In this document: positions 1-50,607 of the stretch, in pieces
Position numbering within the stretch: position 1 is the first letter of the stretch
Layout of the letters: each line of letters begins with the position of its first letter
IMG/VR virus record: IMGVR_UViG_3300010400_000025
Location: 1-50,607 of that record
From: a virus
Taxonomy: Duplodnaviria; Caudoviricetes
Strand: one strand, 5' to 3'
DNA: 50,607 bases
Notes under the pieces: model-generated
Database searches by the model: none
The model's input: the letters and a program-made list of their open reading frames with translations, nothing else
Told to the model about the DNA's origin: nothing
Program-made: the position numbers and the translations under genes

Positions 1-1057
1 CGAAGCTGGCGGCGACGAAGCTGGTCGTGGCGATCTGCGCCGTGTTGGTGCCTGGCGGCGCCACGGGCGCCGTCGGCGTGCCGCTGAAGGCCGGACTGTC
101 CTTCGGCGCCAACAGCGCGTCGTTGGCCTTGACGAAGGCCGTGGTGGCGATCTGGATCGAATTGTCGCCGAGCGCAGGCGTCGGTGCCGTCGGAACGCCC
201 GTCAGCGCCGGGTTGTTGACCGGCGCGAAGAAACTCGAGTTCAGCCCGTCGAGCAGATCGGCGTCGAGGCCGGAGCCGACGCCATCGACGGTCTTGATCT
301 TGGTGAGCACATCGGCGGCGGTGTAGGCGGAAGCGGCCACAACGGGCTGCCAAGCGCCGTTGAGGCGCCCGTAGGACGTTCCGTTCGACGGCGCGTCGGG
401 TGTCATCGCGTTGGCGATGCCCTGCGCCCTGTCAGCCTCGGATTGGGCTCGATTCGCCTCCGTGGTGGCGGTCGCGGCGCTCGCCGAAGCGCTCGATGCG
501 CTGCCAGCGGCGGCTACTTTCGAGGAGTCGGCGGCGGTTGCCGACGCTGCGGCGGCATTTTTGGAGGTCGTGGCCGACGCGGCATCGGCTGCGGCACTCG
601 TTTCACTGGCCTTGGCGTTTGTTTCGCTGATTTTGGCCGCTGCCGCAGCATCGGTTGCCTCCTGGATGGGCGGATCGAAGTCGACGACTAGATTCCAGCA
701 TTGATTGGCCAGATCGGTCGCGAAAACGGTCGAAACGTGCTGCAAAATGCACTGGTAGAGCTTGTTGCCGTACCACACAGACTGCGGCGGCTTGTACTGG
801 ATGCCGGAAACCCACGGAGTGGGCGGCAGGACGCCGAGCGCCATGCCTGGATCGAGGCTCTCGGGCGTGACGATGCCGTTCTGGAGCTTGCCGTCGTCCC
901 TGCGAATGTCCGCCAGGGCGTCGATCGTGCCGTTCAGCGAGTTGGCGATGTTGTTGTTCTCGACGTCGACGCGGACGCCGGGAAGTGGCCGGGTCGGATT
1001 GGTGGTCTGGTAGCCAGCAAAGCTGAACGATGGCGTGTATTTCGTCGGGTTCGCCAT
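1..1057 (-). CDS. Tail fibre protein, N-terminal part (runs off position 1)
   Basis: Translated by hand from ATG 1057: MANPTKYTPSFSFAGYQTTNPTRPLPGVRVD..., an Ala/Ser-rich coiled stretch, GSGLDADLLDG and repeated 'P.LTG.PTAPT...IATTAFV' fibre units. Absent from the ORF track because it has no stop in the window. Confidence 0.9.
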   Translation of the reverse strand, partial: MANPTKYTPSFSFAGYQTTNPTRPLPGVRVDVENNNIANSLNGTIDALADIRRDDGKLQNGIVTPESLDPGMALGVLPPTPWVSGIQYKPPQSVWYGNKLYQCILQHVSTVFATDLANQCWNLVVDFDPPIQEATDAAAAAKISETNAKASETSAAADAASATTSKNAAAASATAADSSKVAAAGSASSASASAATATTEANRAQSEADRAQGIANAMTPDAPSNGTSYGRLNGAWQPVVAASAYTAADVLTKIKTVDGVGSGLDADLLDGLNSSFFAPVNNPALTGVPTAPTPALGDNSIQIATTAFVKANDALLAPKDSPAFSGTPTAPVAPPGTNTAQIATTSFVAASF

Positions 1058-1061
1058 GAGC

Positions 1062-1382
1062 TTACGGCACCGTGTTGTCGATGATGAGCCCGATCAATTC
1101 GAGCGAGGCGAGCAGGTTCTGCAACGCCGTTCCCGTGGAGATTTCGCCGGTCACCTCGATCGGCACGCCGGGTGGCGTGGGCGAGTCCGGCGCCGACGTC
1201 GGCAGCAGCACACCGTCGGCACGGAAGGCGACCTGGATGAACTCGATTGTTGCGGTGAGGCTGGCCGAGAGATTGGCGAGGTCGTTGTCGAGCGGCGTGC
1301 CGGGGAAGCTCTCAGTCCCTTGGAGGGACTGCTGATAGGCGGTGTAGTCGAATGAGATTTCCGGCAAGGGCGGATAGGCCAT
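1062..1382 (-). CDS. Small virion protein paralogous to the tail-fibre N-terminal anchor (106 aa)
   Basis: GGAGG RBS upstream of ATG 1382. MAYPPLPEISFDYTAYQ...FPGTPLDNDLANLSASLTATI...RADGVL aligns by eye with the fibre N-terminus. Confidence 0.8.
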   Translation of the reverse strand: MAYPPLPEISFDYTAYQQSLQGTESFPGTPLDNDLANLSASLTATIEFIQVAFRADGVLLPTSAPDSPTPPGVPIEVTGEISTGTALQNLLASLELIGLIIDNTVP

Positions 1383-1432
1383 GCGCAACCTCCGCGAGTT
1401 GAGCAGACATACGCCGGACATACATTTTCAGC

Positions 1433-1463
1433 AAGAAAAAACCCCGACGCTCGCGCCGGGGTT
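1433..1463 (-). terminator. Rho-independent terminator after the 78-aa gene
   Basis: Minus strand AACCCCGGCG-CGAG-CGTCGGGGTT followed by TTTTCTT. Confidence 0.8.
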
Positions 1464-1469
1464 CCTTTT

Positions 1470-1706
1470 CTACTCAGCTGCCGCAGCAACTGGTGCCGGT
1501 TGGCGTGACGACCGCTTTGGCTTGGCCTGCTTAGCAGGCGGCTCGATCGGCGTGAAGTCCTTGATCGCCTTGGAGTAGCCGTCGATCCAGTGGCGTGCGC
1601 CCGCCGGGGTCGAGAAGCTCTTGAGCTTCCGGTTGTCAACGGTACGGACTTCGTATCGCGTTACCTTGACAGGCACAATCTTGACGCCACGATGTTTAAT
1701 CGTCAT
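1470..1706 (-). CDS. Hypothetical basic protein (78 aa) in its own transcription unit
   Basis: GGAG RBS, own promoter and terminator, 'SFSTPAGARHWID' beta/alpha motif. Confidence 0.8.
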   Translation of the reverse strand: MTIKHRGVKIVPVKVTRYEVRTVDNRKLKSFSTPAGARHWIDGYSKAIKDFTPIEPPAKQAKPKRSSRQPAPVAAAAE

Positions 1707-1779
1707 AAGTCGTTCTCCACTCTTTTTAAGAACACTCGATGGTTACAGCCGTCGAGAGGCCGGAGCCCGGCCTGTTGCC

Positions 1780-1808
1780 ATTATAGCACACATTGTGCAA
1801 TATTGCAA
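1780..1808 (-). promoter_or_regulatory. Sigma70-type promoter TTGCAA-17-TATAAT with extended -10 TG, inside an imperfect palindrome
   Basis: -35 at 1808-1803, -10 at 1785-1780. Flanked by an 11-bp inverted repeat CGGCCTGTTGC (1768-1778) / GCAACAGGCCG (1805-1815). Confidence 0.85.
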
Positions 1809-1823
1809 CAGGCCGATTTCCGG

Positions 1824-2003
1824 CTATTTGTTCTTGGGGTGGACTTGACGCTCCATATGGTCGACCAGCCAAGGACGTATGTCCCTGCGGTCCCCGGCCC
1901 AGCCGAGCCCGCGCATGTTGGCGTCGTCGGGCTCCGGCGGCAGACACAGCTGTGGCTGGATCAGCCAGCGCCAAAAACGCCACAGGCGTTTTTGCACGCT
2001 CAT
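1824..2003 (-). CDS. Hypothetical protein (59 aa)
   Basis: ATGA overlap with the upstream small ORF; MSVQKRLWRFWRWL... Confidence 0.5.
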   Translation of the reverse strand: MSVQKRLWRFWRWLIQPQLCLPPEPDDANMRGLGWAGDRRDIRPWLVDHMERQVHPKNK

Positions 2004-2089
2004 CGCATCCACACGAACCAGATCGCCGGACCGACGATGATCAGCCCGACGAGCACGCCGAGCAGGAACGGCGCGATGTAGGGCCTCAC
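2000..2089 (-). CDS. Small single-pass membrane protein (29 aa)
   Basis: GTGA and ATGA overlaps on both sides; hydrophobic run IAPFLLGVLVGLIIVGPAIWFVW. Confidence 0.5.
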   Translation of the reverse strand: MRPYIAPFLLGVLVGLIIVGPAIWFVWMR

Positions 2090-2457
2090 GGCCTGGCACG
2101 CGAATGACGGCCAGGCTTCTTGAGCAGCTGCACCGCCTCTTCGTAGACCGTGAACTCGCTCGGCGGGAGATCGTCGGCCTCGGTCGGCCCGCCCCACGCT
2201 TCGCGGGGTTGCAGCACGCCGCTGTCATCAGCGGCATCGACGACGTCGATGTCGGCCTGCGGCGCCGGGGTTGCGGGGGGCGCAGTGGGCAGCGCCGCAG
2301 ACCGTGAAGGCTTTTCAACGTCGGCGGGCGATGCGGTCGGCCCGACGGCGTCGAGACGCGCCTTCAGTTCCCACCATTGCGGCAGCGAGGGGGCTTTGCC
2401 AGCAAGGGTGGAATCGAACGTGGCGAACCACGCTTTGAACTCTTCGAAGGTGAGCAT
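2086..2457 (-). CDS. Hypothetical phage protein (123 aa)
   Basis: MLTFEEFKAWFATFD...PSLPQWWELKARLDAV N-terminus with a Pro/Ala/acidic tail. Confidence 0.65.
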   Translation of the reverse strand: MLTFEEFKAWFATFDSTLAGKAPSLPQWWELKARLDAVGPTASPADVEKPSRSAALPTAPPATPAPQADIDVVDAADDSGVLQPREAWGGPTEADDLPPSEFTVYEEAVQLLKKPGRHSRARP

Positions 2458-2638
2458 GACGTGATCACTGTACCACCACAGGGTGGCGCTGTCACGACAG
2501 ACGCGTGACATGCCAGTACTCTTGTATGGCATACAAGGTTTTCGCGAAGCGAAATTTTGTACGCGCAGGGAGCTACCGCCACGCCTCGCGCGCCGGACTG
2601 CACGCCAGGGGGCGGGCCTGGGTGCGGACGCGCGCGCC

Positions 2639-2687
2639 GCGCACGCATTGCGTGCACAGCCGAAGGCTGTGCACGCAAGGCGTGCGC
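2639..2687. repeat. Long palindrome 1 (23-bp arms, one mismatch, C-GAA-G loop)
   Basis: GCGCACGC-A-TTGCGTGCACAGCC GAA GGCTGTGCACGCAA-G-GCGTGCGC. Confidence 0.95.
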
Positions 2688-2732
2688 TATGCGAAGCGTA
2701 GAATCCTGAGCAGATTGTAAAACCATCCACGA

Positions 2733-2745
2733 TATCAATGGCTTA
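2733..2745 (+). promoter_or_regulatory. IHF consensus site
   Basis: TATCAATGGCTTA matches WATCAA-N4-TTR. Confidence 0.6.
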
Positions 2746-2798
2746 GCGCTCGAGCCGGGTCCCGCTTGGGTCGGATCGCGCACACCTGGCGCGGGGAC

Positions 2799-2843
2799 GC
2801 GCGCAGCGCCTGCACAGCCGGAGGCTGTGCAGGCGCTGCGCGC
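2799..2843. repeat. Long palindrome 2 (perfect 21-bp arms, C-GGA-G loop)
   Basis: GCGCGCAGCGCCTGCACAGCC GGA GGCTGTGCAGGCGCTGCGCGC. Confidence 0.95.
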
Positions 2844-2978
2844 TGCGCATGCCAAACCGAATCGATTCGGCGCCGCGCGGCGCCCGCTCGGCGCCGAGCC
2901 GGTCGGCGCGCCGATTCAAGCTGTTTTTGCTGCTATCATTTCGCTATGTATGCCGCAACGCTTGGCAGTTTTGCGCGA

Positions 2979-2991
2979 TAAGCCTTTGATT
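2979..2991 (-). promoter_or_regulatory. IHF consensus site, inverted relative to 2733
   Basis: Minus strand AATCAAAGGCTTA matches WATCAA-N4-TTR. Confidence 0.6.
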
Positions 2992-3087
2992 TCATTGCGA
3001 AATAAAAATAATCAAAAAAGCGCTTGCATTTTGTCCTGAATTTCTATCCCTGTATGTCACACAACAAACAACGAAGGACATACGGAA

Positions 3088-3858
3088 ATGACGACTCCCG
3101 AATTCAAATCGCCGACCATTCGCGCAGGCGGCAACGCTAAAACCATCAAGGGCGATAAGCGCGGCGATTATCAAACCGCGATCATGTATCTTGCGCCTGC
3201 CAGGATGGCAGGCGGCGCCAATATTTGCCCGATGGCGCAACTCGCGGGTTGCGATCCGACCCATGGTGGCGGCTGCCTAGTCAACGAAGGGCGCGCCCGT
3301 CTCATGTCGAGCATAAACATTGCGCGCATTGCCAAGACTCGCCGCTATCTCGACAACCGCGCGGCGTTTATCGCCGAGCTTGTCCGCGATCTAGAGCGTT
3401 TCGTCCGGCATACCGCACGCCATGGCGTGAAAGCAGCTGTGCGCCTTAACGGTACATCGGATATCCAATGGGAAGTAGCTCACCCGTGCGAACGCAATGG
3501 CAAGCGGTTTGCTTCGTTGTTCGAAGCTTTTCCCGAAGTCACGTTCTATGACTATACGAAGATTTACAAGCGCGCTTATCGCGCTTTGCCGAGCAACTAT
3601 TCGCTGACTCTGTCCTACAGCGAAGCAAACCAAGGCTATGCCGATGCGATCATGAAAGCGCATAGCGATACCGGGCTTAACGTGGCTGTCGTTTACCGCA
3701 CCAAAGCTTTGCGCAACGCCATGGTGATTAACGGCAATTTCCCGACCATCGATGGCGATCAAACCGACATGCGGTTTCTAGACCCGAAGGGAGTCATTGT
3801 TGGGCTCTATGCCAAGGGAACAAGCAAGCGCGACACAACCGGCTTTGTCATCGGCTAA
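3088..3858 (+). CDS. GP88-family phage protein (three conserved Cys, possible Fe-S/radical-SAM-like fold)
   Basis: CPMAQLAGCDPTHGGGCL, VRLNGTSDIQWE, FYDYTK, DGDQTDMRFLD and GVIVGLYAKG motifs; AAGGA RBS. Confidence 0.75.
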   Translation: MTTPEFKSPTIRAGGNAKTIKGDKRGDYQTAIMYLAPARMAGGANICPMAQLAGCDPTHGGGCLVNEGRARLMSSINIARIAKTRRYLDNRAAFIAELVRDLERFVRHTARHGVKAAVRLNGTSDIQWEVAHPCERNGKRFASLFEAFPEVTFYDYTKIYKRAYRALPSNYSLTLSYSEANQGYADAIMKAHSDTGLNVAVVYRTKALRNAMVINGNFPTIDGDQTDMRFLDPKGVIVGLYAKGTSKRDTTGFVIG

Positions 3859-3914
3859 GCAGCGTTTCGGTTTGGCGCGGTGGCGCGCGCCTTTCCGAAG
3901 CTCTGGAAAGCTTC
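3859..3914 (+). repeat. Early-region stem-loop junction repeat, copy 1
   Basis: GCAGCGTTTCGG-TTT-GGCGCG[GTGGCG]CGCGCC-T-TTCCGAAGCTCTGGAAAGCTTC. Confidence 0.95.
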
Positions 3915-3937
3915 GTTAACCCTTGAAAGGAAATGCC

Positions 3938-4474
3938 ATGATGTTTTTGAACCAAATTTGTGTTGTTCCCGCTGCATGGTCGACCGCTTGCGGTTTCGGC
4001 GATGCCGAGTTGCGCTTGCGCGTGATCTCAATTCGCAAGGCCAATGGCTGGACGTTCGCCAAAGTCGAGCACCCTAGCGGCTTCGGCGAGTGGATGGTTA
4101 ACGTTGAAATGCGTGACGCAACGTTGCTGACTGTCAACGTTGCCACAGCCGAAGATTTGGCCGCGCTGCGCAGCTACGCCATCGAATTCGGCCCTAAGTG
4201 GAAGGATAGCCTTGCGCTCGACTGGTACCACGCGCGCGCCCATGGCAAACGCGGCGCGATCCTGCACGGCGTGCGCAACAATTTCGGCCCGTCATGGCTT
4301 GACGCCTTCGAATTCGCCGACCCGATCGCCTGGCCGAACCTGCGCAAAGAAAAAACCCCCATGCTGCGCAACATGCGCGTGGCGCTGTCGCTGCACAGCT
4401 GGAACAATTCCGACGAGGAAAATATCCGCCTCGGCGCGGTCAAGCGCGAGCTTCACCGTCGCGGGACCTGGTAG
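3938..4474 (+). CDS. Hypothetical early protein (178 aa)
   Basis: GAAAGGA RBS; FGPKWKDSLALDW...GAILHGVRNNFGPSWL block. Confidence 0.8.
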   Translation: MMFLNQICVVPAAWSTACGFGDAELRLRVISIRKANGWTFAKVEHPSGFGEWMVNVEMRDATLLTVNVATAEDLAALRSYAIEFGPKWKDSLALDWYHARAHGKRGAILHGVRNNFGPSWLDAFEFADPIAWPNLRKEKTPMLRNMRVALSLHSWNNSDEENIRLGAVKRELHRRGTW

Positions 4475-4477
4475 CGC

Positions 4478-4535
4478 GCAGCGCTTCGGTTAGGGCGCGC
4501 CTCGGCGCGCCACTTCCGAAGCTCTGGAAAGCTTC
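4478..4535 (+). repeat. Early-region stem-loop junction repeat, copy 2
   Basis: GCAGCGCTTCGG-TTAG-GGCGCGC[CTCG]GCGCGCC-AC-TTCCGAAGCTCTGGAAAGCTTC. Confidence 0.95.
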
Positions 4536-4556
4536 GCAACACAAGGAAAAACGCCA

Positions 4557-4793
4557 ATGCTCACCACCATCGACTCCCGCGTGTGCGCCACGCTCGCCGA
4601 GCTACAAGAAACGCTCGACCATTTCGCTGCGCTCGCGCAGCGCCACCCGTCGACCGTCTACCTGGTCGAAGGCCTGACCCTGCAGCTGGTCGAAAAGACG
4701 CTGACCGACGGTTCCACCGTGTTTGACATCCGCCTCGGCGCTGCGCCCGACGCTGACACTTGCCCCGTGTGCGGCCTGGAGCACAGCGCATGA
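4557..4793 (+). CDS. Hypothetical early protein (78 aa)
   Basis: AAGGA RBS after repeat 2; 'EKTLTDGSTVFDIRL' motif and C-terminal CPVC. Confidence 0.75.
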   Translation: MLTTIDSRVCATLAELQETLDHFAALAQRHPSTVYLVEGLTLQLVEKTLTDGSTVFDIRLGAAPDADTCPVCGLEHSA

Positions 4794-5035
4794 GCACGCA
4801 AAAGCCGTTCGAAGTGCACGTCAAGCGCTACCGCGATCAACACGCCTGGACCGTGTCCGAGCACCGTTCGATCATGGCCGCGATGACGTCGCTGCGCTCC
4901 ACCATATCGGGCCGCAAGCACCGCCTGCGCGACCTAGAGCAGGCGCACATATGGTGCGCTCGCGACAACCGCAACTATTCACTGCACCGCGCCGCCGAGC
5001 TTCACGCCGAAGGCTATTTCGAGGGAATCAACTGA
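4790..5035 (+). CDS. Hypothetical early protein (81 aa)
   Basis: ATGA overlap; MSTQKPFEVHV... Confidence 0.7.
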   Translation: MSTQKPFEVHVKRYRDQHAWTVSEHRSIMAAMTSLRSTISGRKHRLRDLEQAHIWCARDNRNYSLHRAAELHAEGYFEGIN

Positions 5036-5262
5036 TGAGCACCACACTGCAACCCGGCGACCGCGTGCGCTACGCTCGCGCCTTCCTGCGCAACGTCCAT
5101 TGCCGCGATCCGCAACGCCTCACGCGCCGCGCCACCGTCGTGGCGATCGAGCCCGAGCTTCGGCCCAGAGGGCCGCGCCCTGTGGTCGTGCAATGGGACG
5201 ACGCCGATGGCGCGCGCCGCGTGCTGTCCTGCAACCTGGAGCGATTGACAACCCACCTGTGA
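5035..5262 (+). CDS. Small SH3/KOW-like protein (75 aa)
   Basis: TGATG overlap; LQPGDRVRY...VVVQWDD...NLERL pattern. Confidence 0.7.
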   Translation: MSTTLQPGDRVRYARAFLRNVHCRDPQRLTRRATVVAIEPELRPRGPRPVVVQWDDADGARRVLSCNLERLTTHL

Positions 5263-5275
5263 ACGTGTGACATAC
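5245..5275 (+). promoter_or_regulatory. Putative promoter: perfect TTGACA with a GTGACATAC box over the -10 position
   Basis: TTGACA 5245-5250, GTGACATAC 5267-5275, AAAGGAG RBS downstream. Confidence 0.55.
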
Positions 5276-5310
5276 ACACCAACCGCAACGCTCTTGAAAG
5301 GAGCCCTCTC

Positions 5311-5520
5311 ATGTCCTGGAAGCCCGAAGTGTTCGTCGACCGCAAGTGGAACCGCAACGGCCTGGTGTTCGCCACCGAAGCCGAAGCCCGCGCCAACGCG
5401 AGCGATCTCATGGATCGCTGGTTTGCGGTCGACGACAGCCGCGCCGTCGAAGTCGACGAGCCCGTTACCCACACCTACACCGATCGCCGCCTGGCGGCGA
5501 TCGAGCGCGAACACGCCTAG
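5311..5520 (+). CDS. Hypothetical early protein (69 aa)
   Basis: AAAGGAG RBS; MSWKPEV...NGLVFATEAEA...DLMDRW. Confidence 0.8.
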   Translation: MSWKPEVFVDRKWNRNGLVFATEAEARANASDLMDRWFAVDDSRAVEVDEPVTHTYTDRRLAAIEREHA

Positions 5521-5573
5521 CAGCGTTTCGGTTTGGCGCCTTCGGGCGCCCTTCCGAAGCTCTGGAAAGCTTC
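5520..5573 (+). repeat. Early-region stem-loop junction repeat, copy 3
   Basis: GCAGCGTTTCGG-TTT-GGCGCC[TTCG]GGCGCC-C-TTCCGAAGCTCTGGAAAGCTTC. Confidence 0.95.
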
Positions 5574-5596
5574 TCAACCCGCGAAAGGAAATGCCA

Positions 5597-5833
5597 ATGA
5601 CCGTTATCAACCAGCCTGCCCCCTACGCCGTCCTGATCAACGCAACCTACGGGCCGACCGGCGAAACCTCGACCACCCGCTTCGGCAACTACCCGAGCGA
5701 GCGGGAAGCCCTGGCCGCGATCCGCGACAACGAGGACTATTGCACCAAGCACCGCATCAACACCCACAAGCGCGCCTACCGGCTGTTCAAGGCCGAGTGG
5801 ACTGAGTTGTTCGTCGGCGAGGTGACCGCATGA
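5597..5833 (+). CDS. Hypothetical early protein (78 aa)
   Basis: GAAAGGA RBS after repeat 3; MTVINQPAPYAV... Confidence 0.75.
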   Translation: MTVINQPAPYAVLINATYGPTGETSTTRFGNYPSEREALAAIRDNEDYCTKHRINTHKRAYRLFKAEWTELFVGEVTA

Positions 5834-5934
5834 TGCTCGCACTAGGCGTGAGCGTGTTCGTCACGCTCGCGCTGATCCAACTACCCTTCGCGCTGCTGCG
5901 CGAAGTCGAGCGCCGAACGCGGCGCCGCAAATGA
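5830..5934 (+). CDS. Small membrane peptide (34 aa)
   Basis: ATGA overlap; MMLALGVSVFVTLALIQLPFALLREVERRTRRRK ends just before the terminator. Confidence 0.6.
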   Translation: MMLALGVSVFVTLALIQLPFALLREVERRTRRRK

Positions 5935-5935
5935 G

Positions 5936-5961
5936 AGGGGGCTTCGGCCCCCTTTTCTTTT
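5936..5961 (+). terminator. Rho-independent terminator closing the early region
   Basis: AGGGGGC-TTCG-GCCCCCT followed by TTTCTTTT. Confidence 0.9.
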
Positions 5962-5988
5962 GCCTGCTGTCGGCGTCGTGTCTGACGC

Positions 5989-6140
5989 TGCCTCACCTTG
6001 GGCGGAAATAATTCGGTCGTTAGTGCCATTGGTCTGCCCCACCACACCATTGTACCCCCTTCGGGGGGATACAAGGTGAGGCAGGGCGCAGACCTTGCGC
6101 CTCGCCCCACCTTTGCCCCACCTTGGCAAGGTGGGGCAAA
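5989..6140. repeat. Iteron-like GCCYCACCTT repeats and palindromes; candidate replication origin
   Basis: TGCCTCACCTTG 5989-6000 / CAAGGTGAGGCA 6072-6083; GCCCCACCTT 6104-6113; perfect TTTGCCCCACCTTG-G-CAAGGTGGGGCAAA 6112-6140; CCCCC-TTCG-GGGGG 6055-6068. Confidence 0.6.
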
Positions 6141-6143
6141 CCG

Positions 6144-8390
6144 CTAATCGAAGACGCTTTTCGCTCTGACATACCAGCGCTTGTTTCGCTTCTTGTCGAG
6201 CAGCTGCACACGCTCCAAGATGCCACTCTTGACCCACTGTCCGATCAGCCTCTTGACCTGTGCCTTGTCGTCCGGCTCGGCGAGATCGAGATTGAGCGCC
6301 ATGGCGACGACATTGCCCACCCAATCGTCGCGCGCCTGGGCGTCCTCGCGCCACGGCTCGGCGCCGAGCACCTGCAGCACTGATGGGACGTCAGCCTTGG
6401 CGCCGTCACCGGACCCCACCGACCACGCCACCACCACCGCCACATGATCGCCCTCGCGCCAACGCGAGCTACCATCCGCAGCGTCCACCACCCCATTGCC
6501 CAGGTCGACATTGTCGAGCTTCAGCCATTCGGTTTCATCATCCACCCACGGCGCCAGGTTCGACGCCGCGTCGGTCACCCTGAACAGCGACCGATAGGCG
6601 GTCGTCAGCCCCAGCTGCTTGCCCTCTTTCTTCGTCATCCGCGCCAGCGCCCGCACAGAGCGCATCTTGGCGACCAGCGCCGATGCGCCTCGGGCGGCAT
6701 CGACCGATGCGTCAGGATCGCTTCCCTGGCTCGCCTTGCGGGCATGGTGCACGAACTCGATGCCGACGCCTGCCTGATCCGCCACCCTGATCCATTCGGT
6801 CATCACCATGTCGATGCCCGAATTGTTGTTCTCGGATATCTCATGCGAGCTAACAAACGGATCGATCACCAGGACGTCGATGCGCCGCGCCTGAAGCTCG
6901 GCGACCAACGCCGATATCAGCGGGTGCAGCAGCTTGACGCCGTTCTTGTCCTCGATCGCGGTGACCAGGCGCAGCGATCGACCGCTGTCGAGGAACAGCC
7001 GGTCGCCGATATCGGCGGGCTCGATCTTATGGCGCAGCATCGCCGCCGTGATGCGCCGCTGAAGCTCCTCCAGCGGGTCTTCGCCGTTGATGTACCAGAC
7101 CCGCAGCGTGCCCTTGGGCCGCATATGCGGCAGCAACGTCCTGCCGGTTGTCATCGCCAGCACGTCGACCGTGGTCAGGCTGCTCTTGCCGACCTTGCTC
7201 GGGGCGACGGTCATCGACGCGAAGCGCCGCACGATGTGCGTGCCATACAGGAAATCGCGCGGCGGGGTGGCGTCCGACGGCACATGCTGCCACGGCGTGG
7301 CGGCAACCATGGGTCCTTGCGCCTCGTCGGGGCCGAAGATGGATTCATATTCCGGCTCGACCTCGACCTCGGGGCTCTCGACGAACCATTGCTCGGCAAA
7401 GCCGGTCCAGCCCGCCTTTTCCGCCTGGTGGTAGATGTAGTCCGCCCCTAGCTCCCGTGCGCTCTCGATCGACGCGAAGACCCGGTGCGCTTTCTCCGTC
7501 GGCGCCTCGATGCCAGCCTTGTCGGTGAACTCCTGGAAGAGTTCCAGGCCGTCGCTGTAGTCGACCGCGCCGCGCAATGCGATGGCGATGTTGCGCCATT
7601 GGTCGTAGCCGATCACCGCCGGGTCGTTCGGGATAGCCCGCATCGCCTCGGCGACGAGCCGTGGGTCACCACGGAGCTTCTCGGGGGCAACTACCTTGCC
7701 GTCGCCGGTCTGCGTCCTGGCAGCCTCCGGTAGCTCGCTGCGCAGCTGCACCAGGAACGCATTGCGCTGCTCGATCGTGATGATCGTGAGTTCCTCACGG
7801 GGCGGCATCCCATCGGGCCAGCTGTACGGCTGCCTGGTCTGCGGATGCACGCCGCACGCCACGAACCATTTCGCCTCGCCCGCCAGGCTCTCAACCAATC
7901 CTGGCGCGAGCTTGCGCTCGCCGACCACGACCAGCTTGTGCTCGTTGTCGCGGAAGCGGACCTGGTCGTACCGCATCTCGGGCGGGCAGTTGTACGGCAG
8001 CAGCACCTTGGGCGGGCGCCCGATCCGCCTCGGCGCGGGGCCGAGCATCTCATGCGCGAGCCCCATGATGTGGCTCACCCATTTCGGCGTCAGCGTGTCG
8101 ATGTCGATGCCGGTCATGCCGGTGCCGTTGCAGCTGAAGCCGACGCTGGCGCCCATGGCGTGCCATAGCTCGATCGTCTCTGGCGTGGCCGTGAAGTCCT
8201 TCGACGCCTTGCCGATCCAGTCGCCGTTGATCAGCACGCCGGGGCGTTTTCCCGCGTTGCTGATGCCGCCTTGCGGGGGCACCACGGGCAGGAGATTATG
8301 GTAGCCAAGGTCCCAGCATCGCTGAAAATGGTTGATACGTGCGTCATTCGCGTTATGCTTGGACACAGGGTTCATCCACCCTTTTTGCAT
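6144..8390 (-). CDS. Primase-helicase (prim-pol N-terminus, PriCT-2-like domain, RepA/AAA_25 helicase)
   Basis: GIDID catalytic motif, GYDQWRNIAIAL, Walker A APSKVGKS, Walker B LVIDPF, FVHHARK, ARGASAL. Start may be 8375. Confidence 0.9.
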   Translation of the reverse strand: MQKGWMNPVSKHNANDARINHFQRCWDLGYHNLLPVVPPQGGISNAGKRPGVLINGDWIGKASKDFTATPETIELWHAMGASVGFSCNGTGMTGIDIDTLTPKWVSHIMGLAHEMLGPAPRRIGRPPKVLLPYNCPPEMRYDQVRFRDNEHKLVVVGERKLAPGLVESLAGEAKWFVACGVHPQTRQPYSWPDGMPPREELTIITIEQRNAFLVQLRSELPEAARTQTGDGKVVAPEKLRGDPRLVAEAMRAIPNDPAVIGYDQWRNIAIALRGAVDYSDGLELFQEFTDKAGIEAPTEKAHRVFASIESARELGADYIYHQAEKAGWTGFAEQWFVESPEVEVEPEYESIFGPDEAQGPMVAATPWQHVPSDATPPRDFLYGTHIVRRFASMTVAPSKVGKSSLTTVDVLAMTTGRTLLPHMRPKGTLRVWYINGEDPLEELQRRITAAMLRHKIEPADIGDRLFLDSGRSLRLVTAIEDKNGVKLLHPLISALVAELQARRIDVLVIDPFVSSHEISENNNSGIDMVMTEWIRVADQAGVGIEFVHHARKASQGSDPDASVDAARGASALVAKMRSVRALARMTKKEGKQLGLTTAYRSLFRVTDAASNLAPWVDDETEWLKLDNVDLGNGVVDAADGSSRWREGDHVAVVVAWSVGSGDGAKADVPSVLQVLGAEPWREDAQARDDWVGNVVAMALNLDLAEPDDKAQVKRLIGQWVKSGILERVQLLDKKRNKRWYVRAKSVFD

Positions 8391-8471
8391 TGGCCTTGGG
8401 GACCGGACGGCGGCAGCCGCGCCGGTCCCTTTTCTTTTTCTGGCTAACGATAGTCCCGAGCGTCCGGCGTG

Positions 8472-8897
8472 TCATCCGCCATTGTGAACAACGGAATCGT
8501 CGAGCGCCTCCAGCAGCATGAGCGCGCTGCCGTACAGCGCCCGCGCCCGGTGCTCGGCCTGCCAGTAGTGGTCCGGCAGCACCACCTTGTCCTTGATCGC
8601 GTCGGCCAGCGTTCTGTCGCGCGCGGCACGCGCCTTTTCCCAGGCTTCGCGGTAGCGATCGACACGGGCTCGCACCGCGCCGATCGCCGCCTCGCGCAGC
8701 GGCACGCCGGGGGCATAGGGCAGCGTGCCGTCGACAAGCTCGTCGGCGTGCTTCTTGTTGACGGCGCGCTTCTCGCCATACTCCGGCGGCTCATGCCACG
8801 GGATCGTCCCGGCTGCCTTGTTGGCTTCATATTCGGCGAGATCGATCAGCGGTGGCGACGGAGTCGCCTTGTCGTCCATGCTCGGGGTCTTGGTCAT
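8472..8897 (-). CDS. Hypothetical protein (141 aa)
   Basis: ATGA coupling within the leftward operon. Confidence 0.7.
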   Translation of the reverse strand: MTKTPSMDDKATPSPPLIDLAEYEANKAAGTIPWHEPPEYGEKRAVNKKHADELVDGTLPYAPGVPLREAAIGAVRARVDRYREAWEKARAARDRTLADAIKDKVVLPDHYWQAEHRARALYGSALMLLEALDDSVVHNGG

Positions 8898-9220
8898 GCT
8901 GCGGTCAGCCTATGCTCGTATATGTGGCGGTTCGACGGGATGGCGCGCATTGCGCTGAGCGTGCGCGCTACCTTTTTGAACGACACCAGGTCGCAGTCGC
9001 TGGTGCCGTGGTCGAGCATCATATGCAAGATCGCCCGCAGCTTGATCTCGACGTCGAAGCACACGCTGGTCTTGATCAGCGCCTCCATGTCGTCGATCAA
9101 CTCATTCAGCTGGTCGCTGAATGGCCCTTGCCGCCACAGCACGGCGAGGTCTTCCAGGAATCTTTCGTACAGGTCGATCTCCTCGATGCAGCGCTTCGCG
9201 CGTTCTCTCTCATCCATCAC
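8894..9220 (-). CDS. Hypothetical helical protein (108 aa)
   Basis: Coupled overlaps; AAAGGA RBS. Confidence 0.7.
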   Translation of the reverse strand: MMDERERAKRCIEEIDLYERFLEDLAVLWRQGPFSDQLNELIDDMEALIKTSVCFDVEIKLRAILHMMLDHGTSDCDLVSFKKVARTLSAMRAIPSNRHIYEHRLTAA

Positions 9221-9534
9221 GCCGTTCCTTTCATTTCCGGCTGGCCTTCAAACCTGGCGATCATCTCCTTCATCAGCGTGACGATGTCGGCGCGGCTGGC
9301 GCCGTTGCTGATGTAGTTGCAGCGCCCGTCGAAATTTTCGAACGGAAACACCATCAGCACGAAGCCGGTCGGCCTCGCCGAGCCGCGCTTGTCGCCGTTC
9401 AGGAACTCGTCGAGCGTGCGGGCAATCGCCTCCATCTGCGCATAGTGCTTGGCCTCGATCGGCGCATCGCCGAGCCGATCGCCGGGGCCGAGCTTCTCGT
9501 AGGCTGCTTGCGCGCGCCGCTTTGCCTCACCCAT
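9217..9534 (-). CDS. Hypothetical phage protein (105 aa)
   Basis: MGEAKRR start; GFVLMVFPF...NYISNGASRADIV block. Confidence 0.75.
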   Translation of the reverse strand: MGEAKRRAQAAYEKLGPGDRLGDAPIEAKHYAQMEAIARTLDEFLNGDKRGSARPTGFVLMVFPFENFDGRCNYISNGASRADIVTLMKEMIARFEGQPEMKGTA

Positions 9535-9841
9535 GGCGCAGCCTCTCGATCGCCTGCAGCTTGGTCTTCTCCTCGGCGATCGTGCGCTGGTGGTCGCTCT
9601 CCAGCTTGCGCAACGCCTCGGCGCCTTCGTGGGCGATTTCGGCAAGCTTCCTGCCGAAATCGTTCTTCATCTCGACACGCTTGCGTTCGTGCTCGGCCTC
9701 GATGTCGATGATGCGGCGGCGCTGCTCGTTGTAGACGCTCGGCGCGCGGCGCAGGAAATCGTCGACGCCGGAGCGCAGCGACGTCGTCGGTAGCTGGCCC
9801 TCGTTCGAGAAGCCGTGGTCGGCTGCGTGGTGGATCGTCAT
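9527..9841 (-). CDS. Coiled-coil protein (104 aa)
   Basis: GGAGGAG RBS; charged heptad-like helix. Confidence 0.75.
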   Translation of the reverse strand: MTIHHAADHGFSNEGQLPTTSLRSGVDDFLRRAPSVYNEQRRRIIDIEAEHERKRVEMKNDFGRKLAEIAHEGAEALRKLESDHQRTIAEEKTKLQAIERLRHG

Positions 9842-9963
9842 GGTTCTCCTCCATCATGGGTTACCGGGGAATCAGCAGTCCTTACCCCCGGCCCGGTACA
9901 GGCACTGTCGAGCCTGCCCTTTTGATCCTTCTATCGCCCTCGGGCGAAGTGCTGCGGAAACTC

Positions 9964-10431
9964 TCATGCAAAGACATCATGCTCGTTGTCGATGATCGCG
10001 CTCGGCAATGACGCCAGCGCCTTGGCGGCGATCTCGCGCTGCTTCTCCAGCTGCTGGCGCATCTCGTCGACCAAGGAGCCAAGCTCGCCTGCGGTAAGCT
10101 CGGTCGGCGGCTTGTCGGCGGCGGCGTCGGTGATGGCGATATTGGCCAGCTTGGCAAGCTCGGCAGCGGCGCGCACGCGGGCGTCGACCTTGTAGGTCTT
10201 GGTGCCAGCGACCTCGGCCAACACGTTGACCGAGAGAGCCCCGGCGCGCTCGAATAGAAAGCGCTGCGTCTCGGCCCTGGTGGCTTCCTGCACTGCCGGA
10301 TTGCCTTTCAAATGATTGCCCGCATTGATGGGGTCCGCGTACCCCGCCTTCCAGGCAGCATAATGCGGATCGCCGGTCTGCGCATGTGCTTTGGCGAAGC
10401 GCTGCTGCATATGTGTGAGCCTCGGCAGCAT
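9964..10431 (-). CDS. Terminase small subunit-like protein
   Basis: LTHMQQRFAKAH...AAWKAGYA...LKGNPAV matches the TerS N-terminal HTH pattern; helical oligomerisation region; ends HDVFA. Confidence 0.65.
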   Translation of the reverse strand: MLPRLTHMQQRFAKAHAQTGDPHYAAWKAGYADPINAGNHLKGNPAVQEATRAETQRFLFERAGALSVNVLAEVAGTKTYKVDARVRAAAELAKLANIAITDAAADKPPTELTAGELGSLVDEMRQQLEKQREIAAKALASLPSAIIDNEHDVFA

Positions 10432-10598
10432 CAGTCGAAGATTCCCTTTGGCGGCAGCGGCGGGAACGCCAGGGCGAACGCCGCCTCGGCGGTGTCGGCC
10501 TGGAACGTGTAGACCTGGCCCTGGGCGTGAATCTCCAGCGTCACGGCCTCGCCTGGCACGATGCAGTAGAGCGCCACGCCGAGCCCGCCCTGCCTCAC
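10431..10598 (-). CDS. Small hypothetical protein (start uncertain, at least 55 aa)
   Basis: GLGVALYCIVPGEAVTLEI...; GTGA/TGATG overlaps; ends KGIFD. Confidence 0.6.
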   Translation of the reverse strand: MRQGGLGVALYCIVPGEAVTLEIHAQGQVYTFQADTAEAAFALAFPPLPPKGIFD

Positions 10599-10837
10599 AG
10601 CTTCGAAGTCGGGGACGGCGGGATGATCTGGAACAGCGCCAGTATCTCTGCCGGGGTCCACGGCGGTGGCTCCGTTCGCAGCGGCAGATACTTCACCGGG
10701 ACCCGGTTGTCCGTCACTGAAATCAAGCCTAGTCCCGGCACTTGAATCCACGTCGGGTGCCGGTCCGTCGGGAAAAAGCGAAGCACCGAATAGCCTGCCT
10801 TTCGCAACCACCCGATTGCTTCGGCCAGCGGGATCAC
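10595..10837 (-). CDS. Hypothetical protein (80 aa)
   Basis: GTGA overlap with the RHH gene; IPLAEAIGWLRKAGY... Confidence 0.55.
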   Translation of the reverse strand: MIPLAEAIGWLRKAGYSVLRFFPTDRHPTWIQVPGLGLISVTDNRVPVKYLPLRTEPPPWTPAEILALFQIIPPSPTSKL

Positions 10838-11067
10838 GCGAAGATGTCCTGGGCATGGGTCTTGTCCTTCTTTTTCGTCGCGCCTTTCTTCCACTTCGGC
10901 GCCGGAGGTTCCCCGGCGAAGTGGTCGGTGAGCACGCCGATGACCACATCGGTCGCCGATATCCCGCTCTTGGTCGCCGCCATCCAAATTTGGTTTTTCA
11001 ACGGCGTCGGCACACGGATCGACATGCGCTCCGTGCGCTCGTCATCGTACTTGGGTTTGAACGTCAC
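10834..11067 (-). CDS. Ribbon-helix-helix DNA-binding protein (77 aa)
   Basis: GGAG RBS and GTG 11067; ERMSIRVPTPLKNQIWMAATKSGISATDVVIGVL fits the RHH pattern; ends QDIFA. Confidence 0.8.
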   Translation of the reverse strand: MTFKPKYDDERTERMSIRVPTPLKNQIWMAATKSGISATDVVIGVLTDHFAGEPPAPKWKKGATKKKDKTHAQDIFA

Positions 11068-11117
11068 CTTGGTTGCTCCGTTATGTGTCTTACGTATGTC
11101 ACAACAGGCGGTTTGCT

Positions 11118-13373
11118 TCAATCTTTCCGGTAGCGTTTTGCCTGGTATCCACCCGCCGTCAGCGGCAGGCCTTCGGCCCACGGCGGCAGCTGGCAGATCA
11201 GCCGCGCGAATTCTTCCGCCGAGCCGAAACCTCTCGGCACTTCCGTGATGATTTCGTCGTACACGGTGCCGATCACCGGGTAATTGGCGCGCTCGGCATG
11301 CAGCATGCCGTTGACCAGAATGTCGCGTGCGACAGCCTGGGTGTTGTTCTCGCACAGCAAGCCTCCATATAGGCCGAATCTGACGAATTGCTTGGTCTTG
11401 CCGTCGACGCCCAAGGCGGTCGCCTTGGGAAAGCTCTGGCGCTCGATCCTGGCCTTGCCGACCATCTCCAGCTTCTCGGCCAAGCTGGCTTCCATGACCT
11501 CGGGCTCGGCCCACACGCCGTCGACCAGTCGACGAGCGTAGACCTGGGCGCGCAGCCTCGGGTTGGCATAGGCAAGACAGCGGCCCGACGGCAGCATGCA
11601 GAACAGGTAGCCGTGCATGACGCGGTACTGGACGCCAGCCACGCTGGCGATCAGCCCAGGCTGCTTGATGACCGTGCGGACCGCCTCTTCCAGGTCCCAC
11701 CACGATTGCTTGATCGCCGAATTCGACGCCCGCCAGGCCCGCTTGATCAACTCGCAGGCCAGCCACGCCTCTTCGCTCAGCACCAGCGTGGTCTTCTCCT
11801 TGCGGCTGCAGCAAGCGTCATAGCGCTTCTCGGCGGCGGCGAGGTCGAGCAGATCGGCGCGTTCCATGACCGGGCCGTAGAGCGCGTCGAGATCGACGCC
11901 GTAGTTGCGCGCCATGGAAGCGAACGCCCCGACGCCGCCGCCAAAGCCGAGCGCAAGCTCGGCGACCTTCCCGACGCTCTGGCGCAGGGGATGCTTGGGT
12001 CCGATCTCATCTACACTACGGCCAACAATTTGCGCCGCCGTGCGGCGATACATGTCGGGCAGCGCCGGATCGGCGATGATTTCGAACATCGCCTGCAGCT
12101 TCCAGTTCTCGCCCGCCAGCCAGGCGACCACCGCGCCCTCGATGCCGGAATAATCGGCGACCACCAGCTTCTTCCCCGGCGCCGCCCAGATGAACCCGCG
12201 CACGGCGTCCGAGAGGAGGTGCATGGGGTTGCCAAGCTCGGGGCCGTAGAACAACTCCAGCATGCGCGGATCGGCGGATCGGATCGCCTTGAACAGCAGC
12301 GCCGGATTGGTGTGCAGCTTCGCCGCTTCGAAGCTCTTCCTCGGCCTTGGCAGATTGGCAAAGTTGACGCCGGTAGATTGAAATCTACCAGTGCTGGCGA
12401 CATGGTAGATGAACGCCCCGCGCACCCGGTCGTCGGTGAGCGAAGCGCGGCGCAGCATCGCCTCGATCTTCGACACCGACGTCTTGCCTGCGGAAAGCCG
12501 CAGCTGGATCGCCTGTTTCACATGAAACGGCGTGTTGACGTTGTCGAGCGCCTCCTTGAGGTCGGCTTTGTTGGCCGAGTTGATCGGCACGCCCTGCGCG
12601 TTGATCCAGTGGAACAGCGCCGCCGCCTGGGTGCAGGCAGTGACGACACCGCCGGTCGCGGTGCTCATCGCCGCGTCGAAGATGCCCTTGGACTTCTCGG
12701 CCAACACCAGGGCTGCCCTGGCGGACCGCACGTCGATGCGCAGGCCGCGCCGGTTGATCACCAGGCTAAGCCGGTAAATCTCCTCCTCGGCATCGCTGAG
12801 CGGCAGCATGCGGCGCTCGGCGGCTTCCTCGGTGAGCACGTCCTTCACGCAGTATTCGCGGAATTCCTGGTAGGCGCGCGGGAAGTCGCGCGGATCGTTG
12901 AAGGTCTCGAACTTGTTCGGGATCGAGAACAGCTTGATCAGGTCCTTGCCGCGCTTGTCCTTCTGGGTGTCGAGGTTGAGCGCCTTGCCCAAATTCTCCA
13001 GGTCGCGCGGCAGCGCTAACGCGCTCGCCATCGCTGCCGTGCAGCGGTATTTCTTCGGCGCCAGCCAGCCTCGATGTTTCGCCAGCCATTCGAACGCCAG
13101 CATCTCGAATTCGGCATTGTGGGCGACCAGCACGGCGCCGTCGGCGATAGCCTCGCGCATGTCGTCCGGCTGCGGCCAGTCGCGATCCCACAGCTGAAGC
13201 TCGCCGCCGCCGATGCGATACGCCATCATCAGCACTTCAGCCGACGGATGCTCCCAGTAGCGATAGGCGCCGTAGTCGAAGATATCGAGTTCGCAGCGCG
13301 ATTCCACGTCGGCGTGGATCATCAGCGCGATCTCGTCGATCGCCGGTTGTAGCAGGGCGGCGCGGGTGATCAT
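11118..13373 (-). CDS. Phage DNA polymerase, family A, with 3'-5' exonuclease
   Basis: DVES (ExoI), AHNAEFE, YCVKDV, STGRF, motif A DYSGIE, motif B GKVAELALGFGGG, motif C VYDE, ENNTQAVARD. Confidence 0.95.
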   Translation of the reverse strand: MITRAALLQPAIDEIALMIHADVESRCELDIFDYGAYRYWEHPSAEVLMMAYRIGGGELQLWDRDWPQPDDMREAIADGAVLVAHNAEFEMLAFEWLAKHRGWLAPKKYRCTAAMASALALPRDLENLGKALNLDTQKDKRGKDLIKLFSIPNKFETFNDPRDFPRAYQEFREYCVKDVLTEEAAERRMLPLSDAEEEIYRLSLVINRRGLRIDVRSARAALVLAEKSKGIFDAAMSTATGGVVTACTQAAALFHWINAQGVPINSANKADLKEALDNVNTPFHVKQAIQLRLSAGKTSVSKIEAMLRRASLTDDRVRGAFIYHVASTGRFQSTGVNFANLPRPRKSFEAAKLHTNPALLFKAIRSADPRMLELFYGPELGNPMHLLSDAVRGFIWAAPGKKLVVADYSGIEGAVVAWLAGENWKLQAMFEIIADPALPDMYRRTAAQIVGRSVDEIGPKHPLRQSVGKVAELALGFGGGVGAFASMARNYGVDLDALYGPVMERADLLDLAAAEKRYDACCSRKEKTTLVLSEEAWLACELIKRAWRASNSAIKQSWWDLEEAVRTVIKQPGLIASVAGVQYRVMHGYLFCMLPSGRCLAYANPRLRAQVYARRLVDGVWAEPEVMEASLAEKLEMVGKARIERQSFPKATALGVDGKTKQFVRFGLYGGLLCENNTQAVARDILVNGMLHAERANYPVIGTVYDEIITEVPRGFGSAEEFARLICQLPPWAEGLPLTAGGYQAKRYRKD

Positions 13374-13567
13374 GCGGGCGGCTCGCCGTCGTCGATGCAT
13401 ATCTGTCCGAGCGGGTAGACATGCAGCGTACGTTCGAACCCAGGCTCGATAGCTTCGACCACGCAATGCGGATAGCCGTCGAGGCTGTCGAACAGCACGA
13501 TGACGCGCCCGCAGAAATTGGCTCCTTTGCGCGTCCTGACGAGATCGCCGATTTCAAATTCGCTCAT
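13370..13567 (-). CDS. Small SH3-fold protein resembling DfrB/R67 dihydrofolate reductase (65 aa)
   Basis: FEIGDLVRTRKGANFCGRV...VVE...LHVYP parallels the DfrB pattern FxxGDRVRKKSGAAWQG...VE...VQIYP; GGAGG RBS and ATGA overlaps. Confidence 0.55.
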   Translation of the reverse strand: MSEFEIGDLVRTRKGANFCGRVIVLFDSLDGYPHCVVEAIEPGFERTLHVYPLGQICIDDGEPPA

Positions 13568-14115
13568 GCGAAGATGTCCTCCGCTGGCTTGGGCAGCAGC
13601 CGGGTGACGACCGGCACCGCGCCCCACACCCACCAGGTGCAATTCATCGTTGGCGAGCCGCCGCCGGTCCAGTCGAGACGCCACGTCAGCATAAGCTCCT
13701 GGCGGGGCGGGAAGGCCTCGTACAGCGCGATCCGCGAAGCGGCGTGCCAGTAGTCGGACTTGAGCAGCATCGCCACCAGGCGGCTTCCTGGCACGGCCTT
13801 GCGGATGAATTGCGCGGCCAGCGCGAATGGCGGGTTGGTGATGACGTAGGGGGTCGCCGGTCCGGTTTTCAGGAAGTCGACGCCGGAGATGCCGTGGCCG
13901 CGATCGACGAGATCGGTGGCGAACACCGGGAAGCCGTGCCGAGCCAAAACTCGAGCAATAGCACCGTCGCCACAGGCCGGTTCGTGGATGCGCTCATTGT
14001 CGTCGAGATAGCGGTCGATCGCCCTTATCAGCGCCACCGTCGCCGATTCCGGCGTGCGGTAGAAACCGTCGGGGTGCCGGTTCGCGGCACGCGAACGCTC
14101 GACGCCAGGGATCAC
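13564..14115 (-). CDS. Orphan DNA N6-adenine (amino) methyltransferase (183 aa)
   Basis: FYRTP, EPACGDG (SAM binding), DFL, ITNPPF catalytic motif; ends EDIFA. Confidence 0.85.
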   Translation of the reverse strand: MIPGVERSRAANRHPDGFYRTPESATVALIRAIDRYLDDNERIHEPACGDGAIARVLARHGFPVFATDLVDRGHGISGVDFLKTGPATPYVITNPPFALAAQFIRKAVPGSRLVAMLLKSDYWHAASRIALYEAFPPRQELMLTWRLDWTGGGSPTMNCTWWVWGAVPVVTRLLPKPAEDIFA

Positions 14116-14264
14116 TGCGGGCGCTCCCACAGCTGGTTGAGCGCCGTGCAGATCATCTCGGCGACATTGACGTCGTTGCATGATGCGATCGGCACGACGT
14201 TGTTCCACTGCCGGTCGAAGATCAGGTAGCTGCTTTCGCGGTGCTCGAAATAGAAGCGGCTCAT
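14112..14264 (-). CDS. Small hypothetical protein (50 aa)
   Basis: MSRFYFEHRESSYLIFDR...AEMICTALN; 4-nt overlaps at both ends. Confidence 0.6.
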   Translation of the reverse strand: MSRFYFEHRESSYLIFDRQWNNVVPIASCNDVNVAEMICTALNQLWERPQ

Positions 14265-14878
14265 GCGAACACATCCGCCTTCGGCGGCTGCTTGCGGGTG
14301 ACCTCCCGGCCCTTGAGGCCGCGCAGATAGTCGGACGACTTGAGTTCGATGCGCTGGTAGGCGTTGGCCACGCAGCGGACCTGGAACAGGCAGTCGTCAA
14401 GCGCGCTGTGCGGCGCACTATCCCGCTCCATTTCGCGAACGTCGAGCAGGGTAAGATCGTAGAGCGTGCGGGTGTCCCGCACGTTCCAGTAGCTCCACGG
14501 CACGCCGTCGAGCCCGACGGCCTCGCAGGCTGCCTGCCACAGCACCGGATCGAAGCTCGCGCCGTGCGCCCACAGCCGGGTGCGATCCGCCGGTCCCTTC
14601 GACCGGAACCACTCGTAGAATTCCTTCACGACGGCGCGCAGGACGTGCTGGTCCTTTTTCAGGATCGCCTGCACCTCGGCGGGCTGTTGCAGCCACCAGT
14701 CGCGGGTCTTGGGGTCGATCGTCAGGCCGACGACCTCGCAGCTGCGCGGCTCGATGTTGCGGTAGAACGTGTCGCCGGTCCTGCCGTCGATCTCGAATTC
14801 GACGGCGCCGATCGAGCGGATCACGCAGCCGGGGCGGACCCCGAACGTCTCCAAGTCGAGCATGACATGGTGCATCAC
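14261..14878 (-). CDS. DEDD 3'-5' exonuclease (DUF5051/ExoVIII-like)
   Basis: MLDLET, SIGAV, WAHGASFD, RDTRTL, HSALDD; ends ADVFA. Confidence 0.9.
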   Translation of the reverse strand: MMHHVMLDLETFGVRPGCVIRSIGAVEFEIDGRTGDTFYRNIEPRSCEVVGLTIDPKTRDWWLQQPAEVQAILKKDQHVLRAVVKEFYEWFRSKGPADRTRLWAHGASFDPVLWQAACEAVGLDGVPWSYWNVRDTRTLYDLTLLDVREMERDSAPHSALDDCLFQVRCVANAYQRIELKSSDYLRGLKGREVTRKQPPKADVFA

Positions 14879-15120
14879 CGCACCTCCATGATGAAGCGGA
14901 CGGCCATGGCGGCGACCTGGACCGCCTCTTGGCGGGCCTTCTCGACATTGTCGGCCTTGACCTCGTCCCAGAGTTCGTCGACCTCCTCCAACAGCACCGC
15001 GTAGCCTTCATGCGGGGAGTGGAAATGCACGTCGCCGTGTTTGCCGATGGCGTCGAAGACTTCCTGCTGAATGAGGTCCAGGACTGTTTGGTACTGAAGG
15101 ACGCGCGGAATCTCCCTCAT
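14875..15120 (-). CDS. MazG-like nucleotide pyrophosphohydrolase (81 aa)
   Basis: HEGYAVLLEEVDELWDEVK...EAVQVAAMAVRF all-alpha NTP-PPase pattern. Confidence 0.7.
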   Translation of the reverse strand: MREIPRVLQYQTVLDLIQQEVFDAIGKHGDVHFHSPHEGYAVLLEEVDELWDEVKADNVEKARQEAVQVAAMAVRFIMEVR

Positions 15121-15695
15121 TGCGGCAGCCTCGCGCCGAGCACCTCGCGCTCGATGTCGGTGAGGTCCCAGACGCCGCACACCAGCCACAGATCGGCGCT
15201 GCCGATCCGCCGCAGCAGCATCGGGTCCTTCGGGTAGACCTGGCTCCACTCGGCTTCGTAGAGGATGTGGTAATTCTCCTTGCCGCGCTTCGGTCGGATG
15301 TCCGGCGGGACATGCGGAACGTGCGACGTGTAGGTGCGCAGCAGCCGCCCGTTGAGGCCGGGGAACGTCGCATCGGGAAAGTCGAAATAGCGGTTCTTGG
15401 CCGTCTTGCCATTGACCCAGCTGGTGGTCGCCATGCGGAAGACCTGGTACTGGTGGCTGAACCAGCAGGTTCGGGCGTCAGCGCGGGCGATGGCGAGCTT
15501 CGGCAGCCCGTCCTCGCCCACCCCTGCCGCCGCGATCGACGCCAGCGCACGAATAACCACCTTGCCCTTGGCAATCGCATCGAAGACCCGGCGAATCTCC
15601 TGGTCGACGGGCGGTGAGTAATTCGCGTGGGTCTTGTACTTCTTCCACATCTCCAGGGCCTTGCTCCGGTCCATCTCGATGGTCTGAACGTCCAT
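15117..15695 (-). CDS. Hypothetical phage protein (192 aa)
   Basis: GGAGG RBS; GLPKLAIARADA, DPMLLRRI...WDLTDIER. Confidence 0.8.
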   Translation of the reverse strand: MDVQTIEMDRSKALEMWKKYKTHANYSPPVDQEIRRVFDAIAKGKVVIRALASIAAAGVGEDGLPKLAIARADARTCWFSHQYQVFRMATTSWVNGKTAKNRYFDFPDATFPGLNGRLLRTYTSHVPHVPPDIRPKRGKENYHILYEAEWSQVYPKDPMLLRRIGSADLWLVCGVWDLTDIEREVLGARLPQ

Positions 15696-15749
15696 GGTGA
15701 TCCTCCATCATCCAACGGAAAAACGATCCGATTGTCGGGAAGCGCGACC

Positions 15750-16040
15750 TCACCCGAACACGTCCGGCATGCCGAGCGCTTCGGCGTAAATGCGGTTGAT
15801 CTCGGCCTCGGCCTTCGCCTTGGCGGGGTCGAGGCGGGCTTTCACCACGGCTTTGACGGCCTTGGTGTCGAGGCCTTTTTCCTTGGCCTCCTTCAGCAGT
15901 TCTTTCTGATCTTCGCTGATCGCGCGCTTATCTGCATCGAGCGCCTCGTAGCGTTCGACGACGTTGCTCAGTAATTTGACAGCGACGGCGCGCTCATTGT
16001 CACCACCGCCGACGTCAGGTTGCTTACGTGCTGCTGGCAT
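15750..16040 (-). CDS. gapR: GapR (DUF2312)-like nucleoid-associated DNA-binding protein
   Basis: VVERYEALDADKRAISEDQKELLKEAKEKGLDTKAV...YAEALGM matches GapR; extra PDVFG tail; GGAG RBS. Confidence 0.8.
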   Translation of the reverse strand: MPAARKQPDVGGGDNERAVAVKLLSNVVERYEALDADKRAISEDQKELLKEAKEKGLDTKAVKAVVKARLDPAKAKAEAEINRIYAEALGMPDVFG

Positions 16041-16381
16041 CACCGTTTCTCCGTTCGTCGCCATCTGCGTTTCTTGCTCGCATGGCTGGGTACGCTTTTC
16101 GGACTGTCGAGATCGAGCGGTTCGAACCAGCCTCGGTTCGCCCATTGGGAGAAAAGCGCGCCGAACACTTCGGGGGTGTGCGGCTCGCCGATTTCCGTCT
16201 CAATCAAGAGCCGCAAATCTTCACCCATGCCGATCCAGTCGGCTGGTAGATCGCGCGCCAGGCTGGTCGCTGAACGTTTCCAGACCGCGCTCTCGCTATC
16301 GAGCGTTCGCTTCATCCCTTCGTCGCGGGCAAACGCCGCGACGACAGGATCAAAGACCAGGCGGGGTCCGTTTTTCAGCAT
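16040..16381 (-). CDS. Hypothetical protein (113 aa)
   Basis: TGATG overlaps at both ends; ARDEGM...GEDLR...PHTPEVFGALF. Confidence 0.7.
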   Translation of the reverse strand: MLKNGPRLVFDPVVAAFARDEGMKRTLDSESAVWKRSATSLARDLPADWIGMGEDLRLLIETEIGEPHTPEVFGALFSQWANRGWFEPLDLDSPKSVPSHASKKRRWRRTEKR

Positions 16382-17004
16382 CAGCCGAACAGGCTGCTGG
16401 CGCCGCCCGCCTTGCGGGTTTCGACGATGTCCTCGTCGCCCTCGACGTGCTCGTACCACTTGTCGATATCGAGCGGGCTGACGCCGCCGATCGATTCGCC
16501 GTCGCGGGTCTTCTGGAACATGCGGATGCCGAAGCTTACGCCGTCGCCGGAGCTTGGATGGTTCCATGCCCAGCAGTTGATCACGCCGAAGCCGTAGCAG
16601 CCGGAATAGACCTCCTCCTGCGTGGCCTGCATCTGCTTGGAATTCCACAGCACGACGGGCTTGCGGTCCTCGTTGGCGTTGCAGCGGATGAAGAATAGGC
16701 CGGGGCCGAAGCCGGGGTGCAATTCGCCATCCTGCTTGGAGCGCGCCTCCTTGCCGTCGCCCGCCAGCAGCGGGTTCTTGATGCCGCCCGCCTTGGCGCG
16801 GACCAGGCCTTTCTCGCCCCACTGCTCGACGATGATCTCGGCGATCACCTTCTCCAGCTGCGGGCGCCACTTGTTCTCGAAAATCAAGGTGCAGGAGAAT
16901 TTCTTCGGGGCGCCCTCGGCAGCCGAGCGCGGCTTGAACAGCCCCTGGCTGAACGCCAGGCGGCAGGGCGGGGATTTGAAGTCGTCAGAACGAGCCATAG
17001 CCAT
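16381..17004 (-). CDS. DUF2815-family ssDNA-binding protein
   Basis: RLAFSQGLFKP, KFSCTLIF, NPLLAGDG, EVYSGCY, GVSFGI, QKTRDGESIGG; ends SSLFG. Confidence 0.85.
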   Translation of the reverse strand: MAMARSDDFKSPPCRLAFSQGLFKPRSAAEGAPKKFSCTLIFENKWRPQLEKVIAEIIVEQWGEKGLVRAKAGGIKNPLLAGDGKEARSKQDGELHPGFGPGLFFIRCNANEDRKPVVLWNSKQMQATQEEVYSGCYGFGVINCWAWNHPSSGDGVSFGIRMFQKTRDGESIGGVSPLDIDKWYEHVEGDEDIVETRKAGGASSLFG

Positions 17005-17007
17005 TGA

Positions 17008-18300
17008 TCAGTTCTCCTTTTCACTGGGCTCAAAAAAGCGGTCGACGAGATTGCCGACGGCGGGACGGTTGGTCTTGTCGGAGCGCACCAGGTTCTGGCC
17101 GCTGACGTGCATGTGCCAAAGCGGCGTCAGCTTCTTCTTGGCAGCCGCCGGGATCAGCTTCTCGACCTGGGCGGGTGACATCAGCTTGCGGACGTAGAGC
17201 TTGGAAATGTCGATGTTGACGGCCTTGCCGATCTCGAAAGCCATGTCGGATTCACTGTCGCTGACCCACTTTCGCGTGCCGCGCTTGTCGACCAGCTGGT
17301 AGTTCGGGATGCTGCCGCCGCTCTCGACGAATTGCTGGGCGTAGCTGCGCCTGGCGTTCATCCAATTCTGCAGCGTGTCCATCATGTCGAGATCGCGGGC
17401 GAGCGCCTCCGGCGAGGTGTCGAGCACGCTGTTGTTCGGCGTCAATTCGCCCGTGTCGGGGTTCTCGTCGAACCACTTGTCGACGATGCTGCGGGCGTCG
17501 TTGGCGAGCGCCGGACAGACCCCTTCGGCAGGGCAGAATTGGCATTTTCCCGGTTTCAGGAAATTGTCGCGCCAATCGTCGAGCAGCACCTGGTTGCCCT
17601 GCGCCTTGGCGAACTCGTCGAGCGCCTCGTCGGCCCGGTGCATGCCCTTGAGAAGCTCGGTCGCCCACTCCAGTAGCTCGATGACGTGGAACGTCTCGGA
17701 GCGGATCACGCCGTCCTTGTGCTCGGCGCGCGGCTGCACGATCGTCGTCTTGACGCGCTCGGCGCCCAGGCCGGGATGCGCGAGCACGGCGCCGAGCGCG
17801 TAGGATCGCGTCTGGGCGTTCTCGGCGGCATCGACGATGACGCCCTTGCCGCCCTTGAGATCGACGATTTCGAGCAGTTTTTCCTTCGGCAGATAGGCAA
17901 TGAAATCGCCGGTCCCGCCGCTGTCGAACGGCGGGTTGAGCTTGGCCAGCGACAGCTGCTCTTCGATCCAGAATTGCGCGCCCTTGGCGATCAACCCACG
18001 GCAATAATCGACATAGGTCTGGGCGCACTGCGCCATCTCTTCGTCGACCGTGAAGGTGAAGCGACCGCACACCTGTTTTTCGCCGAGAAAGTCGCTGGCA
18101 TTGAGCTTGAGCCCCGCCGAACCCAGGCACATCTCGGCGATCTGGTGGGCGCACGTTCCCCAGGCAGCCGCTTCGCGCTCGATGCGGGCCGTATGCGGCA
18201 GCGACAGCGACAGCGCCAGACTGCCGGGGCAGTACAGGTGCCGCGCCGTCGCAGACGCCGCCCACGTCGCGTGAGCCCGCACGCTGTGCGAGGTGCTCAC
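17008..18300 (-). CDS. DUF2800-family (Cas4-like PD-(D/E)XK) exonuclease
   Basis: HATWAAS..CPGS, GTCAH, GGTGD, VDLKGGKG, YALGA, IVQPR, CQFCPAEGVCP. Confidence 0.85.
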   Translation of the reverse strand: MSTSHSVRAHATWAASATARHLYCPGSLALSLSLPHTARIEREAAAWGTCAHQIAEMCLGSAGLKLNASDFLGEKQVCGRFTFTVDEEMAQCAQTYVDYCRGLIAKGAQFWIEEQLSLAKLNPPFDSGGTGDFIAYLPKEKLLEIVDLKGGKGVIVDAAENAQTRSYALGAVLAHPGLGAERVKTTIVQPRAEHKDGVIRSETFHVIELLEWATELLKGMHRADEALDEFAKAQGNQVLLDDWRDNFLKPGKCQFCPAEGVCPALANDARSIVDKWFDENPDTGELTPNNSVLDTSPEALARDLDMMDTLQNWMNARRSYAQQFVESGGSIPNYQLVDKRGTRKWVSDSESDMAFEIGKAVNIDISKLYVRKLMSPAQVEKLIPAAAKKKLTPLWHMHVSGQNLVRSDKTNRPAVGNLVDRFFEPSEKEN

Positions 18301-18800
18301 AGGTCGATCCGCTTGCGCTTGAACGGGTTCTTGCTGGACATGTCCTTGATGTCCGCAATGACCTGGTCGTGCATGCCGGGAGGGATGTCGCTGACCTTGG
18401 CTACCGAGCCGTCGGTGAAGCGCAGCTTGTACATGGCCAGCACGTCGGGGATCGTGAAGTCCATGCCGTATTTGTCGACGTAGTGCTTGTTGAGCGCATC
18501 GCGGACCCGGTCGCGGGCTGCCTCGATGTCCTCGGCCTGCGTCTCGTCGGCGACCTCGGCCTGCGTCTCGGCGTCGGCGGCAGCCGCGTCCTGCTCGGGG
18601 CGCTCCTCGGTCGTCTTCTTCGGGCGTCCTTTGCCGCGCTTCGGCGCCGCCGCGACCTCTTCGGTCGCGGCGCCGTTGCCGACGGATTCCGGCTCGGCGA
18701 TCTGCTCGACCTTGGGGCCGATCGGCATGGTCAGGAACCCGACCATCTGGTCGCGCAATTCGGCTGCGTCATTGCCGGTAACGATGATCTGGATGGGCAT
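18297..18800 (-). CDS. Hypothetical protein with a low-complexity linker (167 aa)
   Basis: GGAG RBS; PKRGKGRPKK AT-hook-like motif; lies directly upstream of DUF2800. Confidence 0.75.
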   Translation of the reverse strand: MPIQIIVTGNDAAELRDQMVGFLTMPIGPKVEQIAEPESVGNGAATEEVAAAPKRGKGRPKKTTEERPEQDAAAADAETQAEVADETQAEDIEAARDRVRDALNKHYVDKYGMDFTIPDVLAMYKLRFTDGSVAKVSDIPPGMHDQVIADIKDMSSKNPFKRKRIDL

Positions 18801-18804
18801 TGTG

Positions 18805-20178
18805 TCAGTCTCCATTGTGAACACTCAAGACATTGCGAATTGCCGTCCACAGGACCAACAGGCGCCCCTGCACGGCTTCGTCGATCGAGTGCGCCAAGGC
18901 GCACACTTTCACGAAGGCTTGCCGTTTCTGGTTGATGTTGGTGATGCGCAGCGACATCTGCCGCATCTGGCGTGGCACGAATGTCGTCTCGGCGAACCAC
19001 AGGGTCGACGCGGCGCTGAGATCGATCGCCTCGCCCGCCGCCTCGATCTGGGCGAGGAAAACCTGGGTGCCGCCATCCATGAATTTTTCGAGGTTCAACT
19101 GGCGCTGCCTCGGCAGCGTCGAGCCGTCGATCCCGGTGACCGAGATGCCGCAATTGACGAGCCCGTCGAGCAACGCTCGACCGACGTCCTTGTGCCAGTA
19201 GGCGATCACCAGCTTGTCGAGCCCGCTGTCGAATTCGTCGGCTGCCGCCGCGACGATCGCCGGGGCCTTGATGGTGCCGGTCAACCGGCGCAGCGGTCCG
19301 AGATGCATGTCGAGCGCATCGGTGTCGCCCGCGTCGGCGGCGGCGAGGATCACCGCCTGGTCGAGGTCCTTCTCGATCTCGCGGCGCTGTTTTTCCGAGA
19401 TCAGCAGCGGCATGATTTCGAAGATCGGCGGGCGGATGCCGACCGATTCCTGCGTACGCCGCAGCATCCAGCCGCCGATGCGCTCGCGAAGCTCCTGCTC
19501 GTTGCGCCCGCCGACCACCACCGGAATCTTGTTCCAGGCGCTGATCTGCTTCATGCGGACGATGCAGTAGCGGTACATGAAATCGTCTTCCTGCCTGACG
19601 TCCGGCCAGCCCCTGGCGCGGTTGGCCATGAGCTTCTCCGGCGTCAGCGCCCGCAGCATCGGGTAGGCGTCGAACGGGCTATGCGGCAGCGGCGTGCCGG
19701 TCAGGCACCACAGCCGATCGCCGCGTATCGACAGCGAACGCAGCTGGTCGAGATCGCGACCGCCGCCGACCAGCTTGCCGTACAGCGACTGCGTGCGCTT
19801 GGCGCTGAAGCGCTTGGCGGCGTGGCTTTCGTCGGCGATGATGACGTCCCAGCGGTAGCCGATCAGGTTGCCGAGCTTGGCCGGGGCTTGCAGCAGCGAC
19901 CAGGCGACGATGATGACGTCGGCCTTCGGGACGCCACCGCCGATGTAGATCGCGGCGCGGCGCTCGGGCGACCAGTCGCGGAACGCCTTCTCCCAGACGG
20001 CACGGCCAGAGGCCGTGGTGATGACGAGAATGGTGTTGGCGTGGATGCGGTCGGCGGCGAGGATCGCGGCGCCGGTCTTGCCCACCCTGGGCTCATCGGC
20101 GAGCAGCCCGCTTGCGCCGATTTCCGACAGGAATGTCGCACCAGTCAGCTGGTGCGCAAATGGCGTCATCTGTGACAT
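18805..20178 (-). CDS. SNF2-family helicase
   Basis: LADEPRVGKT, IADESH, LTGTP, IDGST, GEAIDLSAA. Confidence 0.9.
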   Translation of the reverse strand: MSQMTPFAHQLTGATFLSEIGASGLLADEPRVGKTGAAILAADRIHANTILVITTASGRAVWEKAFRDWSPERRAAIYIGGGVPKADVIIVAWSLLQAPAKLGNLIGYRWDVIIADESHAAKRFSAKRTQSLYGKLVGGGRDLDQLRSLSIRGDRLWCLTGTPLPHSPFDAYPMLRALTPEKLMANRARGWPDVRQEDDFMYRYCIVRMKQISAWNKIPVVVGGRNEQELRERIGGWMLRRTQESVGIRPPIFEIMPLLISEKQRREIEKDLDQAVILAAADAGDTDALDMHLGPLRRLTGTIKAPAIVAAAADEFDSGLDKLVIAYWHKDVGRALLDGLVNCGISVTGIDGSTLPRQRQLNLEKFMDGGTQVFLAQIEAAGEAIDLSAASTLWFAETTFVPRQMRQMSLRITNINQKRQAFVKVCALAHSIDEAVQGRLLVLWTAIRNVLSVHNGD

Positions 20179-20257
20179 CTTCAGCCAAAAAAGCGCAAAT
20201 TGAGCGAATTGTGCCTATCGTGTCCTTGGGACATTGTGAACACGTCAGACACAGCAG

Positions 20258-20680
20258 TCAAGCGAAAACGCTCGTGGCGATCTCCTCGATCGTAATGATC
20301 AGCGCGGGCGCTTCGTGATACAACTTGCGGGCTTTCAATTCACAGATTTGAGCGTCGTCGTGCCAGCAAACGAGGTTGAGGGCATCAATAAATTTCGAGA
20401 CGTTGTCGACGTCCGGCTTTTTCGTCGGGAGGATGACGCCGGACAGTGCTTGCGCCTTCCACTTCTTTGATTTCGACTGCGGCACTTCCATGCGGATTTC
20501 GATTCCGACGCGCAGCGGGCCGCTCAAAAGCGGACGCCCAGCCATTTCGTGCTGGGCTTCGTGCGCCAGGCGTGCCTCGTAATGGATAGTCTTTTGCGGG
20601 GTGAATGGCCTTTGGCCTTCTTGGGTAAAACGCACCCTTTGCTTGCCAAGGGCGCGTCCTGCCACAACTATCGTGATCAT
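20258..20680 (-). CDS. rusA: RusA-family Holliday junction resolvase
   Basis: KQRVRF, KKPDVDNVSKFIDALN...WHDDAQI; ends TSVFA. Confidence 0.9.
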   Translation of the reverse strand: MITIVVAGRALGKQRVRFTQEGQRPFTPQKTIHYEARLAHEAQHEMAGRPLLSGPLRVGIEIRMEVPQSKSKKWKAQALSGVILPTKKPDVDNVSKFIDALNLVCWHDDAQICELKARKLYHEAPALIITIEEIATSVFA

Positions 20681-20868
20681 TTTTGCAGCGCATATGCCAT
20701 GCCGATGAGGCACGTCACTGTGTCGACATCTTCTGGGACGGTTAACTCCAGCATTAGATGGCAAAAATTCCTGACCAATAGTTCTTCAGTGGGTCGATCT
20801 GCTTCCGCGACCGCTTCGATAAGGCGATCGATTTCCTTGGCAAAATTGGCGTTTCCATTCTGGGTCAT
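20677..20868 (-). CDS. Small hypothetical protein, first gene of the leftward operon (63 aa)
   Basis: GGAGAGG RBS; ATGA overlap with rusA. Confidence 0.65.
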   Translation of the reverse strand: MTQNGNANFAKEIDRLIEAVAEADRPTEELLVRNFCHLMLELTVPEDVDTVTCLIGMAYALQK

Positions 20869-20939
20869 CAGGGACCTCTCCTCAAGCGTCTGTAAATCCG
20901 TGCCCCCGCTCTTGCTAAATGTTGTCCTTCGCATCACAC

Positions 20940-21075
20940 TGCGTATGTCACCGCAGGGTCCGCAGTTAAGAGACTAAGCTCAATTTTCTTCGCTGGCAAA
21001 GGGCAAAATATGTGTGTGTCCTACAAAAATGTCTTGACACCCGTCTGTTGAACCCCTTAGCTGTGACATACACAG
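20940..21075. promoter_or_regulatory. Divergent control (immunity) region
   Basis: AT-richer gap between divergent operons; TTGACA 21034-21039; inverted GTGACATAC boxes at 20943-20951 and 21063-21071. Confidence 0.7.
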
Positions 21076-21124
21076 TCGAGACATCGAGTCTCGCTTACTC
21101 ACAAAGGAAACCCGAGAACCCAAT

Positions 21125-21583
21125 ATGGCTCGCACCCAAAAGCATCACATCATGTCTGACGCCCCCAACAATGCGGTAACGGCAGACGCACCCAGGCACC
21201 TGACTAAGCAGGAATTTGGTCGGCGCCTCAATCAACTTATGTTGAAGAAAGGCATGCATCACGCCGAGCTTGCTCGACGCGCCGATCTCCCCCGCAACAA
21301 CATCTCGACGTACATCAACGGTCGGTCCTATCCGACCGAGCAGAGCCTGGCGAAGCTCGCCAAGGCGCTCGGCACCACCTCGGACGAGCTTCTCCCGAAC
21401 AGGGCGGAAATGGCGATCCGTGGGGAGAGCCAGCCGGACCTTTCCATGAAGTCCAGTGTGGCCGATCCAGGCAAGGCATGGCTGGTCGTCAACCGGCTCG
21501 TCTCGACGAGGCTCGCCGCCGAGATCATGGTGCTGCTTGAGAAAGAGCGACTATCAGAATCCGCCCCCAACGGCGCAAAATAA
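21125..21583 (+). CDS. XRE-family HTH repressor
   Basis: FGRRLNQLMLKKGMHHAELARRADLPRNNISTYINGRSYPTEQSLAKLAKALG; no S24 peptidase domain seen. Confidence 0.9.
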   Translation: MARTQKHHIMSDAPNNAVTADAPRHLTKQEFGRRLNQLMLKKGMHHAELARRADLPRNNISTYINGRSYPTEQSLAKLAKALGTTSDELLPNRAEMAIRGESQPDLSMKSSVADPGKAWLVVNRLVSTRLAAEIMVLLEKERLSESAPNGAK

Positions 21584-21602
21584 GAAAAAAGGACCTGAAA
21601 AA

Positions 21603-22811
21603 ATGACCATCTCCTACAAGATCGATCTCGACCGCGAAAACGACAGCGGCATCTACTACGTGCACTGGCGCGCGAACGTCAAAGGCAAGCTACGCAACAA
21701 GCGCGCCAGCCTGAAGACGCGCGTCTTTGAGGAAACCGACGCGGCGCTCAAGCAGTTCCTCATCAAGAAGGGCGAGACGGTCGACACCGTCGCCCAAAGC
21801 GGCGTCGTCTACACGATCGCCGACCTCTGGCCGCTCTATCTGGAGAAGCTCAAGGCGGGCCGCACCCTTGAGCGCGCCGAAAGTGTCTGGGAGCATTGCA
21901 TGCGCGGTCACTTCGGCCATCTGACGGTGCCGGAAGTCACCAACCTGGTCGTCCAGGATTACATCCAGAAGCGCACGTCCGGCAGGCTCACCTGTCCCGG
22001 CAGGGGCGGGCGCAAGACCGGCAGGGCGGTGAAGGGGCCGACGGTGCGCAACGAGATCGTGCTCTTGACCGCCTGCATGAACTATAGCTCGCAGCGCAAA
22101 TACCTGAACGAGCTTTTCGCGCCGACGCTGATCAAGGGTTTTAAGCTGCCCGACGCTTCGAAGCCGCGTGATCGCGTGCTGACCGACGACGAGATGGACC
22201 GGCTGCTGGACGCCGCCGTCGCCCGCTCGCAGGCCGAAGGCAAGCTCTCGCGCATCGAGCTTTTCATCCGCCTGGCCTACCAGACGGCGGGCCGCGAGAA
22301 GGCGGTGCGCACCCTGACGTTCGATCCCAAGCGCATCGATTTCGAGCAGAACTTCATCAACCTCGACGACGGTCATCGCCTGAAGAAGGACAAGAAGCGG
22401 GCCGTCATCTACATGGACGCCACGCTGGCGGCGGTGCTGCGGCGGGCGCTGGCCGAGAGCGACCAATCGGTGCCGCTGGAAAAGCGCTACGTGCTCGGCC
22501 ATCCCGGCCAGATATGGCCGACCTTCCAGCGCGTCGTGCATGAGGCTGGCCTGACGCCGGAAGGCTGGGTGCTGCCTGCCCGGTCGAAGACGCCGCTGAC
22601 CACCGGCATCAGCCCGCACACGCTGCGCCACACGGCGGCGACCAACATGCTCAAGGACGGCGTCCCGGTGTCGCACGTCGCCGAGTTCCTCGGTGACACG
22701 ATCGCCACCGTCGAGCGCAACTACAAGCACTTGCTATCGGGTCACCTGAAGGCGGCGGCTGCGGTGCTGGCGCCTAAACTGCGCGTCGTCAGGGATCGGG
22801 ACGCGGCGTGA
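21603..22811 (+). CDS. int: Tyrosine recombinase / integrase
   Basis: RDRVLT, TAGR, PHTLRHTAAT, VAEFLGD, VERNYKH catalytic motifs; N-terminal arm-binding-like YYVHW segment. Confidence 0.92.
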   Translation: MTISYKIDLDRENDSGIYYVHWRANVKGKLRNKRASLKTRVFEETDAALKQFLIKKGETVDTVAQSGVVYTIADLWPLYLEKLKAGRTLERAESVWEHCMRGHFGHLTVPEVTNLVVQDYIQKRTSGRLTCPGRGGRKTGRAVKGPTVRNEIVLLTACMNYSSQRKYLNELFAPTLIKGFKLPDASKPRDRVLTDDEMDRLLDAAVARSQAEGKLSRIELFIRLAYQTAGREKAVRTLTFDPKRIDFEQNFINLDDGHRLKKDKKRAVIYMDATLAAVLRRALAESDQSVPLEKRYVLGHPGQIWPTFQRVVHEAGLTPEGWVLPARSKTPLTTGISPHTLRHTAATNMLKDGVPVSHVAEFLGDTIATVERNYKHLLSGHLKAAAAVLAPKLRVVRDRDAA

Positions 22812-22889
22812 GGCGGCGCAGCGACATGATGTTTGAGCGCGCGTTCCTGCGCGCGCTCGCCAACCACCCTCCAGTCGAAAGAGAAAAAC

Positions 22890-23087
22890 GTGAAAGCGGT
22901 CTACCAGATCATGAAGTCTCAAACCAAGCTGGAGGTCGGCGCACAAGCCGACCTCTCAGCCGACAAGCTGCGCACGCTGATGAAGGAGGTCGCTGCCGAT
23001 CTCTTCGAAACGTCGCAGGATTTGTCGGTGCTCTGGGGCGAGCTAGGCGGCGTGATGAAGAAGTTCGAAAAGGGGATCAAGAAGTGA
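22890..23087 (+). CDS. Hypothetical helical protein (65 aa)
   Basis: GTG start after a purine-rich tract; amphipathic helix pattern. Confidence 0.5.
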   Translation: MKAVYQIMKSQTKLEVGAQADLSADKLRTLMKEVAADLFETSQDLSVLWGELGGVMKKFEKGIKK

Positions 23088-23268
23088 TCCCCAGAGGCGC
23101 CCAGACGCTCGAATTGATCAGCGGCATCATCTACTGGTCGCTGGACAATTGGGAGACGGTCCACCGGCTCTCACCAGGGTGCAAGCAGTCACGCATCGTG
23201 CGTGACAAGTTTCAGGCAGACCAGGTCCGGCACCTGGTCGTGTGCCAGTCATCGGCGGGGCCTGGCTG

Positions 23269-23487
23269 ATGCTCGATCGATCGCTGTGGAGCGCGAAACT
23301 GACTGACGAAGTGCTGGAAGAGGCGCGCCATCGGCGCGCCTTTTCGCTTGACGATCCCGGCTTCTGCCTGATTTGCGGGCTTGAGCACGGAGGTGTAGAG
23401 CCGGATGCGCGCGGCTATACGTGCGAAAGTTGCGGGGCGCATGAAGTCTACGGAATAGAGGAACTGATAATGGAAATTTCACTATGA
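23269..23487 (+). CDS. Zn-ribbon protein (72 aa)
   Basis: GFCLICG...EPDARGYTCESCG...VYG. Confidence 0.75.
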   Translation: MLDRSLWSAKLTDEVLEEARHRRAFSLDDPGFCLICGLEHGGVEPDARGYTCESCGAHEVYGIEELIMEISL

Positions 23488-23786
23488 CGATCGCGAGGAG
23501 AGCATTCATCGAGACACCAGCGGAAGAGCGTGGCAGGCTCGCTTCCGATCGTGTCGGCGAATACCACTATGACGAGTTGGGCGACTACGTTTCGTTGACC
23601 GCCAGCTTGTTGCGGCAATCGCACATGAAGTACAACCACGTCGCCAAGGCGACCGGCATGAGCGGCACCACCGCTTCGAACCTGGCGAGCGGAAAAACCA
23701 GATATCCTAGGTTCACGACGATCGCCGGAATACTCGGCGCCATGGGCTACGAAACGGTCATCAGAGCAGGAAAGAAAAGGCCATGA
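23484..23786 (+). CDS. XRE-family HTH protein
   Basis: VAKATGMSGTTASNLASGKTRYPRFTTIAGILGAMG. Confidence 0.85.
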   Translation: MTIARRAFIETPAEERGRLASDRVGEYHYDELGDYVSLTASLLRQSHMKYNHVAKATGMSGTTASNLASGKTRYPRFTTIAGILGAMGYETVIRAGKKRP

Positions 23787-24334
23787 AGGACATACAGGCT
23801 ACATTGAAGCGCATCGACGAGCAGATCACCGGGCATCACCAGACGATCGCTCGGGTGCGGGTGGAGATCGCCAAATTGCAGGAGGCGCGGCTGACCCTGA
23901 TGGGGCTCGCGGAGGAGGATATCGCGGCTGCTGGCTACGCCAGGGAAGAGCGCCAGGGCGTCATCAACGGATCGCACGCCAAGCCGATGCTGATCGTGCG
24001 CAAGGTCGGCACGGGCGACGAGAACGGCAGCGCCAGCAAAGCCGCCAAGAACGGCGTGCCGGTCAACAAGAGCGGCAACCGGCGCGGCATGGATCAGCCG
24101 CGCGGCAAGAAGCCGAGAGGCTCCGGCAGCCATGGCAAATACAAGACCGCCCTGGTCAACATATTGAAGGGCGGCGCCGAATTGAGCATCGAAGCTATGA
24201 TCGCTCGGCTCGGCGAGGGGCCGAAGCACGGCAAGGATCGCCAGCCGATCTACCAGGCGCTCTACGAGCTAAAGCGCGACAAGGTTCTGCACAGCCCGAG
24301 CGGGCCGGGGAGCTACCAGATAGGAGCGTCGTGA
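23783..24334 (+). CDS. Coiled-coil protein with a C-terminal winged-helix-like domain
   Basis: N-terminal heptads, basic linker, LSIEAMIARL...IYQALYELKR...GSYQI. Confidence 0.7.
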   Translation: MKDIQATLKRIDEQITGHHQTIARVRVEIAKLQEARLTLMGLAEEDIAAAGYAREERQGVINGSHAKPMLIVRKVGTGDENGSASKAAKNGVPVNKSGNRRGMDQPRGKKPRGSGSHGKYKTALVNILKGGAELSIEAMIARLGEGPKHGKDRQPIYQALYELKRDKVLHSPSGPGSYQIGAS

Positions 24335-24747
24335 GCTTCGACCTCGGCCACTACATCCTCGACGACGAGCGTCAGCCCGTGGAGTGCGGGCTGATGCGGT
24401 GGGCAAGGTGGATGCAGGATGAGCAGCGCTCGAAAGGAATCGTCGGCTCGACCAAGACGGAGCTTTACCGGGTGTCGACGGTGTTCCTCGGCCTCGACCA
24501 CGGCTGGGGACGCGGCCCCCCGGTTCTTTTCGAGACGATGGTTTTCGACAAGCAGCGCTCGATCGTCGAATGGCATGACGTGTTGGTGTCGATCCACAAG
24601 TCGGTCGACGAGGACGATTTCTTCCACCGCTACTCGACGTGGGATGAAGCCGAAGCGGGGCATAAGACGCTGGTCAGGCGCATCCGCAGAGCGGAAGCCG
24701 CAGCCAAGAAGATGGTGAAGCATGGCACTGGATTTGACGAGCCGTGA
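24331..24747 (+). CDS. Hypothetical phage protein (138 aa)
   Basis: VSTVFLGLDH...LFETMVF...RYSTWDEAEAGH; GTGA overlap. Confidence 0.8.
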   Translation: MSFDLGHYILDDERQPVECGLMRWARWMQDEQRSKGIVGSTKTELYRVSTVFLGLDHGWGRGPPVLFETMVFDKQRSIVEWHDVLVSIHKSVDEDDFFHRYSTWDEAEAGHKTLVRRIRRAEAAAKKMVKHGTGFDEP

Positions 24748-25054
24748 GGCACTCGCTTTTGGCGATTTTATGCGCTCCAACGGCTACTGGTTCGTGGTGC
24801 CGCTCGATGACGAGCACTACGCGTGTCTGTGCCAATTCGCCTACACATGCGCGATCCTAAAGGGTCGCTGGTTCGACAAGGCGGGCTACGATGATCGCTG
24901 GTGCTTCCACGATGCGGAAGCAGCCACGCGCGGCATGATCGACTGGTTCCTGGCCGATCCCCGGCCCGACGAGCCGACCGGCTGGCATCGGCATCCGCGC
25001 AGCGGACGTCGGCGCCCTGATGGCGATCCGGCCAAGGAGTATGTCAACCCATGA
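24722..25054 (+). CDS. Hypothetical phage protein (110 aa)
   Basis: YDDRWCF...EPTGWHRHPRSGRRRPDGDP. Confidence 0.75.
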   Translation: MALDLTSREALAFGDFMRSNGYWFVVPLDDEHYACLCQFAYTCAILKGRWFDKAGYDDRWCFHDAEAATRGMIDWFLADPRPDEPTGWHRHPRSGRRRPDGDPAKEYVNP

Positions 25055-25182
25055 CCTGGGGCCTGAATTGGTGGACGTTCCTGGTCTGGGTGGTCGGCTG
25101 GATGCTGCTCTTCCTGCTGCTGCCGCCGCGCTATGACCCGGCGATCCGTCTCAAGGAATGGCTGCAAAGAAGGCACAGATGA
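25051..25182 (+). CDS. Small membrane protein (43 aa)
   Basis: AAGGAG RBS and ATGA overlap; WWTFLVWVVGWMLLFLLLPPRYDPAIRLKE. Confidence 0.6.
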   Translation: MTWGLNWWTFLVWVVGWMLLFLLLPPRYDPAIRLKEWLQRRHR

Positions 25183-25298
25183 AGCACCAGCCGCCGCCGC
25201 TCCACCCTCCAGCTGTAGGATTGGTGATGCTCGCCCTAATCCTCAGTCACGGCGTCGTCTTCACCTGGGGCGTGCTGATCGGAGCCTGGGTTTGGTGA
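25179..25298 (+). CDS. Small membrane protein (39 aa)
   Basis: ATGA/GTGA overlaps; hydrophobic C-terminal helix. Confidence 0.5.
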   Translation: MKHQPPPLHPPAVGLVMLALILSHGVVFTWGVLIGAWVW

Positions 25299-25570
25299 GC
25301 GAGCAATTCGACATCCGCTGGATCGATCGCGGCAGACCGCCGAAGGTCGCGCCCAACCAGGCGTTCCCCGATGGCGTCGACATCGATCTGACGCTGGGGC
25401 GGGACGGACCGTCCTGCACGGTGGCGCTGCCGTACCCGACCGGCAAGACGAACATCGGCGCCTGGCTGATCGTTTGCCGGATGTGCCGCCTGCGCGTCGG
25501 CATCACGGCAGCCTCGCGGCCCGACGATCCGCGCTCGGTCAAGCTGGCCTGCAAGATTCACTGGAGTTGA
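25295..25570 (+). CDS. Cys-rich hypothetical protein (91 aa)
   Basis: CTVALPYP...CRMC...ITAASRPDDPRSVKLAC. Confidence 0.7.
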   Translation: MSEQFDIRWIDRGRPPKVAPNQAFPDGVDIDLTLGRDGPSCTVALPYPTGKTNIGAWLIVCRMCRLRVGITAASRPDDPRSVKLACKIHWS

Positions 25571-25575
25571 ATGGA

Positions 25576-25806
25576 ATGCTTCTCACGGAACGTGGCCGCA
25601 CGGCGGCGCTGGAGGGCCTGGCAGAGCGTCGGGCGGTCAACCGGGACCGACCACGCATCGACAATGCGAGCCTCCCTGCGGGCGCCCCTATGGTCTATTA
25701 CTGCATCGGCTGCGGCGCCGACATCGTCGTCCCCGAAGATTGGCTGACCAAGCCGGACTGCTGCCCACAATGCGCAGCGATGGTGAAGCTGGGATGGCTG
25801 GAATGA
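25576..25806 (+). CDS. Zn-finger protein (76 aa)
   Basis: NASLPAGAPMVYYCIGC...CPQC. Confidence 0.7.
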   Translation: MLLTERGRTAALEGLAERRAVNRDRPRIDNASLPAGAPMVYYCIGCGADIVVPEDWLTKPDCCPQCAAMVKLGWLE

Positions 25807-26444
25807 TCCCGATCCCGGCGCGCATGCAAAAACTCGATCGCGATCGGCGCGGCCTGCCGGTGCCGGTCATCGTGCTGCGCAACGACGACGGCACGCCGCT
25901 GTTCGCTGCTAATGACGGCCAGGCGGTGCAGAAGATCATCGCCCAGGATCGCTGCGAGGTGTGCGGCGAAAAACTGCTGCGCGGGCGCTGGTTCGTCGGC
26001 GGGCACCTGTCGGCGTTCGCCGAGCACGGGCGCTTCCTCGATCCGCCCATGCACGACGAGTGCGCCCACTACGCGCTGCAAGTCTGCCCGTACATGGCGG
26101 CGCCGAGCTACGGTCGCCTGGTCGGCAAAACCGCGCTGGCGCGCAGCGACCGCAAGGATATCATCCAGCTTGACGATCCGACCGCCGCGAACACCAGGCC
26201 GCCGTTCTTCGTGGCGGTGATGGTGGTCGGGCAAGTGGTGTCGACCGAGCGTGTGCTGCCCGGTGTCGACGTCGAGATGAGCCGCCTGTTCCACCCCAAA
26301 CCGGGCAGCGTGCGCCGCGTCGAAATCTGGCTGCAAGGACGCCAAATCGTCGGCGCTGCGCTAAAAGAACTCAAGGAATTCATCGGCGCCAGCCTGGCGT
26401 CGATCGACGAGAAACCCCGAGCCGATCTGTGGGCATTGCTATGA
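25803..26444 (+). CDS. Cys/His-rich hypothetical protein (213 aa)
   Basis: RGLPVP, CEVCG, PPMHDECAHYALQVCPY. Confidence 0.75.
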   Translation: MIPIPARMQKLDRDRRGLPVPVIVLRNDDGTPLFAANDGQAVQKIIAQDRCEVCGEKLLRGRWFVGGHLSAFAEHGRFLDPPMHDECAHYALQVCPYMAAPSYGRLVGKTALARSDRKDIIQLDDPTAANTRPPFFVAVMVVGQVVSTERVLPGVDVEMSRLFHPKPGSVRRVEIWLQGRQIVGAALKELKEFIGASLASIDEKPRADLWALL

Positions 26445-26815
26445 TCACGATCCCCGTCGTCGAAGTGCCGATCGTCGATTCCGACGGCGGCGTGGCACCG
26501 TTCACGCTGACTTTTTACGGCGTCCCTTTCGACGAGTTCATGGTCACGCCTGGCGGGGGAAACCGCGTCTACGAGGCGCTGCGCAGGCGTGGTTTTCACG
26601 GCTATGGCGCCTCGCCGTTTTTCATCAGGAGGAAGCGATTTGACCACATTCGAGGAGTTGCGCGCGCTGCTCCCGCAGCAGCTGAAGGTGGACCATCTGG
26701 GGCCGCTGACGATCCCGCTGCACGCCCTCCACGCGATGGGCCTCCGCTACGGCGAGGACCAATTCGCGCAAAAGGGTGGCTGTATCGCAACCTTTCTGAT
26801 CGCGATCAAAACTGA
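26441..26815 (+). CDS. Hypothetical protein (3' part overlaps the next gene)
   Basis: ATGA overlap at the start; the long 3' overlap lowers confidence. Confidence 0.4.
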   Translation: MITIPVVEVPIVDSDGGVAPFTLTFYGVPFDEFMVTPGGGNRVYEALRRRGFHGYGASPFFIRRKRFDHIRGVARAAPAAAEGGPSGAADDPAARPPRDGPPLRRGPIRAKGWLYRNLSDRDQN

Positions 26816-27197
26816 CATCTTCTGGTTGCAATCGGAGTTCGGCGACTGGCAGCACCGGGCGCTGGTCTACAGGTTCATCAACCGCCTCCTGAAGGCCTCC
26901 GATGCGCATGCCTACACCTTCCTGTCGGAAGCCTGGACGAGCAGCTGCGGCATCGACGAAGACCCTTCCGATGACGATTTCGTGCTGCCCGCCGACCGCC
27001 CCGAAAGCGAGCGCGACGAGATACTGATGGTGTCGAGCTTCGACAAAAAGGGCGCCTCGTTCTTCTCGAAATACCTGATCACGGCAGCGCGGCGACCGGG
27101 CAAGCTGGCCTGGCTGGGGCCGCGTGTCGACGAGAGCGCCGACGATCTCGGCGCCATTGAGGGGATGGCGTTCGACCTGTTCAGGAGAGGAGGCTGA
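26640..27197 (+). CDS. Hypothetical protein (185 aa)
   Basis: AGGAGG RBS before TTG 26640; YTFLSEAW...RDEILMV. Confidence 0.7.
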   Translation: MTTFEELRALLPQQLKVDHLGPLTIPLHALHAMGLRYGEDQFAQKGGCIATFLIAIKTDIFWLQSEFGDWQHRALVYRFINRLLKASDAHAYTFLSEAWTSSCGIDEDPSDDDFVLPADRPESERDEILMVSSFDKKGASFFSKYLITAARRPGKLAWLGPRVDESADDLGAIEGMAFDLFRRGG

Positions 27198-27198
27198 A

Positions 27199-27468
27199 AT
27201 GGAACAGCTGAGCGAAGACGAGCTTGACATCATCAGCCTGGGACGCTGCCCGAAATGCCGCAACAGAGGTTTCGTGGTCGGCCCGCAAGGTGCGCAGTCG
27301 ACCAACATCGAGTGCGCCAGCGAGGACTGCCGCCAGCGCTTCAACGTCGCCTTCTACGGCGGCAGGGCGATGATGGGGCAGACGCTGCCGGTCGGCCCGC
27401 TGTGGCCGAACGATCCGAGCCTGTGGGACGATGCGCGATCTGATCTGGATATGCCGGGACGGGCGTAG
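27199..27468 (+). CDS. Zn-ribbon protein (89 aa)
   Basis: GGAGG RBS; CPKC...GPQGAQSTNIEC...CRQRFNV. Confidence 0.7.
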   Translation: MEQLSEDELDIISLGRCPKCRNRGFVVGPQGAQSTNIECASEDCRQRFNVAFYGGRAMMGQTLPVGPLWPNDPSLWDDARSDLDMPGRA

Positions 27469-27610
27469 GCTGCGTGTCGCCGAGATGAGCGACAGCCACC
27501 TGAAGAACGCCATCCGCATGATCCTGCAGCGGCGTGGCTGGCGGGTCGAATTCCTGCCGCGCCTGATCCTCGAATTGGAGATCAGGGAGATGGGGCTCAG
27601 GCTCAAATGA
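27431..27610 (+). CDS. Small hypothetical protein (59 aa)
   Basis: WICRDGRRLRVAEMSDSHLKNAIRM; ATGA overlap with the next gene. Confidence 0.65.
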   Translation: MRDLIWICRDGRRLRVAEMSDSHLKNAIRMILQRRGWRVEFLPRLILELEIREMGLRLK

Positions 27611-27888
27611 ACACGATCTGCCCGTTCTGCCAAAAATGGTGCACCGACGCCGAGAGCTTCGACGATCCGACCGCAAGGCCGGTCGACGGCGACTATTCGA
27701 TCTGCATCGGCTGCGGCGAGTGGGGGGTGTTTGAGGGGTCGGCTGCTGGCGGCTTGCGCAAGCCGACCGACGCGGAATACGGTGAGATCGTGGCCACTCC
27801 CGAGATGACCAGGATGCGCCATGCCTGGGTGGCGATGAAGCGCGCCGAGCGGCGGCAAAACCGGCGGCAAAAGCGGAGGCGGAAATGA
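27607..27888 (+). CDS. Zn-finger protein (93 aa)
   Basis: CPFC...PVDGDYSICIGCG...LRKPT; basic tail. Confidence 0.75.
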   Translation: MNTICPFCQKWCTDAESFDDPTARPVDGDYSICIGCGEWGVFEGSAAGGLRKPTDAEYGEIVATPEMTRMRHAWVAMKRAERRQNRRQKRRRK

Positions 27889-27908
27889 TGTTGTATGATG
27901 GGCTAAAA

Positions 27909-28201
27909 ACTTGGGTCGGACTTGGGTCTTTTGTCCGACTTGGGTCGCACTTGGGTCGCGTTTTTATGGCTTTTGTCCTATCATACGTGACATACAACAG
28001 GCCTCAAAGGCTTGGAATAGGTGGATTTGTGCGTATGACGCAGGTTGTTCACGGTAGACAACAGAATCTTCATGCGATTCCCCGCTCCAATGAGAACATC
28101 CGCTTAACCTCCTGAAATCGCTGATTGATTTTGTTCACAGCCGACTTGGGTTCTGAAAACTTGGGTTTTTCCTGGGTTTTTTGGACCCGAAAAGGACCCG
28201 A
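27909..28201. repeat. attP-like locus with clustered 9-bp arm-type repeats
   Basis: ACTTGGGTC at 27909, 27920, 27938, 27949; ACTTGGGTT at 28144, 28159; inverted GGACCCGA at 28183, 28194. Non-coding, AT-richer, and where two operons converge. Confidence 0.6.
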
Positions 28202-28339
28202 TCGGTTCTCGTTCTGTGTCATACGCAGGAATAATTGTGGCATACGCAGCGTTTAAATGCATAAGTTTTCCGGCGGCGGTTTTTGGCATTTTTTCGCTGC
28301 CGTTTTTGGGGCCGGTCTTTCCAGAGATCGGCCCTTTTT

Positions 28340-29107
28340 TCACGACGCTGCCACGACCAACTCGCCGTTGATCTCGATCACCACCTCGACGTTGTCAGGC
28401 AACTCGATGTTGACGTGGACGATCGCCGGTTTCGGCATGGGCTCGGGCTCGGGCTCGGGTTCGGGCTCGGGTACTAGTTCCGGCACCCAGGCGTCGGTCA
28501 GCGCCGCCAGGAACTTGCCGTGGTAGCCTTTGATGAGGTTGCCGATCGACACGCCGTTCGACCACGACGGCACCTTCTTCTTGTCGCCGTTGATGATCTC
28601 GCGCGCCTCGTAGGCGTCATCGACGTGGTCGTTGAAATAGCGCGCCAGGGTCTGCCGCTTGCCATCGCTGGAGGCGCGATACCAGCCTTCGAACATGCCG
28701 ATGTACATGGCGTCAGCCGAGATCGCCGGATCGAGCGCACGCTCGGCGTGCCACTCCAGATCGTTCTTACCGATCAGGCCGAGCTTCTTCGTGGCCTTGG
28801 CGTAGTTCTCGCGCCAGGTCATCTGCACGTCGCCGCGCCCGTAGTAGGTCTGGCCGGTTTCGGGATCAGGCACGCCGTAGGCCATGCCCTTGCCCTTGCC
28901 GTACTCCTCGATCGGCCACATCGTCGAAGACGTCTCATGCATCGAGGTGGCGAGCGGATAGGCCAGCCACCTGAGATCAAGGTCGGCGTATTTCGCCTCC
29001 CAGACATCGAGCTTGAAGTTCAGACCGTCGACTTGCTGCTGAGTGAGCTTGCCGCCGAACAGCGAGGCGCGGACGCTGTCGAAGAAAACCTCGCGATTGA
29101 AGCTCAT
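28340..29107 (-). CDS. Endolysin, glycoside hydrolase family 19-like
   Basis: AYPLATSMHET...PIEEYG...YYGRGDVQMTWRENY...AREIING; (PE)n linker. Confidence 0.88.
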   Translation of the reverse strand: MSFNREVFFDSVRASLFGGKLTQQQVDGLNFKLDVWEAKYADLDLRWLAYPLATSMHETSSTMWPIEEYGKGKGMAYGVPDPETGQTYYGRGDVQMTWRENYAKATKKLGLIGKNDLEWHAERALDPAISADAMYIGMFEGWYRASSDGKRQTLARYFNDHVDDAYEAREIINGDKKKVPSWSNGVSIGNLIKGYHGKFLAALTDAWVPELVPEPEPEPEPEPMPKPAIVHVNIELPDNVEVVIEINGELVVAAS

Positions 29108-29583
29108 TGGAACAGCGCTCTGAGATCGACCGGGAATCGCGTCCGCCTTGGCACCGCCTCCGGCACGACCGGAGGTTGCACGCCCCAGTAGTCTGGAAAT
29201 TCCGGCAGCGGCGGTTGCGCCACCGCTTGCGGCGGCTGCTCGCCGAAATATTGCGGGAACTGTGGCGGCACGAACACCGGCTCCGGCGGCTGCTCGCCGA
29301 AATATTTCGGGAACTCCGGCGGGACGAATAGACTCTCGATGGTGGGCCTCGGCTGGGGCGTCGGCACCGCTGCCGTTTCCGCAGGCGCCGGTTCGCCCGC
29401 TGCCGCCGTTGCCGCCGCTGCCTGCGCCTGGCGCTGCAACGCGGTGCTGGAGCCACGGCCAGCAGCGATGTTGGCCGAGCGCACCGCCTGGTCACGTCTT
29501 GCCCCTTCGGTGTCACCGCCAGGATTGTAACGAGCCATCTCGCGCTGCAGCAGTGCTGCAAAATCTTCGGGCGATACGGGCAT
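29104..29583 (-). CDS. Pro-rich protein with an 18-aa internal repeat
   Basis: AGGAG RBS; FVPP.FP.YFGEQPP twice (DNA repeat 29230-29252 / 29284-29306). Confidence 0.7.
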   Translation of the reverse strand: MPVSPEDFAALLQREMARYNPGGDTEGARRDQAVRSANIAAGRGSSTALQRQAQAAAATAAAGEPAPAETAAVPTPQPRPTIESLFVPPEFPKYFGEQPPEPVFVPPQFPQYFGEQPPQAVAQPPLPEFPDYWGVQPPVVPEAVPRRTRFPVDLRALFQ

Positions 29584-29592
29584 GACGATCTC

Positions 29593-30150
29593 CTATCCGT
29601 AGAGGCTGCTCAGCCCAGCTTGCTGGAACATCGCACGGCGCCGATCGGCGTCGGCCTCGCGCTCTTTCTCACGCCGCTCTTCGGCCTTCTTCAGGAAGCC
29701 AAGGCCGATCGTGTTGATATCAGGGTTGAATGGCGACACCGGCACCTCGTTGGCGCCGATCAGGTCGCCGAACATCTGCGGCGCTGCTGTCGGCTGGGCG
29801 CTCATCATCGCACCCGTCGCTGACGTCGGGACCGCGAAGCTCTCAGCGTTCTGGGCGAGATTCTCGCCAAGGGTGCGTGAAGGATCGACTGGCCTGCCAG
29901 TCGCCTTCATCATCGCGATCGTGCTCGGGTCCCACCGCGCGAGCGGGATTTTCGAGGCGATGTCGGCCTGCTGCTCGTAGGTCGCGTTGAGCGGGTTGGG
30001 GGCATAGTTCCGACCGCCGAAGTCATCCCAGGTCCCCTCGGTGATCTGGAAGTAGCCCTGCGCCTGGCCAGACGACGTGCCTTGCGTAGTGTTGGCGATG
30101 TTGCGCCCGCCGCTTTCATTTCTGAGCAGAGCTTGAAGAAGCGTGGTCAT
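29593..30150 (-). CDS. Rpf-like lytic transglycosylase, probably virion-associated
   Basis: NESGG...AQGYFQITEGTWDDFGG.NYA....ATYEQQ matches the transglycosylase/Rpf pattern. Confidence 0.75.
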   Translation of the reverse strand: MTTLLQALLRNESGGRNIANTTQGTSSGQAQGYFQITEGTWDDFGGRNYAPNPLNATYEQQADIASKIPLARWDPSTIAMMKATGRPVDPSRTLGENLAQNAESFAVPTSATGAMMSAQPTAAPQMFGDLIGANEVPVSPFNPDINTIGLGFLKKAEERREKEREADADRRRAMFQQAGLSSLYG

Positions 30151-30794
30151 GTGTAGAGCCCCGCCAGGCCCAGCGGCGAGAACAGCGCCTCGCGCCGCTT
30201 GCGCTCATCCTCGGCCTCCCGATCGCGCCGCTCCTGCGCTCGCTGCAGGAACCCGAAGCCAGCTGCCGCCAGCGGATCGCTGATCGGCACGGAGGCCACG
30301 CTGGTAGGCGCCACCACGTCACCGAGCGCAGGCTGGAATGGAGGAGACCCTCCAGCCTGCGTCGGCGCCGTGCCGCGACCGGCGTTATACGCCGCCGCGA
30401 AGGTGGGGTCGGCGGTCGCTGCCGACTTGTTCGGTCCCCAGAACGCCGGATTGCCGCCGCCGACGTGGATGCCCCAATCGTAGTGGCCGATGCCAGGGAA
30501 AACCGGCGCCGCCGCCGTAATGTACTTTGCGTATAGCTCCTTGTTGGCATTCGGCAGCAGCTGCTGGCCGTCGCGCGAGAACACGATGTCGGCGGTGTGA
30601 CCGAACCCGCTAGCGTCCACGTCATGGCGATGTGAGCCGGTCCGATGCGGACCACTAGCGGGCTGGGCGCCTGAGACAATGTCGAGGCTGAGCGTCGGAT
30701 CGATGCCTTGCAGGATCGCGTACATGCGATCGAGATCGGCCTGCGCCACGGGCAGGCTGCGGACTTTTCCAGCGGTGAGGTTGCGGATCGGCAT
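30147..30794 (-). CDS. Peptidase M15-like (Hedgehog/DD-peptidase fold) protein, probably virion-associated
   Basis: IVSG...GSHRH...ADI...GIGHY..GIHV zinc-ligand pattern. Confidence 0.75.
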   Translation of the reverse strand: MPIRNLTAGKVRSLPVAQADLDRMYAILQGIDPTLSLDIVSGAQPASGPHRTGSHRHDVDASGFGHTADIVFSRDGQQLLPNANKELYAKYITAAAPVFPGIGHYDWGIHVGGGNPAFWGPNKSAATADPTFAAAYNAGRGTAPTQAGGSPPFQPALGDVVAPTSVASVPISDPLAAAGFGFLQRAQERRDREAEDERKRREALFSPLGLAGLYT

Positions 30795-30834
30795 CGATAT
30801 CTCTATGTATGTCACACGTCCTTGGAGAAATTAA

Positions 30835-31101
30835 ATGATCGTCGTCCCGATTTCCTTTAGTCTGTTCGCCGCACTCGCGGTTGGGTTCGCCCTGCTCTGC
30901 GGCTTCCTGTGGCTGGTCAACCTACCCGCCGCGCTCGGGCGCAGCATGGCGCGCAAGAGGAACCAAGGGTGGCGCGAAGCCGACGCCCGCAAAGTTACCG
31001 CAGCCATGATGAAGCCGGTCATCGGACGGGCTCCTGATCAGGGTTGCCGTACAGCAGATTCAGCCCCTGCAAGCCGGTCCGAGCAATCGCCTCGGGGATG
31101 A
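30835..31101 (+). CDS. Small membrane protein on the opposite strand to the late operon
   Basis: GGAG RBS, N-terminal TM helix, basic segment after it. Confidence 0.6.
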   Translation: MIVVPISFSLFAALAVGFALLCGFLWLVNLPAALGRSMARKRNQGWREADARKVTAAMMKPVIGRAPDQGCRTADSAPASRSEQSPRG

Positions 31102-33277
31102 CCGTAGTGGGGCCGCGCGCCACCATCTGCTGCATCCGCTCTACCGAATTCGGATCGGTGAATAGCTCGGCCAACGCGCCGATCTGACGACGCTTGGCAA
31201 GGCGATTGCCCCAGTCGCTGACCTTGCTGAACCAGTTGGCACCGCCGGTCATCGCCAGCTGCGCCGCGCTGATCTTCGGGTCCACCAATTCATCGCTGAG
31301 CGACTTGTTGAACTCGGTCGCCGAACCGACCGGGCGGCGCCGCCCGGTCGTCCGCATGGCGTCCAGCACATTGGTGACCAGCGGGATCGTGCCAGCGCCG
31401 ATCTGCGGCAACGCGCCCAGAATGGAATTCAGCACCTCACCCTTCTCAGGCGTGCCTGCCACCCTGTTGTAGAACTTGGCGCCGCCAAAGCTCCGGTCCT
31501 GCTGTTGCGTCGGCGCCATCGACGTGCCGAAGCGATCCTCCCACATGTTGCGAAACAGCTGCGGGATGGTCTGCGGATCGACGCGCTGCCCGGTCGGATC
31601 GGCGGTGCGCAAGGCAGTGACAGCCGTTGCGATCTCGGGCGCCACGCCAGGCAGCGGATTGGTCGGCCAGATCGCCTCGCCAGCGGCGCGCGTGTCGCCA
31701 CCTGATTGCGCCACCTTGCCGACTGGTCCCTTGACGATCGGATCGACGATGTCCCTGGTGTTCGCCGCGAACTCGTCCTGGGCGGCGGCAAACGAATTGC
31801 TGTTGCGCCGCATCAGCTGGTTGATCTGATCCAGGTATCTGGTCAGGCTGGCGCCAGCCTCGCCTTCATACGCCGCACGGTTCGGATCGGTTGACGTGCC
31901 GATCGTGTCCTGGGTGTCGCGCATGTATTTGCGAACCCGGTCGAGGTTCTCGATGTCGAGCGCAAACTGCTCCGGCACGGCAGGCGTGCCAGCCGACATC
32001 AGCGGCTGTCCGTTGGGTCCGAGTATCCCGGTCGGCGCTGGCGGCACGGCAGGCTGCGCTGGCGCGGTCACCAGCCGCCGACGAAGCTCGCCCAGTGAAT
32101 GCGCCTTGATGCCTGTCGTGTCGGCGGCGATCTCGGCGTCGATCGCATCGACGATCCGCCGCACGTCGGCCTCCGGCATCAGCTGCGGATTGGCCGCTGC
32201 ATAGTCCGGCGCCGACGCCGCCGTCCGTTGCTCCATGGCGTTGCCTTTTGCCAGTGTCGCGGCTTCCGCCGCCTCGGCGCCGAGCGTCGTCGGACGCGGT
32301 GAAGGCGGAATGTTCATGCTGTCGAGGATCAGCTGGTTGGCTTCTTCGAATTGCCCTGGACGCGCCGCCATGAACGGTCCCATGACCCTGCCGCCGTGGA
32401 TGACGTCGCCTTCGACATAACGCTGCACATTGGTCAGCGGCGAGCCGCCGCCGGTCACGTCCGAAATGATCTCCGGCCCGGTGGCGCGGATCGGCGTATC
32501 TCGAATATTGCTCGACCGGGTCAGCGCCGCGTTCCATTCATCGGGCGTCATGTTGCGCGTCGAGCGCCGGACAATGCTTTCGAGCGGATTGCCAAGACCT
32601 CTGGAGAGCGCTCCGGTGGCGGCGCCAGCACCAGCGCCGACAATGCGCGCGAGCGTCTCATATGGCGTGCCTTCGGTGGCGGCGCCGAGCGCCTCGGAGC
32701 CGATCGCCGGAAGCGCGACGTTGCTGACCAGGTCGGCGCCGTAGCTCGTCGCCCGCTCGAATGGCAACGCTAGCCTGGTGGCTTTGGACGGCCAGCCGCC
32801 AAGCATGAATCCGCCGCCGGTTTCCAACGCCTGGCCGATGTCGGTCTGAGGCTGGAAAATGTTCTGGCGCACGCCCCTGCTGAGATCAGCGGCTGACTTC
32901 AGATATTGCTCCTGCTCGGCCAGCCGCTGGTTCTGCTGCTCAATGGTGCGCCCAGCACCTGGCTGCCCCAGGATCAATTCGCGGAAATTGTCCTCCAGCG
33001 TGTTGGCCAGCCATTGGCTGCCCTTGCCGATCGCATACGGCGTCGAGGCAGCCGCATTGGCCAGACCGCTGAATGGCGAGAAAAGCCACTCGCCGAGATC
33101 GGCTTGCGCAGCCTCCTTGTTCATCCGCGCGAATTCTTCCGGCGTGTCAACTGGGTTGACACCGGCAGGCTGCACGCCTCCCGGCACGCCGCTCGCGCTG
33201 CGCACATCCTCCGGCGCTATCTGCTTCTTCGGAAATTGGACCCCGCCACCCTTTTTCTTGAATTCGACGGCAGCCAT
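31019..33277 (-). CDS. Large internal virion / DNA ejection protein (752 aa)
   Basis: Ala/Gly-rich and helical; position after the tail-tube genes. Confidence 0.7.
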   Translation of the reverse strand: MAAVEFKKKGGGVQFPKKQIAPEDVRSASGVPGGVQPAGVNPVDTPEEFARMNKEAAQADLGEWLFSPFSGLANAAASTPYAIGKGSQWLANTLEDNFRELILGQPGAGRTIEQQNQRLAEQEQYLKSAADLSRGVRQNIFQPQTDIGQALETGGGFMLGGWPSKATRLALPFERATSYGADLVSNVALPAIGSEALGAATEGTPYETLARIVGAGAGAATGALSRGLGNPLESIVRRSTRNMTPDEWNAALTRSSNIRDTPIRATGPEIISDVTGGGSPLTNVQRYVEGDVIHGGRVMGPFMAARPGQFEEANQLILDSMNIPPSPRPTTLGAEAAEAATLAKGNAMEQRTAASAPDYAAANPQLMPEADVRRIVDAIDAEIAADTTGIKAHSLGELRRRLVTAPAQPAVPPAPTGILGPNGQPLMSAGTPAVPEQFALDIENLDRVRKYMRDTQDTIGTSTDPNRAAYEGEAGASLTRYLDQINQLMRRNSNSFAAAQDEFAANTRDIVDPIVKGPVGKVAQSGGDTRAAGEAIWPTNPLPGVAPEIATAVTALRTADPTGQRVDPQTIPQLFRNMWEDRFGTSMAPTQQQDRSFGGAKFYNRVAGTPEKGEVLNSILGALPQIGAGTIPLVTNVLDAMRTTGRRRPVGSATEFNKSLSDELVDPKISAAQLAMTGGANWFSKVSDWGNRLAKRRQIGALAELFTDPNSVERMQQMVARGPTTVIPEAIARTGLQGLNLLYGNPDQEPVR

Positions 33278-34971
33278 CAGTCAAGCTCCCCCGGCTTCAG
33301 GACGATACCGTTCTGCTGGAGCAAGTCGGTCGCTTCCTGCTTCGTGTAATCGCCGCTGGCAATCGCCGCCTTGGCGTTGGCGATCGACGCAGCCCGATCT
33401 TCAGGAGACATGGCCTCCGCAGGCGCTGCCGTGGCCGCTGGAGCGTTCGCAGCGGGTGCGGCGGCTGCCGGAGCCGCCACGGCTGGAGACGCTGTAGCGG
33501 GCGCTGGCGTGGCCGCTGGAGGAGTTTGCGCGGTCGCCGGGGCGGTTGATGCCGCCGGAGCCGCCGTCGCGCCCTTGGCCGCAGCACCGGCAATTCTGCG
33601 GATCGCATTTTGCGACGTCTCGAAAGCGTTGCGCTTGATCGCCTTGGTGTCGGGATTGTCGCTCGGCAGCGGGATCATCGCGATCAGCTTGCGCGCATAC
33701 TCGCCCTCGGTGACCGCCTGGCCAGACCGGACCATCAATTCATAGGGCAGCGCCTGCTGCATGGCGGCAAAGAACGTCTGCCCCTCGTTGGTCAGCAGCG
33801 AGTTCATGTACGGCAGCGCGCCAGACATCAGGAAGCTGTCAGCCGTCGCCATCTTATTGATCACCTGGAAAGCGGCGATATCGCCCGTCGTCGGCGTCTT
33901 GCCAGTGTCGAATGCGTCGAGGATGATCTTAGTCGGCTTCTCCATCATCTCCTCGGCGAAACCCGCCTTGGTCTGGAAATCGGTCGGCGGCTTGCCGCCT
34001 GCGGCGCCAGCGCCCTGGCGGATACCGGCGACCGTGCCGTCGGGGTTGAAATCGACGGCGAATTGGTTGCCGCCGCTGCCCTTGCTAACGACGCCCTCGG
34101 CGGGCTTGCTCGGGTCGTTCTGATCGTAGATGCGACCGTCGGAGCCGATATAGCCGACGAAGCTCCGTTCGCCGCCCTTGGCGTCGACAGCGTGGTAGGT
34201 GTCGACGCCCTTGATGTCGACCACCGACTCCTGCTTCGAACGATCGGGCAGCTGCGAGAAGGTGAGGCCTTTCTCTTCCGTTTCCGACAGCACCGGCTTG
34301 AGCCCAGCCGCCTCGAAGCGATTGCTCAGCACCGGATTCCCGGCAGCATCGACCGTCGGGGTCACCTCGGTGCCGAGCAGTGCCTGCTTGATGACATCCG
34401 TGTCGCTGATGCCGGTCGTGTCGCCCCTGGCCAGCCGGTTCAGGTAGTCGGCCTTCGCCTCGTCCCAGGTCTGCGGCTTCGGCGTGCCATGCATCTCCGG
34501 GATCGCCTGCGTGCCGCCGAACGGCGCCAGCACTTCAGCCGGGATCGCCGGTTGCGTTTCGCCGACCCCGATATTACCGTAGCCCTCGGTGATGATCTTG
34601 ACGAGATTGTCCGACTTGTTCGCCGCCTCGCGCTGAAGGTTGTCGGCAATGTTGTTCGATCGCGACGTCGCCGCCTGCGTGTCATAGCCGTAGCGCGCCG
34701 TCGCAGCGGTCGTGTCGACAGCCTTGTAGCTCTGCGTCGGATCGTAGAGATCGGAGAATACACCCGCCCGATCGAGCAACTCGGGATCGGCGTCTGGTCG
34801 CTGCATGTAGTCCCAGATCGCCTGGCGCTGGTTCGTCTCCAAATCCTTGGCCCGCGCCGCCGCGTAGCCGGATTCATCGGAGCCGGACGGCGGGCCGAAC
34901 AGATCGGACAGGTTTGCCGCCGCCTGCGCCATCGCCGGGTCATTGTAGTAGCGGTTGCCCTTGATCGCCAT
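33277..34971 (-). CDS. Internal virion / ejection protein (564 aa)
   Basis: Position, TGATG coupling, Ala/Pro linker near the C-terminus. Confidence 0.7.
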   Translation of the reverse strand: MAIKGNRYYNDPAMAQAAANLSDLFGPPSGSDESGYAAARAKDLETNQRQAIWDYMQRPDADPELLDRAGVFSDLYDPTQSYKAVDTTAATARYGYDTQAATSRSNNIADNLQREAANKSDNLVKIITEGYGNIGVGETQPAIPAEVLAPFGGTQAIPEMHGTPKPQTWDEAKADYLNRLARGDTTGISDTDVIKQALLGTEVTPTVDAAGNPVLSNRFEAAGLKPVLSETEEKGLTFSQLPDRSKQESVVDIKGVDTYHAVDAKGGERSFVGYIGSDGRIYDQNDPSKPAEGVVSKGSGGNQFAVDFNPDGTVAGIRQGAGAAGGKPPTDFQTKAGFAEEMMEKPTKIILDAFDTGKTPTTGDIAAFQVINKMATADSFLMSGALPYMNSLLTNEGQTFFAAMQQALPYELMVRSGQAVTEGEYARKLIAMIPLPSDNPDTKAIKRNAFETSQNAIRRIAGAAAKGATAAPAASTAPATAQTPPAATPAPATASPAVAAPAAAAPAANAPAATAAPAEAMSPEDRAASIANAKAAIASGDYTKQEATDLLQQNGIVLKPGELD

Positions 34972-35720
34972 CAGCGTCCAACGCCCCCATAGAGGTCAAG
35001 AATGCTGCTCGACCGCAGCTTCGGGATCGGCACGTTCGTTGTCAGGTTTCCAGGCGCGCCCCACGGGCCAAAATCGCCACCGCCGAGCGTTACCGGGTTG
35101 GTGCCGCCCTTGAGCGGATTCCAGTCGCCTTGCAGGCCCTTGCCGAGCGCCAGCTGCCCGCCGAAATTCAAGATGTCGCCGAACGCCTTCAGCTGGTCGC
35201 CCTTGTGGCTGGCGGCGTCGAGCTCGAACGGCACGACGTCGGCGCTGCCCTTCTTGAAGCCGCCGATCTGGCCGATCGTGCCAGCGTCACGCGCCTGCAA
35301 GCGGCTGACGCCGCCGAGATAGTCGCCGAACGAACGAAGACTGCCGAGCGCCTTGGCCTGCTGGCCGGTAAATTTCGCGGCTTCGCCCTTCTGCTTCGCC
35401 GTTTCCTGCTGGGTGATGACCGAATCCGACTGCGGAGCCAACTCCGTCGGCGCCCCGGTGGCATCAGTTGCGGGCAATGGCTCGGCGAAGTAATCGCCAA
35501 GCTCGGTGCCGCGCTTTTCCATGTCGGCGCCGAACCCCTTGTAGCGATCCTGCGATGTGGTGTTGAGCGCTTGCGCCTCGGTGTCCAGCTTGGCCTGCCG
35601 CTCACGCTCGGCCTGCATGGCTTGCGAACGCGCCTTGGCGACCTTGTTATTGGCCATAGTGTTCATCACCGTCGATCCGGCGGTGAGCGCCATTCCGGCA
35701 ATGGTGAGGGGGTCACACAT
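34971..35720 (-). CDS. Internal virion protein (T7 gp14-like position and N-terminus)
   Basis: MCDPLTIAGMAL N-terminus, Ala/Gln-rich helices. Confidence 0.75.
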   Translation of the reverse strand: MCDPLTIAGMALTAGSTVMNTMANNKVAKARSQAMQAERERQAKLDTEAQALNTTSQDRYKGFGADMEKRGTELGDYFAEPLPATDATGAPTELAPQSDSVITQQETAKQKGEAAKFTGQQAKALGSLRSFGDYLGGVSRLQARDAGTIGQIGGFKKGSADVVPFELDAASHKGDQLKAFGDILNFGGQLALGKGLQGDWNPLKGGTNPVTLGGGDFGPWGAPGNLTTNVPIPKLRSSSILDLYGGVGR

Positions 35721-36640
35721 CAGGACACACTGACCCGGCCAGGGGCAAAGAGCCCGGTGTCATACTTGGCGTAGTTCTTCCGCGATGCCGCTTCGGCGCG
35801 CTCCAGCGCCGCCTGCGTGCCAAGCGTCGAGGTGAAGTCGGCGAACAGCTGCGACAGTGGAGAGAACGGCTCGGGTCGCGACAGCGCCCCCGCACGGGCA
35901 ATCGCACCCCTGGCGGCTCCCTCGGCGTCACCCGTGACATTCAGCGTCTTGATGAGATCACTGCGCGCATCCTCGACCGCCGTGCGCGCCTCGTTCTCGT
36001 AGCCGAGCGCCTTGTCGGCGACGGCCTGCTTGTTGGTGTCGTACAGCGAACTCAGATCGGCGGTCTGCGTGGCAGCCGCCGACGACGCCTGGTTGCCGCC
36101 GCGATCGAGCGCGTAGAGCAGCTGCTTCTGAGCGTCCTGATACTGCTTCTGCACCTGTGGCATGGCATAGTCGGTGTAGGACTTGCGCCGGTTGGCGAAG
36201 AAGTCGCCGCCGAATGCCCCGGTGTCCTTCTGCACGCCGCTGAACAGACCGCCCTTGAGCGCCTCGATGAATTGCTGCTGGGGATCGCCGTAAGCCGTAC
36301 CCGGCGTCGTCACCGTCTGGTTTTCGAAGCGCGTGCCGCCGCCTGTGCCGCGCGAAGAGCCGCCGCCTGTATTTGGCACTGCCACCCGCTGCGTCGTCGT
36401 GGTCCCCGGCGCCGTGCCGGTCTTTGGCGTCCACACGGCGCCGCTCGACGTGTAGTACTTTCGCGTCGGGTCGTAGCCCCCGGTGACAGCGCCAACCCCC
36501 TTGGCGCCGCCGCCCTCGAAAATCGAATTAATCCGCTGGGTGCCAGCACGGATACGCGCCTGGCGATCCGCCTCGTCCTTGCGAACGCGCTCGGCTTCTC
36601 TGCTGGCTTCCTTGCCGCTGTCCCCGAATAGAAAGCTCAT
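35720..36640 (-). CDS. Internal virion protein (306 aa)
   Basis: MSFLFGDSG N-terminus, Gly/Thr loop, helical C-terminus; GGAG RBS. Confidence 0.7.
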   Translation of the reverse strand: MSFLFGDSGKEASREAERVRKDEADRQARIRAGTQRINSIFEGGGAKGVGAVTGGYDPTRKYYTSSGAVWTPKTGTAPGTTTTQRVAVPNTGGGSSRGTGGGTRFENQTVTTPGTAYGDPQQQFIEALKGGLFSGVQKDTGAFGGDFFANRRKSYTDYAMPQVQKQYQDAQKQLLYALDRGGNQASSAAATQTADLSSLYDTNKQAVADKALGYENEARTAVEDARSDLIKTLNVTGDAEGAARGAIARAGALSRPEPFSPLSQLFADFTSTLGTQAALERAEAASRKNYAKYDTGLFAPGRVSVS

Positions 36641-36644
36641 GGCG

Positions 36645-37103
36645 TTACTCCGGCACAAGCCGGAGGGACATGGCGTTGCCTACGATCCTGAAGCCAAAGT
36701 GCTCCAGGAACCGGCTTGTCCGCTCCGGTTGGAATGAAATGGCAGTGCCACCGACGATCTCACTAGCGCCCAGGCCTTTAGCCCACTGGATCAAATGCTT
36801 GGTGAGAAGCACGGCTGCCCGAGTTCCGCGATTTTCCGGCGAGACGTAGATTACGCGCTGAAACACTCGCAGTCCACGCCGATATTCGTAGCCGTTGACC
36901 GTCGCCCAGATGAGGCCGATCGGCTTGTCGTCACCGTTGGCGGCGACGAAGATCGTCGGGTTGGCGGCGCTCAGATAGTTGGCGAATTGCTCGCGCACGA
37001 CCCTGCCATCGAAGATGGTGTCGGCCTTGGTGTCTTCGACCTGGTGCTTCACCATCTCGACCACGATGTCGATGTCCTCCGGCATGGCGAGCCTGACATG
37101 CAT
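36645..37103 (-). CDS. GNAT-family acetyltransferase
   Basis: VRLAMPED, IYVSPENRGTRAAVLL...WAKGLGA, FLEHFGF. Confidence 0.85.
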   Translation of the reverse strand: MHVRLAMPEDIDIVVEMVKHQVEDTKADTIFDGRVVREQFANYLSAANPTIFVAANGDDKPIGLIWATVNGYEYRRGLRVFQRVIYVSPENRGTRAAVLLTKHLIQWAKGLGASEIVGGTAISFQPERTSRFLEHFGFRIVGNAMSLRLVPE

Positions 37104-37573
37104 CACTCCACCCACACGAAACGCACGAAATTCTCACCATGCTTGCCGTAGCCGGAGAGCCTCTCGCTGGCGCGGAACCCGAGCATCTCGACGAAGCGGA
37201 TCGCCGCCTCGTAGCTCTCCATCACTACGCACTCGATGCGGAACGACTGCTCGGCGTAGGTCGGGAGCAAAAGCCGCTTGATGACGCGCGCAATCGGCAG
37301 CGCTACCGCAGGAAAACGGTCGGTGGCGAAAAACCCCGCCGAGATGGTGTCCGGCTCGACCCTAACCATCGCCCCGAAAGCCACGGCGGTGTCGCCATCG
37401 TAGGCGGCGAACGTGTCGTCCCGGTCGGCGTAGCGGGCAATGAGATCACCAACGAGCGTTTCGCGGGAATCGGCGTACTGGTTGATCGCCGTGAACTCGG
37501 CAACGTCTTCCTCCCGCAGATTGGCGACGACCTCGCGCAGCGCTTCGTTGGTGCCTTCCTCAACGTGTACCAT
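37103..37573 (-). CDS. GNAT-like protein (T7 gp13-like)
   Basis: NLREEDVAE, AIRFVEMLGF, YGKHGENFVRF. Confidence 0.75.
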   Translation of the reverse strand: MVHVEEGTNEALREVVANLREEDVAEFTAINQYADSRETLVGDLIARYADRDDTFAAYDGDTAVAFGAMVRVEPDTISAGFFATDRFPAVALPIARVIKRLLLPTYAEQSFRIECVVMESYEAAIRFVEMLGFRASERLSGYGKHGENFVRFVWVE

Positions 37574-39722
37574 CGTCGGTCCCGCTGTCGGCATCGTAGT
37601 GGATCAGCGCGTTGCTGATCTTGGCCGCTTCCGCCGATCTTGACTTGAAAGTCAACGACGCATGCGTCGACTGGCCGTTGAACGTCAGCCGGTTGTGCGG
37701 CGTCGTCGTCTCGTCGATCGTGCCGAGCACCTCGGCCTTGTCCTGCGCATTGACGTCCATCGACACGCTGACGTCCCAGACGCCGCGCACGGCGGCATCC
37801 CAGCCGTTGAAGCTCTTCTCCTTGGCGGGCTTGTCGCCATCGAGGAACGGCGTCTGCATAGTCGCCTGGATGCTATCGTAGGCCAGCGCCGCGCCTTCGC
37901 CGCCATAGCAGTAGATCGTGTCGCCGGAGCGCACGTAGACACGTCGGCGGAACACGATGCATTCGTCGATGTTGAAGACCTTGTCCTCGGGATTGCCGAT
38001 CGCGTTGACGCCAGGGACCGACGGAATGTAGTTCGACCAGGCGCTGACCTTGGCGCCGGAAAAATAGCTGAACACGAAGATCAGATTGCCCATGGTCAGC
38101 CAGAAGCGGCCTTCGCTGGGCTCGATCACGCCGAACACCTTCAGCCGCTGGATCGACGTCATGGTCTGCAATTTCTTGATGACGAGCGCGTCGACCAGCA
38201 CCCCGACGTCGGCGGTCGACGCGCTGTTCGACGAGTCGCGGGCGCGCACCGAGCGGATGCCGCTCTCGTCGAGATAGTAGATATCGTTGTCGCCGAATTG
38301 GCAGACGCTGTGCGGGCTGCGAGTGCCGGTGTTGCGCAGCACCTGGGCCTGCTTGTTCAGAGCCGGATCGGGATCGGTGTATTCCACGATGATGTTCGAA
38401 TAGGCGAACAGCGCCAGGTAGTTCTGGTACTTAGCGAACGCCATCAATTCCTCGGCGCCCGACACCTCGGCGGACATGTCGACGAAACCGGCGCCGACAT
38501 TGGCGGTTGAAACCCGCCATTTGGTCGGATCGTCGCGCATCGAGAAGTACATTGTCGGGCCGGAAAGCGCGTACATCTTGGTGCCGTGCGTGCCGACGAA
38601 ATCACCGGGCAGATAAGGCAAATTGACCGGCGCCGTGGTGTCCGGCGGTGGGTCCTTGCCTCCGGCAAAAACTCGAGACGCGGTCGTCAGATTGGTCGTG
38701 AAGCCATTGGTGTACGCCGCGATCAGCGCCCTGCCATTGGTCGACGCGCCAGGCAGATTGGGCATCACCGAAACGGTATCGGCGCCGTCCCAGACCGCAT
38801 GATAGTCGCGCACCCCGACAAAGCCGTTGATCGCAGCAACGACCGCCTTCGCCGTCTCCGAATTGCTGATCCGCCATTCGGTCTTAGCCATGAGATCGTA
38901 GCTGTCGACCGACAGATCGATCGTCGAGACGACGTGGTTGACGCCACCGGCCATGTTTTGCGGCGCGTTGGTGGCGACGTTACCCGCCGTGGTGACCTGG
39001 ATGAGCTTGCCGTTGATCGCCGTGCCGTAGGTGACCGCGACGACGGTGACCTCGTCGTTCTTCGCCGAAGCGACATAGTTCGGGTTCGACACCCAGCGAT
39101 TGATCTCCTGCGCGACACCGGCTGCGGTGGTTATGTTGCTGCCGGTGTGCGGTATCTCCTTCTGGGTGATTTTCACCCCGTTGATGTAGACCCCGGTGAC
39201 CTTGTTGCTGACCGCGCGCGTGCCGCCCGTGATCTTGAATTTGCCGACCGCCTGCTTGGCCGCGATGTTGCTGCCGCCCGTGACCTTGAACGTCACCTTG
39301 GAGCAGCCATAGTCCCAGTCGGAGACGTTGACGCCGTTGTAGTAGTGGTAGGTGTCGCCGTCGGTGAATGTCGCGCTGACGTAGACCTTGCCCTTGTAGA
39401 GCGCATATGAATTGATCATCGCCAGCTTGCCGGTCGGCACGAACGGATGCACCAGCTGCTGATACTGAATCGCCGCGTCCAGACCGGCTGGCCGCGTCGT
39501 GTCGCCCCACACCAGCAGGCCGCTCGCGGTGTTGCCAAGGCCGATCGTCTTGCCGACCGTCGGCAGATCGGCCTTCTTGATGAAAGCCGCGCGCTTCTCG
39601 AATTCGCCGCCGCGATTGATGTGCCCGTTGAGTGCCTGCAGCAGCACGCCACCAGGCGTCGTCTCGGGCATCCGGCGGGAGTCCAGACCGCCCGTGAATT
39701 CCTTGATCCAGATCGTTCCCAT
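37560..39722 (-). CDS. Tail tubular protein B / nozzle (720 aa)
   Basis: FTGGLDSR N-terminus, beta-rich, KVSAWS; position after the adaptor gene. Confidence 0.8.
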   Translation of the reverse strand: MGTIWIKEFTGGLDSRRMPETTPGGVLLQALNGHINRGGEFEKRAAFIKKADLPTVGKTIGLGNTASGLLVWGDTTRPAGLDAAIQYQQLVHPFVPTGKLAMINSYALYKGKVYVSATFTDGDTYHYYNGVNVSDWDYGCSKVTFKVTGGSNIAAKQAVGKFKITGGTRAVSNKVTGVYINGVKITQKEIPHTGSNITTAAGVAQEINRWVSNPNYVASAKNDEVTVVAVTYGTAINGKLIQVTTAGNVATNAPQNMAGGVNHVVSTIDLSVDSYDLMAKTEWRISNSETAKAVVAAINGFVGVRDYHAVWDGADTVSVMPNLPGASTNGRALIAAYTNGFTTNLTTASRVFAGGKDPPPDTTAPVNLPYLPGDFVGTHGTKMYALSGPTMYFSMRDDPTKWRVSTANVGAGFVDMSAEVSGAEELMAFAKYQNYLALFAYSNIIVEYTDPDPALNKQAQVLRNTGTRSPHSVCQFGDNDIYYLDESGIRSVRARDSSNSASTADVGVLVDALVIKKLQTMTSIQRLKVFGVIEPSEGRFWLTMGNLIFVFSYFSGAKVSAWSNYIPSVPGVNAIGNPEDKVFNIDECIVFRRRVYVRSGDTIYCYGGEGAALAYDSIQATMQTPFLDGDKPAKEKSFNGWDAAVRGVWDVSVSMDVNAQDKAEVLGTIDETTTPHNRLTFNGQSTHASLTFKSRSAEAAKISNALIHYDADSGTDDGTR

Positions 39723-40444
39723 CAGTTCTCGTAGATGATCGGCGGCTTGTACCGGGTGATGAATTCGCGCGGCGCGGGCAGCGCCGGACCGATGCCGAAC
39801 ATGCGGAAGCGCTTGCGCGGCGTCAGACCGCCGCGCTGGCGCCGGTAAATCTGGTTGGCCTGGTCGAGCTTCACCTGGGCGTCCTTGGCGCCCTGCGCGG
39901 CCAGTAGCTCGGCGGCGCCGAACATCACCAGCAGATTGTCGTCGAGATCAGCGCGATCGGCGTCCTTGACGAACGGCTTGAGGTTGCGAATGCCGGTGAA
40001 TTTGAGCATGCCCTGCATCGTCGTCTTGTCGCCGTTCATGTCGGCGATCGGCCAGATTTCGATGTCCTCGTCTTCGTGGATTTGCCAGCGCATCACCGGC
40101 CAGGCACGCTCGTTGAGATCGCTGTTGTAGGCCGAGTAATGCTCGCCGAAGATGCCAGGAAGCAGCGGACGCCAGCCACCGCTATCGAACACCTCGATCT
40201 TCTCGATGTTGTCGATGTGGATGTCGTTGGGCGTGGCGTAGTAGCGCTGCGAGATCGAGCACGGCTTCAGCCGCTGCACGCGCAGATGCGGCCATGTGAA
40301 GTCGTCCCACAACCGCTCCTGGATGCGCTGGAGCATGTTGACATGGGCGTCACGAACCTGGCGGTTGTGCGCCGGATTCATCGACAGGCGGGCTTCGGCC
40401 CGCAGCATGTCGAGAACGCGAAGCAGAGTGGTGTGACGCGCCAC
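39722..40444 (-). CDS. Tail tubular protein A / head-tail adaptor
   Basis: LWDDFTWPHL, IEIWP; position. Confidence 0.75.
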   Translation of the reverse strand: MARHTTLLRVLDMLRAEARLSMNPAHNRQVRDAHVNMLQRIQERLWDDFTWPHLRVQRLKPCSISQRYYATPNDIHIDNIEKIEVFDSGGWRPLLPGIFGEHYSAYNSDLNERAWPVMRWQIHEDEDIEIWPIADMNGDKTTMQGMLKFTGIRNLKPFVKDADRADLDDNLLVMFGAAELLAAQGAKDAQVKLDQANQIYRRQRGGLTPRKRFRMFGIGPALPAPREFITRYKPPIIYEN

Positions 40445-40453
40445 GGCGAGCCC

Positions 40454-40930
40454 TCACTTGAACAGCGATTTGACCGGCTTCCTGGCTGGCTTCGCTTTCG
40501 GTTTGGTTTTCGGCTTCGGCGGTGCTTTGACGACCTCGTCGGCTTCGTCGACCTCGTCGTCTTCGACCTCGTCGGGCTCGGACGCCGCCTGTGCCTTCTT
40601 CGGCTTGACACGCCCGGTCGCCTTGAAAAAGCTTTCGTCGATCTCCAACTCGTCGAAGCCTTCGTAGACGCGCGCGGCGGCACCAGGGAAGAGAACCTCA
40701 ACCGCCGACATCTCACGCGAACCGGGTGGCTTCCCGTAGATTTCGAGCAATCGACTACGTTCTTCGCGACTGGTACGCTCGATCTCCTCGTCGAGAGGCT
40801 GGATATCGAACACCGAAGCGTTGCCGTGAATCTCGCGCAAGACGGCGACCTCGGCGGGCGTCACGCCGAATTTCGGGATTGTCTGCCCCAGGTTGCCGCC
40901 GAGCGCGAGCATGATGTTGGCTTGTTGCAT
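40454..40930 (-). CDS. Hypothetical structural-region protein (158 aa)
   Basis: GAGGAGG RBS; VTPAEVAVLREIHG; acidic then Lys/Pro tail ending KSLFK. Confidence 0.75.
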   Translation of the reverse strand: MQQANIMLALGGNLGQTIPKFGVTPAEVAVLREIHGNASVFDIQPLDEEIERTSREERSRLLEIYGKPPGSREMSAVEVLFPGAAARVYEGFDELEIDESFFKATGRVKPKKAQAASEPDEVEDDEVDEADEVVKAPPKPKTKPKAKPARKPVKSLFK

Positions 40931-40940
40931 TGACGCCTCC

Positions 40941-41624
40941 TCACGGCGTGAAGGTGAAGGGAAGCGTTCCCGACACCTTGGCGCCTGTCTGCACGCCGAC
41001 CGGAACCTCCGCTGGCGAGGCAAACATCGACGGCTTGACGCCAGTCGTGACCTCACCGCTCGACACGAAAGTCGTTAGCTCCGGCAGGTTGTTGAACAAG
41101 ATGGTCGTGTCGACGGTGAAGCCCTCACCCTGAACACTTAGCGTCAGATCAGCGCTGCCGACTTGAGCACTGCTGGGTTGAAGCGCCGTGACCACCGGGA
41201 TGGGCGCAGGCGGTCTGATCGCGGCGATGATTTCGTTGACCTTGGCGACGGTGGTCACCAGATCGGCGTCATCTGCCAGCGGCGCGATGGCAAGCAACGA
41301 TTCGCCGACGGTCTTGCGCGGCATCTGGAACAGCAGCGTGGAGCCCGCCTTCCACGGCAAGGCCTTCTTGTTGGTCGCGACGACCTTGTCGGGCTGGTAA
41401 TCGAAAGTGACGAAATTCGAGCCCTTATAAAAATTGCTGTTGTTGACGATGACGATGTTTCCGCCGATCGACGCTTGCTTCACGCCGATGAAATCGTCCT
41501 GTCCCATGTTGACCGGATACGGCACGTCGACCGTGCCGTCGGTCGGCACATCCGCGTCGATCGTGATGGCGCTGACCCCAAAATTCTGCGGCAACCCCAT
41601 GCCAGCGGTCAAACCATTTGACAT
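40941..41624 (-). CDS. Head decoration-type protein with a C-terminal IPT/TIG Ig-like domain
   Basis: PVVTALQPSSAQVG...LSVQGEGF...FVSSGEVT...LPFTF; 'VAKVNEIIAAI' head-fibre-like helix. Confidence 0.7.
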   Translation of the reverse strand: MSNGLTAGMGLPQNFGVSAITIDADVPTDGTVDVPYPVNMGQDDFIGVKQASIGGNIVIVNNSNFYKGSNFVTFDYQPDKVVATNKKALPWKAGSTLLFQMPRKTVGESLLAIAPLADDADLVTTVAKVNEIIAAIRPPAPIPVVTALQPSSAQVGSADLTLSVQGEGFTVDTTILFNNLPELTTFVSSGEVTTGVKPSMFASPAEVPVGVQTGAKVSGTLPFTFTP

Positions 41625-41678
41625 CAGAAAATCTCCGACTGTTCGTTCTACGTTTCCGATTCGTCCGTTCGTGAACTG

Positions 41679-41711
41679 TTTGGGACAGAGCCAGAACGGC
41701 TCTGCCCCAAA
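41679..41711 (-). terminator. Hairpin after the capsid gene (no U-tract; weak terminator or stabiliser)
   Basis: TTTGGGGCAGAGCC-GTTCT-GGCTCTGTCCCAAA on the minus strand. Confidence 0.45.
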
Positions 41712-41718
41712 TATTCAA

Positions 41719-42801
41719 TCAGGTGATGTCATACACGCCAGAAGTATTCAGCTGCTTGGCGACCATGACGCCAGTCATCGACAGGCCATTGTACATGGTC
41801 ATCCTGTCGTAAGGCCTGGCAGGATTGTGCTTTTTCATCCTTTGGCCATCCATATACAATAACCGGAGGCCGGTCCGGCTCATGTCGATCGCGTAGCAGC
41901 GCTTCGACAGGCCGAGATCGTCCATGGTCGGGTCCCACTGAAGCTGGATGCCATCGTGCTTGGGGTCGGGCATCGAGCCATCGGCATTGCCCACGCTCCA
42001 GCCGGTCTGGGTGTACCAGCCATTGGCGCGAAGCTCGGCCTTGTAGGCGTCAATGAACGCCGAGCCGCAGAAATACTGGATGCTGGTGGAGCCGTTCTTG
42101 TACTTGTTGAGCAACCGCACCTCCTTGTCCATGAAGGCGATCAGCACGCCACCGCCGGTCGAAGCCGACGTGATCGCGCCCTGCCCACCGGCAGCGCCGT
42201 AGGCGGCGGTCGCCGCGCGGTTCTGCCACCAGGTATTCGCCGTGCGGCTGAGATTGCCGGTCGAGCCGACATTCGGCACGTCGAGGATGATCGAGCGGAT
42301 GCCCGCCAGCGCCTTGGTGTCGGTCGCGCCGTCGGCGTGGATCAGCCGGTCGAGGCTGAACGCATAGTCGGCGCCGAGCTTCTCGTTCTTCTCATCGAGC
42401 AGATTCGCCAGCGCCTGCGCCTCGCGGCCAGACATCTCGCGGGTGGTCTGATCGGTGCCGTCCTCGACGACGTCGATGCCGTCGATCTTCAGTTCGGTCT
42501 GGGTGACCACCATGCCGATGAAATGCTCTTTCCACGGCCACTGCGTGCGCTGGGTGCCGACCGGGTTGTAGTAGGTCAGCTGATCGTCACCCGTGTAGCC
42601 CTTGAGCGTGCCGCCGCCGTAGCCGGAAGCGACCGCGAAATTGACGTTGACGTTGCCGCCGACGAACTTGCCAGCCTTGGCGTTGAACGCCTCCAGCATC
42701 GGCTTGTTCGCGATGTCCTGTTTCCAGACTTTCCCCTTGTCGATGTAGGTTTCGAGACTTGATGCGTTGATGTTGGCGATTTCGCCAGCTGTGAAGGCCA
42801 T
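41719..42801 (-). CDS. Major capsid protein
   Basis: GGAGGTGA RBS; 360 aa; follows portal and scaffold; GYTGDDQLTY, LAGIRSII, WWQN motifs. Alternative start 42807. Confidence 0.85.
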   Translation of the reverse strand: MAFTAGEIANINASSLETYIDKGKVWKQDIANKPMLEAFNAKAGKFVGGNVNVNFAVASGYGGGTLKGYTGDDQLTYYNPVGTQRTQWPWKEHFIGMVVTQTELKIDGIDVVEDGTDQTTREMSGREAQALANLLDEKNEKLGADYAFSLDRLIHADGATDTKALAGIRSIILDVPNVGSTGNLSRTANTWWQNRAATAAYGAAGGQGAITSASTGGGVLIAFMDKEVRLLNKYKNGSTSIQYFCGSAFIDAYKAELRANGWYTQTGWSVGNADGSMPDPKHDGIQLQWDPTMDDLGLSKRCYAIDMSRTGLRLLYMDGQRMKKHNPARPYDRMTMYNGLSMTGVMVAKQLNTSGVYDIT

Positions 42802-42819
42802 GGCCATTCACCTCCAAAC

Positions 42820-43824
42820 TTACTGCACGTTCCGCTTCGCAAGCTCGGCTTGGATGATCTCCATCGTGTTCTTCGGAGCGGGACGGGCATCGCTTGACCC
42901 TGTTTGGAAGCCATTGACCGGGGTGATCGATCGGCGCGCCGTGGCGGCAGGAGCTTGCCTGAAGCCCTTGTTGACGTTCTCGTAGGCGCGGCGCAGCTGG
43001 TCCTGCACGCCTTGCGGCGCGGCAGGGATGCCTTCCTGGCGTTGCAGCCAGAGCACCTCTTTCCCGATAGCTTCCAGTTTGGCGTCGAAGTTCGGATCGC
43101 GGGCGCGACGATCGCGTTCCCAAGCCGTTGCGGCGTCCCGGCGCAGACTAACCTGCGCCATCTGCTCGCGGCGTTCGGCCTGCTGCTGGTCGAACGATCG
43201 CTGGACCGTCACCGACTGGGTGGCGGCGCGGGCTCGGGAGACTTCCAGAGCCGCTTCCGGCGTCATCTTCTGCTGCTGGATCAGCGCCCTGAGATCGTCA
43301 GGGAGCACTTCACCGGCAGCGACCAACAGCTTGCGAACGGCGGGCTCGATGCGCTTCCAGGCTTCTACCGGATTGACCTTCATCAACCCGCCGATCGTGA
43401 GTAGCTCGGCGGCTTCCTCGGGCGCCAGCCCGTTGCTGTCGATGAAGTTCTGGACGTTCTGGTAGCGGACAGCGTCGACCTTGAAGGTGTTGCGCTGGCG
43501 CAGGATTTCCTGGAATCGCGGGTGCTTGTTGAACGGGACGTCGGAGAAGTTCTCGTCGTCCGGTTCCTTGGGTCTGCGATCACGCGCTTGCGTGGTCGGT
43601 TCTTCGACTGTGGCTGACGAGGCCTCGGGTGCCGCTTTTCGCTTGGCGACGACGTCCTTGACAATCTCGTATGGATCGTCGTCGGGAACCCGGTTGCTGA
43701 CGTCTTTCCCAGTGGACGAGGCTGGGGTTGCGGGCTGCTCGGAACCTTGCGGCTCGCCCGCATCGTCCGATACCGTCGTTACCGGCGGCATCTCTTCGAT
43801 TTCGTGTTCCACTTCAGGTGGCAT
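42820..43824 (-). CDS. Capsid scaffolding protein
   Basis: Acidic disordered N-terminus, VPFNKHPRFQE, helical Gln-rich body; lies between portal and capsid. Confidence 0.8.
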   Translation of the reverse strand: MPPEVEHEIEEMPPVTTVSDDAGEPQGSEQPATPASSTGKDVSNRVPDDDPYEIVKDVVAKRKAAPEASSATVEEPTTQARDRRPKEPDDENFSDVPFNKHPRFQEILRQRNTFKVDAVRYQNVQNFIDSNGLAPEEAAELLTIGGLMKVNPVEAWKRIEPAVRKLLVAAGEVLPDDLRALIQQQKMTPEAALEVSRARAATQSVTVQRSFDQQQAERREQMAQVSLRRDAATAWERDRRARDPNFDAKLEAIGKEVLWLQRQEGIPAAPQGVQDQLRRAYENVNKGFRQAPAATARRSITPVNGFQTGSSDARPAPKNTMEIIQAELAKRNVQ

Positions 43825-43874
43825 CTGCGTTTCGTACTCTCGTTTGTCCTACGTCACAAGACATTGTGAACACT

Positions 43875-46106
43875 CTAGACCTGGTTAGAGCCGAAGGCGG
43901 GCTCGCTTCCCGGCTGTGTGGTCGCTGGTGGCGCCGGTCCGTTGGCCGCGCCTTCGGCCCCTTGATCGGCAGGCGCCTCGGTGCCGTCGCCGCCAGGGGG
44001 TGGCAGCTGTTGCTGCGGTCCGCCCGTGCCACCCATGCGGTTCTGCGTCACGATCGACGGCATGCCTGCCGATAGCGCCTCGGTGAGATCGATGCGATCG
44101 TCGAGACGCTTCACCGCTTCCTTTGCGAGCCAGTAGGGAGTGATACCGGGTATCTGCATCAGCAGCGGCGCCAATTCCTTGAAATTCTGCACTTCGACGG
44201 CCTGGTTCGGCTTGCCCGAGCTTCCCGCCTCGACCTCCAGGTAAAGCTCGGCGCTGATCTCGGCGAGCGTCAGCTGCGGCCACAGCGCGCCGGGTCCGAC
44301 AACCTCCTTGACCTTTTCCTCGGACATCTCCTTGAGCAGGATTTGACCGCTAGAGCGGGCGATCACGGTGAGGAAGGAATCGAGGTCGTCGATCGCCGCC
44401 TGGTCGTCGGAATTCGTCGAGTTCGCGGCAATCGCGCTCTCAGTCGCCGTGGCCTGCGCGGTGGCGCCGAATTGCGCTTCGCTGGAGCCGACTACCAGCT
44501 GTATGTCAGTGAAGGTCTGACCCGTCTCGTAGAGGTTTGGGTCTACCCCAGGAACCGGCACGGCCTGCAGGATTTTGGCGATGTCGGCCTGATCGGGCAA
44601 GTTGATGCCGATCGCGTCGAACGCCACTTGGGTCTTCAGGCTGTTGACGTCCTCTTCTTCGAAGACCCCATTAGGATAGACCCAGCGCGGGCGCGCCGCC
44701 TGCCGGTGCTCGCGCTGCCCCTGGCGGGCGCCGTTGTAGTCCTGCTGCTGGCTCCACATCAGGCGGACGTCGCTCGGCGGGAACAGCGAACTCTCGCTCT
44801 CGACCGCATTGAACGTGAGGCAGTAGACCGGCCAGAAGTCTTCCACGAAAACGTCGGGCTTTTCGGCCTTGCGCAGGAAACAATCGTGGCCGTCAGCCAC
44901 GTAGTAGACCAGACCGGACAGCTTATCGTATTGTTTCCACACGCAAACGAGCCCGGTGCCTTTGCTCTCGACGACCGAGTCAGCCTCGTCGTCATCACGC
45001 ACGTAGTTCGGTGAATCGACTTTCTCGCTGCTGATGCCGGTCGGCGAATAGCCGGTGTAATTCTTCTCCAGATCGACGCCGAACACTTCTTGGACCTGAT
45101 CAGCCGTGTACATGTATTCGAGCGTGATGTGCCGCGCTCCGATGAAGCCGACAAGCTCGCGGCAGAGCTTGTCGGGGATCACCCGCGTGGCCTGCGGATA
45201 GTCGAAGATCAGACCCTCGCGCAGCACGATCTCGGGCTCGTTCTGCAAGCTCTCGATCGACAGCTGAAGCTCGGTGATCTCGGGATCGTCGGGGTCGACC
45301 GGGTTCTCGGGGTCCTGAACGCGCTCGGTCAGGTGCTGCAAATGGTCGAGACGCGCGCGGGCGTCGGCCAGCTTCTCGGTCATGCCTGGGCGAGGTCCCA
45401 TCTCGCGCTGGAAGCCGATCTCGACATAGCCGACGCCCGTCGTGCAGGCGCGTCTAACCATCATTTTCATGCCGGTTTTGAAGTCGACGGGTTTTTGCTC
45501 GCGCATGGCCTGCGCGTAGAGAAGCTCCAGCGTTTTGCCGATCTTGTCGATCTGCTGGCGGCGCTGCATGCCCTGCTGGTAGTCGGCGATGATCGACTGA
45601 GCCTGGGTGAAGGCCTGCATCATCTCCGGCGTCGGCTCTTCCATGACCGGCTCGCCGGTCACCGGATCGGGTGTCGGCTGCGCCTGGGCCAACATTTGTT
45701 GGGCCATCTGGATGGTCTGCATCGCCATCATGAAGCTCTGCGGATTCTCGTCCCAAACCATGAAATCCATGGTTTCACGGCGCCGCGCCACGGCCTTCGG
45801 ATTCTTGGCGTAGAGGCTGGCGGTCTTGCGCTTGACGTGGCGACCGGCGAGGTTGGCGACGTAGTTTCCCTCGGTCCAATCAGGCATGCGGCCCGTGCGC
45901 GCGACGAACATATCCTCGCGCATCGCCTTGAACGCCTTGGCGTGAAATTCCTTGTCGCTCTTGATCGATTTCTGGATTTTCTTGACCAGCGCTTTTTCGG
46001 ATTCAGTGACGTTTTTGTACTTGTCGTCATTGGCTGGCGCGACAGGTCCCGGCGCCGCCGCGACATCGTCGTCTTCCATCACCGTGTTCGGCATGTATTC
46101 AGCCAT
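43875..46106 (-). CDS. Portal protein
   Basis: About 743 aa, directly after terL; LYAKNPK, LEVEAGSSGKPN, disordered C-terminus. Confidence 0.85.
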   Translation of the reverse strand: MAEYMPNTVMEDDDVAAAPGPVAPANDDKYKNVTESEKALVKKIQKSIKSDKEFHAKAFKAMREDMFVARTGRMPDWTEGNYVANLAGRHVKRKTASLYAKNPKAVARRRETMDFMVWDENPQSFMMAMQTIQMAQQMLAQAQPTPDPVTGEPVMEEPTPEMMQAFTQAQSIIADYQQGMQRRQQIDKIGKTLELLYAQAMREQKPVDFKTGMKMMVRRACTTGVGYVEIGFQREMGPRPGMTEKLADARARLDHLQHLTERVQDPENPVDPDDPEITELQLSIESLQNEPEIVLREGLIFDYPQATRVIPDKLCRELVGFIGARHITLEYMYTADQVQEVFGVDLEKNYTGYSPTGISSEKVDSPNYVRDDDEADSVVESKGTGLVCVWKQYDKLSGLVYYVADGHDCFLRKAEKPDVFVEDFWPVYCLTFNAVESESSLFPPSDVRLMWSQQQDYNGARQGQREHRQAARPRWVYPNGVFEEEDVNSLKTQVAFDAIGINLPDQADIAKILQAVPVPGVDPNLYETGQTFTDIQLVVGSSEAQFGATAQATATESAIAANSTNSDDQAAIDDLDSFLTVIARSSGQILLKEMSEEKVKEVVGPGALWPQLTLAEISAELYLEVEAGSSGKPNQAVEVQNFKELAPLLMQIPGITPYWLAKEAVKRLDDRIDLTEALSAGMPSIVTQNRMGGTGGPQQQLPPPGGDGTEAPADQGAEGAANGPAPPATTQPGSEPAFGSNQV

Positions 46107-46115
46107 TGAGTACAC

Positions 46116-47777
46116 TCAAAACAGACGTGCAGCTGCTGCCGTCCGCTTCTCCTTCATCCATTTGTCGTTTTGCTGCAAGAACGCCAGGCTGCCGGGGACC
46201 GGCTCGGTCTTCGGCTTGGTGCTGCGCTGCGGGCCGTACTGTCGCGTCAGCCCGGTGCCGATCAGCGACAGCGCATCGACGAAGTCGTCATGCGTGCCAT
46301 TCGGAAACGCCAGCATCTGCTCGATCGCCTTGGCGGTCCACCCAGCCCACGCCGGAAGATGCAGCTTGCCCATGTTGGCCCGCGCCACGATCGACTGCGC
46401 ACGCTGCTGCTTGTCGGATGCCGACGGCACCTCGACGATGTTGAGGTAGTGGCCTGTCTCGGCGATGCGCTTGCGCAGGAACGGCCCGATCGACTTGCCG
46501 ATATGATCCTTTTCAGCCCACCACACGAGCGGTCGCGTCGGGCCGGTGACCATGGTGAGGATCGCCTCGACGACGCGGTCGGTCGGCACTTTTTGCCAGA
46601 AGCATTCGGTCAGCCAAATGTCCTCCTGCTGATCAACGCCGACCTTGAGCAGCACCGTGAAGTCATTGCGCTGCTTCAGGCCGACCGCATGGTCGCTGGC
46701 ACAGTAGTAGCGAAGCTCCTTGGGGAGGTCCGCCGGGTTGTACAGGTGGATGTTCTCACGCTGGAACAGGATGCCCGCGTCGAGCGTCGGCTTGCCCTGG
46801 TAGAGCGCTTCGAAATTCAGCGGCCCCATCAGGGCGCGCTGCTCCTCCAGGAAGTCGAGATCGAAATTATCAGGCCCGTCGGGCCACAGCGCCTCGCCAG
46901 GCGCGCGCCCGAGCGTGTCGTTCTCCTCCGCTATGGCGGGCAACTCGATGATCTTGATGCGGCTGGCGAGCCTCTCGTTAAAGTACGGATTCTCGTCGGT
47001 GTTGCTGTTGGTCAGGCGCCCGATCGGGTCGTCGGTATGCCACCGGGTGAAGGTCATGATGACCAGCTTGAGGCCACGGCGGCGGGTCATGGCGACCTTG
47101 GTGAACCAGTTCCACGCCTGATCGCGGATCGCCTGGCTCTGCGCCTCCTTGTCGTCCTTGATCAGGTCGTCGCAGATCAGCAGATGGGCGCCGCGCCCGG
47201 TGAGCGCGCCACCGCGACCGACGAACGACAGCAACCCGCCTTTTTCGGTCTGGAGACGATCCTTGGCGGTGCCGCCGCGCCGCAGCTTGAAGCCGGGGAA
47301 CACCTGGTGGTGCTGCGGCGAATTCATGATGGCGCGGACGTCGGCGCCGAAGTCCATGGCGAATTCGTCGGAATAGGTGCTGACGACGATATCGTGGTCA
47401 GGATGCCTGCCAGCGTACCACGCTGGCAGGCGCCTGCTGACCAACTCCGATTTGCCGTGCCTCGGCGCCGTCACCAGGATGAGGAACGGTATATTACCCC
47501 GCTCCACTTCTTCAAGAGCCCTGGCGATCTTGCGGTGATGCTTGGCGTCCTTGTAGCGGCTGCGGGTGACGTCGCTGACGTCCTCGGGATCGGGCATCGT
47601 GAAGTGGATGTATTTGAGCAGATCGTCCCGCGCCTCGATCGCCACCTTCTGGCGCGATGCCACCTTGAGGCCGCGCTCGGCCTCCTGCTCGGCGCGCTTG
47701 GCGTTCAGGTAGCGGGCACGCGCGGCGTGCCGGTTCTCCTGAAGCCGTTTGTAGGTGGGCGGGACGTCGTACCTCAT
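46116..47777 (-). CDS. terL: Terminase large subunit
   Basis: Walker A APRHGKS, GRGAHLLICDD, TRWHTDD, ALYQGKP, FPNGTHDDFVDA. Confidence 0.95.
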   Translation of the reverse strand: MRYDVPPTYKRLQENRHAARARYLNAKRAEQEAERGLKVASRQKVAIEARDDLLKYIHFTMPDPEDVSDVTRSRYKDAKHHRKIARALEEVERGNIPFLILVTAPRHGKSELVSRRLPAWYAGRHPDHDIVVSTYSDEFAMDFGADVRAIMNSPQHHQVFPGFKLRRGGTAKDRLQTEKGGLLSFVGRGGALTGRGAHLLICDDLIKDDKEAQSQAIRDQAWNWFTKVAMTRRRGLKLVIMTFTRWHTDDPIGRLTNSNTDENPYFNERLASRIKIIELPAIAEENDTLGRAPGEALWPDGPDNFDLDFLEEQRALMGPLNFEALYQGKPTLDAGILFQRENIHLYNPADLPKELRYYCASDHAVGLKQRNDFTVLLKVGVDQQEDIWLTECFWQKVPTDRVVEAILTMVTGPTRPLVWWAEKDHIGKSIGPFLRKRIAETGHYLNIVEVPSASDKQQRAQSIVARANMGKLHLPAWAGWTAKAIEQMLAFPNGTHDDFVDALSLIGTGLTRQYGPQRSTKPKTEPVPGSLAFLQQNDKWMKEKRTAAAARLF

Positions 47778-47980
47778 TGCGCAACTGTTGAGTTGAAATA
47801 CCGCACGATGATCGGTTGCAACAGGCCGCTGACGTAGCCGAACAGCAGGCCGAGCAGCTTGGCGATGGTCGGGCTCTCGACATCCACGAAGCCGAACAGG
47901 ACGACCGCGATCAGCCCGAAAAACCCCACCACGATTAGGATCGCGATGATGCTGCGCGTGATGGCGTCGTGGGTCGTCAT
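47774..47980 (-). CDS. Two-TM membrane protein, holin candidate (68 aa)
   Basis: Two hydrophobic helices; ATGA overlaps. Confidence 0.65.
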   Translation of the reverse strand: MTTHDAITRSIIAILIVVGFFGLIAVVLFGFVDVESPTIAKLLGLLFGYVSGLLQPIIVRYFNSTVAQ

Positions 47981-48207
47981 TTGCCAGCCTGCGCACGCAG
48001 CGCCGCAGCGATCAGCGGGCCGTCCTGGCCTTGCGGCGGCGGCACAAAATCGGTGCCGTTGTAGGTGAACCCAGCGGCGCAATACTTATCCTCGGCGAGC
48101 ACCATGGTGTGGCCTGCGGGCGGTATCCAGTAATCGTTCGTGCCGTCCCAATCGACGACGTCGGCGACGAATTGACCCGCCGTGTTGACCATCGCGTAAG
48201 CCGCCAT
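47977..48207 (-). CDS. Tail-fibre assembly-like small protein (76 aa)
   Basis: YAMVN...DVVDWDG...W.PP.G...GFTYNGTDF.PP. Confidence 0.6.
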   Translation of the reverse strand: MAAYAMVNTAGQFVADVVDWDGTNDYWIPPAGHTMVLAEDKYCAAGFTYNGTDFVPPPQGQDGPLIAAALRAQAGK

Positions 48208-48209
48208 AT

Positions 48210-48476
48210 TCAGTCTCCGGCCAGGTTCAGCATTTCCATGACATGCTGATGCACGCGCTGCCGTTCGGCTGCGGCAGCGACTTTGGGAAAGCCGACGCCC
48301 ATGCCGAGCGCATTGAGCAGGATGATCACGACCAGCACGATGGCCACGCACAGCGTCAGCACGCGCACGATGCGCGCCAGCGGCTCCGGCGTGCCAAGCT
48401 CGCCAACCGCCCAGTAGACCAGTGCTGCGCCGCCGCAGACGCACAGGATGTAGATCGCGGCATAGAGCATCGGCAT
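48210..48476 (-). CDS. Two-TM membrane protein (88 aa)
   Basis: AGGAGG RBS; TM-PEP-TM. Confidence 0.7.
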   Translation of the reverse strand: MPMLYAAIYILCVCGGAALVYWAVGELGTPEPLARIVRVLTLCVAIVLVVIILLNALGMGVGFPKVAAAAERQRVHQHVMEMLNLAGD

Positions 48477-48484
48477 GGTGCCTC

Positions 48485-48688
48485 CTATTTCTTCTCGACG
48501 TGCGGAAAACAGCGTTCGATCATCGCCATCTCGCGTACCGCCCGACGTTCGTTCTGCCTGTCATTCACGAAGTACAAAACTCCCAATGTCGCTGCCTGCA
48601 ACAGCACCAGGACGAGCAGACCGGGTGAGCCCTTCAGCGCGTCGATCGTGCTGCCAGCTACCTTCCCGGCTTGCTCCGGTATGCTCAT
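48485..48688 (-). CDS. Single-TM membrane protein (67 aa)
   Basis: DALKGSPGLLVLVLL...; ATGA overlap. Confidence 0.7.
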   Translation of the reverse strand: MSIPEQAGKVAGSTIDALKGSPGLLVLVLLQAATLGVLYFVNDRQNERRAVREMAMIERCFPHVEKK

Positions 48689-49008
48689 GGCAGCGCAACA
48701 AAGCTGTTCGCCCTGGCGTCCCAGATGCCGCCCAGGGCGAATTCAATATCGGCATCCGGCACGGCTGCGCCGCCCTCGGTTTCAAGCGTCTCGGCGATCG
48801 TCGGATTGCTCGCAGCAACATGTTGCGCGAGCAGCAACGCGGCGTCGTCGCCCGTGAAGATGCGAGCGCAGTAGGCGATGCGGTTGGCGTGGTTCGGCGT
48901 GCTTTCGGCCTCGGTAGCGACGTTCTGCGCGACCTTGAGCGCGATGAAGCTCACCCTGGTGTAGAACGTCGGGTCCGACGCGGCGTTGATGATGTCGGTG
49001 GTAGCCAT
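48685..49008 (-). CDS. Hypothetical tail-associated protein (107 aa)
   Basis: AGGAGG RBS; SDPTFYTRV...PDADIEF. Confidence 0.7.
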   Translation of the reverse strand: MATTDIINAASDPTFYTRVSFIALKVAQNVATEAESTPNHANRIAYCARIFTGDDAALLLAQHVAASNPTIAETLETEGGAAVPDADIEFALGGIWDARANSFVALP

Positions 49009-49262
49009 CAGTGGCCTCCTGCGAGAACGTTTTCGACCGTCGGCCCGCCGAACAGGCTGTCCGGCGCGGCGAGTATCTGCTGGTTGGTCGGATCGGCGGG
49101 CGCGATGGTGCCGCCTTCGGCGATGTAGCGCAGCCAATCGCCCTGCGTGCAGGCGTCGTTGAGCCACCAGATCGTGTCATCATCGCCCACGGCGCGGATC
49201 AGCTGCTCGGGCGGCGGCATGTCATTGACGACGTATTGGGCGGACACGAAATTGGGCATCAC
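49008..49262 (-). CDS. Tail-fibre chaperone-like protein (84 aa)
   Basis: GDWLRYIAEGGTIAPAD motif, directly after the fibre gene. Confidence 0.6.
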   Translation of the reverse strand: MMPNFVSAQYVVNDMPPPEQLIRAVGDDDTIWWLNDACTQGDWLRYIAEGGTIAPADPTNQQILAAPDSLFGGPTVENVLAGGH

Positions 49263-50607
49263 ATCCTCCCGTTGACCGTGACGGTCGAACCAAATCTGGC
49301 AAAATTGGTTGTGGCGGGGGTCGTCAGCGACGTGCGAACTTCCGACACATAGCAGCCATCAGAACCCAGGCTCAAAGTGCCGACAGTTGCTGAAAATGCG
49401 TTGGCAGCAAAATAGTTAGCACCGCTCAGAATTGGATTAGGTCTTGGCGCCACTGGCAAATACGCTGCGTACAGATAAGCGGTGCTTGCTTGAACGAAGC
49501 CGTAGAATGCCCCCCACGTCTGCTGCCAGTAGCGCTGACACTTGGCGAGTTCAGTACTGTATTCCGGTATCTCAAAACGCGGCGGCAAGCCGGTGTTGAG
49601 TGGATCAAGGTACAAGCCGACATCGAACAGTTCATAGACAGCACCGGCTGCTGCAAGACCGTTGGTCAAACCCGCCAGTGAGAATGAGTTGGTCGCTAGC
49701 CAAGTATTACCCGATGCCGCCTGAAAGTTGGCCCCGCTTCCAACTGAGATCGTGACGTACATGCCACGCACTTCAGTGGTATCCCACACGCCAGTAGTGT
49801 CGCCGGGGACCACGAACACTTGTTCCGTGTCGGTGTTTGCCTGCCCCGCGCTGATGGTGAATGGCACAACGTAACAGCGGTTAGCCGGACCGTTGCGGAG
49901 CGATGCTGCATAGGTACCTGCTGGTCCCTTGAAACCAAAACGAAGGATGACTTGCCGTGCACCCGCTGCACCCCAACCGAAGTCCGCGATCTGTTTCCCT
50001 TCGATGGCTTGCAGCCACTGTTGGTACTCGTTAGCGGCAAGCGCTGCGTCGGCAGTGCCAACAGTGAGGCGTATACGGTCGGCTGATTTGTTCGGCGTCC
50101 GCAATTGCACACGCTGCGCTGACTGGGTGCCGCCTGAGATCGTTGCAGTCAGCCACTGGTCTGCGGCGTAGTACGACAACGAAGCCACTGGACCGCCTAG
50201 TGTGTCGCCCCATTCCTGGCTGACCTGCATGGCAGGATTGACAATCCTGTTGCGCGCCTGGGCGGTCGGCACAGCGCCAGCCGCCGCCAGCGCCGCCGTC
50301 ACGAAGGCCGTCGTCGCCACGCTGGTGTCGTTGTCGCCACCTGCCGGAGTTGGCGCCTGCGGGTTGCCCGTGAAAACCGGGCTGGCAAGATCAGCCTTGA
50401 GCGCGAGAGCGGGGGTGAAGGAGTTGAGGACGGTTTCGATCTCGCCCAACGTGTCAAAGCCAGGCGAAGCAGTGCCCTTGAGCAGGTTGATCGCAGTCTG
50501 GACGAAAGCAGTGGTGGCAATCGCAGTGCCGTTGTTGCCCGCTGCGAGCGTCGGCGCCGTCGGGTTCCCGGTCAATGCCGGGGAGGCCAGCGGCGCGAAT
50601 GTCGCCG
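49259..50607 (-). CDS. Tail fibre protein, C-terminal part (enters from the window end)
   Basis: Frame open to 50607; PTAPT/IATTAFV repeats, FDTLGEIE, RNRIVNPAM, Y.ADQW, ELAKCQRYW. Confidence 0.9.
   Translation of the reverse strand, partial: ATFAPLASPALTGNPTAPTLAAGNNGTAIATTAFVQTAINLLKGTASPGFDTLGEIETVLNSFTPALALKADLASPVFTGNPQAPTPAGGDNDTSVATTAFVTAALAAAGAVPTAQARNRIVNPAMQVSQEWGDTLGGPVASLSYYAADQWLTATISGGTQSAQRVQLRTPNKSADRIRLTVGTADAALAANEYQQWLQAIEGKQIADFGWGAAGARQVILRFGFKGPAGTYAASLRNGPANRCYVVPFTISAGQANTDTEQVFVVPGDTTGVWDTTEVRGMYVTISVGSGANFQAASGNTWLATNSFSLAGLTNGLAAAGAVYELFDVGLYLDPLNTGLPPRFEIPEYSTELAKCQRYWQQTWGAFYGFVQASTAYLYAAYLPVAPRPNPILSGANYFAANAFSATVGTLSLGSDGCYVSEVRTSLTTPATTNFARFGSTVTVNGRM

Follow-up and report, generated by a model that had tools for sequence, protein, structure and literature searches.

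The window, the whole stretch of DNA that was analysed (50,607 nucleotides), is a complete temperate phage, which carries an HTH repressor and an integrase. A small operon on the + strand begins with a GP88-family gene (PF17338, phrog_1617; 3088–3858), assigned by family match and followed up by model and fold search. This gene is followed on the same strand by orf2 (3938–4474), orf3 (4557–4793), orf4 (4790–5035), orf5 (5035–5262), orf6 (5311–5520), orf7 (5597–5833), and orf8 (5830–5934). The products of these seven genes, out of eight in the operon, had no significant family match, and no RNA-binding protein was recognisable among the operon products. Neither the orf2 protein alone nor an alignment of two sequences retrieved a relative of orf2 from IMG/VR, and the protein atlas gave no usable match to it. 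With seven of the eight products lacking a significant family match, the original prediction of host-takeover and anti-defence genes was unsupported.

The region upstream of the operon (3020–3087, +) contains an AT-rich tract, TTGCAT, and the operator-like 11-mer TGTATGTCACA at 3051–3061, and it is kept in L132, part of a metagenomic relative. The 11-mer also occurs inverted (5266–5276, −) in the orf5/orf6 spacer, which is the sole long junction of the operon without the repeated element described below. The operon is closed by an intrinsic terminator (5933–5966, +) with a 10-bp GC stem, a UUCG loop, and a U-tract. The genes may be early genes, judging only from the early-region position of GP88 homologues in temperate Autographiviridae and from the operator-like 11-mer common to the immunity region. 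The nearest cultured phages hint at a rhizobial host. A GP88-based host search in one order (104 genomes) gave two weak, uninformative matches, and four genomes reached via chance loci told nothing about the host.

Three near-identical units of about 80–85 nt were observed between genes of this operon, all on the + strand. Copy 1 (3859–3940) lies between the GP88-family gene and orf2, copy 2 (4478–4559) between orf2 and orf3, and copy 3 (5520–5599) between orf6 and orf7. In copy 1, the 5′ arm (3859–3870) is followed by an upper hairpin (3874–3891), an invariant 22-mer (3893–3914) with the 3′ arm inside it (3895–3905), and the tail with RBS and ATG (3915–3940). Copy 2 consists of a 5′ arm (4478–4489), a segment containing an upper hairpin with a CUCG loop (4490–4515), the 20-nt core (4516–4535), and the tail with RBS and ATG (4536–4559). 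The corresponding parts of copy 3 are 5520–5531, 5532–5553 (upper hairpin with a c(UUCG)g loop), 5554–5573, and 5574–5599.

The exact 22-mer TTCCGAAGCTCTGGAAAGCTTC starts at 3893, 4514, and 5552, each time on the + strand. The number expected by chance was 0, and none of 100 shuffles contained a match. No further 22-mer sites were found in the window at ≤3 mismatches, and an unfiltered covariance-model search of the 50.6 kb found nothing beyond the three copies. The upstream stop codons end at 3858 (TAA), 4474 (TAG), and 5520 (TAG), giving a gap of 0–3 nt between stop codon and element; copy 3 uses the G of TAG as its own first base. Recomputation of the exact 22-mer, the fold and the stop-codon spacing confirmed that the predicted three-copy structured junction element is real, including its identical 22-nt block and its start 0–3 nt past a stop codon. 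The element is followed by the RBS AAAGGAAA or AAGGAAAAA and then by ATG at 3938, 4557, and 5597. It had been described as ending shortly before the RBS. The RBS does follow the hairpin, but the repeat is longer than claimed and takes up the whole intergenic unit, including the RBS and GCCA(A)TG.

All copies lie in a single transcription unit that has a promoter region of its own. Since this unit ends in the U-tract terminator, the copies are internal parts of an mRNA. A consensus scan of 2000–7000 found no sigma-70-like promoter in or beside any copy, and no TATAAT-like hexamer was seen by eye at a fixed place in the elements. No U-tract follows the elements. The terminator scan flagged 5933–5966 and none of the three copies, in agreement with the earlier statement that the element is not an intrinsic terminator.

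The same fold was predicted for all three copies, as had been proposed. It consists of a lower stem CAG.GYUUCGG / CCGAAGC.CUG, a 3×3 internal loop, and a GC upper stem of 6–7 bp. The lower stem has 10 pairs and one C-U mismatch; one of the pairs is U-G and is replaced by C-G in copy 2, which also has a 4×4 region in place of the 3×3 internal loop. The whole predicted helix is about 20–21 positions long, and the cUUCGg loop noted for one copy belongs to copy 3. The free energies of the full hairpins were −30 to −37 kcal/mol, and the z values against dinucleotide shuffles were modest (−1.1 to −2.6). When the 5′ arm was omitted, the postulated mutually exclusive hairpin, GAAGCU-CUGGAA-AGCUUC, was predicted at −8 to −10.6 kcal/mol.

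One diverged metagenomic relative (L132 and L133) was found, with three more elements, M1, M2, and M3. Its coding DNA is 73–75% identical to that of the window, and the 20-nt core and the 5′ arm of the element are identical between the two. A block of 20–22 nt is invariant in all six copies from the two diverged phages, and each copy abuts a stop codon within 0–3 nt. An unchanged core and 5′ arm at this level of coding identity points to selection and not only to within-genome homogenisation. The bipartite fold was predicted in all six copies. With the 5′ arm omitted, the alternative hairpin was the minimum-free-energy fold in every copy; the SD GGA core and the start codon were then unpaired, with a helix of 2–3 bp just before the core in five of the six. 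The lower-stem U-G pair is present in five of six copies, and the opposite strand would have a C-A mismatch there. On the − strand of copy 1, the lower stem was not formed in the predicted fold. Covariation among the six copies was minimal, with a two-sided, compensatory change in one of 16 pairs and a one-sided change (G-U to G-C) in one of 16; the remaining pairs are uninformative on structure because they never vary. The upper stem had been claimed to vary with pairing kept, which holds for the two-sided change at its top pair and not for its first five pairs, which are invariant.

Further copies were sought in several collections. No Rfam 15 family reached its gathering threshold; the best overlaps, HCV_SL588 with 22.1 bits (gathering 79) and nos_TCE with 18.2 bits (gathering 60), had E values of 0.5–6. 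The Rfam comparison proposed with the original prediction was thereby run, and the best overlaps were far below threshold. Among IMG/VR contigs, the 20-mer core occurred only in the window. A 16-mer query gave 15 single matches in which the similarity was not extended, and a gapped two-arm pattern gave three matches, every one within coding DNA. In metagenome contigs, the 20-mer was found at six loci, of which only L132 and L133 had full elements. The 18-mer gave 27 single matches in 185,579 species genomes. Because these were scattered over unrelated taxa without extended similarity, a host repeat of the REP or RIME type was excluded. A profile search also failed to detect the element at any of 80 loci surrounding GP88 homologues, and no antisense partner was found elsewhere in the phage at ≤3 mismatches on either strand. 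No RNA run is among the sequencing runs listed for this phage. Fragments of this phage, with 0 differences, are present in the contigs of four other DNA runs; the single joint seen in them, 4613–4983, has one short side.

Analogous hairpins were found in related phages. Five metagenomic relatives and Mesorhizobium phage Lo5R7ANS have an unrelated hairpin of 21–22 bp at the GP88 junction, which lies directly past the GP88 stop codon and ends just before the next RBS. With G-U predominant at six pairs, this hairpin would work only as sense RNA. Rhizobium phage RHph_N65 (MN988536.1) is syntenic with the window and has two copies of a post-stop bipartite hairpin in the equivalent operon, UUUCGG.AAGGGCG-loop-CGCCCUU.UCGAAA, starting at the TGA stop codon. 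The two junctions lie near positions 36,570 and 36,280 of MN988536.1. The small operon with these hairpins converges on the primase/helicase gene. The RHph_N65 hairpin has a shorter helix (13–14 bp) than the window element and lacks its GAAGCU/AGCUUC alternative hairpin. It was not detected on the RHph_N65 sense strand by the covariance model of the window element (E 8.4). In the literature searched, no description of the repeated RHph_N65 hairpins and no mention of the names Lo5R7ANS or RHph_N65 was found.

The preferred but tentative reading makes the element a signal between cistrons for RNA processing or stability, of the T7 RNase III type, whose 3′ arm refolds, and secondarily a recombination linker. 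This model is a real possibility that falls somewhat short of probable. The element would be a cis-acting RNA module in one polycistronic mRNA running from about 3020–3087 to the terminator at 5933–5966. Right after the stop codon, the transcript would fold into a helix of about the size and shape of a T7 RNase III signal. RNase III might cut in or near the internal loop, or the helix might merely block 3′ exonucleases; the upstream cistron would be left with a protective 3′ hairpin. The freed 3′ arm would refold into the GAAGCU-CUGGAA-AGCUUC hairpin at the new 5′ end, and right after this small hairpin would come a standard ribosome-binding region that is unpaired. Through cleavage or protection and refolding, each cistron would become a separately stabilised and translated unit. 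The near-identical 80-bp units could also serve as homology for recombination, so that genes would be gained or lost between them. A fuller version is quite unlikely: a two-state junction, in which a ribosome at the stop codon or an RNase III cut frees the 3′ arm to form the small 5′ hairpin, the cistrons are insulated and expressed alike, and the 80-bp linker lets temperate rhizobial phages exchange early accessory genes in an integron-like manner without a recombinase.

RNase III requires about two helical turns, internal loops confine its cleavage to one strand, and the residual 3′ hairpin guards against exonucleases; proximal and distal box recognition rules are described for the E. coli enzyme (PMC1540722). 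T7 R1.1 is a 60-nt hairpin between early genes with a 4/5-nt internal loop, and it is cut by a rhizobial RNase III, an enzyme reported to differ from the E. coli one (PMC6121014). The window element resembles such signals in its predicted hairpin of about two turns with an internal loop, which lies between cistrons of one mRNA and ends shortly before the next RBS. T7-like (Autographiviridae) phages have GP88 relatives in the early region and a 21–22 bp hairpin at the GP88 junction. By analogy, this geometry and the relatives' hairpins fit the RNA processing or switch function proposed originally. The internal loop of the window element is symmetric, unlike that of R1.1. The upper stem of the element is shorter than in R1.1, which counts against the processing model. 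So does the helix of the first RHph_N65 copy, which falls short of the length of a classic RNase III site. T7 RNase III sites are not known to be sequence repeats of each other, and the primary sequence of RNase III substrates is normally not conserved, whereas the window copies share 20–22 invariant nt. This invariance suggests instead a sequence-specific binder or a two-structure constraint, and it counts against the RNase III reading. No T7-like RNA polymerase was found by Pfam in the 45 ORFs scanned.

A sequence-specific binder would be expected if the element were a translational operator for an RNA-binding protein, either of the host CsrA/RsmA type or phage-encoded, which is rather unlikely. 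CsrA targets have a two-GGA architecture, with one GGA in a hairpin loop and the other in the Shine-Dalgarno sequence, and are bound by the CsrA dimer. Both GGA motifs are present in all six copies. The loop GGA occupies positions 3–5 of the hexaloop (CUGGAA) predicted for the 3′ part and lies about 24–27 nt upstream of the SD GGA, so one dimer could bridge both motifs and thereby repress each downstream gene's translation or set its timing. The block invariant in two diverged phages suits such recognition, as do the unpaired SD GGA core and the inclusion of the whole translation-initiation region in the repeat. However, the hexaloop hairpin was predicted only without the 5′ arm. Since the full-length RNA strongly favours the long hairpin (−30 to −37 versus −8 to −10.6 kcal/mol), the GGA hairpin could form only once the long one had been cut or melted. 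The loops of CsrA sites usually begin with A and this one begins with C, the operon has no recognisable RNA-binding protein, and the analogous hairpins of the relatives lack the GGA-hairpin motif. Termination by a factor-dependent or leaky attenuator is improbable. Hairpins of this kind would lower read-through and produce a descending expression gradient, perhaps relieved by an antiterminator. Stable GC-rich hairpins do lie immediately past stop codons, and PeSL stem-loops were shown to terminate (PMC2839356). Against this, neither the upper hairpin nor the full one is followed by a U-tract. The same operon closes with a canonical U-tract terminator, so the standard signal appears to be the one in use in the host, and strong termination would silence the downstream genes, which have no promoter of their own.

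At the DNA level, the elements mark gene-content differences between the window and the one relative compared, the element sequence being known from these two phages. In L132 and L133, an extra 152-aa gene with an element on each side occupies the precise site of copy 1 in the window. This window copy is itself a mosaic, matching M1 in the 5′ arm (12/12), M1 and M2 in the tail (24/26), and M3 in the middle with the upper hairpin (22/24). The gene orf3, directly 3′ of an element, is present in the window and not in the relative, and orf2 has about 60 extra N-terminal residues that begin right after an element. All three differences start on the left at an element; a single one is also bounded by an element on the right, where the other two end inside or at coding sequence. 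A check for breakpoints at the repeat had been proposed; in this one relative, every left edge but just one right edge of the three differences lies there. The idea of a recombination or cassette platform has real but thin support from these comparisons, namely the flanked extra gene and the mosaic copy, set against the two differences that end in or at coding sequence. The same observations, together with the PeSL precedent (PMC2839356), would suit an element that is mainly a PeSL-like DNA linker, its hairpin having no RNA function of its own. This is unlikely: the three events come from one relative, and no joint at an element was found in the contigs of the four other DNA runs. Moreover, homology alone leaves unexplained both the unchanged core across genomes 25% apart and the abutment of stop codons in six of six copies. 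A DNA operator is very improbable. In this case, the 18-bp palindrome GAAGCT-N6-AGCTTC would be bound within the operon and block elongation in the prophage, like the 'stoperators' known from cluster A mycobacteriophages. The perfect 6-N6-6 palindrome is invariant in six of six copies, and the temperate phage has an HTH repressor and an integrase. However, at ≤2 mismatches there was no surplus over chance, with five palindromes against 2.2 expected and the two extras lying in coding DNA. The immunity region has no such palindrome and instead contains the unrelated motif TGTATGTCAC, a 10-mer that also occurs upstream of the small operon in RHph_N65. Nor would an operator account for the 5′ arm, the upper hairpin or the position close to stop codons.

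Other candidates were rejected. A sigma-54 promoter was excluded because the GG/GC spacing is not kept, and a sigma-70 promoter was rejected from sequence inspection. Lambda-type nut sites, which occur once per operon, were rejected in the same way, the element having three copies in its operon. ROSE thermometers gave no Rfam match. Stop-codon read-through was rejected because open frames past stop codons are expected at 63% GC. Integron attC sites have the core sites RYYYAAC ... GTTRRRY at both ends and an integron integrase nearby; the six-copy alignment has no conserved core ends, and the sole integrase is phage-type and 17 kb away.

Two known phage elements were compared with the repeat. 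PeSLs of T4-type phages comprise a strong sigma-70-like promoter, an AT-rich upstream region, and a terminating stem-loop (PMC2839356). The window element is similar as a short composite motif, conserved and repeated between small accessory ORFs, at which gene-content differences from the one relative begin. It differs in having no promoter-like site in the scan of 2000–7000 and no terminator-like tail, and in lying inside one operon. SAS of cluster K mycobacteriophages is a motif including the ribosome-binding region, just upstream of some start codons, and ESAS adds an imperfect inverted repeat before SAS, with a variable spacer, one orientation, and a function given as unknown (PMC3203893). 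The window element likewise has a conserved, asymmetric, RBS-containing motif after an imperfect inverted repeat, in one orientation. SAS, however, is GGGATAGGAGCCC (13 nt) in phages of a different host phylum, and it is absent from the six-copy alignment; the likeness is in architecture alone. The ESAS repeats are 17 bp with a spacer of 4–13 bp, whereas the arms of the window element are 11 nt with 22–26 nt between them, forming a second hairpin. The window element also differs in its copy number of only three per genome; the copies are confined to one operon, and each lies against the stop codon of the gene before it.

If the processing and linker model is true, temperate soil phages, probably rhizobial, would use a portable 80-nt junction in which a signal for mRNA processing or stability is coupled to a fixed translation start. 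Correct expression would then be ensured for any small gene placed between two such junctions. The PeSL idea of regulatory cassettes in modular shuffling would then extend beyond T4-type lytic phages to another group, and its scope would shift to post-transcriptional signals, away from promoters and terminators. A further use of the element could be as a small insulator part between cistrons in high-GC hosts.

The element was found at three gene junctions on the + strand (3859–3940, 4478–4559, and 5520–5599). As the original prediction had stated, the copies begin 0–3 nt past a stop codon (TAA, TAG, and TAG), and a 22-mer is identical in all three (sites 3893, 4514, and 5552). At ≤3 mismatches, the window contained no further site of the 22-mer, and 100 shuffles gave no match; a covariance model run unfiltered detected no copy in the phage beyond these three. 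The alignment showed that the repeat is the entire intergenic unit of ~80–85 nt, GAAAGGAAATGCCA(A)TG included. The proposed bipartite fold was predicted in each copy: a lower stem of CAG.GYUUCGG with CCGAAGC.CUG, a 3 × 3 internal loop, and a GC upper stem of 6–7 bp, with a loop of 4–6 nt that is c(UUCG)g in one copy. The sequence is GC-rich, and fold energies were just 1.1–2.6 sd better than those of shuffles. There is no U-tract and no terminator call on any copy, consistent with the claim that the element is not an intrinsic terminator; no promoter was called at the elements.

Three more full copies (M1, M2, and M3) were found in a diverged relative, represented by the metagenome contigs L132 and L133, which overlap. 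The DNA identity between the relative and the window was 73% for GP88, 75% for the C-terminal part of orf2, and 75% for orf4. The 20-nt core of the 22-mer was absent from IMG/VR contigs other than the window, and 185,579 species genomes gave single chance matches only. Between the window and the relative, the core showed 0 differences and the 5′ arm of the lower stem ≤1 base. The six-copy alignment contained 16 predicted pairs: 14 were invariant, one changed from U-G to C-G, and one, at the top of the upper stem, from C-G to G-C. The alignment was therefore consistent with the structure, with thin covariation. The upper stem had been described as varying with pairing kept; this held only for its top pair. 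The strong signal is that the lower stem and the 3′ block are conserved in sequence. The assessment of the element rests on two carriers and one window/relative comparison. In L133 (978–1010), the ATG after the third element is one base out of frame with the orf4-homologous frame, beside five consecutive C residues; either the frameshift is real or the contig, which is old and of low coverage, contains a sequencing error.

The elements sit in a separate + strand unit that converges on the primase/helicase gene. Its upstream region (3020–3087) is AT-rich and contains TTGCAT and a conserved 11-mer. The genes of the unit are a GP88-family gene (PF17338; 3088–3858), orf2 (3938–4474), orf3 to orf5 with overlapping stops and starts (4557–5262), orf6 (5311–5520), orf7 (5597–5833), and orf8 of 34 codons (5830–5934). 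The unit ends at a canonical intrinsic terminator (5933–5966), which has a U-tract. The AlphaFold2 model of GP88 had a pLDDT of 84, and Foldseek gave no match to it at E ≤ 0.001. By VIA-align, 14 of the 15 top chains were radical-SAM enzymes, with Z of 5.5–6.4, below the trustworthy level. The cysteines C47, C55, and C63 were invariant in 28 homologues. GP88 may be a radical-SAM-like enzyme with unusual Cys spacing.

Gene content at the elements differed between the two phages. The order in the window is GP88, element, orf2, element, orf3, and orf4; in L132/L133, two elements bracket a 152-aa gene between GP88 and a shorter orf2, and a third element lies between this orf2 and orf4. The 152-aa gene has no counterpart in the window. 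Window copy 1 was a mosaic of the relative's copies, with the 5′ arm matching M1 (12/12), the middle M3 (22/24), and the tail M1 and M2 (24/26), the pattern that would result if two elements had crossed over. The remaining differences, namely orf3 and ~60 extra N-terminal residues in orf2, have their left end at an element and the other end at or inside coding DNA. The suggestion that breakpoints fall in the repeat gained thin support in this one relative from the 152-aa gene and the mosaic copy; for orf3 and orf2, an element bounds the difference on the left side only. No joint at an element was found in contigs of four further DNA runs holding the identical phage.

When the 5′ arm was left off, the remaining 3′ arm was predicted to fold as GAAGCU-CUGGAA-AGCUUC in 6/6 copies, as had been proposed for the 22-nt block, and the SD GGA core and the start codon were unpaired in this fold. 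The invariance of the 20–22-mer exceeds what RNase III usually needs, and would fit a sequence-specific binder that recognizes this block. One GGA in the predicted hexaloop and another in the SD correspond to a CsrA-type layout. The same invariance fits a constraint imposed by two alternative structures. A pure DNA linker and an attenuator are both less likely, as is a palindromic DNA operator, since the immunity region has no copy of the palindrome.

In size and shape, the element helix (~20–21 positions, interrupted by an internal loop) matches the early RNase III signals of T7. Internal loops of such signals confine cleavage to a single strand, so that a 3′ hairpin persists and is protective (PMC1540722), and T7 R1.1 is described as being cut by a rhizobial RNase III (PMC6121014). 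On the basis of this geometry, the published RNase III behavior, and the predicted refolding in all six copies, we tentatively propose, at somewhat less than an even chance, that the element is an RNA processing or 3′ protection signal. The RNA would be processed, or its 3′ end protected, at the helix; the 3′ arm would afterwards refold into a 5′ hairpin adjoining a standard translation start, and recombination between repeats would be a by-product. By analogy, T7 RNase III sites would be closest to the element in this proposed mode of working. Its layout resembles that of PeSL cassettes (PMC2839356) and of SAS/ESAS of cluster K mycobacteriophages (PMC3203893). PeSL was ruled out by the lack of a promoter and a terminator tail, and SAS/ESAS by differences in sequence and host. 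The suggested Rfam search returned no match. The element was assigned to none of these known kinds.

Other hairpins were found at junctions in related phages. In Mesorhizobium phage Lo5R7ANS, a temperate member of Autographiviridae, the GP88 homologue occupies the second position in the early region; in Rhizobium phage TRX32-1, it follows the terminase within a block of small hypothetical genes. Lo5R7ANS (2575–2624) and five metagenomic relatives (L019–L023) share a conserved hairpin of 21–22 pairs, unrelated to the window element, which starts ~20 nt past the GP88 stop and extends almost to the following RBS. Predominantly G-U pairing at six positions of its stem means that it works only as sense RNA. 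The loop sequence, CCUCCA, is anti-Shine-Dalgarno-like and closely precedes the AGGAG of the following gene. In temperate Autographiviridae, this hairpin may act as an RNase III site or in translational control. Judged by DNA polymerase (49% identity), the closest cultured phage is Rhizobium phage RHph_N65 (MN988536.1), whose genome shows synteny with the window. Its small operon converging on the primase/helicase gene carries two copies of a different bipartite hairpin, starting at a TGA stop, between genes 055/054 and 054/053. Each repeat is ~45–60 nt and includes GCCAGCA..CAAMCCGACA (about 36,578–36,530 and 36,278–36,230, − strand); the leaders of genes 055 and 054 have ACAAACCGACA.GGAGTTAC in common. 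The window covariance model did not detect this hairpin on the RHph_N65 sense strand; the hairpin therefore counts as an analogue, not as a demonstrated homologue. Taken together, these hairpins make a structured, often repeated junction RNA hairpin a recurring trait of the group. Two further GP88-carrying viral contigs, L025 (4904–5830) and L027 (4765–6256), carry AT-rich repeats of their own, 24–29 nt long, that flank the GP88 gene on either side (TATCCACATGTGCATAG, for instance, in 4 copies) and may be operators or promoters.

The 11-mer TGTATGTCACA had 6 window sites at ≤1 mismatch vs 0.14 expected: 3051–3061, 11093–11103, and 30806–30816 (+), and 5266–5276, 21062–21072, and 27986–27996 (−). 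An extra site was seen by eye at 20942–20952. The GP88 operon has a site upstream, the orf5/orf6 spacer contains one, and the divergent RusA/HTH repressor region has two inverted copies. In RHph_N65, the 10-mer likewise marks the equivalent operon as well as the immunity region and a second divergent region, with a weaker count (4 sites vs 1.06 expected; 2/100 shuffles reach 4). The 11-mer probably serves as a promoter core or as the operator of the repressor, and would then link the GP88 operon to early lytic control.

The phage is a temperate tailed phage, with an HTH repressor-like gene (21125–21583, +) and an integrase (21456–22811, +). Long − strand blocks hold RusA, SNF2 helicase, DUF2800/PD-(D/E)XK nuclease, and Enc34-type ssDNA-binding protein genes, and family A DNA polymerase and primase/helicase genes followed by lysis, structural, and terminase genes. 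No T7-like RNA polymerase was found by Pfam among 45 ORFs scanned in the window. The whole IMG/VR record (50,607 bp) was rated 100% complete. A tail-fibre-like gene is split over its ends (2–1057 and 49259–50605, both −), one ORF open at 3′ and the other at 5′; the record is therefore circularly permuted, and its linear form starts at an arbitrary point of a genome that is circular or permuted. Within − strand genes, a 54-nt tandem duplication (87% identical; 29221–29328) and a GC-rich repetitive stretch (33419–33565) were observed. Two near-perfect hairpins of ~46 nt (2640–2685 and 2798–2843), with the common core TGCACAGCCGRAGGCTGTGCA, sit between the leftward tail-fibre genes and the GP88 operon.

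Follow-up and report, generated by a model that had tools for sequence, protein, structure and literature searches.

A short C-terminal tail common to unrelated replication proteins in a lineage of temperate phages

Nine proteins of different families encoded in the replication operon of a temperate phage end in the same short peptide, [D/S/G]-[V/I/L]-F-[A/G/D], and across related phages this tag is distributed all-or-none by protein family. The window analysed, meaning the whole stretch of DNA, comprises 50,607 nt (IMG/VR record IMGVR_UViG_3300010400_000025, positions 1-50,607; Duplodnaviria; Caudoviricetes), and near-identical DNA was not found in cultured phages. Its temperate character is seen in an integrase (21456-22808) and a Cro/C1-type HTH protein. 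The operon lies on the minus strand at 6144-20680 and holds 20 genes, nine of them tagged; a preliminary description of the sequence had reported nine unrelated operon proteins with a common tail, and all nine termini were verified in the translations and the codons. The genes considered here are as follows.

6144..8375, minus strand: primase-helicase (AAA_25 + PriCT_2), tagged, ..AKSVFD (tail codons and stop at 6144-6158)
9964..10410, minus strand: small-terminase-like (TerS-like) HTH protein, tagged, ..EHDVFA (Atlas lead Terminase_2, very high confidence)
10431..10577, minus strand: 48-aa ORF, tagged, ..PKGIFD (our gene call)
10834..11067, minus strand: ribbon-helix-helix-like (RHH) protein, tagged, ..AQDIFA (Atlas lead RHH, high confidence)
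11118..13400, minus strand: family A DNA polymerase, tail-less, end ..KRYRKD (Pfam/PHROG)
13564..14115, minus strand: DNA methyltransferase (phrog_799), tagged, ..AEDIFA (PHROG)
14261..14875, minus strand: Rv2179c-like 3'-5' exonuclease, tagged, ..KADVFA (Pfam)
15750..16040, minus strand: phage GapR, tagged, domain end ..ALGM followed by PDVFG (Pfam)
16381..17004, minus strand: gp2.5/Enc34-type single-strand DNA-binding protein (SSB), tagged, ..GGASSLFG (PF10991, phrog_112)
17008..18300, minus strand: DUF2800 / PD-(D/E)XK nuclease, untagged (Pfam/PHROG)
18297..18800, minus strand: acidic 167-aa protein between SNF2 and DUF2800, untagged (translation)
18805..20178, minus strand: SNF2-family helicase, untagged (Pfam/PHROG)
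20258..20680, minus strand: RusA Holliday-junction resolvase, tagged, ..ATSVFA (Pfam)
40454..40930, minus strand: structural-module protein, end ..KSLFK, a looser tail of similar form outside the operon (translation)

Most tagged and core genes could be assigned when the protein names were checked with Pfam and PHROG; the TerS-like and RHH proteins matched neither, and their names rest only on the Atlas leads. The small ORF at 10431 carries the tail as described, but its length is 48 aa by our start rather than 55 aa. Related tails reported at 40454 (SLFK), in TerL (RLF) and, internally, in the primase (ESIFG) are all present, and the gene at 29104 ends in another looser tail, ..ALFQ. In RHph_N65, a phage of Rhizobium phaseoli for which no mention was found in the literature searched, the orthologues of the TerS-like and 40454 proteins end in DIFE and ..DNLFK, and the primase-helicase orthologue in an Aminobacter prophage ends in NEDIFG.

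The preliminary description proposed comparing these ends with background termini, and against that background they are strongly enriched. In our own rough call of 68 genes, nine end in [VIL]F[AGD] vs 0.12 expected from composition (binomial 5e-15, for a pattern chosen post hoc), and 10,000 shuffles of the last 20 residues of each protein gave a mean of 0.12 and a maximum of 3 tagged. None of the 48 predicted genes outside the operon has the tag, in agreement with the earlier reading. When all 705 stop-to-stop frames of >=40 aa in six frames were considered, 13 ended in [VILM]-F-x, nine of which are the tagged genes, all on the minus strand.

To follow the tail in orthologues, another check that had been suggested, we compared 16 phages: the window and 15 related phages and prophages (in viral contigs, the polymerase as a single-protein query gave no matches, and an alignment-based scan succeeded). 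The tail is kept in orthologues at 33-60% identity, and the linkers vary. Tagged were the SSB in 15 of 16 phages with one near miss, the exonuclease in 14/14, RusA in 11/11, the small-ORF (10431) family in 11/11, a 108-aa protein family in 8/8, two methyltransferase families in 7/7 and 6/7, and the primase-helicase in all five complete genes. Each phage has 9 to 13 tagged proteins. The DNA polymerase, which has a conserved basic C-terminus (KRYRK[DE] or a variant), was tagged in 0/16, the DUF2800 nuclease in 0/15 and the SNF2 helicase in 0/15 of this clade, with some distant SNF2 lineages tagged. The slot between SNF2 and DUF2800 is filled in relatives by an acidic protein with a basic patch (0/14 tagged); the acidic protein of the window has no detectable homology to its RHph_N65 counterpart (E 0.6). 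The carriers are widespread temperate phages of Alpha- and Betaproteobacteria and include one cultured Rhizobium phage. Among wider homologues, 97 of 120 SSBs end in [VILM]F. and 20 more do so with 1-2 extra residues, and 37 of 120 exonucleases are tagged. Finally, 14 of 80 loci were heavily tagged, all 14 with this replication module, and loci with an untagged exonuclease had 0-2 such ends. Since all 16 phages form one lineage, the family counts are not independent events.

The tail is an addition to otherwise complete proteins. Exonuclease homologues without the tag stop at the last helix, and an AF2 model of the exonuclease is folded to about residue 187, with the last ~20 residues at pLDDT 53-59 and free of secondary structure. 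Chromosomal GapR of Aminobacter relatives ends in ALGM[VAST] with no tail in all 25 cases found, and in the phage protein DVFG is added after ALGM (a word-based homologue search for GapR gave only 9 matches, and host GapR was taken from genome searches). These observations bear out the suggestion that the tail lies beyond the folded domain on a variable linker, and as judged from alignments and the model it is an appended and probably disordered segment.

Within each phage the tags drift in concert. The aliphatic residue (V, I or L) is phage-specific and common to the tags of one phage: two tags of the same phage have an equal aliphatic residue with a frequency of 0.744 vs 0.393 in shuffles, and 0 of 20,000 shuffles reach the observed value. 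Two phages with 93% identical polymerases differ by L vs I in four orthologous tags; in this pair core-protein identity is highest for the polymerase and SNF2 (93%) and lowest for the SSB (53%), followed by the acidic protein (66%). Leu is invariant in the SSB tag across the phages and does not follow the dialects, so the site used by the SSB may differ from that of the other clients.

We give about even chances to the reading in which x-[D/G/S]-[I/V/L]-F-x-COOH acts as a docking peptide, borne on a flexible linker, that would tether accessory DNA proteins to one replication receptor; that it binds, and what it binds, we infer. The clients would be the SSB, primase-helicase, proofreading-type exonuclease, methyltransferase, RusA, GapR and the TerS-like, RHH-like and small-ORF proteins, which may act on the phage replication fork itself or close behind it. 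The receptor would probably be phage-encoded. On the model of T7 gp5, the family A polymerase, which lacks the tail, is the leading candidate, followed by the SSB core, the acidic protein beside SNF2, SNF2 itself and DUF2800. Replacement of the tail in some lineages by DDDIPF, the host SSB tip, suggests that at least the SSB tail is a docking tip. The divergence seen in the dialect pair does not favour the polymerase over the SSB or the acidic protein, and the co-occurrence of tag and module is expected from common descent alone. The polymerase also has a clade-specific insertion near residues 620-651, for which no link to the tag was found. The earlier proposal of an address tag for one hub fits a conserved tail confined to the module; its suggestion of the host beta-clamp as that hub is weakened by motif mismatch and by the dialects, and its alternative of timed degradation found no support.

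It had also been stated that no description of such a system was known, which is too strong. In T7, the C-terminal tails of gp2.5 and gp4 bind the gp5 polymerase (PMC12339929, PMC5686142), and in T4 the tails of gp43, gp55 and gp33 dock on the gp45 clamp (PMC2988020). For this phage group itself, no description of the tail was found in the literature searched, with subscription journals and supplements falling outside that search. The likeness to T7 lies in a gp2.5-type SSB and a primase-helicase with a Phe-containing tail, a family A polymerase without one, and a tail that is appended and probably disordered. T7 tails, however, are long and acidic with Phe last (peptide DTDF, PDB 6P7E; PMC12339929), whereas the tail here has four residues with Phe penultimate, and its surroundings are frequently basic or rich in Pro (roughly half of the nine tails in the window carry a net basic charge across the last 12 residues). 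With Phe second to last and no acidic character, it departs in detail from the T7 type, and it occurs on at least seven further families (among them the exonuclease, RusA, GapR, methyltransferases, TerS-like and RHH-like proteins). As in T4, unrelated proteins have in common a short hydrophobic peptide at the C-terminus, attached through flexible linkers that diverge, and the gp43 end ..FLFG is close to GLFG, SLFG and DVFG here. Unlike this phage, in which no clamp gene was found, T4 encodes a clamp, and its polymerase carries the tail that the polymerase here never does (0/16).

A more specific form of the docking proposal is possible, though we hold it with less conviction: the tag may be a private, fast-drifting address code by which a phage-encoded, non-clamp receptor (polymerase, SSB core or acidic protein) gathers at least 10 clients. 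Methyltransferases, the resolvase, the nucleoid protein and the small-terminase-like protein would then belong to one replication-repair-packaging assembly, and concerted V, I or L switches would limit cross-talk between closely related co-infecting phages.

The main rival to a phage-encoded hub is the host beta sliding clamp, which we consider unlikely. In that case the tails would be degenerate clamp-binding motifs, and the enzymes would ride clamps on phage DNA as T4 proteins ride gp45. The phage appears to have no clamp gene of its own: PF00712 had no match in the complete record and no clamp family was seen among 69 proteins by Pfam, a search that a too-diverged clamp would escape. For MuC of phage Mu, use of the host clamp has been reported (PMC12867686), and both the tagged proteins and clamp clients act on DNA. 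The likeness extends to the peptide, in that a disordered tail bears a short motif in which Phe follows a hydrophobic residue, often with S or D in front; the SSB tails SLFG and GLFG resemble the [S/D]-L-F core of the consensus QL[S/D]LF. Clamp motifs often lie in C-terminal tails, and their Gln is helpful but not essential (PMC11139829). T4 gp43 and gp55 end in ..SLDFLFG and ..SLDFLYEAND, and T4 tails are interchangeable and sit on divergent flexible linkers (PMC2988020).

When 59 tails from eight loci were scored against the canonical motif, Q-aliphatic-x-[L/M]-[F/L] (PMC11139829), the fit was nevertheless poor. Gln at motif position 1 (tail -6) occurs in 3/59, and position 2 (tail -5), which is Leu in 4/59, is mostly E, K, P, G or R, so that the tag in general has neither the Gln nor the aliphatic residue of clamp clients. 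Position 4 is mostly Ile (22) or Val (18) vs Leu (17) or Met (2); Leu is always present in the SSB family, and L or M is mostly absent in the others. Phe at position 5 follows from the selection of the set, and the AF2 model is of low confidence over the linker and the tail. Furthermore, the polymerase, expected to be the first client, is tail-less, and phage-specific V, I or L dialects, which set the tag apart from clamp clients, would not be expected from a highly conserved host pocket.

Genes of the Aminobacter host point the same way. A scan of the Aminobacter genome for [ILVM]F[AG]-TGA, which covers only [AG] ends before TGA, gave 55 matches vs 20 in a reversed control. Of these, 48 were inspected; the real genes were housekeeping genes (a membrane transporter, HlyU, PGA_cap, adenylosuccinate lyase, DUF6629 and an EAL protein) and two ImuB paralogues, with no known client that reaches the clamp through such a tail, and the remaining inspected matches lay in prophage or in short, low-GC3 frames. 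The two host ImuB paralogues end in ..HGVFA and ..HGIFG, and 121 of 150 ImuB-C representatives end in [VILM]F.; in an AF2 model of ImuB-C (from an alignment of 25 short sequences of 151) residues 92-99 form a beta-strand with pLDDT about 92. This end is therefore part of the fold and not a free tail, and we rejected ImuB as an instance of the tag, the likeness being probably coincidental.

A further possibility, which we rate as improbable, is that the tails copy the C-terminal tip of SSB and dock on host or phage SSB-tail readers or in the concave groove of the phage SSB, so that clients would be handed to, or compete with, SSB-coated DNA. DDDIPF ends occur in 2 of 120 close SSB homologues, one of them as GLFG followed by DDDIPF, and at two distant loci. 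Crystal structures of T7 gp2.5, Enc34 ORF6 and the other DUF2815 proteins show the C-terminal tail of one molecule placed in the concave beta-sheet of the next (PMC5686142), and the close pair of phages that differ by the L-to-I switch also have strongly diverged SSBs. On the other hand, the SSB tail itself stands outside the dialect, and a tail occupying the DNA groove would bring clients only to SSB that is not bound to DNA. This tail sits on an SSB as the bacterial docking tip does, and some members of this SSB family carry DDDIPF, but the acidic run and I-P-F are absent from the window SSB. The bacterial SSB hub, moreover, offers one tail to many pockets; here many proteins have the tail, pointing to a single pocket.

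Well-known protease tags take the form of exposed C-terminal tails, and a common degron, through which ClpXP, Lon or FtsH would clear the replication proteins together, for example at entry into lysogeny, has a similarly small chance of being the explanation. The phage is temperate, and nucleases and a methyltransferase are proteins plausibly wanted short-lived. Known degradation tags have non-polar ..LAA-type ends, however, whereas these tails close with a small or an acidic residue (A 13, G 13, E 10 and D 9 of 59). The tag is most constant on the SSB and the primase-helicase, which are required in large amounts, and phage-specific dialects would not be expected for a conserved host protease.

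The codons agree with the earlier view that it is the peptide, rather than a DNA motif, that is under selection. Codon choice in the tails matches genome usage and varies synonymously between genes and between orthologues; apart from the Phe codon, only the central T of the aliphatic codon is constant. The DNA word encoding D[VI]F[AG] is present five times in the window, always in frame at a gene end. A nucleotide or translation signal at gene ends (coupling, a re-initiation element or a recombination junction) with the peptide as by-product is therefore very improbable: most tagged genes do stop at TGA, several overlapping the next start as ATGA or GTGA, and the last Ala codon is GCA in 3/5 vs 9% in genome usage, so that the final codon is partly shaped by overlap, but untagged operon genes have equal overlaps, third codon positions vary like the rest of the genome, two tags (6144, 16381) are at TAG or before gaps, tags are kept in orthologues with different neighbours, and the DNA word is absent elsewhere in the window.

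Textbook docking tails recruit three proteins to the clamp in T4 and two to the polymerase in T7. The four-residue tail described here is found on 9 to 13 proteins in each phage. The all-or-none family rule predicts a single receptor, either the host clamp or one of four core proteins that have no tail. If the docking proposal is true, it would show how small clamp-less phages couple methylation, proofreading, junction resolution and perhaps packaging to replication, and would supply a simple sequence rule to assign unknown small ORFs to the replisome. It would also represent a natural case of a co-evolving peptide-receptor code, and the tail could serve as a portable tag to target proteins to phage replication sites.

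At 50,607 bp the window is a complete virus record; its G+C content is about 63%, and it lacks end repeats. Judged from its sequence, it belongs to a temperate tailed phage and carries, among others, the following genes:

21456-22808, integrase
46116-47777, large terminase
Cro/C1-type HTH protein

Our own codon-usage gene call, which is rough and leaves start codons uncertain, yields 68 genes. The 20 minus-strand genes at 6144-20680 make up one operon that serves DNA replication and recombination. Its products include the primase-helicase, family A polymerase, methyltransferase, Rv2179c-like exonuclease, GapR, gp2.5/Enc34-type SSB, DUF2800 nuclease, SNF2 helicase and RusA.

The preliminary description had listed nine proteins of this operon that end in [D/S/G]-[V/I/L]-F-[A/G/D], and all nine termini were found as written (primase-helicase, small-terminase-like protein, the small ORF at 10431, RHH-like protein, methyltransferase, exonuclease, GapR, SSB and RusA). 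When all six frames were scanned, 13 of 705 stop-to-stop frames of at least 40 aa ended in [VILM]-F-x, nine of them being the named genes. Among the called genes 9 of 68 end in [VIL]F[AGD], whereas composition would give 0.12 (binomial 5e-15, for a pattern picked after the data were seen). The enrichment also holds against shuffled termini: 10,000 shuffles of the last 20 residues of each protein gave a mean of 0.12 and a maximum of 3. Genes outside the operon lack the tail (9/20 operon genes, 0/48 elsewhere). The looser tails reported earlier, SLFK at 40454, RLF in TerL and an internal ESIFG in the primase, are present too, and ALFQ at 29104 is a further one.

The tagged small-terminase-like gene (9964-10410) belongs to the replication operon and is separated by 36 kb from the gene for the large terminase; packaging may be tied to the replication assembly. 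The structural-module protein at 40454-40930 ends ..KSLFK and its orthologue in Rhizobium phage RHph_N65 (N65; 1914-2525 of locus L001) ends ..DNLFK, while the middles of the two proteins cannot be aligned; these ends may mark a second class of client, or else an unrelated conserved end.

Separately, the gene at 8472 ends ..VHNGG and SNF2 ends ..VHNGD, and both share the DNA word TGTTCACAATGG (exact at 8479-8490 and 18812-18823). Inexact copies lie at 20231 and 43861 (one mismatch) and at 28087 and 46103 (two mismatches); SNF2, the gene at 18297 and the portal gene each have such a looser copy directly ahead of the start codon. The word looks like start-codon context (..CACAATG), and its count in the window is not significant (6 matches where 2.5 are expected; 6 is reached in 5 of 100 shuffles).

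That the tail is added past the folded domain, as proposed earlier, is borne out by two proteins. Among the best 120 exonuclease homologues, 37 end in [VILM]Fx and about ten more carry another residue ahead of the Phe; untagged homologues stop directly after the domain's last helix. For the window exonuclease, an AF2 model built with 61 of 121 sequences has high confidence to about residue 187, after which pLDDT is 53-59 and secondary structure is absent. In our alignment of exonuclease tails, comprising 34 tagged sequences chosen from 122, the Phe is invariant by construction, because tagged sequences were picked. At 30 loci from Aminobacter relatives, 25 chromosomal GapRs were found, and every one ends ALGM[VAST]; phage GapRs extend beyond ALGM by (P)DVFG. 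A profile of 59 tails from eight loci (GC3 of at least 0.7 over the last 40 codons, with a few spurious frames included) has D 19, G 15 and S 14 at -4, I 22, V 18 and L 17 at -3, F at -2, and A 13, G 13, E 10 and D 9 at -1, preceded by a region rich in Pro and Ala.

Cultured phages offered no near-identical DNA; the records closest in their polymerase protein are N65 (49%) and EBPR siphovirus 2 (EBPR2; 48%). When ORF ends were compared with the annotation tables, [VIL]-F-x ends were found on 13 of 69 annotated genes in N65 and 11 of 76 in EBPR2. An alignment of the polymerase retrieved 65 viral contigs and 15 genome contigs, in which tail enrichment was seen only at loci with a polymerase at least 47% identical (L003, L004, L005, L006 and L068, an Aminobacter sp. 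BE82 prophage) and was absent where identity was 36% or less. From the exonuclease alignment, 80 of 297 matching viral contigs were retrieved: in 14 of these loci the gene strand has between 6 and 13 such ends, and the 14 have in common a module of polymerase (41-53% identical wherever the contig extends that far), DUF2815 SSB, DUF2800 and SNF2. Loci among the 80 with a tail-less exonuclease have 0 to 2 such ends. The tail follows protein families as listed here.

Tagged members per family (ORFs of 16 phages clustered; GC3 below 0.62 dropped; families in at least 6 loci)
SSB: 15/16, the sixteenth ending SLFGNQ
Exonuclease: 14/14
RusA: 11/11
Small-ORF family of 10431: 11/11
108-aa family: 8/8
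Methyltransferase families: 7/7 and 6/7
Primase-helicase: 5/5 complete genes; 3 others run off contigs
GapR: 11/14
Polymerase: 0/16
DUF2800: 0/15
SNF2: 0/15
Acidic protein between SNF2 and DUF2800: 0/14

The three untagged GapR entries are the longest frame of their cluster and resemble wrong-frame ORFs; the L003 GapR was separately seen to be tagged. The polymerase C-terminus is always basic (KRYRK[DE]-like) in the 16 phages. In the position of the acidic protein the window has a gene (18297-18800) of similar make-up and undetectable homology (E 0.6). The tail is thus kept in orthologues, a point the preliminary description had left to be checked, and since the 16 phages form one lineage, the counts reflect retention by family and not independent gains.

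Two loci show irregular genes. In EBPR2 (L002) an other-frame ORF at 28175-28969, inside the annotated DNA polymerase gene (26691-29828), ends ..RSVFD, with the Val that EBPR2 itself favours; the polymerase gene is interrupted, its match to the window polymerase being split in two pieces, and the ORF may be a mobile one that acquired the tag. In the Aminobacter prophage, 5937-6317 encodes only the C-terminal 126 SSB residues in one frame, the N-terminal part apparently lying in another; the gene may be frameshifted, in the prophage or in the assembly.

Among the best 120 homologues of the window SSB, 97 end in [VILM]Fx (61 in GLFG) and another 20 run on for one or two residues, so spacing to the carboxyl end is not fixed. 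Two of the 120 carry the bacterial SSB tip, DDDIPF, at their end, and in one of them it directly follows GLFG. The phages whose gp2.5-type SSBs have this tip (homologues P0189 and P0203; loci L008 and L055) may connect to the host's SSB interaction network instead. The SSB tail of distant relatives varies by lineage (DDDIPF, DDFLN, SDFAV and others). There, SNF2 ends in [VIL]Fx in L007, L013, L014/16/18, L050, L056 and L057, and many DUF2800 nucleases (L007-L082) have an acidic-Phe pair in the last 4-8 residues (e.g. ..EDFGAAV, ..EFTKTESR, ..KEEFGS). From these sequences, the carrier of the Phe tail seems to differ from lineage to lineage.

We consider that the tail would dock on a phage-encoded receptor, a reading to which we give roughly even odds. 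It is ranked first because of the T7 and T4 precedents, the mismatch to the clamp motif and a scan of host genes. In T7 the tails of gp2.5 and gp4 dock on a basic patch of gp5 (PMC12339929); a structure paper on the family of the window SSB (PMC5686142) likewise has the T7 gp2.5 tail touching polymerase and primase-helicase, describes the C-terminal segment in this family as unstructured, and places the tail in crystals in the concave sheet of a neighbouring SSB. In T4 the tails of gp43, gp55 and gp33 sit on gp45, with flexible, divergent linkers and interchangeable motifs (PMC2988020). T4 gp55 ends ..SLDFLYEAND, and gp43 ends ..SLDFLFG, close to the GLFG and DVFG tails of these phages. T4 has gp45 to receive its tails, whereas no sliding clamp is recognisable in the window phage. 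By analogy with T7, and as the universal tail-less enzyme, the polymerase leads as candidate receptor.

The host clamp comes next as hub and is unlikely. Its canonical motif is Q-aliphatic-x-[L/M]-[F/L] (PMC11139829), but the tag lacks the Gln (3/59 tails) and the aliphatic second residue (Leu in 4/59), and its fourth position is mostly Ile or Val. In a scan of the Aminobacter host for [AG] ends before TGA, the only DNA-related proteins with such an end were two ImuB paralogues (L145, L146; ..RWFLHGVFA and ..RWFLHGIFG), the remaining genes encoding housekeeping proteins. ImuB-C representatives end in [VILM]Fx in 121 of 150 cases, most commonly HGLFA; in an AF2 model these residues form a beta-strand within the fold (pLDDT about 92), and the ImuB end probably belongs to the fold and is not a free tail. 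A route like that of the SSB tip, or a role of the tail as a degron, is in each case a long shot.

Tail codons vary by gene (GAT/GAC/AGC/GGA, then GTC/GTG/GTT/ATC/CTG, then TTC/TTT, then GCA/GCG/GCT/GGG/GGC/GAT/GAC) and match the genome's preferences, the sole departure being the last Ala as GCA (3/5 against 9% genome-wide). In the window there are five occurrences of the DNA word for D[VI]F[AG] (1.6 expected), all of them in frame at the end of a gene; the word for [ILVM]F[G/A/D/E/V] plus TGA occurs nine times (1.9 expected), eight of them tags. When orthologues are compared, nothing is invariant apart from the Phe codon and the T in the middle of the aliphatic codon, which upholds the earlier claim of selection on the peptide: the pattern in these sequences is that expected for a hydrophobic-Phe peptide. 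A conserved nucleotide signal instead is scarcely credible, for the GCA excess does create an ATGA stop-start overlap with the next gene, but untagged operon genes have the same kinds of overlap and the conserved bases are too degenerate for a DNA signal.

We found no published description of this tail in open-access full text or bioRxiv. The earlier statement that no description of such a system was known therefore stands for this tail and not for the principle, since shared docking tails are known from T7 and T4. What is new here is the motif, the breadth of clients, the tail-less polymerase, the lack of a recognisable phage clamp, and the V/I/L dialects, by which we mean each phage's own residue before the Phe.

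SSB aside, one aliphatic residue predominates per phage: 10 V in EBPR2, 10 V in L212, 7 V in L209, 8 I and 1 L in N65, 6 I in L003, and 8 L and 2 I in L204. Six tags of the window passed the GC3 filter, 4 with V and 2 with I; RusA and the RHH-like gene were removed by the filter. Two tags within one phage share the residue with a frequency of 0.744, against 0.393 when shuffled across phages (maximum 0.51; 0 of 20,000 shuffles reach the observed value). The SSB tail has Leu in 16/16 phages. The viral contigs L204 and L206 are 93% identical in polymerase and SNF2, 79% in DUF2800, 66% in the acidic protein and 53% in SSB; four orthologous tags differ between them as L versus I, and those of GapR (I), the small-ORF family (L) and SSB (L) are the same. 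A concerted switch in several genes over so short a distance argues for one receptor with a shifting preference. It does not single out which receptor that is, and the L204/L206 pair is a natural experiment for locating it.
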